DNA from: a virus
Taxonomy: Duplodnaviria > Heunggongvirae > Uroviricota > Caudoviricetes
DNA length: 18,170 bases
IMG/VR virus record: IMGVR_UViG_2802429219_000014
Reading direction: 5' to 3' (one strand)
In this document: positions 1 to 18,170 of the stretch, piece after piece
How positions within the stretch are numbered: the stretch's first letter is position 1
How the letters are laid out: each line of letters begins with the position of its first letter
Notes under the pieces: model-generated
Seen by the model: only the letters and a program-made list of their open reading frames with translations
Databases searched by the model: none
What the model was told of the DNA's origin: nothing
Program-made: the position numbers and the translations under genes

Positions 1-1236
1 CTACGATAACCGCGCATTCAACATGGCTACCTGTTCGTCGTTCATGTCATCAATCCACATACCGTAAATTTCATACACCATCTGCGCAGTTTCATGCCCC
101 ATCTGGCTGGCTATAAACGCCGGGTTCGCTCCTGCCGTCAACAGCCAGCAGGCAAAAGTATGCCGCGTATGGTACGGATTACGGCGGCGAATACCAGCAC
201 GTTTTACTGCTGCATTCCATCTCGCACCCAAACTGCTTACCGAGTAATAAGGTTTCTGTTTTCCGTTACACACTCTGGGCATGAAAACAAAATGCAGTTT
301 TTGCTTTTCGGTTCTGCCGTACTCCCGATGATAAAAAGTGATTTCGCTTTTGCGATGATGCCCGGTCAGTTTGTATTGCTCCTTCAGTGCTTCAAGAGCA
401 GGCTGCAGTAGTGTTACTGTCCGGATCCCGGCATTTGTTTTTGGGGGACCGAACATATCAAGTATCGTCAGGTTTCTTCTGACATTCACTATTCCCTTTT
501 CGAGATCCACATCCTCCCACGCCAGAGCTGCCAGTTCCCCGTGACGAAGTCCTGAGTAAACGGCAAATTTCCACAAGTTCTGGCTCTGTCCTTTTTCACT
601 TTCCATTAATGCATTGAATTCTGTTTTAGATAACGGATCAGGCTTTATTCTGTTTCGCTGTAATTTTTTTACTCCTTCAAATGGTTTGGTTGATATAAAT
701 CCCGACTGATACGCAAAACGCAACAGCGAACAGAGCAGGGCGATATAGTTATCAACTGTGCGCACGGTTCTTCCTTTTTTGTTGGATCTTGGATTATCCA
801 GGTAAAGCGTTTCTCCATGCAGCAGTTCATTCCGGTAGTTTAAGATATCGCTATAACGAATATGTGATATCGGGGTACTTTCACAAATTATTATTCTGAG
901 TGTTTTTAATTGTGATTTCGTTTTCTTCATTGTGTTTGTTGTTAACTCTGTCTCTTTAATTTTTGTCCAGATATCACAAAGCTCTCCGAACGTTTTTATG
1001 ACTCTCGTTGTCACCATTTTTGCCCCAGTGCTGGACTGGGGAAAACGTCTTAAATACTCAAATTCACCGGAGTTTATTTCATGAACTATCAGCGCTCTTA
1101 AATTTCCGGCCTTTTTAATATTACTGTTTGTAATCTCCCAGCCTTTTAATGTTTCCCGACATCGTTTTCCTCGAAACATGAACCAGATGCGAATGTATCT
1201 ACCTCTAATCTCGACACCTGTTGGTAATTTAGACAT
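1..1236 (-). CDS. intR: Tyrosine recombinase, Rac prophage integrase (411 aa); stop codon is at the first bases of the window
   Basis: Complete 411-aa ORF; size, sequence recollection and position at the head of the int-xis-ralR-recT-recE block match Rac IntR. No search run. Confidence 0.9.
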   Translation of the reverse strand: MSKLPTGVEIRGRYIRIWFMFRGKRCRETLKGWEITNSNIKKAGNLRALIVHEINSGEFEYLRRFPQSSTGAKMVTTRVIKTFGELCDIWTKIKETELTTNTMKKTKSQLKTLRIIICESTPISHIRYSDILNYRNELLHGETLYLDNPRSNKKGRTVRTVDNYIALLCSLLRFAYQSGFISTKPFEGVKKLQRNRIKPDPLSKTEFNALMESEKGQSQNLWKFAVYSGLRHGELAALAWEDVDLEKGIVNVRRNLTILDMFGPPKTNAGIRTVTLLQPALEALKEQYKLTGHHRKSEITFYHREYGRTEKQKLHFVFMPRVCNGKQKPYYSVSSLGARWNAAVKRAGIRRRNPYHTRHTFACWLLTAGANPAFIASQMGHETAQMVYEIYGMWIDDMNDEQVAMLNARLS

Positions 1237-1237
1237 A

Positions 1238-1453
1238 TCATGAGTCTTTGATAAACTGATTTATCTTTGGATAGTTGTACCAGATAATCCCTCGTTTGCT
1301 GTCTGGCTTACCTAAAGGAGATACTCGTTTGAAGTGGAAGCCCTCCACCCAACAGTTCTGGCGGTATGCTTCAATTTGTCTGGCCCCCAGACCAGTGCGA
1401 AGCATCAGGCCGTATTCAACCATCCACTCTTCATTAAAGATTACTTGTGCCAT
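1238..1453 (-). CDS. xisR: Excisionase-like protein (71 aa); an in-frame upstream ATG at 1477 would give 79 aa
   Basis: Small ORF directly upstream of int, stop 1 nt from the int start; sequence recalled as Rac YdaQ/XisR. Start chosen to give the 71-aa form. Confidence 0.75.
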
Positions 1454-1531
1454 CGCATCACCTCTGGCAGGCGCCAATGTTAGACTGAAATTGACGCCCG
1501 ATGTTGATTATTAATAATCAGCTATGAAGTT

Positions 1532-1741
1532 TTAATTTGAATACAATGCAATTCTCGAGGACTGAAGTTTCTCGCAATTAAAATTTATCAGTTTTACTTT
1601 CTGCTCTCTGGAAACGCCTGCTTCTTTTTTACCTGAGAGCATTTTTTTGCATTCTGATTTCGTTAGTTTAGATTTTGAATATCTTGTCCAGTTAGTAGGA
1701 GTGCCACATTCCTTTTCAATAGTGGCGGTAATTTTATACAT
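1532..1741 (-). CDS. ydaC: Rac prophage small protein YdaC-like (69 aa)
   Basis: ATG at 1741 preceded by a strong SD (GGAGGTG on the coding strand); overlaps the ralR 3' end by 8 nt; position matches K-12 Rac ydaC. Confidence 0.65.
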   Translation of the reverse strand: MYKITATIEKECGTPTNWTRYSKSKLTKSECKKMLSGKKEAGVSREQKVKLINFNCEKLQSSRIALYSN

Positions 1742-1928
1742 GAACACCTCCATTATTATTTCCAGTGGTTCGTTTATTCCATCTTTCGAGTGCTTCTTTT
1801 TCACTTCCACCATAACCGGTTCGGGATTCGCATCCGTTACACTTCGCTCGGTAATATCCTGAAATGGCTTTCACCGTTACTGATGGACAACCACAAAATG
1901 GACATGGTTTAACATTGTCATATCTCAT
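1734..1928 (-). CDS. ralR: Restriction alleviation / type I toxin RalR (Lar-like, 64 aa, Cys-rich)
   Basis: 64-aa product MRYDNVKPCPFCGC...NNNGGVHV with CxxC...CxxC motifs, recalled as RalR; located just upstream of recT as in Rac. Confidence 0.8.
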   Translation of the reverse strand: MRYDNVKPCPFCGCPSVTVKAISGYYRAKCNGCESRTGYGGSEKEALERWNKRTTGNNNGGVHV

Positions 1929-1984
1929 AATTTTTCTCATAAAAAATATTTCAAGTTGGCGGTGCATTACACCGCCAGGCTGAA

Positions 1985-2794
1985 TTATTCCTCTGAATTA
2001 TCGATTACACTGTATTCCCCGGTTAATACAGAGGAATCTGCAGGATCGATTGTCAGTGGTTCCTTTTCATCCATTGATACTGCACGCTGGATCTCAATTG
2101 ATACGGGCAGATATTTGAACAGGCGACGAATAGCCGTTTTCTTTGCCATTTCTTCCCAGTGAGTTACCCACGGCCCGTTATTACCAGCTTTACTCAGGCT
2201 GCGCACCAGCTCAATCTGTTTGCGCGTCATAACTTCAAACTGAGTACCTCCGTCTTTCAGTCTTGCGACAGCATAGACGTGGGTAACCGGGGCATCTTCG
2301 TTTTCTCCCGGGCGGTGTATTAACTTTTCATCAAGGCCAAATTCGAAGCTAAACTCGTCACCTTCACGGACAACACGGGCTGACAGGCTGGCGATTTGAC
2401 CAGAACGGCGAGCCAGATCAATCATGCCGCGATAGCCAATGATTAGCTGAACGTTCTTTTTACCGCTCTTTTCGTTTTTATTACCAAAAGGCAGTAAATA
2501 TGCATGACCGAGGGCGCTACCTGGCTCAAGTCCGAGCTGTGAACACTGTACGATCGCACTGACAAAACTCATAGTGTCACAGTTTCCTAACGCCGGAACT
2601 TTACGAATTTCTGTGGTGGCGATACGGATCATACGTTCAGCCGTCATATGGCGTGGAAGAGCTGCTGCCAGTTGCTCTTTCATTGATGGCTGGTTAATAA
2701 AACTAATCACGTCGCTATTTTTAACTGCTGCTGGTGCACGGTTTCCCTGAGTTTTTTGCAGATCGGCTTTTGCGATTGGTGGTTGCTTAGTCAT
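1985..2794 (-). CDS. recT: RecT single-strand annealing recombinase (269 aa)
   Basis: 269-aa ORF from the internal ATG (MTKQPPIAK...); size and sequence match RecT; start is 8 nt inside the recE 3' end. Confidence 0.9.
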
Positions 2795-5387
2795 TTGCAT
2801 ATTCCTTAGCCCAGCGGGGCAGTGATAATGTCTTAATAGCTGGCCATTCATCGGTATTCAGGCAGTCAGACAGGGTTCGCAGATTGCGGTGATATTCCTG
2901 TTGACCTGCCAGTTTTGCTTCTTCGCCCATCATGAAAATTTCAACCGGATAACGTCCGCATTCAATAGTTGTGCTGGCAACCAGAAAAACGAAAGTTGGC
3001 TGCACTCCAAACTGTGCTTCATAACCGTCACTGTAGAATGCATCCTGAACGTGATAGCGGTAGTCGTAATAAGCGGTTTTGAATCGTTGAATATCCGCCG
3101 TAGTTTTCACGTCCATGATCCAGTGAAATTCAGGGATAATTTTGTCCGGACGGCACCGACACAAAATTCCTGTTTCAGGATCTTCCCAGTAAATTGATGA
3201 TTCAGCGTGTCCGGCGCTTTCAACAAGCCATTGCCCCAGCGGCAAAGCCATAACGCTTTGATACATGAGTTCAATTTTCCGGCCTTCTTCCGCAGTGATA
3301 ACCGTTTTTCCTGTGCTTGCGCATTCCATCAGAAACGCTTTCTCTTCTTCTTTTCCGGCGTTTGTACGGCGGTTAAATTCAGGTGCTACGATAAAGCGGT
3401 TACTGAATTCTTCCGGTTCAAGTACCCGGCAGTGGAAAGCGGTTCCTAAATCGAGCGTTTTTGTCTTTGTGGTGTCCACGGGGGCATTTTTACGCCACAA
3501 ATATAGTGCCGGAGTATCAGCAATGTCATCGAGCTGAGACTTACTGACACCGGGACCCGCGTGGTAATTCTCATTCGAAATTCCGTAATAAATACCTGGC
3601 TCTATGTCTTCTACGATTACGGGATCTGCGACTTCGCCAGTTTCATCACTGCAATCGCGATGCGGATCGCTGCCAGCATTCTCATTGTGCGGATGTTCAG
3701 CGCCTTCCATTTCCTCCGGATCATTTTCCTTAGCTTCAACCTGACTCTCTTCATCGAATGTTTCCTGGTATGTTGCGTCGCCCATCACCGCACCACAGTC
3801 AGGGCAGTTATCCCCGCCAGTCTGGCCGCAGGCATTGCAGGCTATTTCCGGTTCCTGTTGCACTACTGGCTCAGGTTGATTCATATCCGGGCTGGTTTTT
3901 TCCGTTTCTGGCTGGTTCTGGTACACAGAGTCGCGAGTCTGGATCCCCTTTACCCATTTCGGATCGTTCGGGTCGCTAATTCCGTCAACAAATTCACCAC
4001 GTGATGCAGCAAGCAATTTATCGGCATCGACAGGATCTTTTGATGGAATGTTTTTCCGGGCTTCATGGAGTTCTGCCCGCAGTTCCTGATATTTCGCATC
4101 AACAGAATTTACCTGTGACTGAGCATCCAGCGGCTGCGTGTCCTGATGATGTTCAGTTGCGTCCGGTTCCATTGTTTCAGCCTCTCCCTGTTCAACTGCC
4201 GTTGTTCCAGATGGTTGCGGTTTTTCTTCATCATCCTGTTTTCCTTCTTCTGTTACTCGCTGCGGCATCGGGGCAGAGGAGCGACCGCAGGCAATATCCA
4301 CGATTTCCGGATCAGGGTTGGCATGATCGGTTTCAGTCAGTACTTTGTTCAGATATTCAGTGACGTGCGCGGGGATGACCTCGATCCCAATTGGTGCTTC
4401 TTTTACGGACGCAACCACGATGGCGCGGGAATAATCCAGCCCGCCAGGCATGGTGATGAATTTGTCGCGGAAAACAGAAAAGGGCGGTTTATTTTCAGCG
4501 ATAATTTCCTCAATGCGTTTAGCGTGTGCCGGATGAAGGTTATAGATGTCCAGATCCATTGAACGGGCCAGTACGCCAGTGGCTACGTCGCGCGCCAGTG
4601 ACGTCAGATCGTGTACGAAACCTTCGCCGCGATCGGTGAGGTTTCCGCCGCCAGCATTAGCACCGGAAGCCGTGCGAGTGATGTGTGAAACACGATTACC
4701 CTTCATCCACTCTTTTGTCAGCAGTCCTCGATCGGTGTAGTCAGCGTTCAGGTATGCTTCGAAAAAAGCAGTTATCAGTCCCAGGTTTGAATTACCAGGA
4801 TTAGGGAAAACTTTGTCAGTGTCACGAACCAGTTTGTGGAGTTCGCGAATTTCCAGCGGGTCGAGCAGGCTGGTTTTGTGGGAAACAGCCAGGGCAGTAA
4901 CAGCCGGTAGTTCTTCAGCCCGAGCAATGTGTAATGCCTGGAGTCCGTCGCGTGAAACGTGCGTTACCGGTTTTTCGCTGCCGTGTTGAGCAAGCCAACG
5001 AATGGGCAGTTCCTGGCCAGAAATTGGGAGTAGCATATTCTCCTCAATCTCAGTCATGTCTTCGCCGTTGACGTTGGTATTGCCTTGATAGTGAGCGTTG
5101 TCTGGTGCTGCTCCCGGTTTTAGTTCCCATGTCATGGAGTCTTTGCTGAGTTGATAGCGTTCACTCCAGGTAAAATCGATCTCACCTTCAGCGGGCAGGT
5201 CATTAACGACAGGAAAATTCGTGGCAACAGCTTTAAAATAGCTGCTCAGTTTTTTACCTGACTTAACGATCAGGTAGTCCAGAGTGGCACAGGTCGATTC
5301 AAAATCGTTGCTTGCCCACAGGACGACGTCAGGTTCACCGGATGATTTTTTCGCTTTCCGTAACAGGAAGAGTGGTTTTGTGCTCAT
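2787..5387 (-). CDS. recE: RecE exonuclease VIII (866 aa)
   Basis: 866-aa ORF with acidic/Pro-rich central linker region and C-terminal nuclease domain; size and order match Rac recE. Confidence 0.9.
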
Positions 5388-5475
5388 TGTTTTTTAACCT
5401 CAACTCAGATTAAAATTCGTTTTGTTTGCCGGATACACACTGTTCATAGCCTGCGCCATACGCAGGCTATTTCTT

Positions 5476-5751
5476 TCAGATTTCACCTTTTAATTTCATT
5501 GCAATTAGAGTTGCCAGAAATTCGGCTTTTTTTTCTGCGGGCAGATTCTTTCCGATATGCACCAGGCACATTTTTTTGACACCTTCATCAAGTGTTTTTA
5601 CGTTGCCTGATGGACCATCGATATCAACCACAGTGAATGGGGTTTCTTTATTTTCTGTTTTAATTACGTAGCCAATGCGCTTTCCTTCCAGATTCACCTC
5701 GTGAACAATGTCATCGGTAGTTACAACAGTGGCTTCATAATTGGTAATCAT
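5476..5751 (-). CDS. racC: Rac prophage protein RacC-like (91 aa)
   Basis: ATG at 5751 preceded by SD GGAGAAAAAC; MITNYEATVVTTDD... recalled as RacC; position after recE. Confidence 0.75.
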   Translation of the reverse strand: MITNYEATVVTTDDIVHEVNLEGKRIGYVIKTENKETPFTVVDIDGPSGNVKTLDEGVKKMCLVHIGKNLPAEKKAEFLATLIAMKLKGEI

Positions 5752-5825
5752 GTTTTTCTCCTTAATTAAGGTTGAGCGAATACCTGCCATTTCTGGCATA
5801 AATTCAGTTTCGAATAGTCAATTAA

Positions 5826-5996
5826 TTAAAGTTCATGTGCCATCTGGTCTTTTTCGGCACAAGCTTCACTGCAATATTTTCTCGGTTCGTCTTTTGATAA
5901 AATCCCGTGCATGAAGTGAAGCATTCTTTCAATAGCTTTGCTTTCTTCAACGTCTTTTTTGCAAAGGTGGTAAGCACATTTTATTTTCTTAGTCAT
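5826..5996 (-). CDS. ydaE: Small Cys-rich protein YdaE-like (56 aa); below the 60-aa cutoff of the ORF track
   Basis: Hand translation of the reverse strand gives [56 protein letters not shown]; its ATG overlaps the kilR stop (ATGA). Confidence 0.7.
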   Translation of the reverse strand: MTKKIKCAYHLCKKDVEESKAIERMLHFMHGILSKDEPRKYCSEACAEKDQMAHEL

Positions 5997-6217
5997 CACC
6001 ATGACTCCGCCTTTACAGGTAAACCATCACGACCGAGGAAGACTTTAATCATGCGGTCAGTAATGCATGTTTTTGTGGTCAGGTTACGAATATATAGTTT
6101 TCGCTTTTTAATATTGTTTGCCGAGGCAATATATGTCCGGCCTTCATGAAGAACATAATCGCCAGGAGTCACACACTGACGTGGTATTTCATCAGTTCCG
6201 AAGTGATGTGCAATCAT
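5996..6217 (-). CDS. kilR: KilR-like cell-division inhibitor (73 aa)
   Basis: 73-aa form from the ATG at 6217 ([14 protein letters not shown]...); recalled as Rac KilR; translationally coupled to ydaE. Confidence 0.8.
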
Positions 6218-6658
6218 AATTATCTCCATTTTTACAAATGAACTTTGTTGATGCGGTGCCTGGTGCCTCCAGGTGACTGCAACCAGTTAACAATTACAGT
6301 CGGCTTTCCCACCCAAACCAATAAGGACTAACATGACTTTTAACTGTGCCACGTGCGCTTAGCCGCATTCATCGCATCACAAAATTCACTTTAAAAAGGG
6401 CGGACATCAGCCGAACTTCAAGAAAAAAACTGATGCCGCCAGGACTACACACAGCAATGTCGTTATTTACAACCGGAGGCGCACTCCCACCATTTAAATT
6501 TAACAGACAAGACCGACTCTTTATGGATATCGGAAATGCGCCTTCGTGTTGTGCCCGGTTTTATTTCACCACCTCCGGGCTTCGGTGGTCTCGGCTATAC
6601 CCCTACAGCGAGAGCTTGTGTTAACATTTCAATACCCTTACAGTTGAGAGTTATTGAT

Positions 6659-7147
6659 ATGTTGGATGTATTTACTCCATTGTTGAAACTTTTTGCTAAC
6701 GAGCCACTCGAAAGACTTATGTATACGATTATCATTTTTGGTCTCACTCTCTGGCTGATACCGAAAGAGTTTACTGTCGCATTCAATGCTTATACTGAAA
6801 TACCTTGGCTCTTTCAGATTATCGTTTTTGCCTTTTCTTTCGTGGTCGCCATTTCCTTCTCAAGATTGCGAGCACATATTCAAAAGCATTATTCATTACT
6901 ACCAGAGCAACGAGTATTGCTTCGTTTATCTGAGAAAGAAATCGCTGTATTTAAAGATTTCCTTAAAACAGGAAATCTTATTATCACTTCTCCTTGCCGT
7001 AACCCGGTTATGAAAAAATTAGAACGGAAGGGCATCATTCAACATCAGAGTGATAGCGCAAACTGCTCTTATTATCTCGTCACCGAAAAATACTCCCATT
7101 TTATGAAGTTATTCTGGAACAGCAGGAGTAGACGTTTTAATCGTTAG
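6659..7147 (+). CDS. sieB: Superinfection exclusion protein SieB-like (162 aa, predicted membrane protein)
   Basis: Internal ATG at 6659 gives 162 aa (MLDVFTPLLKLF...) with two hydrophobic segments; the 41-codon upstream extension of the tracked ORF lacks support. Confidence 0.8.
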   Translation: MLDVFTPLLKLFANEPLERLMYTIIIFGLTLWLIPKEFTVAFNAYTEIPWLFQIIVFAFSFVVAISFSRLRAHIQKHYSLLPEQRVLLRLSEKEIAVFKDFLKTGNLIITSPCRNPVMKKLERKGIIQHQSDSANCSYYLVTEKYSHFMKLFWNSRSRRFNR

Positions 7148-7299
7148 CTTACTGTGTGCTTCTCCAACCATCGGCGCGCACCAGTTTCGGTTTTAAATGT
7201 TTTGCTTTTGGTATACGTCATGGCAGTGAACGTTCCATCCTGGTTGGGGAACACGCCGCACACCAGGGATTCGTTGTTGCCGAGGTCGATTTTTTGCAT
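7144..7299 (-). CDS. ydaF: Rac small protein YdaF-like (51 aa); below the ORF track cutoff
   Basis: Hand translation MQKIDLGNNESLVCGVFPNQDGTFTAMTYTKSKTFKTETGARRWLEKHTVS; convergent with sieB, stop codons overlapping. Confidence 0.6.
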   Translation of the reverse strand: MQKIDLGNNESLVCGVFPNQDGTFTAMTYTKSKTFKTETGARRWLEKHTVS

Positions 7300-7309
7300 T
7301 TTGCGAATC

Positions 7310-7444
7310 TCACATCTTGTTGCTACGTATAGCGACTTCTGCCTGCCAGAGATCCCAGTCGTTGCTGCGTAAAGCCTGCACAGCCTGGTTGTAAGTGATA
7401 CCGCAACAATCCATCAAATACTGAACTACTTCGTAATGCACCAT
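7310..7444 (-). CDS. ydaG: Rac small protein YdaG-like (44 aa)
   Basis: ATG at 7444 gives MVHYEVVQYLMDCCGITYNQAVQALRSNDWDLWQAEVAIRSNKM; first gene of the leftward early operon by position. Confidence 0.65.
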   Translation of the reverse strand: MVHYEVVQYLMDCCGITYNQAVQALRSNDWDLWQAEVAIRSNKM

Positions 7445-7618
7445 CTTATCTCTCCCCTTAACGCCGGGTGGCGGAACTGAAACCTGCTGCACTGCAAAAT
7501 CTGAACCCTGCCGTCATGTTCATACGCCTCGGGCTGGCTACTTAACCCCTGACCACTGCCTGGTAACTCGAAGTATTGCCCTGCGTTCTGTGGGACGGGG
7601 TGGGTTGGTAGGTATATG

Positions 7619-7660
7619 ATGTACTTTGTGTTCATTGATGTAAAGTACTTTAAGTACATT
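7619..7660. promoter_or_regulatory. Candidate left operator/promoter region (OL-like): three GTAC-core motifs (ATGTACT 7619-7625, AAGTACTT 7643-7650, TAAGTACATT 7651-7660)
   Basis: Repeats read directly in the sequence; the same ATGTACT core recurs between racR and ydaS; lies downstream of racR and upstream of leftward ydaG. Confidence 0.4.
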
Positions 7661-7734
7661 TTGTGTGTAAAAAAATGAGATGGGATAAAGTGAAGCACAA
7701 ACCCGGAGGGGGGCGCTACCGGATTTATGCTGGT

Positions 7735-8154
7735 TTAAGAGGCTTTTTGTTTTTTCTTTCGTGCTAACTCTTCGTAAATTGCATTGTACTTCTGTTTTTT
7801 CTCCTCAAGAGTTTTTAAAAGTTCATCTGTCTCACTGTCAGGGAGCTCGTCCAGAAGGTCAATGATGATTTTTTGTCTTGGATTTAACTCCTGATAGAAA
7901 CGTACCTGTCCACTTTCTTCTGTATCCTCTCCCAAAAGATAGGTTGGTGTTGTTCCAATGAGTGTTGCTAATTCCCTTAATTTCTCTCGGCGAGGAATTG
8001 TTTCGCCATTAAACCATTTGCTAACCGCTTTTGGTGTTAATTTCATTCGACGGGCAATTTCTGCCTGCCTTCCATGTTGTTCATAACCAGCGTTTTCACA
8101 GGCTAGCGCAAGCCTACTGGCGAACTCTTTACGCGCTTTATCTTCATGAACCAT
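7735..8154 (-). CDS. racR: Prophage repressor RacR (139 aa as called here, HTH near N-terminus)
   Basis: HTH-like segment and divergent arrangement with the cro-like ydaS; position as in Rac. Confidence 0.85.
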   Translation of the reverse strand: MVHEDKARKEFASRLALACENAGYEQHGRQAEIARRMKLTPKAVSKWFNGETIPRREKLRELATLIGTTPTYLLGEDTEESGQVRFYQELNPRQKIIIDLLDELPDSETDELLKTLEEKKQKYNAIYEELARKKKQKAS

Positions 8155-8233
8155 AAGTTCAATGATATTCGCTCTTGAATGTACTGTCAGTTCTGTTATA
8201 GCATGTACTCAAAGTTCACATTGTGAGGGTGAT
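8155..8233. promoter_or_regulatory. Divergent racR/ydaS control region with two direct ATGTACT repeats (8179-8185, 8203-8209) and a rightward TTGAAT-16-TATAGC promoter-like element (8175-8202)
   Basis: Motifs read in the sequence; 79-bp interval between divergent start codons; operator role inferred by analogy with lambdoid OR. Confidence 0.45.
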
Positions 8234-8488
8234 ATGAACCAGAAAACACTTGAAGATGTAATCAAAACTGTTCGCGTTTCTGTTGTGGCCGACGTTTGTG
8301 GTGTCAGCCAAAGAGCAATCTACAAATGGATGGATAACGGAAAATTGCCTCGCACAGAATATACCGGCGAAACAAATTACGCTGAAAAAATCGCTCATGC
8401 ATCAAACGGATTATTTTCTGCCGATGTAATTTTAACTATTGGCAGAAATAAAACTACTACGAAAAAGCTGATGGGAGTTGATTCATGA
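8234..8488 (+). CDS. ydaS: Cro-like HTH protein YdaS (84 aa from the ATG with an SD; an upstream ATG at 8162 is implausible)
   Basis: SD GAGGGTG before the ATG at 8234; stop overlaps the ydaT start (ATGA); position as in Rac. Confidence 0.75.
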   Translation: MNQKTLEDVIKTVRVSVVADVCGVSQRAIYKWMDNGKLPRTEYTGETNYAEKIAHASNGLFSADVILTIGRNKTTTKKLMGVDS

Positions 8489-8907
8489 AAATCAAGCATG
8501 AGCACATCGAGTCAGTGTTGTTAGCCCTGGCAGCCGAAAAAGGGCAGGCATGGGTAGCCAATGCCATTACTGAAGAATATCTGCGCCAGGGGGGCGGCGA
8601 ATTGCCCCTGGTACCAGGCAAGGACTGGAATAATCAGCAGAACATCTATCACCGTTGGTTAAAAGGTGAAACGGAAGCGCAAAGGGAAAAAATTCAGAAA
8701 CTGATCCCTGCAATTCTGGCAATCCTTCCGCGCGAGCTGCGTCACCGACTCTGCATCTTCGATACCCTGGAACGCCGTGCATTACTGGCGGCGCAGGAAG
8801 CGTTAAGTACGGCAATTGATGCGCATGATGATGCAGTCCAGGCCGTTTACCGGAAAGCGCATTTCAGCGGCGGCGGGTCTTCCGACGATTCTGTCATTGT
8901 TCATTAA
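8485..8907 (+). CDS. ydaT: YdaT (140 aa), toxic partner of YdaS in Rac
   Basis: 140-aa ORF coupled to ydaS; size and position match Rac ydaT. Confidence 0.8.
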   Translation: MKIKHEHIESVLLALAAEKGQAWVANAITEEYLRQGGGELPLVPGKDWNNQQNIYHRWLKGETEAQREKIQKLIPAILAILPRELRHRLCIFDTLERRALLAAQEALSTAIDAHDDAVQAVYRKAHFSGGGSSDDSVIVH

Positions 8908-8919
8908 GCAAAAGTTTCC

Positions 8920-9777
8920 ATGCTGTTTGTGCTTATTCTAAGCCACCGGGCAGCATCATACGGGGCAATTATGGCCGCATTACCATACATGCAACTGTAC
9001 ATAGCTGATTACCTGGCTGACACCATGCATTTGTCAGCAGAGGAGCATGGTGCGTATTTGTTGCTGATGTTCAATTACTGGCAAACAGGAAAGCCAATAC
9101 CTAAAAACAGGCTGGCAAAAATTGCCCGTCTGACTAACGAGCGATGGGCTGATGTTGAACCATCCTTGCGGGAGTTTTTTTGCGATAACGGCGAGGAATG
9201 GGTGCATCTTCGGATTGAGGAAGATCTGGCATCAGTCAGGGAAAAATTAACCAAAAAATCAGCCGCAGGAAAAGCATCGGTTCAGGCCAGAAGAAGCAGA
9301 AAGGAAGCAGATGTTCAAACAAAACAAGAGAGAAATTTAACAGGTGTTCAAACAGATGTTGAAGTGGTGTTTGAACATGATGTCAACACAAAGGCAACTA
9401 ATAAAGATACAGATAAAGATCTAAAAACAGATCCCCCCCTAAATCCCCCCCGGGGGAATCGAGGTGGCAAAAAGTTTGACCCTCTGGATATTGCTTTGCC
9501 GAACTGGATTTCTGTCTCGCTTTGGCGTGAGTGGGTTGAATTTCGCCAGGCATTGCGTAAACCGATTCGAACGGAGCAGGGCGCTAACGGGGCGATACGG
9601 GAGCTGGAAAAATTCCGCCAGCAGGGTTTTTCACCTGAGCAGGTGATTCGACACAGCATCGCCAATGAATACCAGGGCTTGTTCGCGCCAAAAGGTGTTC
9701 GACCTGAGACGTTACTCCGACAGGTTAACACCGTCTCGTTACCGGATAGTGCGATCCCGCCAGGCTTCAGGGGGTAA
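8920..9777 (+). CDS. ydaU: Replication initiation-associated protein YdaU (DUF1376-like, 285 aa); true start may be the internal ATG at 8971
   Basis: 285-aa ORF directly before the DnaC-like gene; family name from memory. Confidence 0.75.
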   Translation: MLFVLILSHRAASYGAIMAALPYMQLYIADYLADTMHLSAEEHGAYLLLMFNYWQTGKPIPKNRLAKIARLTNERWADVEPSLREFFCDNGEEWVHLRIEEDLASVREKLTKKSAAGKASVQARRSRKEADVQTKQERNLTGVQTDVEVVFEHDVNTKATNKDTDKDLKTDPPLNPPRGNRGGKKFDPLDIALPNWISVSLWREWVEFRQALRKPIRTEQGANGAIRELEKFRQQGFSPEQVIRHSIANEYQGLFAPKGVRPETLLRQVNTVSLPDSAIPPGFRG

Positions 9778-9783
9778 CTGACC

Positions 9784-10530
9784 ATGAAAAATATTGCGGC
9801 AGGAGGCATTCTTGAACGTATCCGCAGACTGGCCCCGCCACATGTAACCGCCCCATTCAAAACGGTAGCGGAGTGGCGCGAGTGGCAACTTTCCGAAGGC
9901 CAGAAACGTTGTGAGGAGATCAACCGTCAGAATCGTCAGTTGCGGGTGGAAAAAATTCTGAATCGCTCTGGCATCCAGCCATTGCACCGCAAATGCTCGT
10001 TTGCGAATTACCAGGTGCAGAACGACGGTCAGCGATACGCGTTGAACCAGGCGAAATCTATCGCTGATGAACTGATGACCGGGTGTACAAATTTTGCGTT
10101 CAGCGGAAAACCTGGTACCGGAAAAAACCATCTGGCGGCGGCTATCGGGAATCGCCTGCTGAAAGATGGCCAGACAGTGATTGTGGTTACCGTGGCTGAT
10201 GTCATGAGTGCTCTACACGCCAGCTATGACGACGGGCAATCAGGCGAAAAATTTTTGCGGGAACTGTGCCAAGTGGATCTGCTGGTTCTTGATGAAATTG
10301 GCATTCAGCGCGAGACAAAAAACGAGCAGGTGGTGCTGCACCAGATTGTTGATCGCCGGACAGCGTCGATGCGCAGCGTGGGGATGCTGACAAACCTGAA
10401 CTATGAGGCCATGAAAACATTGCTCGGCGAGCGGATTATGGATCGCATGACCATGAACGGCGGGCGATGGGTGAATTTTAACTGGGAGAGCTGGCGTCCG
10501 AATGTCGTCCAGCCAGGAATTGCGAAGTGA
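9784..10530 (+). CDS. ydaV: DnaC/IstB-like AAA+ helicase loader YdaV (248 aa)
   Basis: Walker [16 protein letters not shown] and Walker [10 protein letters not shown] motifs visible in the translation. Confidence 0.85.
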
Positions 10531-10552
10531 TTTTTACCGGGAGGAAATTTTA

Positions 10553-11314
10553 ATGGAAACCGTTTTTGATGCACTGAAAGCAATGGGAAAAGCCACGTCG
10601 GTAGAACTGGCTGCGCGACTTGATATCAGTCGTGAAGAAGTGCTGAACGAGCTGTGGGAACTTAAAAAGGCTGGCTTCGTTGATAAAAGCGTATACACCT
10701 GGCGTGTGGCTGATAACAACGTTCAGCAGGAACAGCCAGAGCAGGCAGAACTGCCGGAAGAAACCACCACGGCAACAGTAGCGAAAATCTCAGAGTGCGA
10801 TTTAACCGCGACGATTGAACAACGTGGCCCACAAACGGCGGATGAACTGGCTACGTTTTTCGGCACCACATCACGCAAAGTGGCTTCAACGCTGGCAATG
10901 GCAATCAGCAAAGGCCGTCTGATTCGCGTTAATCAGAACGGTAAATTTCGTTACTGCATGCCGGGCGATGATTTACCAGCAGAGCCGAAAGCTGCATCGG
11001 TAACGGAAACTGATGGTAAAGCCTTTCCTCAACCAGCAGGTGTTGCGTTACCGGGACAGGAAGCTGCAATACAGGAAGATATTAAAACAGAAACTGTGGC
11101 GGACATTGTGCAGTCGTTGCCATCGTTTACCGAAACGCGAGCGGATGACCTCGTTCTGCCATCGCTGCATATGGCAAACCGCGAACTGCGTCGGGCGAAA
11201 AATCATGTCCAGAAGTGGGAGCGTGTCTGCGCCGCGCTGCGGGAGCTGAACAAGCACCGGGATATTGTTCGACTGATTACTGATTCTTCTCGCTGTGTTG
11301 CATCGGAAAAGTGA
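10553..11314 (+). CDS. ydaW: YdaW-like protein (253 aa), apparently intact, with two winged-helix-like segments
   Basis: Strong SD GGGAGG before the ATG at 10553; follows ydaV as in Rac, where the K-12 copy is recalled as a pseudogene. Confidence 0.65.
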
Positions 11315-11329
11315 TTGCCGGAGGCGCTT

Positions 11330-11746
11330 ATGGCAAAAGTATTTACACAAGAAGAGCGGGAAAAAATCAAGGGACAGGTTGTTGAGCTAGTACGCCGGAG
11401 TGGGCGCGAGACGTTACGGCAACTGGAAGCCAAGACAGGTGCGACAAGATATCTGATGAGCGTTCTCGCCAGAGAGCTGGTTGCCAGTGGCGATGTATAC
11501 AACTCTGGCTACGGGTTATTCCCGTCTGAACAGGCTCGTAAGGACTGGCAAAATGCCCGCAAAAAACTATCTAGGGCAAAGGTGAAGAAACCATCTGTGG
11601 TTGATCCGGACCTTATCTGGTCATTACCTGACGGAGAAATACGTCGTTATGACAGGCACCAAAACATAATTTGCTGTGAGTGCCGGAAGAGCGAAGTTAT
11701 GCAGCGCATACTGGCATTTTATCAGAGAAATTTTCGTTATTTATAG
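11330..11746 (+). CDS. Hypothetical protein (138 aa) with an N-terminal HTH/winged-helix-like segment
   Basis: SD CCGGAGG before the ATG at 11330; protein-like composition; no family recognised. Confidence 0.55.
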   Translation: MAKVFTQEEREKIKGQVVELVRRSGRETLRQLEAKTGATRYLMSVLARELVASGDVYNSGYGLFPSEQARKDWQNARKKLSRAKVKKPSVVDPDLIWSLPDGEIRRYDRHQNIICCECRKSEVMQRILAFYQRNFRYL

Positions 11747-11909
11747 ACGTTACTCGATTAAAGAGCATTAGTTCAGATGTGAATTGACATTTTCACGGCA
11801 CAGGATTGAGCTAGCGTGGTTGTCTGCTTTGTGTCAAAAGCAGATATTACCAGATTTAGACATCTATTCCCGATAGCCCTGCTCTGATGCTACACTCTGT
11901 GCTATTTTC

Positions 11910-12596
11910 ATGACCCCAATAAAAATATTTATGACTATTGCTGATTTCAAACGGCCTAAATTGGAGCTCCCAAACGGGGCAAACAAACTACTACTGCACT
12001 CTTGCTGTGCTCCATGTTCCGGTGAAGTGATGGAGGCGCTTCAGGCCTCGGGAATCGACTATACCATCTTTTTCTACAACCCGAACATTCATCCTCAGAA
12101 AGAGTATTTAATTCGTAAGGATGAGAATATTCGCTTTGCTGAACAACACGGCGTGCCATTTATTGATGCTGATTACGACACAGACAACTGGTTTGAACGT
12201 GCCAAAGGAATGGAATGGGAGCCCGAGAGGGGGATCCGTTGTACCATGTGTTTTGACATGCGTTTTGAGCGGACAGCGCTGTACGCTGCTGAAAATGGTT
12301 TCAGTGTGATCAGCAGTTCACTGGGCATTTCACGCTGGAAAAATATGCAGCAGGTTAACGACTGTGGGCGGCGAGCCGTCGCGCATTATCCGGGCATGGT
12401 GTACTGGGATTATAACTGGCGCAAGCAGGGCGGCTCGTCCCGCATGATTGAAATCAGCAAGCGCGAAAAATTCTATCAGCAGGAATATTGTGGCTGTGTG
12501 TATTCTCTGCGCGATACCAATCTACACCGCAAATCTCAGGGACGCCCTCTTATCAAAATTGGTCAACTCCACTACGGTAAAGAAGAGAAGGAGTGA
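11910..12596 (+). CDS. DUF208 / QueH-like (epoxyqueuosine reductase family) protein, 228 aa
   Basis: [11 protein letters not shown] motif near the N-terminus and CGCVYS near the C-terminus, recalled as DUF208/QueH signatures; no SD seen at either candidate ATG (11910 or 11931). Confidence 0.55.
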
Positions 12597-12628
12597 TTTT
12601 ATGGAGCACCTTTCTTATTGATTTCATA

Positions 12629-12657
12629 TTGGCGAGGTAGCGGGAGTTAAGTAAAAT
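12629..12657 (+). promoter_or_regulatory. Candidate promoter for hok mRNA (TTGGCG-17-TAAAAT)
   Basis: Hexamers read in the sequence about 175 nt upstream of the hok ATG, followed by a structured leader. Confidence 0.35.
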
Positions 12658-12833
12658 TGCTGCGGGTGCTTGAGGCTATCTGCCTCAGGCATGAACACCA
12701 AAAGGCAGATAGAGAAAAGCCCCAGTTAACATTACGCGTCCTGCAAGACGCTTAACATTAATCTGAGGCTCAATCTATGCTGAACACATGTAGGTTAGCC
12801 TCTTACGTGCCGAAAGGCAAGGAGAAGCAGGCT

Positions 12834-12989
12834 ATGAAGCAGCAAAAGGCGATGTTAATCGCCCTGATCGTCATCTGTTTAACCGTCATAGTGACGGCAC
12901 TGGTAACGAGGAAAGACCTCTGCGAGGTACGAATCCGAACCGGGCAGACGGAAGTCGCTGTCTTCACAGCTTACGAACCTGAGGAGTAA
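12834..12989 (+). CDS. hokD: Hok/Gef-family type I toxin (51 aa membrane peptide), HokD/RelF-like
   Basis: MKQQKAMLIALIVICLTVIVTALVTRKDLCEVRIRTGQTEVAVFTAYEPEE; single TM helix plus the conserved Hok C-terminal core; SD AAGGAG 9 nt before the ATG. Confidence 0.85.
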   Translation: MKQQKAMLIALIVICLTVIVTALVTRKDLCEVRIRTGQTEVAVFTAYEPEE

Positions 12990-12999
12990 GAGACCGGGC

Positions 13000-13021
13000 G
13001 AGGGAGAAATCCCTCGCCACC
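13000..13021 (+). other. Perfect 9-bp stem with GAAA loop (GGCGAGGGAGAAATCCCTCGCC) at the hok mRNA 3' end
   Basis: Read directly; sits immediately after the hok stop, where hok mRNAs carry their 3' fold-back stem-loop. Confidence 0.5.
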
Positions 13022-13455
13022 TCTGATGTATTATGCATCCTCAACGCACCCACACTTAACCAGTTTTGGCGAGTTTATTTTATCTGTAAATATTTTTATA
13101 AAAATAATGCCCACGCACAGCATAAAACAAAAAGTATTACAGATAAAAAAGGAGCGTAATGTGCAGATTTGTTGTTTTCCATATTTACTCACCTTAATAT
13201 GATTGATCTTGATAGGATTGTTATTTCAGTGGTTTTCAAATGAGATATTATGGTGATCTGGTAGATTTGCATAACATTAAAATTTAATTTGTTTAACCGC
13301 TTTTAATAATAAGCGTTGTTTTTATCCCGGCAATCTGTTGTTTGGTTTTTATTTCATTAAGGTGGGGACTTTACACTGGAGCCAGTTTATTTATACTTCA
13401 TACGTCAGCCTGAACAACTGGCATCTGCTGCACTGCGCCATCGAGAGATTGAGAA

Positions 13456-14055
13456 ATGGCGCATATACAACTGGTCAAACAAACTTCTTCTGGTTTACTT
13501 CTCCCGGCGACGCCGGAGAGTTGCGATTTTCTGCATCAAATCAAAATAGGTGAGTGGATACACGCAGACTTTAAGCGTGTGCGTAACTACGCATTCCACA
13601 AGCGTTTTTTCAAACTCCTGCAACTGGGATTCGATTACTGGACTCCGGTCGGTGGGGCGATCACACCTCGCGAACGAGAAATGGTGTTCGGCTTCGTTGA
13701 TTACCTGTGTGAATCAGTAGGCAGGGAACATACGCCAGCTCTGAGTGATGCCGCGGAACAATATCTGAATACCGTTGCGACACGCAGAACCCGGGATATG
13801 GCATTGCTCAAATCATTTGACGCTTTCCGCGAGTGGGTAACCATTCAGGCCGGATTTTACACCGAGCATTTTTATCCTGATGGTAGTCGTGGGCGTCGGG
13901 CGAAATCCATCGCGTTTGCGAATATGGACGAAACCGAGTTTCAGCAGGTTTATAAATCTGTACTGAATGTGCTGTGGAACTGGATTCTGTTCCGTAAATT
14001 TTCCTCTCCGGAACAAGTCGAAAATGTGGCCGCGCAGCTACTGGAGTTTGCGTAA
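13456..14055 (+). CDS. Conserved phage nin-region protein (199 aa), possibly DUF1367 family
   Basis: 199-aa ORF; stop overlaps the start of the next gene (TAATG); family name is a low-certainty recollection. Confidence 0.6.
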   Translation: MAHIQLVKQTSSGLLLPATPESCDFLHQIKIGEWIHADFKRVRNYAFHKRFFKLLQLGFDYWTPVGGAITPREREMVFGFVDYLCESVGREHTPALSDAAEQYLNTVATRRTRDMALLKSFDAFREWVTIQAGFYTEHFYPDGSRGRRAKSIAFANMDETEFQQVYKSVLNVLWNWILFRKFSSPEQVENVAAQLLEFA

Positions 14056-14345
14056 TGGTGGATTTACGTAAAGCGGCGCGGGGCCAGATGTGCCAGGTCA
14101 GAATCCCTGGCTACTGCAATCACAATCCCGAAACTTCTGTGCTGGCGCATTACAGGTTGGCAGGGACGTGCGGAACAGCGACAAAACCACACGATATGCA
14201 GGCAGCGATTGCCTGTAACTCATGCCACGATTTAATCGACGGGCGGGTAAAAACCAGCGATTACACCAAAGAAGAATTACGCCTGATGCATGCAGAAGGT
14301 GTTTTTCGCACGCAAGAAATCTGGAGAAAGGAAGGTTATTTATGA
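14055..14345 (+). CDS. YbcO-like Cys-rich protein (96 aa, DUF1364-like putative Zn-binding nuclease)
   Basis: 96 aa with several Cys/His; same size and position (just before Q) as DLP12 YbcO. Confidence 0.65.
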   Translation: MVDLRKAARGQMCQVRIPGYCNHNPETSVLAHYRLAGTCGTATKPHDMQAAIACNSCHDLIDGRVKTSDYTKEELRLMHAEGVFRTQEIWRKEGYL

Positions 14346-14878
14346 TTTACCCAACAAATACAGGCAAAAGCGGGGAACACCTTCGTCTCACCACGCTGGA
14401 AAGTGTCTGGATTCAGGGAAAACTGCGCATGTGGGGGCGCTGGTCGTATATTGGCGGCGGTAAGACGGGGAATATGTTTAACCAGTTGCTGGCGTCAAAA
14501 AAATTGACGAAAACAGCCATCAATGAAGCCCTGCGCAGAATGAAAAAAGCGGGAATAGAGAAAGCTGAGCTGGAAGCGTTTTTGCGAGAGATGATCAACG
14601 GCAAGCAAAAGAGCTGGCTGGTGCATTGTACTGATGCAGAGGCACTAAAAATTGATAGTGTTATAGGTGAAGTTCTGGCGGATCATCCAGGACTACTAAA
14701 TGTCCTGAGTCAGCGTTATGTGGGGCGAGGGATGAGTAAGAGAAGGATGGCCGAGTTATTAAACGAACAGTACCCAGAGTGGGCGTTGATTACATGCCGA
14801 CGTCGTGTTGATCAGTGGTTGCGTGTTGCTGAGTTCATTTTGTATTCACCTATGAGAGAAGCGTTCGATTATGCTTAA
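14342..14878 (+). CDS. Putative late-gene antiterminator Q (178 aa, Q21/QuuD-like family)
   Basis: ATG at 14342 overlaps the preceding stop (ATGA); WGRWS motif near the N-terminus; last gene before the tRNA/lysis region. Confidence 0.55.
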   Translation: MIYPTNTGKSGEHLRLTTLESVWIQGKLRMWGRWSYIGGGKTGNMFNQLLASKKLTKTAINEALRRMKKAGIEKAELEAFLREMINGKQKSWLVHCTDAEALKIDSVIGEVLADHPGLLNVLSQRYVGRGMSKRRMAELLNEQYPEWALITCRRRVDQWLRVAEFILYSPMREAFDYA

Positions 14879-14885
14879 AAAATCA

Positions 14886-14914
14886 TTGCAAAATGAGCCA
14901 CAAACTGCTTCAAT
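14886..14914 (+). promoter_or_regulatory. Candidate late promoter pR'-like (TTGCAA-17-TTCAAT)
   Basis: Weak sigma70-like hexamers just after the Q stop; placement by analogy with lambdoid late promoters. Confidence 0.3.
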
Positions 14915-14973
14915 TTCGGTACGCTTCGCATAGCTGTATCGCGAGGCAAATTAAGCGCATGAACTTTAATACA

Positions 14974-15000
14974 ACCCGCCATTGAGCGGGTTTTGTTGTT
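14974..15000 (+). terminator. Intrinsic terminator, tR'-like (6-bp GC stem ACCCGC/GCGGGT, 6-nt loop, then TTTTGTTGTTT)
   Basis: Hairpin plus U-rich tract read in the sequence, about 60-100 nt downstream of the candidate pR'. Confidence 0.5.
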
Positions 15001-15133
15001 TCTGTGGCGTGATATCAGAAACGACATTTAATAATCGCCTTCAAAATAAATTTGTTTATACATTGTCATGTATATTTTAAGTGAAAGTGAATTATTCACA
15101 TAAAATAAAAACATATAAATAAATTTACATAAC

Positions 15134-15162
15134 TTGACGCAAAGTGTTGTTGCGATTGGAAT
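15134..15162 (+). promoter_or_regulatory. Candidate promoter upstream of the tRNA genes (TTGACG-17-TGGAAT)
   Basis: Hexamers read in the sequence about 80 nt upstream of tRNA-Thr; the -10 is weak. Confidence 0.3.
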
Positions 15163-15240
15163 ATTAAATCGTATCATCGAAAACGGTTCTGAGGGGGAAC
15201 TCTTCTTTGCTCGGTGATATCGCTCCCCTGAAGAACCAAT

Positions 15241-15316
<76 letters not shown>

Positions 15317-15319
15317 TAT

Positions 15320-15394
<75 letters not shown>

Positions 15395-15755
15395 GCATTT
15401 GAAACAAGCCTTATTGTATTGCGGCACTGGCGTATTTTTTTATTACGTGGGAGCAGGTTGTTTTGAAAAAGCATTCTGTTCTCTGGCTATGATTTGAGGC
15501 CGGGTGTAGCCTCAGTGCTGATTTTTTACGGCAGCAGAATGGTGCATTATCGGTGGAGATTTTGTATTTCCTGGCAGGGTCGGTGATGCATCATTCTGGT
15601 GTTGTAAAAGCACCGCAGAGGCGTTCCTCAGGGCGAGGGTGGTTTAAAGAGTCGGTTTAGCGGGAAACCACAGTATCCATACGGCACGGAATACTTCGGG
15701 AGGCACCCGACGCCTCGGTTTTATAACAATTAAATAATTCATCCCTTAATTGACC

Positions 15756-15782
15756 AACCGCCGTATCAGGCGGTTTTTTTTA
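15756..15782 (+). terminator. Strong intrinsic terminator (AACCGCC-GTATCA-GGCGGTT followed by eight or more T)
   Basis: GC-rich hairpin immediately followed by a long T tract, read in the sequence. Confidence 0.65.
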
Positions 15783-15790
15783 TTCTTAAT

Positions 15791-15827
15791 TCGAAAAAAG
15801 AAAACACGGACACTGATAATGTCCGTG
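15791..15827 (-). terminator. Reverse-strand intrinsic terminator (8-bp stem CACGGACA/TGTCCGTG, followed on the minus strand by TTTTCTTTTTTCG)
   Basis: Perfect 8-bp hairpin with a U-rich tract on the minus strand; back to back with the plus-strand terminator. Confidence 0.5.
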
Positions 15828-16166
15828 CGGCAATGCCATGTAAGTCAGTGATGAATATGGCGCAAAAAAAGCGCGGCTGTCGGATTAACGCCGCGGGACA
15901 AAGTCCGTGAAGAAGAATAAGTATCGGTCTCCTTCCGGAGACGAGTTGATATTACTAAGCTTTAAAAATGGTTTAAATCCTCAGATTAACCTTAATTTCA
16001 GATAAGGTTTATTTCATTTTCTCCGCGTCACATCCGACGCACATCACATCAGATAACACCACACAAAAGGCATCTGCGGGTGTCTTTGACGGGGTGTTTT
16101 TTACGGGCCGCTGGTGGCCATTTTTTGTTTCCATTACACAGCGCCCGCATCTGCGAGGTGGGGGTT

Positions 16167-16382
16167 ATGAAATCCATGGATAAGTTAACAACGGGTGTCG
16201 CCTATGGCACCTCCGCAGGCAGTGCTGGCTACTGGTTTTTACAGTTGCTCGATAGAGTAACTCCGTCACAGTGGGCTGCAATCGGTGTGCTGGGTAGTCT
16301 GGTATTTGGCTTGCTGACGTACCTGACAAACCTTTATTTCAAGATTAAAGAAGACAAGCGTAAGGTTGCACGGGGAGAGTAA
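16167..16382 (+). CDS. Class II pinholin with dual start (MKSM...; 71/68 aa), phage 21 S-like
   Basis: SD GAGGTGGGGG before the ATG; dual-start Met-Lys-Ser-Met motif; two TM segments; aligns from memory with S21. Confidence 0.85.
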
Positions 16383-16386
16383 TTCA

Positions 16387-16731
16387 ATGACACAAAACTA
16401 TGAACTGATTGTGAAAGGGATCCGCAATTTTGAGAATAAAGTTGCGGTAACTGTAGCATTAAGGGACAAAAAACGCTTTGACAGTGAAATTTTTGACCTG
16501 GACATCTCGCTGGACCGTGTTGAAGGTGCCGCGCTGGAGTTTTATGAGGCAGCAGCCAGAAGGAGCATCAGACAGGTCTTCCTGGAAGTTGCAGCCGGGT
16601 TATGTGAAGGGGATGAGCAGTCGCCGGAAAAGCGCCCCGTAATTTTAGAGGCGCAGAATGTGTGGATAACCTACAAAGGAAAGCTACCAGGAAGAATTAC
16701 TGATTCTCTGAAGACTCCACCGAAATGGTAA
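16387..16731 (+). CDS. Hypothetical protein (114 aa) between holin and endolysin, possibly YdfR/DUF1327-like
   Basis: SD GGGGAGAG before the ATG, 4 nt after the holin stop; K-12 Qin carries ydfR in the equivalent position. Confidence 0.55.
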   Translation: MTQNYELIVKGIRNFENKVAVTVALRDKKRFDSEIFDLDISLDRVEGAALEFYEAAARRSIRQVFLEVAAGLCEGDEQSPEKRPVILEAQNVWITYKGKLPGRITDSLKTPPKW

Positions 16732-16969
16732 TTTTACCAGCATATTTTTCTTCCAGTAATGCCGCCAGCCACTTGAAAGAATTTTGTTGTTCCTGGGACC
16801 ATTTGGGGTTGCGTGATTCAAGCAGGAGCGATGCCAGTGTTGGTTGCATTTGTTCTCTGGGAATTGATAAGGCCAAATATGAAAATGCAACAGTGAGGGC
16901 ATTTACATCATCCCGAAGCTTTGAAATGCAGTCGAGCAACTCCTGTAGAGAAATGGTGTTATTGTCCAT
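16697..16969 (-). CDS. Candidate reverse-strand hypothetical protein (90 aa) inside the lysis cassette
   Basis: Good SD (AAGAGGA, 6-nt spacer) before the ATG at 16969; helical-looking composition; 3' end overlaps the preceding plus-strand gene by 35 nt. Confidence 0.35.
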   Translation of the reverse strand: MDNNTISLQELLDCISKLRDDVNALTVAFSYLALSIPREQMQPTLASLLLESRNPKWSQEQQNSFKWLAALLEEKYAGKITISVESSENQ

Positions 16970-17074
16970 AAATAATCCTCTTGATTGTCTTTACCTTTTC
17001 CCCGCCTGATTCAACAGGCCAGGACAGATAAACATGTCCAGGGTTCAGAAACCGATAAATCCTGATAAATATCC

Positions 17075-17608
17075 ATGAACGCAAGAATCAAATACGGCCT
17101 GTCAGCGGCCGTTCTGGCGCTGATTGGAGCAGGCGCATCTGCTCCTGAGATACTTGACCAGTTTCTGGATGAAAAAGAGGGTAACCACACTACGGCATAC
17201 CGCGATGGTTCCGGCATATGGACCATCTGTCGAGGGGCCACGATGGTGGATGGTAAACCTGTTATTCCTGGCATGAAACTGACGAAGGAAAAATGCGATC
17301 AGGTTAATGCCATTGAACGGGATAAGGCACTGGCATGGGTGGAGCGCAATATTAAAGTGCCACTGACCGAACCACAGAAAGCGGGTATAGCGTCATTTTG
17401 CCCCTATAACATTGGCCCCGGTAAGTGTTTCCCGTCGACGTTTTATAAGCGGCTGAATGCAGGTGATCGTAAAGGTGCCTGCGAGGCGATTCGCTGGTGG
17501 ATTAAGGACAGGGGGCGCGATTGCCGCCTTCGTTCAAATAACTGTTACGGTCAGGTTATTCGTCGTGATCAGGAGAGCGCATTAGCCTGTTGGGGGATAG
17601 ATCAGTGA
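17075..17608 (+). CDS. SAR endolysin (177 aa, T4-lysozyme fold, GH24-like), phage 21 R-like
   Basis: N-terminal Gly/Ala-rich weakly hydrophobic signal-anchor-release segment ([18 protein letters not shown]) followed by an E...D...T catalytic region. Confidence 0.9.
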
Positions 17609-18090
17609 GCAAAGTCACTGCGATTATTTCCGTTTTGATTATCTGTATCATCGTTTGCCTGTCATGGGCTGTTAATCATTACCGTGATAATGCCATTACC
17701 TACAAAGCACAACGCGATAATGTGACGGAAAAACTCAACCAGGCGACCGCAATCATTACTGACATGCAGATACGCCAGCGTGATGTTGCTGCACTCGATG
17801 CAAAATACCTGAAGGAGTTAGCTGATGCGAAAGCTGAAAATGATGCTCTGCGTGATGATGTTGCCGCTGGTCGTCGTCGGTTGCACATCAAAGCAGTCTG
17901 TCCGTCCGTGCGTGAAGCCACCATCGCCTCCAGCGTGGATAATGCAGTCTCCCCCAGACTGGCAGACACCGCTGAACGGGATTATTTCACCCTCCGGGAA
18001 CGACTGGTAATGATGCAGGCCCAACTTGAAGGTGCTCAGCAATTGAGCTGGCCCCCTGAAATACCAGACAGTAGATGTATCTTAAAATAA
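17605..18090 (+). CDS. Rz i-spanin (161 aa, GTG start overlapping the endolysin stop)
   Basis: N-terminal TM segment plus coiled-coil region; aligns from memory with lambda Rz apart from the last ~15 residues. Confidence 0.8.
17825..18010 (+). CDS. Rz1 o-spanin lipoprotein (61 aa), embedded in the +1 frame of Rz
   Basis: Lipobox LVVVGC after a signal peptide; Pro-rich mature part; wholly contained within Rz. Confidence 0.85.
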
Positions 18091-18107
18091 GAGATAGGCT
18101 TGGATAT

Positions 18108-18170
18108 ATGTCTAACACTAGTTCTAATTTTGAGATGGCTGGCGTTTTGTTAGGAAAAGAGGTGCGTAAA
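18108..18170 (+). CDS. 5' end of an ORF running off the window (MSNTSSNFEMAGVLLGKEVRK...)
   Basis: ATG at 18108 with an open frame to the window end; only 21 codons visible, no clear SD. Confidence 0.25.
   Translation, partial: MSNTSSNFEMAGVLLGKEVRK

Follow-up and report, generated by a model that had tools for sequence, protein, structure and literature searches.

A very probable Rac-family prophage left arm from Escherichia coli that retains 6.6 kb lost from K-12

The window analysed here is the whole 18,170-nucleotide stretch of virus record IMGVR_UViG_2802429219_000014. It runs from the intR stop codon into an insertion sequence (IS), where it ends, and both ttcA, which directly adjoins intR in relatives, and trkG are absent from it. 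The following features were identified in the left arm:

1-1236, minus strand: integrase gene intR; protein 100% identical to K-12 IntR
1238-1453, minus strand: excisionase gene xisR; protein 100% identical to K-12 XisR
1532-1741, minus strand: rcbA; protein 97% identical to that of K-12 (listed with ralR as 97% and 100%)
1734-1928, minus strand: toxin gene ralR; protein 100% identical to that of K-12
1557-1735, plus strand: RalA antitoxin sRNA (Rfam RF02694, 218.5 bits)
1985-2794, minus strand: recT, recombination module; protein 100% identical to K-12 RecT
2787-5387, minus strand: recE, recombination module; protein 100% identical to K-12 RecE
5476-5799, minus strand: racC open reading frame, early-left accessory
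5826-6002, minus strand: ydaE open reading frame, early-left accessory
5996-6229, minus strand: kilR open reading frame, early-left accessory
6659-7147, plus strand: sieB (Pfam SieB match)
7144-7299, minus strand: ydaF, early-left accessory
7310-7444, minus strand: ydaG, early-left accessory

In 250-bp bins, the DNA of the accessory block (5476-7444) shows about 100% identity with K-12 Rac. At the position of 1985-5387, E. coli 042 contains a different recET allele. The immunity and replication genes follow, each with Pfam matches:

7611-8478: immunity module, non-K-12 allele
7735-8154, minus strand: HTH_3 repressor
8234-8488, plus strand: Cro-like helix-turn-helix protein
8485-8907, plus strand: ydaT
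8920-9777, plus strand: ydaU, O-like initiator
9784-10530, plus strand: ydaV, DnaC-like loader
10553-11314, plus strand: full-length ydaW (DUF1627)

No match was found between the immunity module and racR/ydaS, the other allele present in K-12 Rac, and the module is 100% identical to that of 042, 2009C-3133, 1428 and phage 666R9. The ydaT-ydaW block is 96.6% identical to K-12 up to position 11002; the left arm is K-12-like, and from about 9800 onwards the allele is of the 042 type. An earlier note, made from the sequence alone, had described the gene order through ydaW as Rac-like. This was confirmed against K-12 Rac (99.4% identity over 1-7610 and 96.6% over 8479-11002), with which the order intR-xisR-rcbA/ralR-recT-recE-racC-ydaE-kilR-sieB-ydaF-ydaG ... 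ydaT-ydaU-ydaV-ydaW is shared. Downstream of ydaW, the following features were identified:

11330-11746, plus strand: DUF977/LygF/Ren-like protein (PF06163, 103.8 bits; PHROG 142)
11747-13455, plus strand: variable cargo slot, with other genes here in other ttcA-site Rac prophages
11910-12596, plus strand: QueH (PF02677, 220.6 bits; PDB 7lc5, E=5e-22)
12664-12839, plus strand (that of the slot): sok/hok-locus RNA (Rfam)
12777-12989, plus strand: mok
12834-12989, plus strand: hok (PF01848); protein 100% identical to HokD of Qin
13077-13455: AT-rich non-coding spacer (GC content 0.356 at 13001-13500)

Between DUF977 and hok, Rac prophages have a variable cargo site, which here contains QueH and a hok/sok toxin-antitoxin locus, in agreement with the expectation of the note that this region would host new cargo. 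It is followed by a nin-like region, a Q-like gene and two tRNAs:

13456-14055, plus strand: DUF1367/NinB-like protein, nin-like region (Pfam and PHROG)
14055-14345, plus strand: YbcO nuclease-like protein, nin-like region (Pfam and PHROG)
14342-14878, plus strand: Q-like antiterminator and late regulator, DUF1133 (PF06530 match marginal)
14887-14914, plus strand: candidate late promoter, TTGCAA-17 nt-TTCAAT (8/12 consensus positions, below the scan threshold)
14973-14992, plus strand: candidate hairpin terminator with T run (terminator scan)
15241-15316, plus strand: tRNA-Thr(TGT) (ARAGORN, Rfam)
15320-15394, plus strand: tRNA-Gly(TCC) (ARAGORN, Rfam)

The nin-like/Q region (13456-14878) is 100% identical to 042 Rac, and in the phage collection the DUF1367-YbcO-DUF1133 proteins matched Rac-like records only. 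In Qin and DLP12 no match to these proteins was found except for YbcO, which is 62% identical in DLP12. The Q-like protein matched neither YdfT of Qin (ydfT) nor QuuD of DLP12 (quuD), and it shares 24% identity with Q21; on the DNA level, the Q module and tRNA region gave no match to Qin or phage 21. The segment 14887-15000 may comprise a late promoter, weakly assigned, and a terminator, in a layout that would parallel the annotated pR'/tR' of phage 21. The hairpin is conserved among relatives, and Rac 442/2 shows compensatory changes in it. The tRNA-Thr/tRNA-Gly pair is also annotated in 042, 2009C-3133, 1428, ATCC 8739 and 14EC029. The window ends with the lysis genes and the IS:

16167-16382, plus strand: phage 21-type class II holin (pinholin type), chimeric (PF04971, 119 bits)
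16256-17608, plus strand: Qin-type patch of 1.35 kb, comprising the holin 3' part, ydfR, orf90 and the RrrQ-type lysozyme
16387-16731, plus strand: ydfR, within the patch
16697-16969, minus strand: orf90, within the patch
17075-17608, plus strand: RrrQ-type lysozyme, 92% identical to RrrQ
17605-18090, plus strand: Rz i-spanin (PF03245/PF06085 matches, Rz/Rz1), with a 3' end that the IS alters from 18044 on
17825-18010, plus strand: Rz1 o-spanin, embedded in Rz (same Pfam matches)
18044-18170, plus strand: left end of an IS3-family (ISEc48-like) element, 99-100% identical to ISEc48-annotated elements; transposase orfA ATG at 18110

The holin is 97% identical to EssD, 92% to EssQ and 85% to S21, with a Met1/Met4 dual start as in S21. 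Inside its gene, at about 16246-16255, 042-Rac-like DNA crosses over to Qin-like DNA; the right crossover of the patch lies at the lysozyme/Rz boundary, where 17607-17660 matches neither putative parent exactly. In 250-bp bins, the patch is 98-100% identical to essQ-ydfR-orf-rrrQ of the Qin-like prophage of O55:H7 CB9615. A ydfR-orf-lysozyme arrangement is likewise present in 1428, ATCC 8739 and 14EC029, at 88-95% identity. The lysozyme contains a Gly/Ala-rich N-terminal segment and the triad E35-X8-D44-X5-T50, both common to the SAR endolysin R21. Rz is about 100% identical to 042 Rz in its DNA over 17660-18043, and at the protein level it shows 82-84% identity with Rz of phage 21 and DLP12 and with the K-12 rzpR remnant. 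Rac homology ends at 18043, 26 bp short of the Rz stop in 042. The hok, Q-like and tRNA genes and the lysis set named in the earlier note were all found in the window, the lysis set with a phage 21-type holin, a SAR-like lysozyme and Rz/Rz1.

The same note had placed a joint between a Rac-type early region and a Qin/phage 21-type late region at about 11300-13450. K-12 Rac matches the window over 1-7610, 8479-11002 and 17625-18043 (the last at 90.2%), with no match between 11003 and 17624. This corresponds to the following stretch:

11004-17624, plus strand: 6.6 kb deleted in K-12 Rac, with a ydaW'::rzpR' fusion in K-12; not a feature of the window itself

Positions 13201/13202 of the K-12 locus join window positions 11002/11003 to 17625, and both ends of the deletion are identifiable in the junction sequence. 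The K-12 deletion junction was found intact in 338 genomes, and ydaW was uninterrupted at that point in 2221. The window seems to change character after ydaW because the K-12 reference copy has deleted 11004-17624. The apparent joint is therefore an effect of the comparison with K-12, and the window simply keeps the late region of its own family.

Rac prophages that are located at ttcA, end with trkG and are collinear through the supposed joint were identified in 042, 2009C-3133, 1428, ATCC 8739 and 14EC029, which largely provides the collinear known prophage that the note had named as refuting its reading. E. coli 042 has an overall identity of 97.8% over 4096-16383, five mismatches fall within 9805-15785, and both 042 and 2009C-3133 are 100% identical to the window across the supposed joint (250-bp bins). 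In 14EC029, the racR/ydaS immunity allele of K-12 occurs together with the full late region. Of 5426 complete genomes, 149 contain at least 80% of the window in one place. A match of 99% or more to the whole window was found in no single record; the best cover 93% of it at 95.5% identity and 89% at 98.5%. In phage-deposited records (vB_EcoS-666R9 and relatives), the order is int...Q...Rz-trkG-terminase, as in Rac prophages. Sp10/CP-933R represent further undeleted Rac-family prophages at ttcA (PMC4632033).

The window is thus very probably the left arm (integrase through lysis cassette) of an E. coli Rac-family lambdoid prophage retaining the 6.6 kb lost from K-12; its chromosomal site and right-hand continuation would be those of the relatives. 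Such an undeleted Rac left arm is ordinary and already known. Its lambdoid modules follow the usual order: int/xis, RecET with kil and sieB accessory genes, and a divergent repressor/Cro-like pair; then YdaU/YdaV replication, YdaW and DUF977, the cargo slot, and NinB-like, YbcO and Q-like antiterminator genes; and finally a putative short terminated leader, two tRNAs, and pinholin, YdfR, SAR-type lysozyme and Rz/Rz1 spanins.

That the prophage is mosaic, as the note had held, is borne out by the immunity swap, the switch near 9800 and the Qin-type lysis patch. The real mosaicism is finer-grained, as is typical of lambdoid phages, and lies at sites other than 11300-13450. The immunity allele is swapped at 7611-8478, a K-12/1428-like allele gives way to an 042-like one near 9800, and the 1.35-kb ydfR-orf90-rrrQ patch probably came from a Qin-type prophage in place of an rrrD-type endolysin. 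These exchanges probably reflect homologous recombination at the conserved genes on either side, with related prophages as partners. Judged from sequence, only this lysis-gene stretch appears to be of Qin-type origin; the proposed Qin likeness applies to 16256-17608, while most of the late region is unlike Qin. In a later event, the IS3-family element inserted into the last 26 bp of Rz.

An assembly chimera, in which short reads of K-12-like, 042-like and Qin-like sources were mis-joined across repeats of co-resident lambdoid prophages, is improbable. The breakpoints do lie in genes that are conserved and repeated (in the holin at 16246-16255 and at the lysozyme/Rz boundary), the last 127 bp of the window belong to an IS, a frequent ending of draft contigs, and the full allele combination is reproduced in no complete genome. 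However, the complete genomes of 1428, ATCC 8739 and 14EC029 have the same architecture at the Rac site, with an EssD-like holin, ydfR, the antisense orf, an RrrQ-type lysozyme and a phage 21-type Rz, then trkG. Two independent mis-joins 1.35 kb apart would also be required, and 17607-17660, unlike either parent exactly, fits an older natural exchange better than a fresh mis-join.

Less probable still is a hybrid prophage in which, at about 11300-13450, a Rac early region was fused with the late region of a Qin/phage 21-type phage: the identity of Hok to HokD, the resemblance of holin and lysozyme to EssQ, S21 and RrrQ and of Rz and Rz1 to phage 21, the phage 21-like Q-tRNA-S-R-Rz arrangement and the lack of any K-12 Rac match past ydaW to 11003-17624 speak for it, but 042 and 2009C-3133 Rac are 100% identical over 11000-13500 without discontinuity, the Q module, tRNA region and Q-like protein lack the matches to Qin, DLP12 or phage 21 noted above, the defining Qin features are absent, and the K-12 gap is a deletion with both ends identifiable. 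A Rac x Qin hybrid is largely refuted by the collinear ttcA-site prophages, themselves without a Qin-type Q region.

Compared with known systems, the retained Rac left arm has hokD, an essQ-type holin, ydfR and the rrrQ lysozyme in common with K-12 Qin and the CB9615 Qin-like prophage, and lacks the Qin features ydfU (DUF968), a YdfT-type Q, the csp genes and the DUF2514 spanin RzpQ (rzpQ). DNA similarity to K-12 Qin in the late region is confined to 12820-13076 (hok), 16163-16594 and 17065-17608; the early regions are largely unrelated, with two short patches only, one of 170 bp at 6237-6403 (79% identical) and one of 128 bp at ydaF (87.5%).

The late region of phage 21 (OL657228), Q21-pR'-tR'-tRNAs-S21 pinholin-R21 SAR endolysin-Rz/Rz1, has the same element order as the window. 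The likeness to phage 21 seen in the note holds for this layout, from Q and terminator to Rz/Rz1. Sequence similarity is confined to the holin and Rz. The identities are 82% for Rz and 93% for Rz1, and the lysozyme reaches 34% (tblastn) to 39% (alignment) with R21. The window has tRNA-Thr and tRNA-Gly where phage 21 has Asn and Thr, with the two tRNA-Thr 66% identical (50/76 positions invariant). Unlike phage 21, the window contains ydfR and an antisense orf inside the lysis cassette and about 770 nt of non-coding DNA between tRNAs and holin.

K-12 Rac (cryptic, b1345-b1375, at ttcA) has the same genes in the same order from intR to ydaG and again from ydaT into ydaW, of which the first 60% is present, as well as an Rz/Rz1 remnant, but is devoid of the ydaW end, DUF977, QueH, hok/sok, the NinB-like, YbcO and Q-like genes, the tRNAs, holin, ydfR, lysozyme and Rz start. 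The undeleted ttcA-site Rac prophages and the 666R9 group differ from the window in their alleles of the recET region (042), cargo slot and lysis cassette, with an rrrD-type endolysin in 042 and 2009C-3133 instead of the RrrQ type and a third type of holin and endolysin in 666R9, and the IS in Rz is found in the window and in none of the undeleted Rac relatives. They are collinear with it from int through Rz, have trkG next, and contain the same tRNA pair and Q module.

By a listing of open reading frames, a tRNA search and family searches, the window was identified as a complete lambdoid left arm, containing in order:

Minus strand, intR, xisR, rcbA, ralR, recT, recE, racC, ydaE and kilR
Strand opposite ralR, the RalA small RNA (Rfam match)
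Plus strand, sieB, followed by ydaF and ydaG on the minus strand
7611-8478, divergent pair, HTH repressor (139 aa) and Cro-like protein (84 aa)
Plus strand, ydaT, ydaU, ydaV and full-length ydaW (DUF1627), then a DUF977 gene
Plus strand, queH (11910-12596), the sok/mok/hok locus and an AT-rich spacer
Plus strand, genes for DUF1367 (NinB-like), YbcO and the Q-like DUF1133 protein (14342-14878)
Plus strand, tRNA-Thr(TGT) and tRNA-Gly(TCC), then a stretch of about 770 nt lacking a convincing gene
16167-16382, plus strand, phage 21-type holin, followed by ydfR
16697-16969, minus strand, open reading frame of 90 aa
Plus strand, lysozyme of 177 aa, then Rz with embedded Rz1

All features named in an earlier note on this DNA were found, at about the positions assigned to them there, and the Rac-like gene order through ydaW that it described is exactly that of K-12 Rac, with a DNA identity of 99.4% over 1-7610 and 96.6% over 8479-11002. 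IntR and XisR are 100% identical to the K-12 proteins. The window begins at the intR stop codon, so that ttcA, the chromosomal site of Rac, and attL fall outside it; in each of the six relatives examined, 51 bp separate intR from ttcA. The early-left module recET, ralR/RalA, racC, ydaE, kilR and sieB is present in Rac order, as is the Rac replication block ydaT-ydaU-ydaV-ydaW, for which Pfam matches to YdaT_toxin, DUF1376, IstB-like and DUF1627 were obtained. In all relatives examined Rz is followed by trkG, and the window itself ends in an insertion sequence (18044-18170).

The same note had proposed that a Rac-type early region is joined to a Qin- or phage 21-type late region at about 11300-13450. 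This joint was not confirmed, since collinear relatives exist at the ttcA site and K-12 has lost 11004-17624. In E. coli 042, 2009C-3133, 1428, ATCC 8739 and 14EC029, the Rac prophages between ttcA and trkG are continuous through the region; 042 is 100% identical over the entire proposed junction in bins of 250 bp, and differs from the window by five single mismatches over 9805-15785. The K-12 Rac match restarts at 17625, within Rz, and the K-12 junction sequence (...GCATCGGTA/TCTCCG..., with the slash at the join) places about codon 150 of ydaW against the beginning of Rz. Therefore, K-12 Rac represents the window arrangement minus 11004-17624 (6.6 kb). This junction was found intact in 338 genomes, and among those listed the full matches were laboratory derivatives of K-12, while an uninterrupted ydaW at the deletion point was found in 2221 genomes. 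At least 80% of the window was present in one place in 149 complete genomes. Strain 14EC029 carries the K-12 racR/ydaS immunity allele together with a complete late region, so that a K-12-type Rac with the late region of the window exists. Phage-genome records such as vB_EcoS-666R9 contain the order int...Q...Rz-trkG-terminase-P22-like coat-lambda-like tail, and in a search of a phage collection the DUF1367-YbcO-DUF1133 module was identified only in Rac-like records.

The window is thus an ordinary and already known element, namely a prophage of the Rac family whose late region is intact, and its reading as a Rac-plus-Qin hybrid is a product of comparison with the deleted K-12 copy. Since K-12 Rac is a deletion derivative, fuller Rac copies look hybrid against K-12 alone, and the practical lesson concerns the choice of the reference genome. 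No new kind of element is brought by the window, nearly all of which matches a known insertion sequence or sequenced prophages of the Rac family or Qin-like type at 96-100% identity; the sole short exception, 17607-17660, is about 9 positions off its closest relative. Background on Rac-like prophages is available (PMC4632033); a literature search found no paper specific to the K-12 Rac deletion.

Mosaicism in the window is real but routine, with breakpoints other than the proposed joint, and includes a short Qin-type lysis patch. The segments were defined from a binned identity map with ten references, perfect-match stretches and three-way alignments.

Mosaic segments of the window and their closest relatives
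1-7500, essentially identical to K-12, 1428 and 666R9; 042 has a different recET allele
7611-8478, immunity allele, 100% to 042, 2009C-3133, 1428 and phage 666R9, absent from K-12
About 9800-16245, near-identical to the 042 allele
16256-17608, Qin-type patch, 98-100% per bin to the Qin-like prophage of O55:H7 strain CB9615
17607-17660, no exact match to 042 or CB9615, with about 9 mismatches to the former
17660-18043, about 100% to 042 Rz

The repressor (HTH_3) and the Cro-like protein encoded by the immunity allele differ from K-12 racR/ydaS, the allele that 14EC029 retains. It is inferred that the modules would have been exchanged via homologous recombination between related prophages. An assembly chimera could in principle produce this particular combination of alleles, and is unlikely because the same architecture was found in complete genomes.

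For the Rac prophage of 042, a different and longer RecT/RecE pair was noted (1089 and 3024 bp), and only a partial match exists between positions 4515-8641 of the 042 locus and window 1978-4095, so that the recombination module, too, can be exchanged between members of the Rac family. A separate record, PP818812 (Actinobacillus phage vB_Apl-pPE4), matches 32% of the window at 92% identity, with recE, recT and the Q module among the matching parts; Actinobacillus is not the host that would be expected for a Rac-like sequence.

On its left side, the Qin-type patch has a crossover mapped to about 16246-16255, within the holin gene, the DNA of which is identical to 042 Rac (EssD-like) to about 16245 and to the Qin-like prophage from about 16256; this gene is thus a chimera. 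On the right side, the crossover is located at the lysozyme stop codon, overlapping the start of Rz. The Qin-like element of CB9615 has the gene order ydfU-ydfT-cspF/B-essQ-ydfR-orf-rrrQ-rzpQ. At the position of the patch, 042 and 2009C-3133 contain an rrrD/R21-type endolysin, 1428, ATCC 8739 and 14EC029 contain ydfR-orf-lysozyme at 88-95% identity, and 666R9 contains a third lysis set. The cassette can therefore be exchanged as a module, with the conserved holin and Rz sequences on either side of it, and with one crossover mapped to about 10 bp the window is a clean illustration of lambdoid module exchange. The 90-aa open reading frame lies antisense within the cassette and overlaps ydfR at its 3' end. 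For this frame, a match to PHROG 2411, a group of unknown function, was obtained but none to Pfam; it is conserved among Qin-like prophages and in some of those of the Rac type.

The pinholin/SAR-endolysin set named in the earlier note fits by sequence. The holin (PF04971, 119 bits) is 85% identical to S21 of phage 21 and has the same Met1/Met4 dual start with an MKSM N-terminus, as in class II holins of the S21 family. The lysozyme matches PF00959, its residues 7-24 are rich in Gly, Ala and Ser, and its triad E35-X8-D44-X5-T50 aligns with the R21 counterpart, so that the E-X8-D/C-X5-T triad is present and the N-terminal segment is a predicted signal-anchor-release (SAR) segment. The enzyme is of the RrrQ type (92%); its identity to R21 is 34% by tblastn and 39% by alignment, which is below that of a close relationship.

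The last 127 bases of the window (18044-18170) were identified as part of an ISEc48-like insertion sequence of the IS3 family, of which they form the left end. Rac homology stops at 18043, and the insertion is located 26 bp before the Rz stop codon, replacing the last 8 residues of the Rz i-spanin. The inverted repeat starts with TGAGCTGG..., and the transposase ATG is present at 18110. Among the complete-genome matches listed, none spans the junction of the insertion sequence into Rz.

The expectation that cargo would be found at about 11300-13450 was borne out. The contents of the stretch from DUF977 to hok/DUF1367 (11747-13455) vary by strain among ttcA-site Rac prophages; cargo resides there because Rac-family prophages use the stretch as a variable cargo site, and not because it is a hybrid joint. 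In the window, 042 and 2009C-3133 this slot contains queH; in 1428 and 666R9, a hypothetical gene, KilA-N and DUF1971; in ATCC 8739, a Dcm-type methyltransferase and an ATP-dependent nuclease; and in 14EC029, a SIR2-family protein and IS421. The cargo of the window belongs to known families. Several of the genes carried in the slot across strains look like defence genes. An open reading frame of 58 aa at 13026-13202, in the AT-rich spacer, was treated as non-coding because no Pfam or PHROG match was obtained.

The product of 11910-12596 is assigned by sequence to the QueH epoxyqueuosine reductase family (PF02677/DUF208). The Pfam match is full-length (220.6 bits, profile positions 1-174 of 175), the solved Thermotoga QueH structure (PDB 7lc5) was matched with E=5e-22 over residues 27-203, and the cysteine motifs CCAP, RC..C and YCGCV align with those of the solved protein. 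[quoted passage not shown] Of 5426 complete E. coli genomes, 1031 (about a fifth) contain the queH segment. QueG needs vitamin B12, and QueH is not known to need it. Tentatively, the prophage gene might be a working lysogenic-conversion gene and the slot, more broadly, a place where defence genes and genes of benefit to the host are exchanged, a possibility that we consider somewhat doubtful. If true, lysogens could complete the tRNA modification queuosine in settings of B12 scarcity such as the gut. A literature search yielded no paper that describes QueH carried by an E. coli prophage.

For the Q-like protein, a marginal match to PF06530 (28.1 bits, cut-off 26) and a match to the 'Q-like' PHROG 753 (E=1.6e-77) were obtained. 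A terminator scan identified a hairpin at 14973-14992, 95 nt past the stop codon of the gene. The hairpin is conserved among relatives, and in Rac 442/2 its stem carries compensatory changes. Between the stop codon and the hairpin, at 14887-14914, a candidate late promoter is proposed from position and conservation only; it is weak (TTGCAA-17 nt-TTCAAT, 8/12), and a sigma-70 promoter scan picked up no late promoter after the Q-like gene. Its spacer, which differs among Rac relatives with differing Q-like alleles (81% protein identity with strain 1428), contains AATGAGCC, a sequence similar to the half-site AATGAGCA bound by Q21. The DUF1133 protein is most likely a late antiterminator acting at this candidate promoter, where it would load and thereby allow RNA polymerase to pass the terminators into the tRNAs and lysis genes.

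A permissive Rfam search of 12600-16200 gave only sok, the two tRNAs and chance-level matches, with no known RNA family in the AT-rich spacer (13077-13455) or between the tRNAs and the holin gene. The latter stretch (15395-16166) has no convincing open reading frame, contains terminator-like hairpins at 15494, 15700 and 15756 and one on the minus strand at 15828, and is variable among relatives in the bin 15751-16000. A hypothetical gene is annotated at this position in ATCC 8739.

The resemblance of the late region to Qin and phage 21 suggested in the earlier note holds for the lysis genes and hok, but not for the late regulatory region, as judged from DNA and protein comparison. Late-region DNA likeness to K-12 Qin is confined to 12820-13076 (hok, 95%), 16163-16594 (88%) and 17065-17608 (91%), leaving out 13077-16162 and 16595-17064; two more short patches lie in the early region (6237-6403 and 7163-7290). 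By tblastn, the DUF1367, YbcO and Q-like DUF1133 proteins of the window gave no match in the Qin locus holding ydfU (DUF968) and ydfT, and thus no sign of the YdfU and YdfT-type Q of a Qin-type late region. At the protein level, Qin and DLP12 have no counterpart of the Q-like protein (YdfT, QuuD), and DUF1367 has none in Qin, DLP12 or phage 21. The essQ-ydfR-rrrQ lysis genes of Qin type are present, the holin and the lysozyme each being 92% identical to their K-12 Qin counterparts, and YdfR 81% over the aligned 65% of its length. RzpQ (DUF2514) and csp genes are absent from the window, and its Rz (PF03245) belongs with those of phage 21, DLP12 and Rac rather than with the DUF2514 spanin of Qin, and has no match in Qin. 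Only the holin (75%) and Rz (87%) show DNA likeness to phage 21. Q21 and the Q-like protein share 24% identity (E=4e-08, pairwise), a distant but detectable relationship, and the window parallels the annotated late layout of phage 21, consisting of Q, pR' with a Q-binding element, a terminator, tRNAs, S, R and Rz/Rz1.

Follow-up and report, generated by a model that had tools for sequence, protein, structure and literature searches.

Paired GTAC-core repeats beside the repressor gene of a Rac-like prophage are very probably left operators of an HK022-type immunity module

RESULTS

Organization of the immunity region

The window, by which we mean the whole 18,170-bp stretch of DNA that was analyzed, is a Rac-type prophage at ttcA and carries intR, xisR, ralR, recET, racC, kilR, sieB, and ydaF. 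Its immunity region contains two divergent regulatory genes:

7735..8154, minus strand: immunity repressor gene, 139 aa (RefSeq WP_000233320.1, 'helix-turn-helix domain-containing protein')
8234..8488, plus strand: cro-like gene, 84 aa, product 62% identical to HK022 Cro

A noncoding interval of 290 nt, as had been claimed from the sequence, separates the repressor stop (7735) from the start of the ydaG-like gene (7444).

Two predicted operators overlap a leftward promoter

The original prediction placed three GTAC-core motifs in this interval, and all were found where it had put them: ATGTACT at 7619-7625, AAGTACTT at 7643-7650, and TAAGTACATT at 7651-7660. The repeats are real, but they make up two 17-bp operators rather than three sites. 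ATGTACT at 7619 is the left half of the first operator, OL1, whose right half, TGTTCAT, had been missed. OL2 is made up of AAGTACTT and TAAGTACATT, one half each; AAGTACTT, previously described as a palindrome, is really a half-site plus one spacer base. The features of the interval are as follows:

7619..7635, no strand assigned: OL1, 17-bp pseudo-palindrome ATGTACT-TTG-TGTTCAT (ATGTACTTTGTGTTCAT)
7643..7659, no strand assigned: OL2, 17-bp operator AAGTACT-TTA-AGTACAT (AAGTACTTTAAGTACAT)
7616..7644, minus strand: pL-like promoter from a consensus promoter scan, with -35 TTTACA (7644..7639), a 17-nt spacer, and -10 CATCAT (7621..7616)

The centers of OL1 and OL2 are 24 bp apart. OL1 has one mismatch to ATGWACT-N3-AGTWCAT and scores 13.8 bits with a matrix built from HK022 operators only; OL2 scores 19.1 bits with the same matrix. 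OL1 occupies the pL spacer and overlaps the -10 hexamer, and OL2 overlaps the upstream edge of the -35 hexamer. The promoter scored 9/12 against the consensus, and both of its hexamers are identical to those of the pL annotated in HK022 (X16093). Transcription from pL is predicted to start near 7609. No third left site was accepted: the position of 'oL3' in the HK75 record is degenerate in the window, and at the HK022 position of OL3, 53 bp from OL2, just GTGAAGC is left.

Three sites in the divergent region overlap the start of the repressor gene and two promoters

The ATGTACT core had been said to recur in the divergent region between the repressor and cro-like genes, and it was found there at 8179-8185 and 8203-8209. 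A motif search of both regions gave 17-mer sites in each, two on the left and three on the right. The right-hand features are as follows (scores are from the HK022-only matrix):

8146..8162, no strand assigned: OR3-equivalent, ATGAACC-ATA-AGTTCAA (ATGAACCATAAGTTCAA), 19.6 bits
8179..8195, no strand assigned: OR2-equivalent, ATGTACT-GTC-AGTTCTG, aligned with HK022 oR2, 14.7 bits
8203..8219, no strand assigned: OR1-equivalent, ATGTACT-CAA-AGTTCAC, aligned with HK022 oR1, 16.7 bits
8175..8202, plus strand: pR-equivalent, TTGAAT (8175-8180), 16 nt, TATAGC (8197-8202), from alignment to the annotated HK022 pR
8162..8190, minus strand: repressor-maintenance-type promoter, CTGACA-17-TATCAT, from the promoter scan, 10/12 matches

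The OR3-equivalent is centered over the repressor start codon (8154..8152) and matches HK022 oR3 at each of its 15 central bp. It took no part in deriving the pattern, which came from the other four sites, and was found afterward. The OR2-equivalent sits both in the pR spacer and over the -35 hexamer of the leftward repressor promoter, and the OR1-equivalent lies directly downstream of the pR -10. The spacings are 33 bp (OR3 to OR2) and 24 bp (OR2 to OR1).

The pR-equivalent (TTGAAT-16-TATAGC, compared with TTGACT-16-CATAAT in HK022) was assigned by alignment only and has a poor -10, TATAGC. Because it did not reach the cutoff of the consensus scan, it is predicted to be weaker than its HK022 counterpart; transcription from it would start at about 8209. 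The repressor ATG lies 7 nt past the end of the -10 (TATCAT) of its promoter, and for this reason a leaderless repressor mRNA is predicted. A leaderless transcript has been reported for lambda cI. Such transcripts are also known for K-12 racR, from PracR3 (PMC9638921), and for paaR2 (PMC8630535).

A window scan allowing up to 3 mismatches found no OFR-like site downstream of the cro-like gene. A copy of the YdaT box, TTGATT-CATGAA-AATCAA, lies at 8478-8495 and spans the ydaT start, with the start codon in the box spacer. It matches perfectly the published CP-933P consensus, TTGATT-N6-AATCAA (PMC9986795, PMC11879457).

The operators align with those of HK022 and are conserved across genera

In a search of phage records, a 630-bp immunity core was 98% identical in four Escherichia phages. 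One of them is Tritos, whose record annotates the two genes as CI and Cro. More distantly, positions 7611 to ~7707 and ~7950 to 8240 of the window match HK022 and HK75 at ~75% nucleotide identity. O276 is also ~75% identical in two pieces, OL and the segment containing the DNA-binding domain and OR. The records of HK022 (X16093) and HK75 (HM173637) annotate oL1, oL2, oR3, oR2, oR1, pL, and pR; the operators in X16093 are labelled 'potential'. In the alignment, which is base for base at all five sites, OL1 and OL2 correspond to oL1 and oL2 of both phages, and the right-hand sites at 8146, 8179, and 8203 correspond to HK022 oR3, oR2, and oR1, respectively.

The comparison covered ten loci: the window, E. 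coli O91, Tritos, HK022, HK75, the Citrobacter phage Omnitron, Klebsiella phage 2, two Salmonella prophages, and the Providencia phage PSTNGR2lys (OR only). In nine of them, from Escherichia, Citrobacter, Klebsiella, and Salmonella, the 24-bp OL spacing and the 33- plus 24-bp OR spacing are both preserved. The position of OL1 is kept in the comparative alignment of these nine loci, and AAGTAC-N5-GTACA of OL2 is invariant in them. The tenth locus, PSTNGR2lys, contributes the OR geometry only. Among 33 distinct sites, G3, A5, C6, G12, T13, and C15 never change, positions 4 and 14 take either A or T, and the three central bases vary freely. The operator consensus is aTGWACy-N3-rGTWCAt, 17 bp with two-fold symmetry.

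Both Salmonella prophages (L010, 3553-4220; L011, 3588-4255) have a higB/higA-like pair between a short repressor gene and OL, in the slot that holds rexAB in lambda and paaA2-parE2 in CP-933P. The OL pair is kept in these prophages despite the insertion, and their short repressors are 62 to 65% identical to the window repressor. Identity of these repressors with Gifsy GfhR was considered and rejected: GfhR starts with MTKVKHH according to the primers in its paper, a different N terminus.

Of 5426 complete E. coli genomes, 1047 carry the immunity core (7611-8240), O157:H7 among them, and so do phages Tritos, vB_EcoS-666R9, -673R7, and -613R10. The RefSeq E. coli entries shown carry only generic 'helix-turn-helix' names, and the phage records call the two proteins CI and Cro or transcriptional regulator and regulatory protein.

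The repeats are very probably OL1 and OL2, the left operators of an HK022-specificity lambdoid immunity module that takes the place of K-12 racR-ydaS in a Rac-like prophage at ttcA. Co-inheritance of the operators with the DNA-binding domain, their symmetry, their spacing, and their overlap with promoters are all observed. Given the overlap of OL1 and OL2 with the -10 and -35 hexamers, the repeats could instead be kept only as elements of pL, or they could be bound only by the Cro-like protein; lambdoid Cro proteins use the operators of the repressor, and this one is 62% identical to HK022 Cro. We regard this explanation as improbable. The 17-mer recurs away from promoter hexamers; OR3, for example, covers a start codon, and OR1 follows the pR -10. 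Its invariant GWAC ... GTWC is two-fold symmetric, unlike promoter hexamers, and the motif changes with the type of repressor while the position of the promoter stays fixed.

The repressor is not RacR, and RacR operators are absent

The original prediction named the repressor RacR and the rightward gene ydaS. Neither name stands. By BLASTP, only 12/33 residues near the helix-turn-helix are identical between the window repressor and K-12 RacR (E value of 1e-4), and only 6/18 residues are identical between the rightward gene product and K-12 YdaS (E value of 0.028). The footprint-derived RacR operator is (T/A)TAGGC-N3-GCCTA(T/A) (PMC9638921). Allowing up to 2 mismatches, this motif has 0 matches in the window and 5 in the K-12 Rac locus, so that the proposed comparison with published RacR sites came out negative. 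Conversely, no ATGWACT-type site was found in K-12 Rac. Binding of a K-12-type RacR to the GTAC-core sites at OL and OR would fit the gene order (sieB-ydaF-ydaG-repressor-cro-like-ydaT-ydaU-ydaV) and the location at ttcA, both of which are as in Rac, but the unrelated protein and the mutually exclusive motifs make it hardly credible. The racR label in the window is an error of annotation by synteny. The function that had been proposed, OL/OR-type repressor sites, is nevertheless well supported by the matching sites in the region between the repressor and cro-like genes.

Homology with K-12 Rac stops at about 7607-7611 and resumes at ydaT, whose product is 98% identical. The left junction of the swap (~7607-7611) coincides with the predicted pL transcription start. 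The right junction, which is approximate and coarser than nucleotide-level resolution, lies at ~8485 by the ydaT start, where the stop of the cro-like gene overlaps the ydaT ATG.

In K-12 Rac, two operators bracket the leftward promoter in the ydaG-racR interval, and three lie in the racR-ydaS region. The left pair consists of ATAGGTAATGCCTAA at 3018 and ATAGGCTATGCCTAA at 3043 (L002, 3015-3057), which bracket a near-consensus leftward promoter of the ydaG-racR interval, TTGACA-17-TATAGT. This pair may be undescribed in the consulted papers on RacR operators, which never mention ydaG. Because the two-plus-three architecture and the offsets between operators and promoters match and the specificities are unrelated, the window and K-12 Rac bear the classic signature of heteroimmune modules.

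The 17-bp operator is confined to the two regions flanking the repressor gene

ATGTACT occurs four times on both strands of the 18,170-bp window, at 7619, 7653 (minus strand), 8179, and 8203, and all four copies lie within the two intergenic regions that flank the repressor gene. The motif is thus not spread through the window at similar frequency, an outcome that had been named as evidence against operators. The count alone is weak evidence, because 12 of 200 shuffles (1.43 copies expected) contained at least four copies; it is the placement that counts. AGTACWT occurs seven times, compared with 2.8 expected, and six of the seven copies are in the two operator regions. GTAC itself is rarer in the window than its base composition predicts (34 versus ~70), and three GTAC fall within 50 bp only where the 50-bp segment starts at 7605-7621, which covers the stretch 7605-7670.

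The full 17-mer, ATGWACT-N3-AGTWCAT, was found with up to 2 mismatches at only five sites, 7619, 7643, 8146, 8179, and 8203. Dinucleotide shuffles gave 0.19 such sites, with a maximum of 3 in 500. With 3 mismatches there are two sites in the window, the same as background (2.2 expected). Since the pattern was derived from four of the five sites, the five-site count is partly circular. We therefore utilized a position matrix from the six annotated HK022 operators only as an independent test. The five window sites were its top five (13.8 to 19.6 bits; the next best scored 10.1), and the best site in the K-12 Rac locus scored 9.4 bits. A chance cluster of a functionless AT-rich heptamer can be dismissed: ATGTACT is short, and the 12/200 shuffles would permit such a cluster, but all copies lie in two ~80-bp segments flanking the repressor gene, the 17-mer is found five times against 0.19 expected, and the geometry is kept across genera.

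The repressor combines an HK022 CI-like DNA-binding domain with a short helical tail

The N-terminal domain of the repressor is identical to that of HK022 CI at 47/99 residues (E value of 6e-32). The HK022 CI-like helix-turn-helix domain covers about residues 1-75, and its recognition-helix segment, TPKA(V/I)SKWFNGE, is kept in all relatives examined, HK022 CI included. Pfam finds PF00717 (Peptidase_S24) in HK022 CI at 2.6e-19, and the domain is also present in the Citrobacter and Klebsiella relatives. Pfam did not find it in the 139-aa window repressor, which has a different, 60-aa tail in the alignment where HK022 CI has the S24 domain. An AlphaFold model of the repressor (mean pLDDT of 82.6) shows a five-helix helix-turn-helix domain (2-74), a disordered linker (77-87), and a tail of two helices (92-103 and 106-138). 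A fold search with this model returned only generic HTH_XRE matches, none with an E value of 1e-3 or below. As judged from the alignment and the model, the window repressor should be non-cleavable, with a short helical tail replacing the S24 cleavage domain. Viable phages, Tritos for one, have this form of the repressor, as do ~19% of complete E. coli genomes.

The S24 domain is assumed, by analogy with lambda CI, to carry the dimerization and cooperativity of HK022 CI. The affinity and cooperativity of HK022 CI on sites spaced by 24 bp cannot simply be transferred to the window repressor, because the C-terminal domain of the latter is unrelated to S24. A tentative idea, which we would put at slightly worse than even, is that an HK022-type DNA-binding domain was recombined onto a short two-helix module, with the ancestral 24-bp operator pairs retained, and that the helical tail alone gives dimerization, cooperativity between paired sites, and looping from OL to OR and is what an antirepressor acts on. 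If so, the domain-swap repressor would be a natural experiment showing that operator geometry does not depend on which kind of oligomerization domain is present.

By its size and missing cleavage domain, the window repressor belongs to the short lambdoid repressors. Those of Gifsy phages and Qin are inactivated by antirepressors (PMC3121763, PMC10448788), which are typically small and LexA controlled. There is no LexA box (CTGT-N8-ACAG) in the 18-kb window, and no antirepressor PHROG was found among ten ORFs at 10.5-17.6 kb. An antirepressor gene may lie outside the window, since in Gifsy phages it lies outside the immunity region.

Proposed regulation by the repressor

Repressor binding, its cooperativity, OL-OR looping, Cro binding, and promoter activity in the window are inferred. 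The presumed ligand of each operator is a dimer of the neighboring 139-aa helix-turn-helix protein. With OL1 and OL2 occupied, RNA polymerase would be kept from pL, because OL1 takes up the pL spacer together with part of the -10 and OL2 overlaps the -35. Blocking pL would keep the ydaG-ydaF-kilR-recET operon silent. On the other side, dimers at OR1 and OR2 would occlude pR and repress the operon of the cro-like gene and ydaT. The repressor would probably also limit its own synthesis, as OR3 sits on its ATG and OR2 covers the -35 of its promoter. The placement of OR3 and OR2 suggests negative autoregulation rather than lambda-like activation, and an OR2-equivalent over the -35 is a misfit with the lambda-style activation model. 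The Cro-like protein most likely uses the same operators. HK022 CI is described as binding adjacent OL and OR operators cooperatively and looping OL to OR (PMC8053113, citing Carlson and Little, 1993). Looping between OL and OR, ~500-580 bp apart, would be possible in the window as well.

Comparison with known immunity systems

The window resembles HK022 and HK75 in its half-site, the 24-bp OL1-OL2 distance, the 33- plus 24-bp OR spacing, the pL hexamers, and the CI recognition helix. The differences lie elsewhere. HK022 CI has 235 aa and an S24 domain, whereas the window repressor has 139 aa and a two-helix tail. HK022 has OL3 and an OFR downstream of cro, and the window is without both. The leftward operon of the window, ydaG/ydaF/kilR, lies behind a leader different from that of HK022; HK022 putL and nun have no sequence match in the window; and cII is replaced by ydaT.

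With K-12 Rac the window shares the prophage backbone and the attachment site, two leftward and three divergent sites (one of them on the repressor ATG), and the offsets from operators to promoters. A leaderless repressor transcript is known in K-12 and predicted in the window. The repressor and Cro-like proteins, in contrast, are unrelated, and so are the operators (TAGGC-N3-GCCTA in K-12, TGWAC-N5-GTWCA in the window).

As in lambda, 17-bp pseudo-symmetric operators ~24 bp apart lie over pL and pR, the promoters are divergent, and the repressor gene is between OL and OR. Unlike lambda, the window has only two recognizable OL sites and a repressor predicted to be non-cleavable, and its operator over the -35 of the repressor promoter speaks against lambda-style activation from OR2. 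The OL-OR distance is ~0.5 kb, compared with 2.3 kb in lambda.

The window repressor is like the short, antirepressor-controlled repressors of the Gifsy GfoR/GtgR and DicA/Rem type in its size (136 to 150 aa), in having a helix-turn-helix but no S24, and in its setting in Rac-, Qin-, and Gifsy-like prophages (PMC3121763, PMC10448788). It differs from that type in its HK022 CI-type DNA-binding domain, and neither an antirepressor nor a LexA box was found in the 18-kb window.

Lambdoid operators with HK022 specificity are already known as a kind of element. What is not obvious from the existing annotation is an HK022-type module, with a non-cleavable repressor as predicted here, in a Rac-type backbone. 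Not every Rac-like prophage at ttcA carries RacR: about one-fifth of complete E. coli genomes, O157:H7 included, carry an HK022-type module named only 'helix-turn-helix.' Conclusions drawn in K-12 on RacR, YdaS toxicity, and RacR cross talk are not transferable to strains with this module. The exact operator and promoter coordinates are now given for the control of kilR, recET, and the ydaT operon, and cross-immunity with HK022-type phages is predicted. The window and K-12 Rac together represent a clean natural swap of immunity modules.

The operon leader and other elements of the window

Downstream of the predicted pL start lies a conserved leader:

7445..7609, minus strand: leader of the ydaG/ydaF/kilR operon, ~165 nt, from conservation

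The leader is 80 to 98% conserved behind at least four immunity modules (that of the window, K-12 RacR, the DicA type of phage pPE4, and phage Evi), with partial conservation in Salmonella. It is C rich over its first 30 nt (15 C, 5 G). A put-like or other structured RNA was considered and rejected: the leader has no Rfam match, its fold is no more stable than those of shuffles (z of +1.1), there is no covariation among six homologues, and it does not align with HK022 putL. The leader may hold a rut site or an antitermination element. A 90-aa ORF at 7426-7698 (minus strand) was rejected as coding: RefSeq does not annotate it, and none of its codons downstream of the predicted pL start is a start codon.

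The window also contains the following (Rfam hits are at the gathering threshold):

1557-1735: RalA antitoxin sRNA, from Rfam
12664-12839: sok antitoxin RNA, from Rfam, adjoining a MokW-like ORF at 12777-12989
15241-15391: two tRNA genes, from Rfam
14222-14878 and 16080-17608: ORFs for a Q-like antiterminator, a holin, and an endolysin

Follow-up and report, generated by a model that had tools for sequence, protein, structure and literature searches.

The two ATGTACT repeats that lie between divergent genes in this prophage DNA very probably represent TGTAC half-sites, each with a flanking A, of the operators OR2 and OR1 in a five-operator immunity switch of the HK022 type that has recombined into a Rac-type prophage. 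Sequence comparison across the whole stretch analysed (the window; 18,170 nucleotides of virus record IMGVR_UViG_2802429219_000014) placed the following features in and around the switch, the operators and promoters being predicted.

7616–7644, minus strand: PL-like leftward promoter (TTTACA 7644–7639, 17 nt, CATCAT 7621–7616).
7620–7634: OL1, TGTACTTTGTGTTCA; overlaps the PL −10 and spacer and aligns with the annotated HK022 oL TGTACTTAAAGTTCA.
7644–7658: OL2, AGTACTTTAAGTACA; near-perfect palindrome at the PL −35, aligning with the annotated HK022 oL AGTACCAATAGTACA.
7735–8154, minus strand: immunity repressor, 139 aa; HK022-CI-like helix-turn-helix domain plus a short DicA-like C-terminal domain.
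8147–8161: OR3, TGAACCATAAGTTCA; the repressor start codon (CAT, 8152–8154) lies in its central spacer.
8162–8190, minus strand: PRM-like promoter for the repressor (−35 CTGACA 8190–8185, 17-nt spacer, −10 TATCAT 8167–8162).
8175–8202, plus strand: PR-like promoter for the cro-like gene and ydaT (−35 TTGAAT 8175–8180, 16-nt spacer, −10 TATAGC 8197–8202).
8179–8185, plus strand: first ATGTACT repeat; left half-site of OR2 plus one flanking base.
8180–8194: OR2, TGTACTGTCAGTTCT; fills the PR spacer and holds the putative PRM −35.
8203–8209, plus strand: second ATGTACT repeat; left half-site of OR1 plus one flanking base.
8204–8218: OR1, TGTACTCAAAGTTCA; the cro-proximal site, directly 3′ of the PR −10 and over the expected PR start.
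8234–8488, plus strand: Cro-like regulator, 84 aa, with a helix-turn-helix; Shine–Dalgarno GAGGG at 8225–8229.
8478–8495: YdaT-box, TTGATTCATGAAAATCAA; perfect inverted repeat spanning the cro-like stop codon and the ydaT ATG.
8485–8907, plus strand: ydaT, encoding a CII-like regulator 98% identical to K-12 YdaT; second gene of the PR operon.

Both heptamers lie where the original prediction had placed them, on the plus strand and 24 bp apart start to start, inside the 79-bp spacer that separates the two divergent ATG codons (minus strand, 8154, for the repressor; plus strand, 8234, for the cro-like gene). They also touch a promoter-like element, as the original prediction had said, and this element (TTGAAT/TATAGC) aligns column for column with the annotated hexamers of HK022 pR. 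Taken by itself, the heptamer repeat is weak evidence. Some exact direct 7-mer repeat arose in 17% of dinucleotide shuffles of the 79-bp spacer, and the number of ATGTACT copies in the 18-kb window (4, against 1.43 expected) was equalled in 12 of 200 shuffles and is not significant alone. These figures would suit a coincidence of chance or promoter composition with no protein-binding role, which we nevertheless regard as highly improbable: when extended, the two spacer copies agree at 12 of 15 positions, a match reached in 13 of 1,000 shuffles; a pair spaced by 24 bp occurs again at OL; a weight matrix derived from HK022 finds the sites independently; and their position is invariant across genera. 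The remaining two ATGTACT copies in the 18 kb, at 7619–7625 (plus strand) and 7653–7659 (minus strand), are 34 bp apart and adjoin the 3′ end of the repressor gene, just outside it.

The direct repeat that had been proposed proved to be the wrong unit. What is conserved is a 15-bp imperfect inverted repeat, TG(T/A)AC-N5-GT(T/A)CA, which is present five times and of which each heptamer forms the left half. The heptamer itself is not kept in relatives: the corresponding bases are ATGAACC (OR1) and CTGTACT (OR2) in HK022, and GTGAACT (OR2) in Klebsiella. The repeat is thus a by-product of OR1 and OR2 both happening to carry the T-variant half-site on the same side. The pattern TGWAC-N5-GTWC gave 8 strand matches in the window, all at the five sites, compared with 0.43 expected and with none of 200 shuffles doing so. 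Because this pattern was derived from the window itself, we made an independent test with a position weight matrix built solely from the five operators annotated in HK022 (GenBank X16093). Its top five matches on both strands of the 18-kb window were exactly the five sites, 8147–8161, 8204–8218, 7644–7658, 8180–8194 and 7620–7634, and the next match was clearly lower. The best of them, OR3 (21.4–23.5 bits), lacks the ATGTACT heptamer and is identical in sequence to both oR3 and oR1 of HK022. OR1 scored 16.4–17.7 and aligns with the annotated oR1 of HK022 and HK75. Taken singly, OR2 and OL1 scored within the range of best matches in shuffled windows; position and homology argue for these two as probable operators, OR2 being aligned to the annotated HK022 oR2 TGTACTATCAGTTCC. 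A prefix shared by OR1 and OL1, TATA..ATGTACT (family D4), is absent from OR2 and OL2, and we set it aside as a candidate for a longer operator for that reason.

The geometry of the array is that of HK022. The OR sites stand at −64, −40 and −7 from the repressor ATG, with spacings of 24 and 33 bp, and the OL sites, 24 bp apart, form a pair beyond the 3′ end of the repressor gene that overlaps the leftward promoter. The annotation of HK022, HK75 and O276 likewise has oR1 and oR2 24 bp apart, oR3 33 bp further on over the cI ATG, and two oL sites separated by 24 bp. HK022 thus shares with the window the 15-bp consensus, the 24- and 33-bp spacings, the placement of OR3 over the repressor ATG, the OL pair and a pR at the aligned position, and by blastn the OL segment and the segment comprising OR plus the N-terminal domain are 74.6% identical to HK022 over its annotated oL, oR, pL and pR. 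The two differ in the distance from OL to OR (about 700 bp in HK022, 560 bp in the window) and in gene content, with cII, nun and put of HK022 replaced in the window by Rac genes (ydaT and others). The centre-to-centre spacing of OR1 and OR2 in lambda is also 24 bp.

We compared these sites with those of an E. coli variant (89%), of relatives from Salmonella, Klebsiella, Citrobacter and Raoultella, and of HK022, SI8 and phi24B. Wherever the repressor of a relative is called as starting at the aligned ATG, its OR sites again stand at −64, −40 and −7; two loci with a differently called start have the same 24/33-bp trio, shifted as a block. The OL pair is 24 bp apart in every relative whose OL flank was retrieved, and the columns that do not vary in the OR and OL alignments are those of the half-sites and promoter hexamers. 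The cI operators of 933W and phi24B carry related half-sites (CGTACTGAAAGTACG and TGAACCATGAGTACG) at corresponding positions, and the N-terminal domain of their CI is about 51% identical to the window repressor over 73 residues; they differ in a recognition-helix variant (SSKGVSKWFNAE), the presence of an S24 domain and a degenerate OR2. In the Salmonella relatives (L010 2553–3220; L011 2588–3255), a HigB-toxin gene and a helix-turn-helix gene lie between the repressor gene and the OL pair, an insertion that echoes the paaR2-paaA2-parE2 arrangement of CP-933P.

The weight matrix also recovered extra sites in HK022 (L004), at −331 upstream of the cI ATG and, weakly, at +715 downstream. The −331 site, about 300 bp to the right of OR, is the OFR site annotated in HK75, and the weak +715 site is 53 bp from OL2, fitting the OL3 spacing quoted in PMC8053113; the GenBank annotation of HK75 places oL3 elsewhere, 23 bp from oL2. 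For counterparts of OL3 and OFR, the HK022-derived matrix gave nothing of at least 9 bits at the corresponding places in the window.

The promoters fit the same alignment. Annotated HK022 pR is TTGACT, 16 nt, CATAAT, and pL is TTTACA, 17 nt, CATCAT. The PR-like −10 of the window is preceded by TG at 8194–8195, and the TTG of its −35 and the TA of its −10 are invariant in the OR alignment (A1). The two PL-like hexamers agree with those of annotated HK022 pL at every base. A mirrored PL with its −10 between OL1 and OL2 showed no acceptable hexamers by eye, and the promoter scan and the HK022 annotation favour TTTACA-17-CATCAT. In the opposite direction to PR, the PRM-like element matched at 10 of 12 positions in the promoter scan, and T−12, A−11 and T−7 of its −10 are invariant in all 10 aligned sequences. 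If this promoter is correctly assigned, transcription would begin with the A of the ATG or immediately beside it and give a leaderless repressor mRNA. The lambda cI mRNA is also leaderless, and leaderless repressor promoters have been shown for K-12 racR (PMC9638921) and CP-933P paaR2 (PMC8630535). The PRM-like −35 lies inside OR2, so that lambda-style activation from OR2 is geometrically unlikely, which leaves maintenance expression of the repressor unexplained.

Consistent with an HK022-type array, both proteins encoded next to the operators have HK022 homologues. The Cro-like protein shares 62% identity with HK022 Cro over 73 residues, and residues 4–102 of the repressor are 47% identical to HK022 CI (99 residues), with a near-identical recognition helix (TPKAVSKWFNGE in the repressor, TPKAISKWFNGE in HK022 CI). 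The repressor matches a phage Tritos protein annotated ‘CI repressor’ at 100% identity and its counterpart in three vB_EcoS phages at 99.3%. A search of solved structures with the repressor returned as its sole match the N-terminal domain of P22 C2; no solved structure matched the C-terminal tail.

The repressor departs from HK022 CI in that tail. HK022 CI has a LexA-like S24 peptidase/oligomerization domain (Peptidase_S24, 69.5 bits), of the kind that serves RecA-stimulated self-cleavage and cooperativity, whereas Pfam detected only helix-turn-helix families, and no S24 peptidase domain, in the 139-aa repressor. Its last ~50 residues instead resemble the tail of DicA, the Qin repressor. BLASTP against K-12 DicA gave 29% identity over 112 residues (E = 5e-15), the short C-terminal domain included, and the NCBIfam DicA subfamily NF007257 matched residues 29–137 with 56.8 bits (E = 2e-15), below its cut-off of 101 bits. 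The repressor and DicA are thus related in architecture, but by the curated threshold the repressor is not a family member. The two share an LP-D/E-SE motif in the short C-terminal domain, but the DNA-binding domain of the repressor is much closer to HK022 CI, and we saw no TGWAC-N5-GTWC site by eye in the dicA-dicC spacer of Qin. In the repressor, the motif reads LPDSETDE and lies in the C-terminal third (window 7735–7900). Either tail is found among relatives that have the same N-terminal domain and operators: the Salmonella protein P0012 has the short one, and Raoultella P0021 and the Klebsiella phages have S24.

These comparisons also bear on which switch this is. The original prediction had read the locus as a RacR/YdaS switch controlling a toxic ydaS-ydaT pair. 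Part of this reading is borne out, in that the repeats do belong to the operators of a divergent repressor/Cro-type switch and do overlap the rightward promoter, but the promoter here drives a cro-like gene followed by ydaT, and the RacR/YdaS identity falls away. There are grounds for expecting sites of a RacR/YdaS/YdaT toxin–repressor module of the K-12 type. The context is Rac (ttcA-intR, recET, kilR, sieB and ydaF to the left, ydaT-ydaU-ydaV to the right), ydaT is nearly that of K-12, and the architecture parallels that of the K-12 Rac operators and leaderless promoter (PMC9638921). The left gene is nevertheless not racR: its product gave no match (E ≤ 0.01) to the NCBIfam RacR equivalog NF049929, on which K-12 RacR scores 244.6 bits, and BLASTP against K-12 RacR aligned only 33 helix-turn-helix residues. 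Nor is the right gene ydaS, its product giving no match (E ≤ 0.01) to Pfam YdaS_toxin PF15943, on which K-12 YdaS scores 107.7 bits, and aligning with K-12 YdaS by BLASTP over only 18 helix-turn-helix residues. The footprinted K-12 RacR operators have the form (T/A)TAGGC-N3-GCCTA(T/A) (PMC9638921); with up to 2 mismatches allowed, this motif is missing from the 18-kb window but occurs five times around K-12 racR, and the TGWAC motif was not found in K-12 Rac. On these grounds, it is exceedingly unlikely that the heptamers are RacR sites. The toxicity of YdaS is not transferable to the cro-like gene, ydaT alone of the supposed toxic pair being common with K-12.

The K-12 Rac module is thus a close parallel of another kind. 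It shares with the window the prophage, the slot, the downstream ydaT with its YdaT-box, and a short repressor without an S24 domain, and it is alike in layout, with a leaderless promoter and three operators, of which O3 covers the repressor ATG (PMC9638921). It differs in its operator, TTAGGC-N3-GCCTAA, which is unrelated, and in its repressor and cro-like proteins, which are not orthologous. Since each motif is absent from the other locus and the proteins are not orthologous, the two cassettes appear analogous in layout but heteroimmune. In K-12 Rac (L001), we also noted two RacR-type palindromes 3′ of racR, ATAGGTAATGCCTAA at 1952–1966 and ATAGGCTATGCCTAA at 1977–1991, 25 bp apart, an OL-like pair that mirrors the three sites of the racR-ydaS spacer. 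The PaaR2/YdaS/YdaT system of CP-933P has the same lambdoid OR/OL logic, a leaderless repressor gene and ydaT as a cII analogue, but its operators are 18-bp palindromes of the GTTTAGTAA type and its repressor belongs to another family (PMC8630535). Operators of this PaaR2 type, considered as a candidate, are not present in the 79-bp spacer.

Another protein of the switch, the CII-like YdaT, deserved consideration as the ligand of the heptamers, as K-12 YdaT protects the −35/−10 region of PydaST in the racR-ydaS spacer (PMC11879457) and the window encodes its close homologue. We consider this very unlikely, given that the YdaT motif TTGATT-N6-AATCAA has no match in 8155–8233 at up to 2 mismatches, that ATGTACT is unlike the YdaT half-site, and that these operators are also present in phages with cII rather than ydaT, HK022 among them. 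The motif is found instead with 0 mismatches at 8478–8495, its only perfect copy. This box is identical to the YdaT operator that footprinting defined in CP-933P (PMC9986795); the footprinted ‘YdaT-box’ of K-12 Rac has one base different (PMC11879457). It is part of the same switch and a separate type of operator.

With the heptamers assigned to HK022-type operators, the arrangement suggests how the switch would work. Dimers of the 139-aa CI-like repressor would occupy OR1 and OR2, at their centre-to-centre spacing of 24 bp; with OR2 in the PR spacer and OR1 over the PR start, this would turn off the cro-like gene, ydaT, ydaU and ydaV. Occupation of OL1 and OL2 would turn off PL, which reads towards ydaF, kilR, racC, recET and int. 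OR3, 33 bp from OR2 and lying over both the repressor start codon and the leaderless PRM-like start, would mediate negative autoregulation, and the Cro homologue presumably acts on the same sites. We infer repressor binding, the order of occupancy, cooperativity and OL–OR looping. PMC8053113, citing Carlson and Little 1993, reports that HK022 CI binds adjacent operators cooperatively and loops OL to OR. In HK022 CI, dimerization and cooperativity are provided by the S24-like domain. Because the repressor has an unrelated short DicA-like tail in its place, cooperativity and looping are not simply transferable; this tail would have to supply dimerization and any cooperativity. That a repressor combining an HK022-type recognition helix with a DicA-like tail still serves an array of exact HK022 geometry is a tentative proposal, which we hold to be possible but doubtful. 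The array is of the ordinary, already understood lambdoid kind; the domain-swapped repressor is its only unusual trait, and the mechanism is not new.

The cassette is common. Counting presence at 80% coverage or more of the OL-repressor-OR segment, we found it in 1,047 of 5,426 complete E. coli genomes (~19%), mostly at 95–99% identity. Literature searches that used the operator strings or paired HK022 with Rac returned, among the papers covered, none on this cassette, for which a complete predicted map of operators and promoters is now given. A different, heteroimmune cassette occupies the positionally labelled ‘racR-ydaS’ slot in about 19% of complete E. coli genomes, so that results on the essentiality of K-12 RacR, its operator and the toxicity of YdaS are not transferable to these strains; ydaT and its box are common to K-12 Rac and this cassette. 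If the repressor binds as predicted, an SOS-insensitive repressor would be present in about 1 in 5 sequenced E. coli strains. Cross-immunity to HK022-type phages may then follow, given how closely the recognition helices agree and that the OR3 sequence is the same, and an unrelated short helical tail would have to match the pairwise cooperativity of the S24-type domain of HK022. This natural domain swap, which joins an HK022-like DNA-binding domain to a DicA-like tail, could serve to probe how far operator geometry depends on the oligomerization domain.

Outside the switch, the gene order of the window is of the Rac type (intR, xisR, ralR, recT, recE, racC, ydaE, kilR, sieB, ydaF, repressor, cro-like gene, ydaT, ydaU, ydaV), and the sequence matches K-12 at the DNA level only from ydaT rightward. 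We also observed the RalA small RNA, the antitoxin of the RalR type I toxin–antitoxin system, at 1557–1735 (Rfam RF02694, 218.5 bits), a sok antitoxin RNA of a hok/sok-type module at 12664–12839 (Rfam RF01794, 119.6 bits), and, in the prophage late region, a pair of adjacent tRNA genes at 15241–15313 and 15320–15391 (Rfam RF00005).

Follow-up and report, generated by a model that had tools for sequence, protein, structure and literature searches.

By its sequence, a Rac-type Escherichia coli prophage carries a genuine, intact queH gene. The most likely role of this gene would be to back up, without B12, the conversion of epoxyqueuosine (oQ) to queuosine (Q) in the host. The identification is already known, as public databases carry the same annotation, and on its own it adds nothing new. 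The biology behind a second oQ reductase may matter, however, and the question that we pose is what such an enzyme does for a host that has QueG.

The window, by which we mean the whole 18,170-nt stretch of DNA analyzed, was recognized as a Rac-type prophage from RefSeq annotation mapped from E. coli 042, from Rfam and from Pfam scans. The best matches among complete genomes covered 89 to 93% of the window. The account that we consider fairly probable is as follows. The prophage protein would be a catalytically competent QueH, that is, a cobalamin-independent Fe-S enzyme converting oQ34 to Q34 in tRNAs Asp, Asn, His and Tyr. Its gene would form a cassette with a candidate native extended -10 promoter and a short leader. 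The cassette would have come from an Enterobacteriaceae chromosome and would now move among lambdoid Escherichia phages (Rac-type, Qin-type and HannyBb-like), in the variable slot that follows their replication genes. In lysogens, the enzyme would free the last step of queuosine synthesis from the external supply of B12. The features discussed below are listed in Table 1.

Table 1. Features of the queH region, in window coordinates
Feature	Position	Strand	Basis
DUF977 family gene, last of the replication-region block	11315..11746	+	Pfam PF06163; RefSeq/GenBank annotation
TTGACA hexamer, flank feature outside the queH cassette	11784..11789	+	Sequence; comparison with A20, L009, L010 and L011
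Hairpin 3' of DUF977	11821..11846	+	Fold; 10-bp stem, 6-nt loop
Minimal queH cassette: candidate promoter, short A/U-rich leader, ORF	11882..12600	+	Pairwise blastn blocks
TGCTACACT, candidate extended -10 (TGn + TACACT)	11888..11896	+	Conserved with chromosomal orthologs
Upstream in-frame extension of 7 extra codons, probably 5' UTR	11910..11930	+	ATT allele at ATG 11910; orthologs start at the 11931 equivalent
queH CDS, 221 aa + stop (likely extent)	11931..12596	+	PF02677; PDB QueH 7lc5; RefSeq; conserved start codon; dN/dS
hokD/sok type I toxin-antitoxin locus	12664..12989	+	Rfam RF01794, 119.6 bits; RefSeq hokD from 042

The protein belongs to the QueH family

The protein matched the Pfam QueH/DUF208 family (PF02677) and scored 220.6 bits, where the cutoff is 23.5 bits (E = 1.9e-65). 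The match covered profile positions 1 to 174 of 175, and the Pfam search returned no second family. The sequence-only reading had placed the protein in this family from its HSCCAPC and CGCVYS motifs, and the near-full profile match bears this out. The sequence of Thermotoga maritima QueH (PDB 7lc5) was also matched (E = 5e-22), and the identical protein of E. coli 042 is named QueH in RefSeq (WP_021554705.1). A search of NCBIfam with the protein gave zero matches, although PGAP calls the product QueH; the PGAP name must come from some rule other than NCBIfam. This miss was not counted against family membership, the Pfam match being unambiguous. The PHROGs family of the protein, phrog_3217, is uninformative on function because it carries the label "unknown function" and has a profile that starts at residue 41.

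We aligned the protein with 62 diverse representatives of the QueH family (35 to 74% identity) and the solved T. maritima enzyme. All of the expected Cys ligands were present. C25, C26, C104, C107, C187 and C189 (221-aa numbering) were invariant in 62 of 62 representatives and aligned to C9, C10, C87, C90, C169 and C171 of T. maritima QueH, a pattern of the form CC...CxxC...CGC. The seventh ligand position is Cys29 (CCAPC) in the prophage protein, Cys in 59 of the 62 representatives and Asp in 3, the last being the T. maritima type, with Asp13; a D13N mutant of that enzyme is deposited as 9DCO. The 16 residues invariant across all 63 aligned sequences are kept in the prophage protein. Work by Li et al. 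in 2021 reportedly divided the Cys ligands of QueH between a [4Fe-4S] cluster and a single iron.

The predicted fold is that of QueH. A Foldseek search of the PDB with the AF2 model, the confidence of which was moderate only (pLDDT 72, pTM 0.74), returned T. maritima QueH as all of the top five matches. These had an E value of 1e-9, a TM score of 0.79 normalized to the target and an rmsd of 3.5 Å over 180 columns. TtuA and LarE came next, with E values of ~1e-4.

Start codon and upstream sequence

The protein was first read as 228 aa long. The corresponding ORF (11910 to 12596, plus strand) is present, as are its two motifs, HSCCAPC (aa 30 to 36) and CGCVYS (aa 194 to 199), but the likely length is 221 aa. 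The start at ATG 11931 is favored because ATG 11910 is not conserved, reading ATT in the O7:H15 ST70 allele, whereas ATG 11931 is conserved among alleles and coincides with the RefSeq start and with the start position of chromosomal orthologs. The longer reading was therefore dropped, and the seven upstream codons probably lie in the 5' UTR. The non-coding gap between DUF977 and queH, previously put at about 160 nt, is 163 nt to ATG 11910 and 184 nt to ATG 11931.

Two elements in this gap had been singled out, a TTGACA hexamer and an 8-bp stem-loop at 11823 to 11846. The hexamer is present, but a consensus sigma-70 scan paired it with no -10 element and gave no full queH promoter. It is retained by a prophage without queH (strain A20), is missing from three queH-positive loci and falls outside the conserved cassette, and was rejected as a queH promoter. 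The stem-loop is a real hairpin, and somewhat longer than described: 11821 to 11830 pair with 11837 to 11846 in 10 bp, including one G-U pair. However, it is not specific to queH either. It occurs in the queH-less A20 prophage with a compensatory change, but two mismatches break it in O157:H7 Z1811. It lacks a T-run and was not called by the terminator scan, and the folding of the 5' region did not stand out from that of shuffled sequence (z = -1.5). With this ordinary stability and mixed comparative signal, the hairpin was dropped as a terminator or regulator of queH. Because both occur in the queH-less A20 prophage, the hexamer and the hairpin are flank features, part of the region downstream of DUF977 and not of queH.

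A better promoter candidate than TTGACA is TGCTACACT, which sits 34 nt upstream of ATG 11931 and has no recognizable -35 element. It is exact in four of five E. coli and phage alleles and in 80 of 80 IMG/VR loci examined; in the O7:H15 allele its final base is A, which should weaken the candidate promoter. The related sequence TGCTACA(C/A)T is found at -43/-44 of chromosomal queH in Scandinavium, Kluyvera, Enterobacter and Symbiopectobacterium and at -40 in Erwinia. There it is the only conserved block upstream of the gene, with diverged surroundings. This conservation suggests that TGCTACACT may function as a promoter. Against this, a generic TGnTAnnnT is expected by chance ~1.2 times per kb.

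A cassette in a constant slot

The genes are ordered ydaU/ydaV (replication), DUF1627, DUF977, queH and sok/hokD, in agreement with the earlier placement of queH between replication genes and a hok locus. The sok match spans 12664 to 12839 and the hokD CDS 12834 to 12989. The DUF977 gene is annotated "Ren-like" in phage HannyBb. Across the whole window, Rfam at gathering thresholds matched only RalA, sok and two tRNAs; around queH, it found neither a riboswitch nor another RNA element.

Comparison of neighborhoods showed that queH follows DUF977, in a constant slot, in backbones of the Rac type, the Qin type and HannyBb. The neighboring cargo varies by phage and includes hok, a restriction-modification pair and DUF1971; in some prophages, queH adjoins a DNA methyltransferase and restriction enzyme pair. 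Blocks of blastn homology extended over 11807 to 12602 (95-3322 and HannyBb) and 11882 to 12600 (O7:H15 ST70). In the queH-less A20 prophage, homology of the left flank runs to 11849 and that of the right flank begins again at 12599. Homology between phages thus stops 3 to 6 nt past the queH stop codon. A terminator scan found no terminator-like site between DUF977 and queH or near the 3' end of queH.

Chromosomal relatives

The nearest relatives of the prophage protein (89 to 92% amino acid identity) are encoded by chromosomal queH genes of Scandinavium, Kluyvera and Enterobacter. We examined gene context in Scandinavium, Enterobacter quasihormaechei, Erwinia, Providencia, Photorhabdus, Pantoea, Ewingella and Gibbsiella. 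The Scandinavium and Enterobacter copies lie in non-phage contexts, and a search for phage genes in the flanks of the Kluyvera copy (91%) gave no match. The Erwinia, Providencia and Photorhabdus genes (80 to 86% amino acid identity) have housekeeping contexts: in Erwinia, queH is flanked by purL and a histidine kinase gene, and in Providencia it adjoins tmcA. Recent capture from a sampled species is not supported and no recent donor was identified, because the nearest sampled chromosomal copy is only 86% identical in nucleotides, with a dS of ~0.95.

A second oQ reductase in a host with QueG

A B12-independent backup is the likeliest role of queH because every E. coli has a QueG that needs cobalamin and the species has no de novo cobalamin synthesis. 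We found queG in 5,426 of 5,426 complete E. coli genomes, among them that of strain 042, whose queH is identical to the one in the window. The dependence of QueG on cobalamin is documented (PMC4646009, PMC5175355, PMC11841063), and DUF208/QueH is described as cobalamin independent where PMC5615194 cites Zallot et al. 2017. In one reported condition, deletion of queG gave no growth phenotype (PMC11841063). The searchable literature yielded no experiment on this queH allele and no discussion of a B12-independent, phage-borne QueH altering tRNA modification in E. coli.

If the protein is active in E. coli and expressed in lysogens, as we infer, about one in five E. coli strains would fully modify their Asp, Asn, His and Tyr tRNAs at low B12, and the others would stall at epoxyqueuosine. 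Carriers may then benefit when B12 is scarce. Since the gut is generally corrinoid rich, this benefit may be small there. A strongly conserved, B12-independent replacement carried by phages would give a clear example of how a prophage can change host tRNA modification. We offer with less than even confidence the wider proposal that temperate phages convert the tRNA modification of their lysogens through a self-promoted, cobalamin-independent QueH, freeing Q maturation from scavenged B12.

The lack of a terminator of its own and its place in the rightward early operon make it equally possible that queH is expressed by read-through only upon induction. The same enzyme, transcribed mainly from the early rightward promoter, might then serve the phage, completing Q on host tRNAs during phage translation after induction or infection. 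We regard this as rather unlikely to be the main explanation, although several observations fit it. The gene shares a strand with the cro-like, replication and DUF977 genes and comes directly downstream of them, no terminator-like site intervenes or follows, the cassette ends just past its stop codon, and the viable phage HannyBb retains queH. In addition, a 2026 preprint on phage-infected Shewanella reports upregulation of the oQ-to-Q step together with a rise in the Q/oQ ratio. On the other side, the promoter-like element inherited from chromosomal genes suggests transcription independent of the phage circuit, the tRNA genes of the prophage itself (Thr-UGU and Gly-UCC) are not queuosine substrates, and a difference in decoding between oQ and Q is not established. 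Service to the phage and service to the lysogen are not mutually exclusive.

Distribution and selection

Identical or near-identical queH genes, all named QueH by RefSeq, were found in 995 of 5,426 complete E. coli genomes (~18%) and are absent from the remaining ~82%. The carriers include O157:H7, ST131 and O104:H4-type isolates. At least 80% of the length of the gene is held in 985 of the 995 genomes; a few copies are shortened, such as that of strain CH4784 (65% coverage). Among viral sequences, such genes were found on 190 IMG/VR contigs and in HannyBb, a cultured phage, and 79 of 80 IMG/VR copies were intact. Together with its presence or absence among related prophages and the Rac-type character of the window, this distribution upholds the description of queH as prophage cargo.

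The queH alleles are under strong purifying selection. Among five phage-borne alleles, dN/dS was 0.02 to 0.075, with dS reaching 0.45. In comparisons with the chromosomal orthologs for which dS was unsaturated (Scandinavium and Kluyvera), dN/dS was 0.02 to 0.04.

These values bear on a very unlikely alternative, in which this member of the QueH family acts in the phage setting on a new substrate, such as a modified phage DNA base or another epoxide or nucleotide, instead of tRNA oQ. Phages do reuse enzymes of the 7-deazaguanine pathway for DNA modification (PMC6884629), and the restriction-modification pair next to some queH copies would be in keeping with such a use. However, selection on queH is as strong as that between chromosomal orthologs, identity to the chromosomal QueH of related genera is high, and all family-invariant residues are kept. 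The sequence-only reading had also raised a role in nucleic-acid modification, for which we saw no supporting sign. This role is unsupported because neither the gene annotation for the matching prophage of 042 nor Pfam scans of the window ORFs show a DpdA/TGT-like or preQ0-synthesis gene; lacking these partners, it was set aside. The survey of Hutinet et al. 2019 likewise found no QueA, QueG or QueH in the viruses analyzed, DNA-modifying phages among them (PMC6884629). PADLOC defense models gave no match to QueH, which further weakens the new-substrate idea, and a role in a defense system was dropped.

That queH is a neutral or decaying passenger of illegitimate recombination, with no current function, is most improbable: redundancy with the universal queG, the many genomes without queH and the few shortened copies would fit, but this reading is strongly disfavored by the selection analysis, dN/dS being low despite appreciable dS, and by the near-complete retention of the gene in E. 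coli genomes and IMG/VR contigs with all catalytic residues kept.

Comparison with known systems

The QueH of T. maritima (PDB 7LC5, 7LC7 and 9DEU) shares with the prophage protein the predicted fold, the six Cys residues and a full-length profile match. The two are ~30% identical and differ at the seventh ligand, which is Cys in the prophage protein and Asp13 in T. maritima. The prophage protein also has extensions of ~20 residues at the N terminus and ~25 residues at the C terminus. Both extensions are common to proteobacterial chromosomal QueH.

QueG catalyzes the same reaction on the same tRNAs (PMC5175355) and co-occurs with queH in genomes. However, it belongs to an unrelated family and fold and needs cobalamin, and its gene is core, whereas queH is accessory and phage borne.

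Phage systems for 7-deazaguanine DNA modification (DpdA with FolE, QueD, QueE and QueC) resemble the present case in that a gene related to the queuosine pathway is carried by a phage. They differ in that the QueH step comes after insertion of the base into tRNA and in that the queH prophage has no DpdA/TGT homolog or preQ0-synthesis genes.

With phage morons, queH shares variable neighboring cargo and presence/absence polymorphism at a fixed slot, here the one that separates the replication module from the nin-like module, and it has a candidate promoter of its own. Unlike morons, the cassette lacks its own terminator and ends just past the stop codon.

Chromosomal queH of other Enterobacterales has in common with the prophage gene a near-identical protein with both terminal extensions, the start codon and TGCTACA(C/A)T ~43 nt upstream. 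Whereas the chromosomal genes examined for context have ordinary chromosomal neighbors, the copy in the window lies inside a prophage and is found in ~18% of E. coli genomes.

Family membership of the prophage protein

The sequence-only reading had made its QueH assignment depend on a profile match and on the cysteine ligands. Both were tested, and the identity stands. The match to PF02677 (QueH, previously DUF208) extends over the full profile (E = 1.9e-65; 220.6 bits, cutoff 23.5), and no other family was found in the Pfam scan. A sequence search matched the solved Thermotoga maritima QueH (7LC5; E = 5e-22), and a search among 1.84 billion cluster representatives gave 2516 relatives at E <= 1e-10. 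From the best-scoring 150 listed, 62 representatives spanning the whole domain (35-74% identity) were aligned. C25, C26, C104, C107, C187, and C189 were invariant in all of them, and the window protein has 16/16 of the residues that are invariant over 63 sequences, itself included.

The best PDB matches of the AlphaFold2 model (pLDDT 72, pTM 0.74) were all T. maritima QueH structures, five in number (target-normalised TM 0.79), among them the complex with queuosine and the mutants C9S and D13N. TtuA and LarE, of the adenine-nucleotide-alpha-hydrolase fold, scored far lower against the model. The protein is very probably a functional QueH-type epoxyqueuosine (oQ) reductase.

Gene start and upstream signals

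The open reading frame originally described (11910-12596 on the positive strand, 228 aa, with the HSCCAPC and CGCVYS motifs) is present, but its length did not hold. ATG 11910, separated by 163 nt from the end of the preceding gene (11746), is replaced by ATT in one natural allele, whereas ATG 11931 is kept in all alleles and is the start of both the chromosomal orthologs and the RefSeq protein. Therefore, the protein is most likely 221 aa long.

Two upstream features that had been tied to queH, a TTGACA hexamer and a stem-loop, are also present, but they belong to the downstream region of DUF977, because they lie to the left of the minimal queH unit and are kept in A20, a strain without queH. 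No -10 partner for the hexamer was found in the consensus scan. The hairpin lacks a T-run, and its stability is unremarkable (z = -1.5). In A20 it shows a compensatory change (U-A to C-G, and G-U to G-C); in O157:H7 Z1811 it has two disrupting substitutions, so that the comparative evidence is mixed. It sits roughly where lambda has tR2, between ren and the nin region.

A better promoter candidate is TGCTACACT, which is exact in 80/80 IMG/VR loci inspected and in four of five alleles compared from E. coli and phage (the O7:H15 prophage allele reads TGCTACACA). Upstream of chromosomal queH, TGCTACA(C/A)T lies 43-44 nt before the start in Scandinavium, Kluyvera, Enterobacter quasihormaechei, and Symbiopectobacterium and 40 nt before it in Erwinia, with near-variants in two further Enterobacter species. 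It is the sole conserved block in these otherwise diverged regions. The generic pattern TGnTAnnnT has ~1.2 chance occurrences per kb, and no -35 match was found for the candidate. We infer that the cassette carries the native candidate promoter of queH. Scanning past the end of the gene revealed no terminator. The main interpretation of the sequence-only reading, a phage-borne QueH, was correct and is refined in three respects: the 221-aa product, the flank-borne signals, and the new promoter candidate.

Features of the prophage window, from left to right
Feature	Coordinates	Strand	Basis or remark
Left end: intR, xisR, then ralR/RalA toxin-antitoxin pair			
RalA sRNA	1557-1735		full-length Rfam RF02694 match, 218.5 bits
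recT, recE, then kilR, sieB			
recE ORF	2787-5387		866 aa
Repressor/cro-like pair, then ydaT			
Replication region: ydaU (DUF1376), ydaV (IstB/DnaC-like ATPase), then DUF1627, DUF977			
DUF1627 gene	10502-11311		
TTGACA hexamer	11784-11789		
Hairpin	11821-11846		10-bp stem 11821-11830/11837-11846, 6-nt loop
Minimal shared queH unit	11882-12600	+	pairwise homology boundaries among prophage backbones
Candidate extended -10-like element TGCTACACT	11888-11896	+	left edge of minimal queH unit
queH CDS	11931-12596	+	conserved ATG, ortholog start, RefSeq start
Right of sok/hokD: DUF1367, YbcO, DUF1133 (Q-like antiterminator)			
tRNA-Thr(UGU)	15241-15316		
tRNA-Gly(UCC)	15320-15394		
Right part: the two tRNA genes, then holin, lysozyme			

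Prophage context and the queH cassette

The proposed prophage setting was borne out. The window is a Rac-type lambdoid prophage, and queH lies where it had been placed, after ydaU/ydaV, DUF1627, and DUF977 and before sok/hokD. Over the 1 kb around queH, the window shows 100% identity with E. coli 042 and APEC O1, and the 042 prophage adjoins ttcA, the classical Rac attachment site. The best complete-genome matches span 89-93% of the window, and none of the complete E. coli genomes holds more than 93% of it in one place; the prophage is a mosaic without an exact counterpart among them. Its recE ORF is shorter than that of 042, which encodes 1007 aa (3665-6688 of its locus). RalA, which acts as antitoxin to RalR in a type I pair, is present as expected for a Rac-type prophage. 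Two tRNA genes lie between DUF1133 and the lysis genes. Queuosine substrates are tRNAs with a GUN anticodon, so the prophage tRNAs are non-substrates without a functional link to queH. The N-terminal ~60 residues of the DUF1627 protein gave weak PADLOC matches to CARF/Csa3-type winged-helix regions (E ~6e-5) and also matched several Pfam HTH families, all below cutoffs; this region is probably merely a wHTH DNA-binding domain.

Neighborhood comparison across prophage backbones, which had been proposed as a check, identified queH as a tight cassette. Homology covers 11807-12602 with the Qin-type loci and with HannyBb, a cultured Escherichia phage, and 11882-12600 with the O7:H15 prophage. A20 has DUF977 and hokD flanks as in the window; its left flank matches to 11849 and its right flank restarts at 12599, with ~490 nt of unrelated sequence between them. 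These comparisons fix the right edge of the cassette 3-6 nt past the stop codon. Downstream of queH, hok/sok was found in 67/80 IMG/VR loci, and a cytosine methyltransferase with an NgoMIV-family type II endonuclease in 13/80 as well as in O157:H7 Z1811 (4872-6882 of its locus); DUF1971 occupies this place in other loci. Evidently, the position behind the replication genes is an exchange hotspot for cargo.

Origin and selection

The closest relatives outside Escherichia are 89-92% identical proteins of Scandinavium, Kluyvera, and Enterobacter, followed at 80-86% by those of Erwinia, Pantoea, Providencia, Photorhabdus, Serratia, and others. Wherever the surroundings of non-Escherichia copies were inspected, no phage genes were detected and the neighbors were ordinary chromosomal ones: Providencia queH adjoins tmcA, the Scandinavium and Enterobacter copies lie amid metabolic genes, and an Erwinia contig (1454-8126) carries queH between purL and a HAMP/HisKA histidine kinase gene. 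After the kinase come a lipoprotein, a sigma-54 response regulator, glnB, hmp, and glyA. E. coli has a matching order, purL-glrK-qseG-glrR-glnB-hmp-glyA, with no gene known in the purL-glrK gap; on this basis, Escherichia would either have lost queH from the purL site or never have acquired it there. Among the contexts inspected, the E. albertii copy (100% identical) was the only one outside E. coli in a prophage. The high identity of the relatives and their chromosomal contexts indicate that the phage gene is a barely diverged copy of the Enterobacterales housekeeping queH. The nearest sampled donor shows 86% nucleotide identity and a dS of ~0.95, which argues against recent capture from any sampled species.

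The subfamily is slow to change: identity to proteins of Alphaproteobacteria and xanthomonads is still 76-80%, an unusual conservation between Alpha- and Gammaproteobacteria. Records under the names Bacillus subtilis SK7B5, Candidatus Avacidaminococcus (a Firmicutes MAG), Pseudomonas lundensis, and Pseudomonas piscis also contain gammaproteobacterial-type QueH (77-86% identity); contamination, mis-binned contigs, or horizontal transfer is the probable cause.

Five alleles from different prophages and the HannyBb copy are all intact, as are 79/80 IMG/VR copies. The alleles differ mostly by synonymous changes (dN/dS 0.02-0.075, dS up to 0.45), and dN/dS against the nearest chromosomal orthologs is 0.02-0.04. 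The low dN/dS and the intact copies point to strong, long-standing purifying selection and against a decaying gene.

Distribution and prior annotation

Of 5426 complete E. coli genomes, 995 (18%) carry the queH coding sequence, nearly always as a single chromosomal copy, with carriers including O157:H7, ST131, HUSEC2011 (O104:H4 outbreak-type), APEC O1, and 042. Among the records listed, all annotate the gene as "epoxyqueuosine reductase QueH." RefSeq/PGAP gives this name to the identical protein despite the absence of a match to NCBIfam release 20 (searched with 11931-12593), so the name must stem from another type of evidence rule. IMG/VR contains 190 viral contigs with queH. Among deposited phage genomes, a close copy was found only in HannyBb (95.6% aa identity), where it is annotated as hypothetical. 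The PHROGs family phrog_3217 carries the label "unknown function." Its profile has 188 positions, the first of them at residue 41 (Met41, MEALQ...) of the 228-aa ORF, and so omits the CCAPC metal-binding motif. In many phages the gene seems to be called from an internal Met, without this motif, and this may be the reason that phage pipelines overlook QueH. Hutinet et al. (2019) reported QueA, QueG, and QueH homologs to be absent from the viruses analyzed (PMC6884629), and no discussion of prophage-borne QueH in E. coli was found in the searchable literature. Since RefSeq names the protein, its identification is already public; its biology appears unexamined.

Likely role of the prophage enzyme

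In the tRNAs for Asp, Asn, His, and Tyr, position 34 receives preQ1 through Tgt; QueA turns this into oQ, whose epoxide is reduced by QueG or QueH, yielding queuosine (Q) (PMC9508795). QueG depends on cobalamin and [4Fe-4S] (PMC4646009, PMC5175355, PMC11841063), and PMC5615194 describes DUF208/QueH as cobalamin-independent and unrelated to QueG. We found queG in 5426/5426 E. coli genomes, including 042, where it coexists with a queH identical to that of the window. E. coli lacks de novo cobalamin synthesis, and its oQ-to-Q step is reportedly cobamide-dependent, going by the title of Frey et al. from 1988. In the best-supported reading, the prophage would supply a second, non-homologous enzyme for this step that needs no B12. 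The conserved candidate promoter element suggests that queH could be expressed from the repressed prophage. That the three components hold jointly, namely, a functional oQ reductase, expression in the lysogen, and B12 independence as the selected benefit, appears reasonably likely.

Alternatively, the same enzyme might be used mainly in lytic growth, via read-through from the early operon, with which queH is co-oriented and from which no terminators separate it. A viable phage carries the gene, and in a 2026 preprint the oQ-to-Q step rises in phage-infected Shewanella. We regard this as a possible but unlikely principal use, and it is compatible with a role in the lysogen. A changed substrate is hard to reconcile with a protein near-identical to housekeeping QueH and under equally strong selection, and the nucleic acid modification option raised earlier fares no better, as DpdA and preQ0-synthesis genes are absent from the prophage and no defense model matched; either role is very improbable. 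That queH is a neutral passenger is scarcely credible, being strongly opposed by the selection analysis.

As a gene, queH belongs to a known enzyme family and is annotated already; the interest left lies in the idea that prophages would free E. coli queuosine maturation from vitamin B12. Compared with T. maritima QueH, the prophage protein retains the six cysteines (C9, C10, C87, C90, C169, and C171 in T. maritima) and differs at position 29, where it has the majority Cys (59 of the 62 representatives, with Asp in 3) at the site of T. maritima Asp13.

Follow-up and report, generated by a model that had tools for sequence, protein, structure and literature searches.

The window analyzed here, an 18,170-nucleotide stretch of viral DNA, very probably carries a complete hok/mok/sok type I toxin-antitoxin (TA) module of the hokD/hokW clade, borne as cargo in the nin-like region of a Rac-type lambdoid prophage. 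The toxin gene, hok (positions 12834 to 12989, plus strand), encodes a 51-aa peptide that matches the Pfam family HOK_GEF (PF01848) with 82.9 bits against a cutoff of 22, all 42 profile positions being covered. Its translation equals that of the relBE-linked locus of a K-12-type genome (L009), the amino acid sequence being that of K-12 HokD, and a single accession, WP_000813254.1, is common to a K-12-type genome and to the Hok of Escherichia coli strain 190, which has a near-identical copy of the locus. A preliminary description of this DNA had proposed a stand-alone hok-family type I toxin locus with a 51-aa Hok, and the Pfam match, a leader match to the Rfam family RF01794, and the lack of relBE all agree with that proposal. 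The module is already known and very common; it has been annotated since the 933W genome and studied experimentally, and the features flagged in the preliminary description are ordinary ones. Megablast of positions 12597 to 13060 gave matches in 4727 of 5426 complete E. coli genomes, at up to 10 places per genome, and in 3924 of those genomes a match covered at least 80% of the query. These matches are annotated as hokD or Hok/Gef.

The open reading frame (ORF) list bears out the claim of an in-frame upstream start that would yield a 70-aa form. The ATG at 12777 lies 57 nt 5′ of the hok start and in frame with it, and the resulting mok reading frame (12777 to 12989, plus strand, 70 aa) shares the hok stop codon; its product is identical to the annotated MokW at 66 of 70 positions (94%). 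A mok Shine-Dalgarno (SD) motif, GAGG, is found 8 nt 5′ of this ATG (12765 to 12768, plus strand) and is invariant in 35 aligned mRNAs. Farther upstream, a consensus scan lists a putative hok/mok mRNA promoter on the plus strand (12629 to 12657; TTGGCG, a 17-nt spacer, and TAAAAT; 9 of 12 matches). Its −10 hexamer lies 6 nt ahead of the conserved 5′ end GGGTGCTT, and transcription would start at about 12664; at the equivalent site the −10 reads TAGAAT in 933W and TATAAT in K-12 hokC, compared to TAAAAT here. Within the toxin gene, a UACG motif at the Tyr47 codon (12972 to 12975, plus strand) is a known TadA A-to-I editing site that changes Tyr to Cys. TACGAA is invariant in the aligned hok mRNAs (35/35), R1 type included, and editing of hokD has been reported (PMC12214031).

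The leader of the hok mRNA, which reaches from the 5′ end as far as the hok start codon (12664 to 12839, plus strand), matches RF01794 over model positions 1 to 157 in full, with 119.6 bits (gathering score, 59) and an E value of 3.3e-27. The match is on the hok-sense strand, with the conserved 5′ end of the mRNA, GGGUGCUUGAGG, at one end and the hok AUG at the other. Because the model fits the hok-sense leader, it marks the leader and not Sok, and the match was rejected as a candidate for the Sok antitoxin. The family carries the name "sok antitoxin (CssrC)," and automated annotation based on it would assign "sok" to the wrong strand.

The RNA from 12664 to 13056 (393 nt) has a predicted folding energy of −155.5 kcal/mol (z = −6.95), and none of 100 shuffles was as good. 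At its 5′ end is a tac element, GGGTGCTTGAGG (12664 to 12675, plus strand), which pairs with an fbi element complementary to it, CCTCAACGCACCC (13039 to 13051, plus strand; RNAduplex, −21.5 kcal/mol); in both the minimum free energy (MFE) and the centroid folds, 5′ GGGUGCUUGAGG pairs with CCUCAACGCACCC in the fbi interval. A 5′ hairpin, CTATCTGCCT/AGGCAGATAG, identified from the fold and from covariation, follows on the plus strand (12676 to 12685 and 12703 to 12712; span, 12676 to 12712). The inverted repeat that had been noticed at 12674 to 12709 is this hairpin: the repeat is real and its pairing covaries, and the coordinates were off by 2 to 3 nt. A ucb or anti-SD segment, AAGCCCC (12717 to 12723, plus strand), is predicted to mask the mok SD in the closed form and, once the 3′ end is processed, can pair with tac; its GCCCC pairs with GAGGC of the mok SD region in the predicted closed folds, and this helix (helix 4) covaries. 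The dcb element, AGCCTC (12797 to 12802, plus strand), assigned by analogy with R1 (PMC9841398), would pair with the mok SD region in the open form, and AGCCTCTTAC at this place is nearly invariant in the 35-mRNA alignment. Past the toxin gene, a 3′ stem-loop, GGCGAGGGA GAAA TCCCTCGCC, likewise identified from the fold and from covariation, occupies 12997 to 13018 on the plus strand; in R1, the 3′ stem-loop protects against 3′ exonucleases (PMC9841398). This structure had been described as terminal, which applies to the processed mRNA only, as the primary transcript would run on to fbi. The end of the locus, earlier placed at 13030, was set too short, with fbi falling beyond it.

Covariation was tested in 35 sequences for tac/fbi, the 5′ hairpin, the anti-SD/mok-SD hairpin, a small hairpin ahead of the hok SD, and the 3′ stem-loop. 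In these helices 87.9% of cells are paired, compared to 41 to 47% when the partners are slid by 1 to 3 columns, and 17 pairs show changes on both sides, compared to 9.2 ± 1.4 in shuffles. The 5′ hairpin (helix 2) is paired in 92.6% of cells, with 3 pairs changed on both sides, and the 3′ stem-loop (helix 6) in 95.4%, with 4 such pairs. For tac/fbi, alignment columns 4 and 429 hold U-A in 21 sequences and C-G in 12, and matched changes give GGGUGC/GCACCC in Escherichia and Kluyvera and GGGCGC/GCGCCC in Photorhabdus and Pantoea. A tac-complementary segment lies 45 to 56 nt past the hok stop in 36 of 40 loci having a recognizable tac, the genera being Escherichia, Shigella, Kluyvera, Pseudocitrobacter, Citrobacter, Photorhabdus, and Pantoea. 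In the distal half of tac-fbi (MAFFT columns 7 to 12), the sequences of Photorhabdus, which are without the bulged C, are offset by one column, so the nonpaired cells there are partly an alignment artifact and the per-sequence duplexes are the better evidence.

In these fold models, a refolding switch after 3′ processing is plausible. When tac/ucb pairing is enforced on the 3′-truncated RNA, a GAGGCU/AGCCUC (SD/dcb) stem appears, as in the published open form, and this open fold has an energy of −136.3 kcal/mol, 4.1 above the MFE of −140.4 kcal/mol (ViennaRNA). The open Tr-hok fold was not obtained as the MFE of 12664 to 13022; in that MFE structure a 5′ hairpin of the metastable type persists and the mok SD stays closed.

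The sok-like antisense RNA that the preliminary description had expected was found, at the level of sequence, as a predicted Sok gene that is there opposite the mok translation-initiation region. The RNA, of about 72 nt, would run from about 12785 to 12714 on the minus strand, its ends being assigned by homology to sokW. The minus-strand sequence from 12785 to 12714, GUUCAGCAUAGAUUGAGCCUCAG...CUGGGGCUUUUC, is identical to the annotated sokW of 933W at 70 of 72 positions, and its 5′ end, GTTCAGCAT, is the start of K-12 sokC, with the first nine bases identical. The RNA is predicted to fold into one long hairpin, preceded by 14 unpaired nucleotides at the 5′ end and followed by a U tract (−30 kcal/mol; z = −5.57), and this 5′ tail is complementary to the mok start region. 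A putative Sok promoter, read from the minus strand in 12792 to 12820, combines TTGCCT (12820 to 12815), a 17-nt spacer, and TAACCT (12797 to 12792). The consensus scan for promoters did not list it because its −10 matches at just 3 of 6 positions; its assignment accordingly relies on identity to sokW and on the spacing from the 5′ ends of sokC and sokW. The plus strand across this promoter region (12780 to 12836) is identical to that of 933W. In Sp5, a mutation in the sokW −10 abolished antitoxin activity, sokW supplied in trans gave partial protection, and the antitoxin effect depended in part on RNase III and Hfq (PMC8621323).

The best-annotated match in the phage collection is 933W, with 93.5% identity over 12644 to 13060, and its record annotates mokW, hokW, and the antisense sokW. 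This hokW/mokW/sokW locus of 933W and Sp5 (VT2-Sakai, Stx2) is also prophage-borne and has an in-frame mok, with the Mok/Hok (66/70) and Sok (70/72) identities given above. It differs in the Hok C terminus (VDYESEK in HokW, TAYEPEE here), in the −35 region and everything upstream of 12644, in the sequence past fbi, which is unrelated, and in its position near one end of the phage genome rather than in a nin-like region. The hokC (gef)/mokC/sokC locus belongs to the same clade, with a Hok that is about 80% identical, the leader 5′ end GGGTGCTTGAGGCT, and an annotated in-frame mok. Unlike the present locus, it is chromosomal and not prophage-borne, its sokT/Sok hairpin is about 14 nt shorter, and the K-12 hokC copy is interrupted downstream by IS186. 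The resemblance to R1 hok mRNA that had been pointed out is confirmed by alignment, since tac, the 5′ hairpin, ucb, the mok SD, dcb, the hok SD, the 3′ stem-loop, and fbi of R1 hok/mok/sok (parB) are all alignable. R1 Hok is about 44% identical, a figure calculated for HokW; the R1 mok start lies 58 nt before hok and out of frame, whereas here it is 57 nt away and in frame, and the R1 5′ hairpin loop is longer. The R1 module is plasmid-borne and mediates post-segregational killing.

At the hok locus, the window shares 99.8% identity with E. coli strain 190, with one difference in 464 nt, a synonymous one. In strain 190 the same stretch is a Rac-type lambdoid prophage integrated beside ttcA, with the order intR, xisR, ralR, recT, recE, kilR, sieB, racR, ydaS/T/U/V, DUF1627, DUF977, QueH, hokD, DUF1367, DUF1364, DUF1133, two tRNAs, and lysis genes. 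In the window, the gene directly upstream of hok encodes QueH, an epoxyqueuosine reductase homologue (11910 to 12596; PF02677, 220.6 bits), and the gene downstream encodes a DUF1367 protein (13456 to 14055). The toxin gene is co-oriented with the ydaS-to-DUF1133 genes of the Rac-type prophage and is cargo in the nin-like part of the early-right operon.

The decayed terminator is the sole hint of decay at this locus, all other elements being intact. After fbi, homologous loci have AACCCGCTTCGGCGGGTT and a T run; comparison with them identifies a decayed intrinsic terminator at 13058 to 13083 (plus strand), AACCAGTTTTGGCGAGTT then TATTTTAT, in which four substitutions relative to AACCCGCTTCGGCGGGTT break the stem, both here and in strain 190. 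The stretch reads CCAGTTTTGGCGAG in this copy versus CCCGCTTCGGCGGG. A terminator scan of 12450 to 13250 found none. The terminator is intact in relatives that share the downstream flank (APEC O78, E203449), and it is also intact in K-12 hokD, in contrast to its loss in this copy. To judge from these substitutions, this copy may not have the same mRNA 3′ end, or the same stability of its full-length RNA, as the relatives. Next to this stretch, an inverted repeat, ATCTGTAA ... TTACAGAT, lies in the AT-rich DNA that separates hok from DUF1367, at about 13083 to 13090 and 13136 to 13143.

Could the locus instead be a hokD of the K-12 kind, preceded by the degraded remains of a relBE operon? Its Hok has the same sequence as K-12 HokD, as such a reading would have it, but the sequence in front of the gene makes it scarcely credible. 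Blastn of 12597 to 12833 against relBE returned as its only match the 14 nt directly 5′ of the hok ATG, tblastn of RelE against the leader returned no match, and the leader matches the hok-leader covariance model with 119.6 bits; together these results rule out the leader as a relE or relBE remnant, a possibility that the preliminary description had raised for checking. The absence of relBE upstream, which it had also reported, was correct: QueH precedes hok, and tblastn of RelB and RelE against the strain 190 locus spanning the hok region found no match. The K-12-type relBE-hokD arrangement, with relB-relE upstream and with leader, mok, and sok absent, is thus not what is found here, where just the protein is identical. 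K-12-type genomes match only from query position 224 (window 12820) onward, and in the alignment relE-side sequence replaces all that lies upstream of AGGAGAAGCAGGCTATG in the K-12 type. Therefore, the window holds the intact form of a locus that is 5′-truncated in K-12, and the K-12 type is a derived, truncated form whose homology begins at 12820. K-12 hokD (relF, Qin prophage) shares with this copy the identical 51-aa protein, the hok SD, the same 3′ stem-loop and fbi, 96% nucleotide identity from 12820 on, and a place in the nin-like region of a lambdoid prophage. It is without the promoter, tac, ucb, the mok start, the Sok RNA, and most of the Sok promoter, and relB-relE sequence abuts at the equivalent of 12820. 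In agreement with this, K-12 hokD is reported to have lost canonical components through rearrangement (PMC12214031).

The two remaining alternatives concern what the locus does. One takes the 70-aa Mok-Hok fusion for a distinct functional toxin isoform, beyond translation coupling. Since an SD of its own precedes the in-frame ATG at 12777, translation from there must give an N-terminally extended Hok, and the in-frame layout recurs in 30 of 40 related loci; even so, we regard such an isoform as highly unlikely. The 40 loci are those with a tac-like 5′ end, namely, this window, 37 GTDB species-representative loci, an R1-type plasmid copy, and 933W. The start of mok is 57 nt from that of hok and in frame in 30 of them, 58 nt away and out of frame, with ORFs of 55 to 69 aa, in 7 (L013, L014, L026, L028, L031, L032, and L034), and 56 nt away, with a 19-aa mok, in 2 (L017 and L019); 1 locus has no mok ATG. 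R1 itself belongs with the seven Kluyvera-type loci that are out of frame, as its mutational numbering puts mok at A116 and hok at A174, 58 nt apart (PMC9841398), and the 56-nt loci are both from Escherichia. Because the spacing varies, the extension lacks conservation at the protein level. R1 requires mok translation only as far as the start of hok (PMC9841398), and a frame that varies speaks for a role of translating mok as such and not of the longer peptide. In this clade mok normally starts in frame with hok, and this copy is no exception; mokW/hokW of 933W and mokC/hokC of K-12 MG1655 are annotated with a common stop and with starts 57 nt apart, and these annotations, together with the 30/7/2 split of 57-, 58-, and 56-nt spacings, led us to reject in-frame mok as a novelty. 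In the R1-type plasmid pMTY1886 (L005), mok is in frame, at 57 nt and with 71 aa, compared to the 58 nt of the R1 reference numbering. The other alternative is that the locus is a relic in which the elements are all present and TA function has been lost, be it through the decayed terminator, weak promoters, or a general inactivity of chromosomal hok loci. It draws on the four substitutions that destroy a terminator stem kept by relatives, on a Sok −10 that matches at 3 of 6 positions and was missed by the scan, on earlier work in which chromosomal hokA, hokB, and hokC failed to mediate post-segregational killing, and on the report that K-12 hok loci are mostly inactivated (PMC12214031). However, both ORFs (hok and mok) and both SDs are intact, as are tac, fbi, ucb, dcb, and Sok; the only nucleotide in 464 at which strain 190 differs is a synonymous change; the functional hokW-sokW has an identical Sok promoter region; and loss of the terminator removes no element required for killing or repression. 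We consider a relic unlikely on this balance, if less so than a separate isoform.

How would the complete hok/mok/sok module work? The following steps are drawn from its anatomy and from the R1 and hokW literature. The weak promoter at 12629 to 12657 would give a roughly 390-nt mRNA from about 12664, in which tac would pair with fbi to produce a closed fold, the mok SD (12765 to 12768) being sequestered by ucb (12717 to 12723); in this closed, full-length state the RNA would neither be translated nor bind Sok. Slow 3′ trimming to the hairpin at 12997 to 13018 would remove fbi, upon which the leader would refold (tac/ucb and SD/dcb) and expose the mok translation-initiation region. Ribosomes starting from mok at 12777 would traverse the hok SD, hok (12834) would be translated, and the 51-aa Hok would enter the inner membrane, with the cell killed or lysed. 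The roughly 72-nt Sok, presumably made constitutively, would pair with the mok start region of the processed mRNA, blocking translation and leading to decay, and toxin would appear only once Sok synthesis stops. The folding pathway and the requirement for mok are described for R1 (PMC9841398), and hokW-sokW is a functional type I TA system (PMC8621323). The transcript ends, processing, and toxicity of this copy are predicted by homology with these systems; the HokD coding sequence has served as a known-toxic control (bioRxiv 10.1101/2025.08.07.668861).

By analogy with hokW-sokW in Sp5, the module likely aids lysis and phage release on induction, and prophage stabilization is possibly a second role. 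In Sp5, mitomycin C rapidly depletes sokW RNA and triggers RecA-dependent production of HokW and its localization to the membrane, and deletion of hokW-sokW halves phage release (PMC8621323). The locus is placed elsewhere in the 933W/Sp5 genome, so the Sp5 phenotype need not transfer. Since hok is sense-oriented in the early-right operon, no terminator was detected between QueH and hok, and its own terminator is decayed, one can also imagine that read-through from the derepressed early promoter on induction runs head-on into the Sok promoter, silencing Sok, adding hok RNA, and activating the toxin. This is a speculative scenario, and we think it improbable; if true, it would explain the RecA-dependent Sok loss and Hok appearance reported for hokW-sokW.

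In this locus, the ancestral form of K-12 hokD, which is truncated, can be seen intact. PGAP-style annotation, which gives a "hokD" coding sequence only, hides mok, Sok, and fbi, and the coordinates given here are usable for studying how prophage induction triggers Hok.

Several observations concern the neighborhood of the module. A second type I TA system appears in the same prophage, with a full-length Rfam match to the RalA antitoxin small RNA at 1557 to 1735 (plus strand; 218.5 bits) that overlaps ralR, which is on the minus strand by the strain 190 annotation. Two tRNA genes (15241 to 15391; Thr and Gly in the strain 190 annotation) lie about 2.3 kb downstream of hok, and the closeness of a prophage tRNA-modification gene, QueH, to phage tRNAs is a curiosity. 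In E. coli PCP06235, positions 421 to 565 of the homologous locus (L059) align with window positions 12990 to 13130, and only the last part of hok is left, from AATCCCTCGCC through fbi and the terminator. This remnant adjoins a large P-loop NTPase gene on the opposite strand, an arrangement from which the slot upstream of DUF1367 appears to swap cargo genes between prophages.

Follow-up and report, generated by a model that had tools for sequence, protein, structure and literature searches.

What is the function of the short promoter-terminator unit that lies in the gap between a DUF1133 gene and two tRNA genes in a Rac-like lambdoid prophage? The prophage was recognised from Pfam, Rfam, ARAGORN and the ORF list over the whole stretch of DNA analysed, which is 18,170 nt long and is called the window hereafter. 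A sequence-only reading had described in it a promoter-terminator unit directly after a Q gene. The unit is real and its elements are located as that reading described them; comparison with about 150 related loci refines the identity of both the gene and the promoter. The explanation favoured here is that positions 14886-15003 very probably constitute the late regulatory cassette (pR'-QBE-pause-tR') of a Q protein of the DUF1133 family, as judged from the sequences of the unit and of its relatives. The features on which the argument draws are collected in Table 1.

Table 1. Features of the prophage and of the promoter-terminator unit (window coordinates).
Feature	Position	Strand	Evidence or remark
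RalA antitoxin sRNA	1557-1735		218 bits; typical of Rac-like prophages
hok/sok module	12664-12839		120 bits; typical of Rac-like prophages
DUF1367 gene, nin-like block	13456-14055		
YbcO gene, nin-like block	14055-14345		
Q-like antiterminator gene, DUF1133 family, 178 aa, nin-like block	14342-14878	+	Pfam
-35 element TTGCAA	14886-14891	+	A tract 14877-14882 just 5'
Putative Q-binding element, single TGAGCC subsite in the promoter spacer	14894-14899	+	Comparison with phage 21; covariation
Extended -10, TGc TTCAAT	14906-14914	+	TG 14906-14907; hexamer 14909-14914; 17-nt spacer from the -35
-10-like sigma-dependent pause element TACGCT (predicted)	14920-14925	+	T-12, A-11 and T-7 present
Predicted transcription start A14921	14919-14922 (range)	+	
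Conserved transcript start past the pause element	14923-14947	+	Second -10-like hexamer and predicted 5' RNA hairpin
Intrinsic terminator tR'	14973-15003	+	Stem-loop AACCCGC-CATTGA-GCGGGTT 14973-14992; T tract TTTTGTTGTTTCT
tRNA-Thr(TGT) and tRNA-Gly(TCC), between tR' and the lysis genes	15241-15394	+	ARAGORN, Rfam
Further strong intrinsic terminator	15756-15783	+	Terminator scan; the late transcript must cross it
Weaker terminator candidates	15494, 15700, 16106	+	Terminator scan
Late lysis genes: P21-type holin, DUF1327, lysozyme, Rz	16080-18090	+	Pfam

The DUF1133 gene starts with an ATG that overlaps the ybcO stop codon, and it ends 7 nt before the -35 element, on the same strand. The same ORF is annotated by RefSeq in locus L001, and DUF1133 genes are labelled there as being of unknown function. 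The window protein scores 338.8 bits (E 6e-102) against Pfam DUF1133 and 27.6 bits, for a cut-off of 26, against PF06530, the Q21/Q933W family, so that the DUF1133 model is far better. Several comparisons nevertheless point to phage 21 Q: a phmmer search of the window protein against PDB sequences returns phage 21 Q (6P18, 6JNX) as its sole match (E 2e-4); a DUF1133-only profile, built from twelve DUF1133 proteins, matches the solved phage 21 Q structure (6P18/6JNX) over residues 95-178 with an E-value of 1.2e-9; and tblastn relates the window protein to a P22-like “antitermination protein Q” with 26% identity over 92% of its length. The recognition helix of the window protein reads ...ALITCRRRVDQWL, and its ITCRRRV segment aligns with ATCRREV of Q21. 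The residues of Q21 that contact the QBE are A124, T125, R127 and R128 (Shi et al., PMC6606751); in the phmmer alignment they fall on the I-T-C-R-R of the window protein. Q21 folds as a sigma-R4-like helical bundle; a single-sequence AlphaFold model of the window protein was too poor for a structure search (pLDDT 37.6). In the papers found, the link between DUF1133 and antitermination amounts to a table entry. On the basis of these alignments, the window DUF1133 protein is a remote homologue of phage 21 Q. The initial identification of the preceding gene as Q is thus right as to homology (profile E 1.2e-9) and has to be amended as to family, the gene being a DUF1133 member and no classical Q.

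Read from the stop codon of this gene, the unit is TAA AAAATCA TTGCAA AA TGAGCC ACAAACTGC TTCAAT TTCGG TACGCT TCGCATAGCTGTATCGCGAGGC, and 25 nt past the latter segment comes AACCCGC CATTGA GCGGGTT TTTTGTTGTTTCT. The -10 hexamer carries a T, not an A, at -11 (hexamer position 2), a position at which A is normally critical. The description of the promoter as weak therefore holds for its -10, and has to be qualified in that this is a conserved promoter with an extended -10. Assigning the -10 to TACGCT, or moving it to another register, was tried and rejected, as these choices leave either no usable -35 or a variable base at -11. Ten bp after the first -10-like hexamer, TACGCT, a second one, ATAGCT, is found at 14930-14935; it is AAAGCT or GAAGCT in most relatives. 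Folding predicts a 5' RNA hairpin over the conserved transcript start. The terminator, located ~50-80 nt downstream, has a stem of 7 pairs, 5 of them G-C, according to the consensus scan. The GC hairpin and T tract had been placed at 14974-15000; the stem begins one base earlier and the T tract extends to about 15003. The 80-nt transcript as a whole folds with -25.6 kcal/mol (z -2.29). No Rfam family is found at the unit at gathering score, and the leader and sRNA matches that appear at E up to 10 are at chance level.

Motif strength alone does not set this unit apart. The consensus scan counts 28 promoter-like sites in the window for 26.7 +/- 6.6 expected, and 27 terminator-like sites for 19.7 +/- 6.0 expected; with counts at chance level, the unit is no better than chance by this measure. 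Its promoter fails the rule of the scan, because position 2 of TTCAAT is T and not A. A regular expression describing the layout has one match in the window, at 14886, and since ~0.8 are expected by chance, this single match is by itself no evidence. What lifts the unit above chance is that TTG, the spacing, TGCTTCAAT, the transcript start and the terminator are kept across variants.

With megablast, the query 14860-15240 matches 505 of 5426 complete E. coli genomes (~9%), and many of the matches cover only the unit's core, about 14899-15004. When IMG/VR was scanned for an exact pattern that included 26 nt of the transcribed region, 101 loci were recovered. The 106 instances compared fall into more than 50 sequence variants, all of which preserve the TTG with its 17-nt spacing, the extended -10, the transcript start and a terminator. 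What these variants have in common is the A tract, the TTG, a spacer of 17 nt that ends in AAACTGC, and TTCAAT, after which come six variable bases. In the same 106 instances, the invariant block begins exactly at the predicted start site, the middle of the transcribed region varies, and the terminator may differ wholly. To note, 14923-14947 is invariant among the E. coli variants, but 26 nt of that block were imposed by the search pattern. Q-anchored loci (L112, L115-L117, L120, L139, L141) share the conserved transcript start, as do Providencia and Edwardsiella phages.

The position of the unit relative to Q is informative as well. All 93 loci with enough upstream DNA have a DUF1133 gene 5' of the unit and in the same orientation. 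The distance from the Q stop codon to the -35 element is -2 to +11 nt in 57 of them and 836-1249 nt in the other 36. In these 36 loci the intervening DNA is an insert that comprises an isrK / c4-a1b1 / C4 antisense RNA module and an ORF6N antirepressor gene, in the manner of P1 immI. This arrangement matches the Gifsy-1 order antQ-isrK-orf45-anrP-isrJ (PMC4825925). The TTG of the -35 is invariant at its spacing in all variants, whether the end of Q or that of the ORF6N gene precedes it. The unit thus shifts as a block with its own promoter, which argues against a mere terminator of the Q operon. Individual examples of the P1-immI-like insert between a DUF1133 Q and the late promoter were noted in L003 (2141-2976), L004 (2142-3004), L028, L113 and L117. 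In L003, a TTGACT-18-TATATT promoter with a terminator right after Q was considered as the true pR' and dismissed, as it is the isrK/c4 promoter of the insert.

The survey was then widened by a protein-anchored scan with one genome per species, which gave 46 loci across Enterobacterales, and by phage records from Klebsiella, Providencia, Edwardsiella and Rac-SA53. Almost all of the ~150 DUF1133 and Q21-family loci share one layout, in which 2-4 nt lie between TTGNNN and a hexamer and 20 nt between this hexamer and TANGCT, with a terminator downstream. Among loci searched with that pattern, the 20-nt distance between hexamer and TANGCT is constant in both Q families. The few loci missed by the pattern have the same layout with another -35 spacing or with TATAGT as the pause element. 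The 150 units use 54 distinct hairpins, most of which end 60-90 nt after the pause element, and in distant loci unrelated hairpins substitute for the terminator at equal distance. The promoters of some distant relatives approach the consensus: TTGACA-16-TAGTAT in Edwardsiella and TTGACT-16-TATAGT in Providencia, both with the -10 two bases further upstream, and TTGATT-17-TATCTT in Rac-SA53, with the -10 in the register of the window. These near-consensus promoters support the promoter assignment of the weaker E. coli version. At Klebsiella/Enterobacter-type loci (L108 2040-2080; L119-L132), the Q reading frame spans the -35 and the Q-binding hexamer and runs into the -10; its stop codon TGA lies inside TTGAAT, so that the C-terminal codons of Q overlap its own DNA target. 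Two further records contain Q gene versions that are 82-87% identical and near those of E. coli, although they are assigned to unrelated hosts (L118, a MAG labelled “Candidatus Nanosynbacter”, and H65, “Actinobacillus phage vB_Apl-pPE4”); contamination or mis-binning is probably involved.

The hexamer between the -35 and the -10 covaries with the recognition helix of the Q protein encoded upstream (Table 2). When helix residue 4 is R, position 2 of the hexamer is G (TGnnnn), in 5 of 5 helix types; when it is N, K, S, T or D, position 2 is T (TTnnnn), in 13 of 13 helix types. This rule has no exception and is common to both Pfam families. It applies equally to the 37 loci that have the cassette between Q and the unit (15 TCCSR, 21 TCRNR and 1 TCRRR). 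Physical linkage and clonal descent inflate the covariation counts, which therefore give strong support, short of proof, to the view that the hexamer at 14894-14899 is the Q-binding element matched to the Q allele.

Table 2. Recognition-helix types and the hexamers found with them in the promoter spacer.
Helix type	Hexamers
TCRRR	TGAGCC, TGAGCA, TGAACC
TCRRE (Q21 family)	TGAGCA, TGGCCA, TGACCA
TCQRR	TGACCG, TGTCCA
TCRNR	TTAGCC, TTGCCA, TTACCA
TCRNE (Q21 family)	TTAGCC
TCEKR	TTACGC, TTACGT
TCCSR	TTGCAC
TCE[NST]R	TTGCGC
TCKNR	TTGCCC
TCQNR	TTGCCG
T[HY]Q[ND]R	TTACCG, TTGCCG

The late cassette of phage 21 and of P22-type phages is among the closest known systems. In phage 21, the QBE consists of two TGAGCA hexamers in direct repeat whose C:G pairs, at -21 and -13, fall between the two promoter elements; a -10-like element is present in the initially transcribed region, and the polymerase backtracks to +14 (PMC6606751). 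A pR'21-like promoter in the P22-like phage SF11 (L111) reads TTGACA TCAA TGAGCA AA TGAGCA ATCAT AAGCGAA TAAGCT. When it is numbered by the published C positions, its -10 is AATCAT, its start is an A and TAAGCT occupies +2 to +7, which fits the published pause at +14. Alignment with known Q binding and pause sites had been suggested as a check of the unit, and its outcome is positive: TGAGCC of the window resembles TGAGCA, both being located in the promoter spacer, TACGCT resembles TAAGCT, and the offset between the two elements is 26 bp in each case (TGAGCC to TACGCT in the window, subsite 1 to TAAGCT in L111). Furthermore, the Q proteins are homologous with an almost identical recognition helix, a terminator follows within ~80 nt, and lysis genes lie downstream in both. 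The suggestion that a Q antiterminator acts on this pR'/tR'-like unit thus draws support from homology, hexamer covariation, pause-element geometry and layout, from which its function is predicted.

The two cassettes also differ. The window Q is ~30% identical to Q21-type proteins and has ~40-50 extra residues in its first half. Phage 21 has two direct-repeat subsites spaced by 8 bp, while the window has one: 8 bp downstream, where a second subsite would be expected, all E. coli variants have AAACTG with any helix type, a sequence that contains the TG of the extended -10. With a single hexamer, loading of Q in the window may differ from that of phage 21, and a single-subsite QBE is a possible variation on the phage 21 theme. 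The distance from the -35 to the hexamer is 4 nt in phage 21 and 2 nt in the window; that from the -10 to the pause element is 7 nt in phage 21 and 5 nt after the extended TGn-TTCAAT of the window. As a result of the latter spacing, TACGCT overlaps the predicted start (-1 to +5 if transcription starts at A14921) and the paused RNA would be ~11 nt long; in lambda and 21 the pause element is 1-2 nt further from the start. As an observation in its own right, the spacing between the -35 hexamer (TTGCAA or TTGCAT) and the Q-binding hexamer 3' of it is exactly 8 bp (window 14886-14899; L003 ~2983-3003), and the -35 hexamer resembles the hexamers of the TT type (TTGCAT TT TTGCAC). It could be a second, upstream Q subsite.

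Together with homology and covariation, the anatomy of the sequence leads us to infer the start site, the pause, the termination and the dependence on Q, and the homology with phage 21 is the basis of the mechanism proposed. RNA polymerase would start near A14921, from what is probably a sigma-70 promoter; sigma region 2 would re-bind TACGCT at 14920-14925, and the polymerase would pause with an RNA of ~11-17 nt. Without Q, it would resume and terminate at 14993-15003, giving an RNA of 75-80 nt. Once the DUF1133 protein accumulates, its helix-turn(loop)-helix (ITCRRRV) would bind TGAGCC beside the paused polymerase. Q would then be loaded on the polymerase, which would read through tR' and later terminators into the tRNA and holin-lysozyme-Rz genes.

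Other explanations of the unit have to be weighed against this one. It might be a free-standing sRNA gene, in which a constitutive promoter makes a 75-80 nt Hfq-type sRNA that has the targeting of host or phage mRNAs in trans as its main or only function, the position after Q being incidental or secondary. Conservation over the first 27 nt of the transcript indeed goes far beyond the need of a 6-nt pause element, the RNA combines a 5' hairpin with a terminator and U tail (z -2.29), and there is a precedent in StxS (PMC7547250), with IsrJ of Gifsy-1 perhaps another (PMC4825925). Such a gene would, however, leave unexplained both the covariation of hexamer and helix and the fixed 26-bp geometry between hexamer and TANGCT. 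Moreover, the variants freely swap the terminator and the central part of the RNA (~+28 to +50), and no Rfam family matches the unit even at E up to 10. As a trans-acting RNA and a switch can coexist, what is deemed unlikely is the sRNA role as the main or only one.

The late cassette of the DUF1133 Q also has to be distinguished from a plain end of the early operon. The hairpin could be the terminator of the delayed-early (nin/Q) operon and the promoter a chance match, with the late genes expressed from a promoter further 3', for example within 15132-15177. The last early gene commonly ends in a terminator, promoter-like matches in the window are at chance level, the promoter of the unit fails the scan, and a TTGCGA-16-TATCAT match is available at 15150-15177. 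Yet the surroundings change while TTG, its 17-nt spacing and the TG-extended -10 are kept, and in 36 loci the whole unit lies beyond the isrK/C4-antirepressor cassette, where it does not follow Q. In the distant relatives, promoters close to the consensus occupy the same register, and the covariation with Q speaks against chance; an operon terminator is thus a very improbable explanation. Hardly credible, finally, is a conserved block that encodes a small protein or forms a protein-binding or recombination site unrelated to the control of transcription. An ATG-initiated minus-strand ORF of 50 aa does exist at 14875-15027, but neither it nor the minus-strand ORF at 15028-15177 has a Pfam match; the variants differ by a 2-nt indel and by replaced segments that would shift the frame, and the conservation follows the logic of a promoter and terminator, not that of codons.

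The proposed switch of the DUF1133 Q has further parallels. The lambda pR'-qut-tR' unit, source of the 6S RNA, and the StxS unit follow the same logic, with a promoter right after Q and a start-proximal sigma-dependent pause. There, early termination yields a short RNA in lysogens and Q-dependent read-through reaches the late genes, as is proposed here; tRNA or toxin genes can sit between the terminator and the late genes, as the tRNA genes do in the window. StxS is the pR'-tR' transcript of Stx phages, 258 nt long and processed to 74 nt, and it is an sRNA with trans functions (PMC7547250). It has been detected experimentally at a position equivalent to that of the window unit, as has IsrJ (below), and both RNAs speak for the late-cassette explanation. 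Conversely, neither the lambda nor the StxS unit has sequence similarity to the window unit; lambda Q (PF03589), which requires a -35-like element as well, shows no relationship in either sequence or fold, and its short RNA measures 194 nt as compared to the 75-80 nt predicted for the window.

Another parallel, in size and position, is IsrJ of Gifsy-1, an experimentally detected RNA (PMC4825925). The Rfam isrJ model (RF01393) is found in Gifsy-1 (L158, NC_010392) at 33480-33406 on the minus strand with 100 bits. There, TTGCAA-17-TATATT directly follows anrP and is itself followed by a terminator, a tRNA-Arg gene and lysis genes (33406-33520, minus strand). The Gifsy-1 Q (STM2617, AntQ) is phage-82-like and not a DUF1133 protein. 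Because of its position and promoter, IsrJ looks like the pR'-tR' short transcript of this 82-like AntQ. Like the window unit, it is located after Q or the isrK/C4-antirepressor cassette and before tRNA and lysis genes; its RNA (74-75 nt) is of the same size class as the one predicted for the window, with its own promoter and an intrinsic terminator. Homology of the two units was considered and rejected: the isrJ model has no match at E up to 10 in window 14800-15260 or in L117 4800-5650, and the Gifsy-1 Q is of the 82 type. IsrJ is therefore an analogue of the window unit and not a homologue. To note, the Salmonella locus L117 carries a window-type unit after its antirepressor gene.

The switch mechanism is the textbook Q paradigm and its conceptual novelty is hence modest; the DUF1133 Q family itself is poorly studied. 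DUF1133 genes occupy the Q position in many Rac-like and other lambdoid prophages, and the same gene position is found in prophages with LT-II/pertussis-like toxins such as Rac-SA53; thirteen Stx-phage proteins are listed as DUF1133 (PMC8136144). The positions of the cognate late promoter, hexamer, pause element and terminator would indicate where toxin and lysis expression is switched on. The covariation provides a testable rule of protein-DNA recognition for the Q21 superfamily, and the unit is predicted to produce an abundant short RNA in lysogens. A broader and tentative proposal is that DUF1133 might represent a fourth, widespread branch of Q with single-subsite loading, perhaps by one protomer or with the TTGCAx -35 as second subsite, and with a residue-4 code in which R or non-R specifies G or T at position 2 of the subsite; in addition, the conserved 27-nt 5' end might serve as a trans-acting sRNA in lysogens, like StxS.

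Some further observations concern the DNA between the unit and the lysis genes. Just 5' of the tRNA-Thr and tRNA-Gly genes, 15020-15240 is AT-rich and contains promoter-like matches, TTGACG at 15132 besides the TTGCGA-16-TATCAT mentioned above; besides late read-through, a promoter of their own may serve the tRNA genes. The following ~690 nt (15395-16080) are devoid of plus-strand ORFs of at least 40 aa, several terminator-like sites precede the holin gene, and a minus-strand terminator-like site lies at 15828 within this ORF-poor stretch. In other prophages the interval between the late promoter unit and the lysis genes is occupied by pertussis-like toxin genes (eplBA and an ArtA-like ORF), at 3492-4723 in L106 (Rac-SA53) and at 5628-6392 in the Salmonella locus L117; Shiga toxin genes occupy the equivalent position in Stx phages.

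Follow-up and report, generated by a model that had tools for sequence, protein, structure and literature searches.

What does a lambdoid prophage carry between its tRNA genes and its lysis genes, in an interval where no protein is apparent? The question is raised by positions 15395-15830 of the window, by which we mean the whole stretch of 18,170 nt of phage DNA that was analysed (IMG/VR record IMGVR_UViG_2802429219_000014). The sequence is an E. coli lambdoid prophage of the Rac site; E. coli strain 190 (NZ_CP020520) holds a 99.8% identical copy adjoining trkG, that is, at the Rac site, and its genome carries no annotation from tRNA-Gly up to the holin gene essD. The interval is preceded by the gene for a Q-like antiterminator protein (14222-14878, with matches to DUF1133 and Phage_antitermQ), a tR'-like terminator downstream of it (14973-14992), a promoter-like site (15150-15177), tRNA-Thr(UGU) (15241-15316) and tRNA-Gly(UCC) (15320-15394), and is followed by a P21-type holin gene starting at 16167; this RNA region is the "moron slot" of the late operon. 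Of 5426 complete E. coli genomes, 313 (~6%) contain the stretch after the tRNAs, at 80-100% identity, and it is without annotation in most genomes among the matches listed. The first-pass annotation had thought a regulatory RNA plausible in this late-region cargo slot, as one small RNA between back-to-back terminators. Homology to STnc100/EcOnc27, covariation and the layout of a Sakai Stx2 phage now speak for a regulatory RNA, and the terminators were recovered, but the single RNA gives way to what are probably two convergent ones, each of the two terminators probably ending its own RNA. We consider it probable that the interval holds a small-RNA dyad of the moron slot, composed of an STnc100/EcOnc27/PasD-type sRNA on the plus strand and a candidate RNA on the minus strand.

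Might the interval instead be a decayed protein-coding cargo gene or encode small proteins? Strains TW10573 and 504838 indeed have PGAP-called ORFs of 79-87 aa that cover the hairpin and the terminator; in the window, however, the annotated frame is broken by a 1-nt difference in a T run, and the ORF crosses a terminator. ORFs that overlap 15395-15830 all stay below 50 aa, which agrees with the earlier statement that none of at least 60 codons lies there; the longest measure 42 aa (on the strand antisense to the tRNAs) and 35 aa. The small ORFs are without Pfam matches and their frame is not conserved; moreover, the substitutions seen among homologues keep RNA pairing, including strand-specific G.U pairs, and not a reading frame. 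We therefore give a coding role almost no credit. Terminator-like sites, for their part, number 8 between 14700 and 16400, against 1.7 +/- 1.6 in shuffled sequences.

The plus strand carries at ~15615-15781 a predicted sRNA of ~165 nt, made of a five-helix core, a linker and a terminator. The core (15615-15716), supported by an RNAalifold consensus and by pair counts, has a diverged STnc100-type architecture in which an outer stem, P1 (15618-15623 with 15711-15716), closes four hairpins: P2 (15626-15629 with 15635-15638), P3 (15639-15644 with 15666-15671), P4 (15672-15676 with 15691-15695) and P5 (15696-15700 with 15706-15710), the last being the invariant CGGGAGGCACCCG hairpin, whose motif lies at 15697-15709. 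The core alignment comprised 42 distinct window-type sequences of 72-100% identity, and for these homologues RNAalifold returned P1 enclosing P2-P5, followed by an unpaired linker and the terminator. Over the 39 pairs considered, 97.7% of the alignment cells were paired, compared with 41-53% when the partners were slid along the alignment. Changes on both sides were seen in eleven pairs, whereas the slid controls had 1-4 such pairs; none of 500 shuffles reached eleven. The minimum free energy (MFE) fold of the single sequence contains the same helices, with a modest z of -1.58. The invariance of P5 is uninformative on structure, as it is due in part to the gathering of homologues via the CGGGAGGCACCCG motif. 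The core is followed by a linker (15717-15756) and by an intrinsic terminator (15757-15781) whose stem, ACCGCC/GGCGGU, precedes a U8 run; in the RNA fold, 15757-15762 are paired with 15769-15774, and the terminator scan, with a stem at 15756-15775 and a T run to 15781, places it where a strong plus-strand terminator had been proposed. Its stem is kept in the 42 homologues, and one loop-closing pair covaries. Thus, the comparison across homologous prophages that had been suggested as a check returned strong base-pair covariation and conserved paired arms, and the structure of this RNA, its conservation and its strand can be regarded as established.

To which family does this RNA belong? An Rfam scan, also suggested at the outset, returned nothing at gathering thresholds, but when run permissively it gave one suggestive match, to STnc100 over its full length (1-206) at 15591-15783. 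The score was 17.5 bits against a gathering score of 47, with E values of 0.39 (1351 nt) and 0.097 (341 nt), and the columns aligned with highest confidence fell on CGGGAGGCACCCG. STnc100 is Rfam family RF02076; it is overlapped by the sRNA known as EcOnc27 in E. coli O157 Sakai and as sRNA103 in EDL933 (PMC12711010). A literature search with the motif sequence led only to unrelated human and mouse papers. A scan of IMG/VR with the CGGGAGGCACCCG motif, in contrast, found more than 120 contigs, most of which carry canonical STnc100, often right after tRNAs and in tandem arrays. These copies score 52-132 bits against the Rfam model, and canonical copies as a whole 52-208 bits, while a subset of the contigs is of the window type and stays below the Rfam cut-off; the window-type loci L042, L046, L065 and L102 had no Rfam match at gathering score. 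The identical CGGGAGGCACCCG 13-mer is present in all canonical copies collected, and the window, like STnc100, has the GGGAGGCACCC hairpin adjoining the outer stem on the side of its 3' strand.

The relationship was also approached from the opposite side, with a covariance model (R1) built from window-type cores alone. R1 recovers canonical STnc100 along the whole length of the model, with scores of 20.5-41 bits (E 2e-7 to 0.03), and the EcOnc27 locus of the Sakai Stx2 phage at 23.2 bits, whereas 32 control loci reached 17.1 bits at most. The latter had come from a genome scan with the 15-mer CGGGAGGCACCCGAC, which proved too unspecific because it matched by chance in high-GC genomes, and these loci with an exact but fortuitous 15-mer were reused as negative controls. 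In a joint alignment of 49 sequences, 38 of them canonical, 94.2% of the cells are paired and compensatory change is seen in 19 of 26 pairs, counts that lean towards structure since the alignment was fitted to the model.

Both types share the order of P1-P5, the identical CGGGAGGCACCCG hairpin abutting the 3' strand of P1, a linker and then an intrinsic terminator, a place on the late-transcription strand downstream of Q, tRNAs or moron and upstream of the holin gene, and a back-to-back end with a convergent small RNA, in the window a candidate one. They differ in that the window type lies below the Rfam cut-off and is not found by BLAST, that the sequences of P1, P2 and P4 are different while their pairing is kept by compensatory changes, that the motif runs on as ...CCCGACGCC in the window and as ...CCCGGCACC in canonical copies, and that the window type is tied to tRNA-Gly at ~300 nt. 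The synteny extends to Sakai prophage Sp5, where Q, three tRNAs and stx2AB are followed by STnc100 (plus strand, ending at 4128) and AsxR (minus strand, ending at 4130), with the same back-to-back terminators as in the window. At least 8 Sakai phages have been described as carrying dyads of Hfq-binding sRNAs in the interval from pR' to the lysis genes (PMC4104026, PMC7873438). As far as sequence and predicted fold can tell, the plus-strand RNA is a diverged copy of an STnc100/EcOnc27-type phage regulatory sRNA, and with the synteny the family relationship can be taken as established; since Rfam's own criterion places it below the family threshold, we file it as a diverged variant of the STnc100 kind and not as a member.

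Upstream of the core lies a second structure. The 13-nt inverted repeat reported earlier (15535-15547/15586-15598) exists, but it is the centre of a much longer repeat, with arms of 29 nt at 15524-15552 and 15581-15609 (79% Watson-Crick), and it is part of a separate hairpin outside the sRNA core. On the plus strand, this hairpin (15523-15610), supported by the repeat, the fold and homologues, has a stem of ~38 bp with a single internal mismatch and a conserved apical part, GGUGGAGAUUUUGUAUUUCCUGGCAGGG. With G.U pairs counted, its MFE is -44.1 kcal/mol (z = -6.97), and none of 200 shuffles was as good. Of the 35 distinct upstream sequences of the window type that were examined, 30 contain it. 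In these 30 homologues, 97.3% of the cells of 28 pairs are paired, against 30-63% with slid partners; 6 pairs have changed on both sides, switches from G.U to A-U or from G.U to G-C are many, and G.U makes up 23% of the cells. A permissive Rfam scan of the hairpin gave only miRNA-like noise.

Such a long repeat might also act at the DNA level, as a hot spot of recombination or as a mobile element with inverted repeats by which the cassettes of the moron slot are shuffled. At query positions 213/214 and 391, which correspond to ~15607 and ~15785 of the window, homology breaks off, and in most E. coli matches it stops at the plus-strand terminator (query 391); the region is thus modular, and a DNA repeat would account for breaks that fall exactly at module borders. 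The same may be said of the three alternative minus-strand cassettes described below and of the exchange of the sRNA core for another payload; indeed, other prophages have the same trailer, hairpin and terminator with an unrelated payload of ~70 nt in place of the STnc100-like core. Nevertheless, pairing in the hairpin amounts to 97.3% if it is read as plus-strand RNA and to only 74.5% if it is read from the minus strand, whereas a cruciform would show no asymmetry, which argues for an RNA structure on the late strand. Compensatory changes in nested helices point the same way, and mosaicism is general in lambdoid phages and compatible with an RNA function. We therefore hold a role confined to DNA to be very improbable and retain the reading of the hairpin as RNA. 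With its ~38 bp it contains, on the transcribed strand, the at least ~20 bp of nearly uninterrupted double-stranded RNA that characterise RNase III-type sites, and fold modelling makes it a candidate site for cleavage by RNase III or for processing of another kind, placed between the tRNA trailer and the sRNA. A further 5' hairpin, P0 (15598-15614), which would form after a cut in the long hairpin, was rejected as unsupported, 336 of 500 shuffles being equal to it.

Between the tRNAs and the long hairpin, the predicted fold and a terminator-like site outline a structured 3' trailer of the tRNA-Thr/tRNA-Gly unit on the plus strand (15395-15522). Internal hairpins are enclosed by a long-range stem (GCACUG at 15424-15429 with CAGUGC at 15513-15518), and a U run (15522-15527) follows this stem on its 3' side; both are kept in 13 diverged homologues, in which one pair alternates between G.U, A-U and G-C. 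The hairpin with a T tract noted here previously was found again by the terminator scan (stem 15494-15515, T run 15522-15527) and is the end of the tRNA trailer, although as a terminator it is weak because the T run begins 6-7 nt past the stem. On the modelled fold, the trailer could possibly be a leaky terminator or a 3'ETS-type RNA. RNAs of the 3'ETS-leuZ type lie between the last tRNA of a unit and its strong terminator and can be released by processing. The RNA studied here likewise lies between the last tRNA and a strong terminator, but it differs in having a trailer of ~390 nt with a defined sRNA-family fold and a long hairpin. The link to tRNAs is a regular one: a same-strand tRNA lies ~300 nt upstream of the core in 17 of ~21 informative loci, it is tRNA-Gly(UCC) in 16 of those 17, and the ~300-nt spacing persists also in loci with a diverged trailer sequence.

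Canonical and window-type copies differ at the place where a promoter would be expected. A promoter-like site in register is present in 19 of 38 canonical copies, typically as TTGACn-18-TAAATT a few nucleotides before P1, a position that agrees with the mapped 5' end of PasD. None of 16 window-type copies reached 9 of 12, and in 11 of the 16, the window included, no qualifying -10, a hexamer with A2 and T6, was found in register. The sequence TGtTGTAAA (15600-15608) was also considered as an own promoter and rejected, as it is a poor extended -10 without a -35. In the window type, the ~38-bp hairpin occupies the place of the canonical promoter. With no recognisable promoter of its own and a tRNA ~300 nt upstream, the sRNA is likely to mature from the tRNA transcript. 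We infer that it would be co-transcribed with the tRNAs, or transcribed from pR' under Q, and that it would then be cut out at the ~38-bp hairpin. In a broader form, which we advance only tentatively and regard as somewhat doubtful, a tRNA-linked branch of STnc100 might have given up its promoter to be made from the trailer of a prophage tRNA operon, the hairpin serving as a portable RNase III-type module that releases its payload.

How such an RNA might act is suggested by PasD, an sRNA of EPEC that has been related to STnc100 (bioRxiv 10.64898/2026.05.13.724894; PMC8550237). PasD1 and PasD2 of EPEC E2348/69 are Hfq-dependent RNAs of 172-173 nt and homologues of EcOnc13. They resemble the window RNA in their slot after Q and before the holin gene, in length, in a 5' end that starts at the P1 stem (GCAUGGUGAAUCC vs GCAGAGGCGUUCC), in the P2 hairpin, in a CU-rich linker ahead of the terminator and in the reported kinship with STnc100; by analogy with the mapped PasD 5' end (GCAUGGUG vs GCAGAGGCG), the sRNA of the window would begin at ~15615. 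They differ in that the P5 motif of PasD is truncated (GGGAGGCGCC), that the linker of the window does not contain the PasD seed UGUGAG, and that PasD follows lpxR-like and DUF3927 genes and not tRNAs. BLAST of PasD1 and PasD2 against the window gave chance words only, and R1 had no match on the two PasD loci (L123 and L124).

The linker of the window is A/U-rich and then CU-rich (UUCAUCCCUU at 15738-15747). It sits in the loop of a weak A-U hairpin in the MFE fold, it varies more than any other part of the alignment, in the manner of alleles, and its CU-rich segment UUCAUCCCUU resembles an anti-Shine-Dalgarno sequence. For PasD, the corresponding 3' segment is where the RIL-seq chimeras and the predicted seed are located (PMC8550237, supplement). 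By this analogy, the linker is a candidate for the seed and the Hfq-contact region. We favour an Hfq-dependent sRNA mechanism because its expected features, a U8 terminator, an A/U-rich tract and CU-rich UUCAUCCCUU, match the location of the PasD chimeras and seed; most likely, then, the sRNA would act in trans by Hfq-dependent base pairing through the linker, while the five-helix domain would provide stability or another binding function. The GGGAGGCACCC hairpin is invariant in more than 120 phage contigs with widely differing flanks, all of them found via the motif, and this Shine-Dalgarno-like element may have a binding function, for a protein or for the ribosome, beyond Hfq pairing.

The main rival to an RNA that acts in trans is a role in cis, in which the structures would be parts of a late-operon leader or of the tRNA operon, such as terminators, insulators or processing and stability elements. 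It would fit an element that always lies between pR'/tRNAs and the holin gene, a window variant without a recognisable promoter of its own, and two to three terminators packed ahead of the lysis genes. It would also fit the lack of any target found within the window, where the linker, the hairpin arms and cassette 1, used as queries, returned only chance-level complements. Termination, on the other hand, needs no five-helix junction with 11-19 covarying pairs, canonical relatives carry their own promoters and terminators, and the linker varies like an allelic seed. Moreover, EcOnc27/sRNA103 and PasD, confirmed by Northern blot, accumulate as discrete Hfq-bound RNAs (PMC7873438, PMC8550237). 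A purely cis-acting role thus seems unlikely to us, although it keeps clearly more weight than the other alternatives, and we keep to the reading of a trans-acting sRNA. In the lysogen, the two back-to-back terminators would also shield the lysis genes from transcription of the tRNAs and of the sRNA.

The second member of the dyad is predicted on the minus strand. The reverse-strand terminator proposed earlier was retrieved, with a stem from 15828 to 15804 and a T-rich tail from 15803 to 15794, and together with the fold, the cassette and the synteny it outlines a candidate convergent sRNA of ~55-70 nt (15794-15856, minus strand). In RNA form, that stem and U-rich tail make up a strong terminator preceded by a small hairpin (z = -4.16); a promoter-like site, CCGACA-18-CATATT, is weak and was read by eye only. 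As a discrete cassette, the segment 15786-15866 occurs in 85 of 5426 E. coli genomes. Elsewhere, two unrelated cassettes replace it between the same flanks, and both end in a minus-strand hairpin with a T run. That the element is a short sRNA is plausible but unproven.

In known prophage dyads, the minus-strand members are AsxR/AgvB (RF02703/RF02702) and PasA/PasC. The candidate shares with AsxR the position, orientation and convergent terminator seen in Sakai Sp5 and the CAUGnnAUUGCC box right before the terminator hairpin, and its predicted size (~55-70 nt) is similar to that of AsxR/AgvB (51-60 nt). In sequence, only 10 of the 12 nt before the terminator (CAUGnnAUUGCC) and the terminator layout are common to AsxR and the candidate, and the conserved ~42-nt 3' region of the anti-sRNA group is absent from it. 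The Rfam models of AsxR and AgvB (RF02703, RF02702) had no match in the window even at E = 10, and BLAST of the window and the cassettes against AsxR, AgvB, PasA, PasB and PasC gave chance words only. PasB itself lies in the tail region, in a different context. At the level of sequence comparison, the minus-strand element has no detectable homology to AsxR/AgvB despite the shared slot; a minus-strand RNA of 55-70 nt would nevertheless fill the slot of these anti-sRNAs of EHEC phages.

To conclude, the architecture and the family are already known, as in Shiga-toxin phages, and the locus does not overturn current understanding. What is new is a diverged branch missed by current models and annotation, the tRNA linkage of this STnc100-type branch, the long conserved hairpin in place of a promoter and an uncharacterised minus-strand cassette. 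The sRNA dyad of EHEC and EPEC phages probably occurs also in ordinary Rac-site prophages without stx, where it is unannotated by Rfam and PGAP, the latter sometimes calling spurious proteins over the stretch. The tRNA linkage and the long hairpin provide a concrete hypothesis on the biogenesis of such an sRNA. Moreover, the variability of the CU-rich linker and the exchange of cassettes on the minus strand suggest that numerous sRNA alleles of prophages are unrecorded, and these could rewire host regulation.

The slot opposite the plus-strand sRNA, a diverged STnc100-type RNA at about 15615-15781 (+), is allelic. When L184, L232 and other loci were aligned to 15786-15866 of the window, the conserved flanks were seen to enclose one of three cassettes that are unrelated to one another and about 70-90 nt long, and each of these alternatives carries a minus-strand hairpin followed by a T run. 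In the window, the cassette holds the minus-strand candidate, a putative short convergent RNA at 15794-15856 (-). The same 7-mer opens the plus-strand linker (AUUCAUCCCUUAAUU, 15737-15751) and the 5' part of this candidate (AUUCAUCACUGACUU, 15842-15856), and is reflected in a 15-nt inverted repeat between the two stretches (80% complementary); the sharing of this 7-mer may be due to chance. Just upstream of the candidate lies a second minus-strand terminator-like hairpin (15865-15893 (-), CGCGGC...GCCGCG followed by T7), and an additional minus-strand transcript may therefore end there. A further hairpin with a T run is located on the plus strand just ahead of the holin gene (16106-16119 (+)).

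The core of the plus-strand sRNA can also be replaced. In two related prophages, of E. coli TW10573 (L002, 3001-3330) and of strain 504838 (L362, 594-1016), the trailer of the tRNAs is retained together with the long hairpin, and the place of the STnc100-like core is taken by an unrelated segment of about 70 nt that ends with the same terminator (AACCGCC...GGCGGTTTTTTTT). The PGAP "hypothetical proteins" WP_000904532.1 and WP_001695986.1, which span hairpin and terminator in these prophages, are probably spurious calls. Elsewhere in the prophage, the region at 14879-15000, following the Q-like gene, is a pR'/tR'-type leader with an intrinsic terminator directly 3' of that gene (stem 14973-14992 and a T run), and it would give rise to a short RNA resembling lambda 6S or StxS; 14899-15004 is about 90% conserved across several phages and carries no annotation. 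The prophage also encodes RNAs of two type I toxin-antitoxin systems, both matched by Rfam: RalA, which is the RalR antitoxin (1557-1735, 218 bits), and a sok antitoxin RNA adjoining hokD (12664-12839, 120 bits).

Canonical STnc100 RNAs, those above the Rfam cut-off, form tandem arrays of up to 4 or 5 copies per contig in IMG/VR (L013 2265-3380; L076 4349-5513; L024; L022), and their frequent neighbours are isrI, isrK or C4 RNAs, and tRNAs. The array copies share an invariant CACCGGGAGGCACCCGGCACC, an SD-like hairpin, amid widely differing flanks. Window-type copies, which fall below the cut-off, are in some cases found twice per contig, one 5' and one 3' of the tRNA-Thr/tRNA-Gly pair (L042 2690-2802 and 3461-3570; L149). 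Moreover, 38 distant copies of the sRNA module, with 72-80% identity, are located on E. coli plasmids (e.g. NZ_CP051656.1 97457-97618), which are possibly phage-plasmids.

Follow-up and report, generated by a model that had tools for sequence, protein, structure and literature searches.

An optional, protein-coding gene on the reverse strand of an S21-ydfR-R-Rz lysis cassette in a Rac-like lambdoid prophage

The lysis region of a tailed-phage sequence (IMG/VR record IMGVR_UViG_2802429219_000014; the whole 18,170-nt stretch that was analysed is called the window here) raises the question of what has been placed between its holin and its endolysin. In phage 21, the S and R genes are contiguous. 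In contrast, two genes were found between S and R in the window: a 114-aa plus-strand gene, identified below as ydfR, and a 90-aa ORF on the reverse strand, termed X. The latter occupies the 343-nt spacer between ydfR and R (16732-17074), and the 3' ends of the two genes overlap. In an earlier note, made from the letters of the DNA, this arrangement had been taken for a lysis cassette interrupted by inserted cargo, with possible antisense interplay inside the operon. All the coordinates given there (holin, 114-aa gene, 343-nt spacer, 90-aa ORF and 35-nt overlap) proved to be right.

On its 3' side, the window ends with the late lysis genes of a lambdoid, Rac-like prophage, and a pair of tRNA genes, for Thr and Gly, is located at 15241-15394. 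The holin gene (16167-16382, plus strand) encodes a 71-aa protein of the S21 type (class II), which matched PF04971 (7e-35) and phrog_9876/phrog_20, both described as 'holin'. The product starts with MKSM, read from the sequence as a dual-start motif, and two hydrophobic segments were observed in its translation. A PF04971 holin with a dual start and two TM domains is what is expected of a pinholin. The endolysin gene R (17075-17608, plus strand, 177 aa) matched PF00959 (1.4e-24) and phrog_7. Its translation displayed a Gly/Ala-rich, SAR-like segment at the N terminus and an E-8-D-5-T triad, and from these features R would be a typical SAR endolysin. No obvious Shine-Dalgarno sequence could be read upstream of the R start. 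The Rz spanin gene (17605-18090, plus strand; PF03245, 3e-45) contains Rz1 embedded in another frame (17825-18010; PF06085, 4e-18). The cassette is similar to S21-R21-Rz21 of phage 21 in its pinholin family, the dual start, the E-8-D-5-T SAR-type lysozyme and the embedded Rz1.

The plus-strand gene (16387-16731) starts 4 nt past the holin stop codon. It had been regarded as an extra gene, and DUF1327 had been named as a family to be checked. The Pfam search assigned it to that very family (PF07041, 2.1e-42), with 143.7 bits against a gathering cut-off of 25 and a match over profile positions 1-92 of 93, and an end-to-end match was obtained with phrog_406 (1.2e-66). The gene is therefore ydfR. 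An S21-type holin and the lysozyme gene flank it in mEp460, YYZ-2008 (a Stx1 phage), PhiR40_1 and 2H10 as well, and in E. coli prophages PGAP calls the gene at the same position 'YdfR family protein'. A tblastn search gave ydfR matches in 101 phage records, among them H-19B, BP-4795, phage 86 and numerous Stx1a/Stx2c converting phages; by blastn, 4349 of 5426 complete E. coli genomes (80%) were found to contain it, with 8618 copies in total. Based on this distribution, ydfR is a standard but optional component of this cassette type and not cargo, so that the description as an extra gene had to be dropped. Since about 520 phage records match the cassette DNA overall, both ydfR-bearing and ydfR-less cassettes exist.

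A comparison with Qin-type cassettes, also proposed in the earlier note, gave the same gene order and the same families apart from the reverse gene. The Qin cassette of E. coli K-12 (essQ-ydfR-rrrQ-rzpQ) and those of mEp460, H-19B, BP-4795 and YYZ-2008 are composed, in this order, of a class II/S21-type holin, DUF1327, a lysozyme and Rz, and the cassette of the window belongs to this Qin/H-19B-type S21-ydfR-R-Rz family. In the Qin-type cassettes ydfR is separated from the lysozyme gene by only 50-63 nt, with nothing on the reverse strand, whereas the window has 343 nt and X. The C-terminal tail of YdfR differs between subtypes.

In the literature, functional data were found for the K-12 Qin homologue of YdfR only (PMC13232886). 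This protein binds the catalytic N-terminal domain of RNase E through its residues 1-72, as evidenced by two-hybrid and co-purification experiments, and it co-purifies with RNA; its overproduction is not toxic and causes no growth defect, and it is barely expressed in standard conditions (PMC13232886). From the sequence comparison, the RNase E interaction surface described for K-12 (residues 1-72, PMC13232886) would correspond to the conserved part of the window protein, which is soluble and has no TM segment. Literature searches on DUF1327 and on ybl58 gave nothing useful, and nothing specific was found on YdfR together with a holin or endolysin.

The reverse gene gave a different picture. 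X (16697-16969, minus strand, 90 aa) starts with an ATG at 16969-16967, and the strong Shine-Dalgarno sequence noted earlier was read as GAGGA at 16976-16980 on the minus strand, 6 nt 5' of this ATG. The window was aligned with two X-bearing relatives (an O177:H21 prophage and phage Chlobot) and three X-less ones (mEp460, PhiR40_1 and YYZ-2008). In this alignment (A1), a block of about 290 nt, spanning 16723 to ~17012 of the window and containing X with its ribosome-binding site, was found to be missing from mEp460, PhiR40_1 and YYZ-2008. To the right of the block, the lysozyme-gene leader (17013-17074, plus strand) is conserved and common to all variants, including the X-less cassettes. The left edge cuts into the last ydfR codons, and for this reason the C-terminus of YdfR varies between variants, being KTPPKW in the window and KTPPLA in YYZ-2008. 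The final ~9 codons of X fall in ydfR sequence, which is present in the X-less phages too. The coordinates give a convergent overlap of 35 nt between the two 3' ends (16697-16731), 26 nt of which (16697-16722) are ydfR sequence common to the X-less phages in the same alignment. A modest dip in GC was observed across X (0.41-0.45, compared with 0.46-0.57 in ydfR and R).

The block was found at 1354 places in 1221 of the 5426 complete E. coli genomes (22%), at 72-100% identity, and the pair is almost always annotated there as 'hypothetical protein' and 'YdfR family protein'. Relative to the 8618 ydfR places, about 16% of the ydfR copies have the X block and about 84% are without it. Among 50,697 phage records only three have the block, and these are three of the 101 ydfR-bearing isolated phages. 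The result is a presence/absence polymorphism between otherwise collinear late operons, as is expected of a moron. The idea of inserted cargo is thus retained for the reverse ORF, which lies on an optional ~290-nt block, and abandoned for ydfR. A 100%-identical copy was detected in a different, Qin-like prophage of strain 2013C-4974, and recombination therefore transfers the block from one prophage to another.

In order to evaluate whether X encodes a protein, its homologues, its substitution pattern and the integrity of its frame were considered. X matched phrog_2411 with an E value of 4.9e-57, residues 1-90 aligning with profile positions 1-90 of 90, and in other genomes with this layout PGAP lists it as a CDS. 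Nei-Gojobori dN/dS values, calculated from comparisons with copies that share 98, 94, 86 and 70% of their nucleotides with X, were 0.14-0.40 (about 0.2), and third codon positions accounted for 24 of 39 and 44 of 83 differences in the two most distant copies. A 94-aa ORF on the plus strand (16725-17009) runs opposite to X. It showed similar dN/dS values because the third codon positions of both frames fall on the same bases, so that dN/dS alone cannot separate X from this shadow ORF; it is the integrity of the ORFs that separates them. The reverse frame is open over the homologous region in all six diverged copies (69-98% nucleotide identity), whereas the plus-strand frame is broken by stop codons in four of the six (Chlobot, L009, L008 and L007) and was rejected as a gene. 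In addition, GAGGA is retained in L001, L002, L009 and L008 despite diverged flanks.

Two of the most diverged copies are located outside any prophage. L007 lies downstream of an autotransporter gene on a plasmid of 249 kb; its reverse frame is open but has no ATG start. In L008, an intact 90-aa X ORF lies beside the adhesin/siderophore receptor gene iha, among IS remnants, and is identical in 60 genomes. In the MAFFT alignment, short stretches of the L008 flanks, each a few tens of bases long, resemble the 3' end of ydfR and the leader of the lysozyme gene, while no YdfR or lysozyme coding capacity was detected in the surroundings by tblastn. Taken together, these two observations suggest that L008 may be a relic of the cassette in which X alone stayed intact. 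In a minority of genomes X is frameshifted (94 aa) or truncated (50-56 aa), which indicates that selection on X is not universal. Judged from the retained frame and the substitution pattern, X genuinely encodes a protein, on a block of ~290 bp that some relatives have and others lack. S-ydfR-R-Rz/Rz1 remains an intact late operon; inserted on its other strand, X is optional, coding and under selection.

No match to X was found in Pfam, NCBIfam or PADLOC, and the PADLOC defence models gave no match for X or YdfR at E <= 1. A word-indexed search with X retrieved Escherichia/Shigella proteins only, at identities of at least 71%. An exhaustive profile search with a second profile round, on the other hand, yielded about 120 clusters of homologues, so that the possibility raised earlier, that the reverse ORF might lack homologues, did not materialize. 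Among them are a Citrobacter group (55-60% identity), phage-borne proteins (30-45%) and chromosomal proteins of ~92 aa (33-40%) from many Serratia species, Sodalis (including insect endosymbionts), Chania, Gibbsiella, Chimaeribacter and Acerihabitans. Homologues were detected down to 28-40% identity with the conserved core motif kept (ELLxxIxxLRxxVNxLxxAFxYLAFxxxxExxxxTIxALxFESxN...F..L), and all the relatives tested matched phrog_2411 reciprocally, X itself being a member of phrog_2411. The last ~12 residues are not conserved in the family.

The AlphaFold2 model of X, obtained with a broader alignment, had a mean pLDDT of 81, with helices at residues 8-35, 38-52 and 59-76. The tail (81-90) was disordered, and the part encoded by the ydfR overlap had a pLDDT below 50. 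X is acidic (pI 4.6) and displays no TM segment and no signal peptide, its hydrophobic stretches being too short to span a membrane. For the pair of proteins, the maximum Kyte-Doolittle averages over 19 residues were 0.93 and 0.84, and both X and YdfR are soluble. Fold searches with X gave generic helical matches only, none of them informative. As modelled, the X family is a small family of soluble, acidic, three-helix proteins.

The chromosomal homologues were analysed by a profile scan of genome contigs with an alignment of the chromosomal subgroup, one genome per species, which gave 45 loci of the Serratia/Sodalis group. The gene order pyrC-dinI-X-bssS-solA, on a single strand, was shared by 43 of them; the two exceptions (L068 and L069) comprise a contig that is truncated and a degraded copy from an endosymbiont. 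The chromosomal version of X is thus a fixed gene between dinI and bssS in this group. These genes match the same phrog_2411 profile and share the core of X. They are 60-85% identical across genera, with no antisense partner gene, and they lie on the same strand as their neighbours, whereas the phage copies are inverted in late operons. Chromosomal X is located after the dinI terminator, and a promoter-like TTGGCA-17-TGTAAT was observed in several of the loci examined. LexA control of X was considered and discarded: in the chromosomal loci LexA boxes were found only upstream of dinI, and none was present near X of the window. The placement between two small regulators, DinI and BssS, hints that X may take part in stress or biofilm physiology.

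Phage-borne relatives of X lie on the strand opposite to the late genes as well, in four kinds of site. They were found in the tail operon between M and L, 5' of the terminase region, and directly upstream of the holin in Citrobacter freundii; the fourth is the position directly upstream of the holin in Salmonella, where a decayed remnant is present. At each of these sites, X and a small forward ORF overlap at their 3' ends by 7-20 nt, compared with 35 nt in the window. At the tail site, the N-terminal part of the forward ORF is constant (MSLDNKVELLN...) and its C-terminus changes with the reverse gene that follows, this being X in some phages, while Atlantibacter has an ORF of 72 aa that is unrelated to X. 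The behaviour of YdfR is similar, with ~80-110 constant N-terminal residues and a variable end (PHROG matches and alignment A1). Furthermore, in 2H10 and PhiR12/PhiR63 the same reverse ydfR-R slot is occupied by an unrelated ORF of 86 aa (phrog_2572), which overlaps a longer ydfR. Remote homology between X and the 2H10 ORF was considered, and no sequence or profile similarity was detectable.

The forward-gene C-terminal peptides that adjoin X resemble one another (GRITDSLKTPPKW, EKITGSLRAPIKL and QIFGDLKKPPSY), which is consistent with an X cassette that may bring the C-terminal end of the forward gene along. The forward partners do not form one family with YdfR: in a set of eight sequences compared by pairwise BLAST, only the 63-aa ORF of Citrobacter/Salmonella and the 62-aa ORF of L012 were detectably related (E 8e-6), and no PHROG or Pfam matches were obtained. 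The 35-nt overlap in the window looks like a cassette junction rather than a dedicated antisense device, given that it lies in the unconserved, disordered tail of X, that its length varies with the context and that the chromosomal orthologues have no convergent partner.

A promoter and a terminator for X were searched for in the window. No consensus sigma-70 site was found on the minus strand within 600 nt upstream of X, by scan and by eye, a search that weak or non-sigma-70 promoters could escape. The best promoter-like matches on this strand were at 17675-17623, inside Rz and ~650 nt from X. On the minus strand no terminator-like site was present between 16100 and 16700, the nearest one being at 15828-15804. 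Of two classical hallmarks of morons, the terminator is therefore missing and no promoter is recognisable.

Lambdoid morons include bor of lambda, which lies on the reverse strand beside Rz, as well as lom and the morons of HK97/HK022. X is likewise an optional gene placed between conserved late genes, its expression from the prophage being plausible, and it shares with bor the reverse orientation beside lysis genes. It differs from the textbook cases in lacking a recognisable promoter and terminator of its own, and also in that the boundary of its cassette lies inside the 3' end of the upstream gene. Moreover, X is predicted to be a helical protein of the cytoplasm rather than a lipoprotein or outer-membrane protein.

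Late transcription in lambdoid phages depends on antitermination by Q and is off in the lysogen. On the evidence described above, a Rac-like lambdoid prophage with an ordinary late lysis operon of the S21 type has probably gained one reverse-oriented accessory gene, a moron. X points against Q-dependent late transcription and would thus need its own promoter, from which it would be made in the lysogen, where the late operon is silent. Upon induction, X would be shut off by late transcription running head-on into it. The protein would act in the cytoplasm by binding a host or phage protein, and not in envelope disruption; a binding role is proposed on the grounds that X is predicted to be a small, acidic, helical protein of the cytoplasm. 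How it acts is a matter of conjecture, since the fold searches returned generic helical matches only. The overlap with ydfR would be a by-product of the joining of the cassette to this gene. We infer from these points that X functions as a lysogen-expressed "moron" protein. Some room is left for a role related to lysis, as nearly every E. coli copy, and the copies of Citrobacter and Salmonella, adjoin lysis genes.

Such a role was weighed directly. X could be a lysis component that modulates the process, for instance through contacts with YdfR, with the cytoplasmic side of the pinholin or with the SAR endolysin while this is still unreleased. In favour of this, nearly all the E. coli copies adjoin ydfR, and those of Citrobacter and Salmonella are directly upstream of the holin. 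However, X lies on the strand opposite to the late operon, its relatives are found in tail operons, near the terminase and in the dinI-bssS locus, where there are no lysis genes, and the protein is soluble, with neither signal peptide nor TM segment. Considering also that only 3 of the 101 ydfR-bearing isolated phages have X, a lysis component is considered very unlikely. The antisense interplay suggested in the earlier note would make the X locus mainly a regulatory RNA or a source of transcriptional interference, with convergent transcription over the 3' end of ydfR and the R leader damping leaky lysis genes in the lysogen or tuning the translation of R after induction. If X is transcribed, convergent transcription is unavoidable, and the whole transcript would be antisense to the ydfR-R intercistronic RNA, over and above the 35-nt overlap. 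A convergent 3' overlap was found in every phage context examined, and R has a long leader with no obvious Shine-Dalgarno sequence. These features have to be set against the selection on the protein (dN/dS about 0.2), the Shine-Dalgarno sequence retained in diverged copies, the chromosomal orthologues that are 60-85% identical across genera with no antisense partner gene, and the ~84% of ydfR cassettes that lack X. In addition, the overlap varies from 7 to 35 nt and falls in an unconserved tail, and no Rfam family was detected in the region (RalA and sok were detected elsewhere in the window). It is thus quite unlikely that the locus acts mainly as an antisense device.

Type I toxin-antitoxin systems consist of a small hydrophobic toxin peptide and a dedicated antisense RNA. 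A pair of this type was discarded: X and YdfR are soluble, the region has no Rfam match and YdfR overexpression is not toxic (PMC13232886). The simplest alternative, that the 90 codons are fortuitous or a decaying frame on a non-coding or formerly coding insert, could draw on the lack of a Pfam, NCBIfam or PADLOC family, on the failure to find a promoter or terminator and on the existence of the frameshifted 94-aa and truncated 50-56-aa versions. It is contradicted, as far as comparison of the copies can tell, by purifying selection and ORF retention at 69-98% nucleotide identity, by an intact ORF where the neighbouring phage genes have vanished, by homologues at 28-40% identity that keep the core motif and by a confident helical AF2 model; a non-functional ORF is accordingly regarded as hardly credible. 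A last proposal extends the moron reading. X would be a conserved small regulator of enterobacteria captured by phages, expressed from the reverse strand and adjusting host stress or biofilm physiology during lysogeny, and it would be one of several interchangeable cargo genes on the reverse strand, exchanged at defined slots that end inside small forward genes. The acceptor genes would be ydfR in lysis cassettes and a 58-81-aa gene between the tail genes M and L. This extended version is thought unlikely. If it is true, there would be a hitherto unrecognised system by which lysogen-expressed genes are exchanged as modules and shut off by head-on late transcription.

Returning to the preferred reading, an ordinary lysis operon with one added moron, X is an interchangeable extra that about one in five E. 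coli genomes contains. The layout is ordinary and involves no new lysis mechanism: the cassette is not unusual after all, as ydfR is normal for its type, and the understanding of how lysis proceeds is unchanged by X. Both genes are already present in RefSeq, ydfR as 'YdfR family protein' and X as 'hypothetical protein'. What is new is that X is coding and the shadow ORF is not, together with the boundaries of the indel, the wider family with its dinI-bssS locus and the recurrence of reverse-cargo slots. For annotation, this means that such reverse ORFs should be kept and their plus-strand shadow ORFs rejected. Reverse cargo that ends inside a small forward gene can also explain the variable C-termini of the YdfR family. 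For ydfR there is now an experimental lead, the binding of RNase E by the K-12 homologue, which is worth testing in the context of lysis. X is small and widespread, being present in 22% of the complete E. coli genomes, including Stx-phage-like prophages, and in an apparent relic beside iha, and the fixed dinI-bssS locus provides a concrete starting point for finding its function.

The lysis cassette of the window (16100-17700), taken as a whole, gave a top match only 95.3% identical among complete E. coli genomes, whereas over ydfR (the 114-aa DUF1327 gene) and the block with X (the 90-aa reverse-strand ORF of phrog_2411) alone, a Qin-like prophage of strain 2013C-4974 matched at 99.7-100% identity, which makes the cassette a mosaic. 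The prophage carrying it displayed two Rfam matches on the plus strand, one to the RalA antitoxin sRNA (1557-1735, 218 bits) and the other to the sok antitoxin RNA (12664-12839, 120 bits), and so contains type I toxin-antitoxin loci of the RalR/RalA and hok/sok types. Together with minus-strand ORFs of the size of RecE (2787-5387) and of an integrase (1-1236), these RNAs are consistent with a Rac-like prophage.

Upstream of the cassette, tRNA-Thr(TGT) and tRNA-Gly(TCC) genes were found at 15241-15394, and the same pair likewise precedes the lysis cassette of the O177:H21 relative, an E. coli prophage with X in the same layout. Two terminator-like hairpins lie beyond the tRNA pair, one on the plus strand (15756-15775) and a strong one on the minus strand (15828-15804), the latter being where an antisense transcript running out of the lysis region would first be predicted to terminate. 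At the downstream end of the spacer, no obvious Shine-Dalgarno sequence was detected before the lysozyme gene in its conserved leader (17013-17074). The leader holds a direct repeat, GATAAAT-CCT-GATAAAT, immediately 5' of the lysozyme ATG, as well as an imperfect palindrome, CCAGGACA-N8-TGTCCAGG, which was not conserved in relatives.

In some other phages, a different reverse ORF occupies the interval between ydfR and the lysozyme gene R. In phage 2H10 (L005), an unannotated 86-aa ORF on the minus strand (2224-2484) matched phrog_2572 (1.3e-53). YdfR is longer in this phage, at 183 aa, and its end is overlapped by the reverse ORF over 53 nt. This 86-aa ORF was found in the same slot in PhiR63_1, PhiR12_x and PhiR5_1, and it showed no similarity to X.

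Outside prophages, a chromosomal orthologue of X was found in a fixed position between dinI and bssS (pyrC-dinI-X-bssS-solA) in 43 of 45 species loci (L025-L067; for example, L025 2631-3734). These orthologues form a family without a name, distributed over Serratia, Sodalis (endosymbionts included), Chimaeribacter, Acerihabitans, Biostraticola, Mixta theicola and one Erwinia species. E. coli K-12 is not known to have a gene in the dinI-bssS position.

Two further copies beyond prophages, both on the minus strand, have diverged to about 70% nucleotide identity. The copy in NZ_CP178690 (L008 2446-2718) adjoins the adhesin/siderophore receptor gene iha amid IS remnants, and 60 genomes share it without a difference; the plasmid copy, on the 249-kb p-1122 (L007 2471-2725), follows an autotransporter gene and lacks an ATG start. 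Similarities over short stretches of their flanks suggest that these copies are relics of lysis cassettes. In some E. coli genomes, X occurs as frameshifted variants of 94 aa (P0046, P0048, P0051, P0054 and P0062) or truncated ones of 50-56 aa (P0047, P0056, P0058 and P0060), and for some variant proteins the annotated start is the internal Met41; 'ybl58' is the name that one source gives to such a fragment. X is thus decaying or mis-annotated in part of its population. In two independent genomes, ISEc52 and ISEc8/IS66-family elements (L010 1849-3018 and L024 3887-6199) are inserted between X and R, cutting R off from the remaining late operon and probably disabling lysis.

Reverse-strand ORFs were also found in lambdoid prophages between the tail genes M and L (L014 4001-4476, L081 2501-2882 and L023 456-869), following a small forward ORF (MSLDNKVELLN...) with a constant N-terminal part and a variable C-terminus. 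The reverse ORFs are interchangeable here: some belong to the X family, and the alternative is an unrelated ORF of 72 aa. This site is a second slot for reverse-strand cargo.
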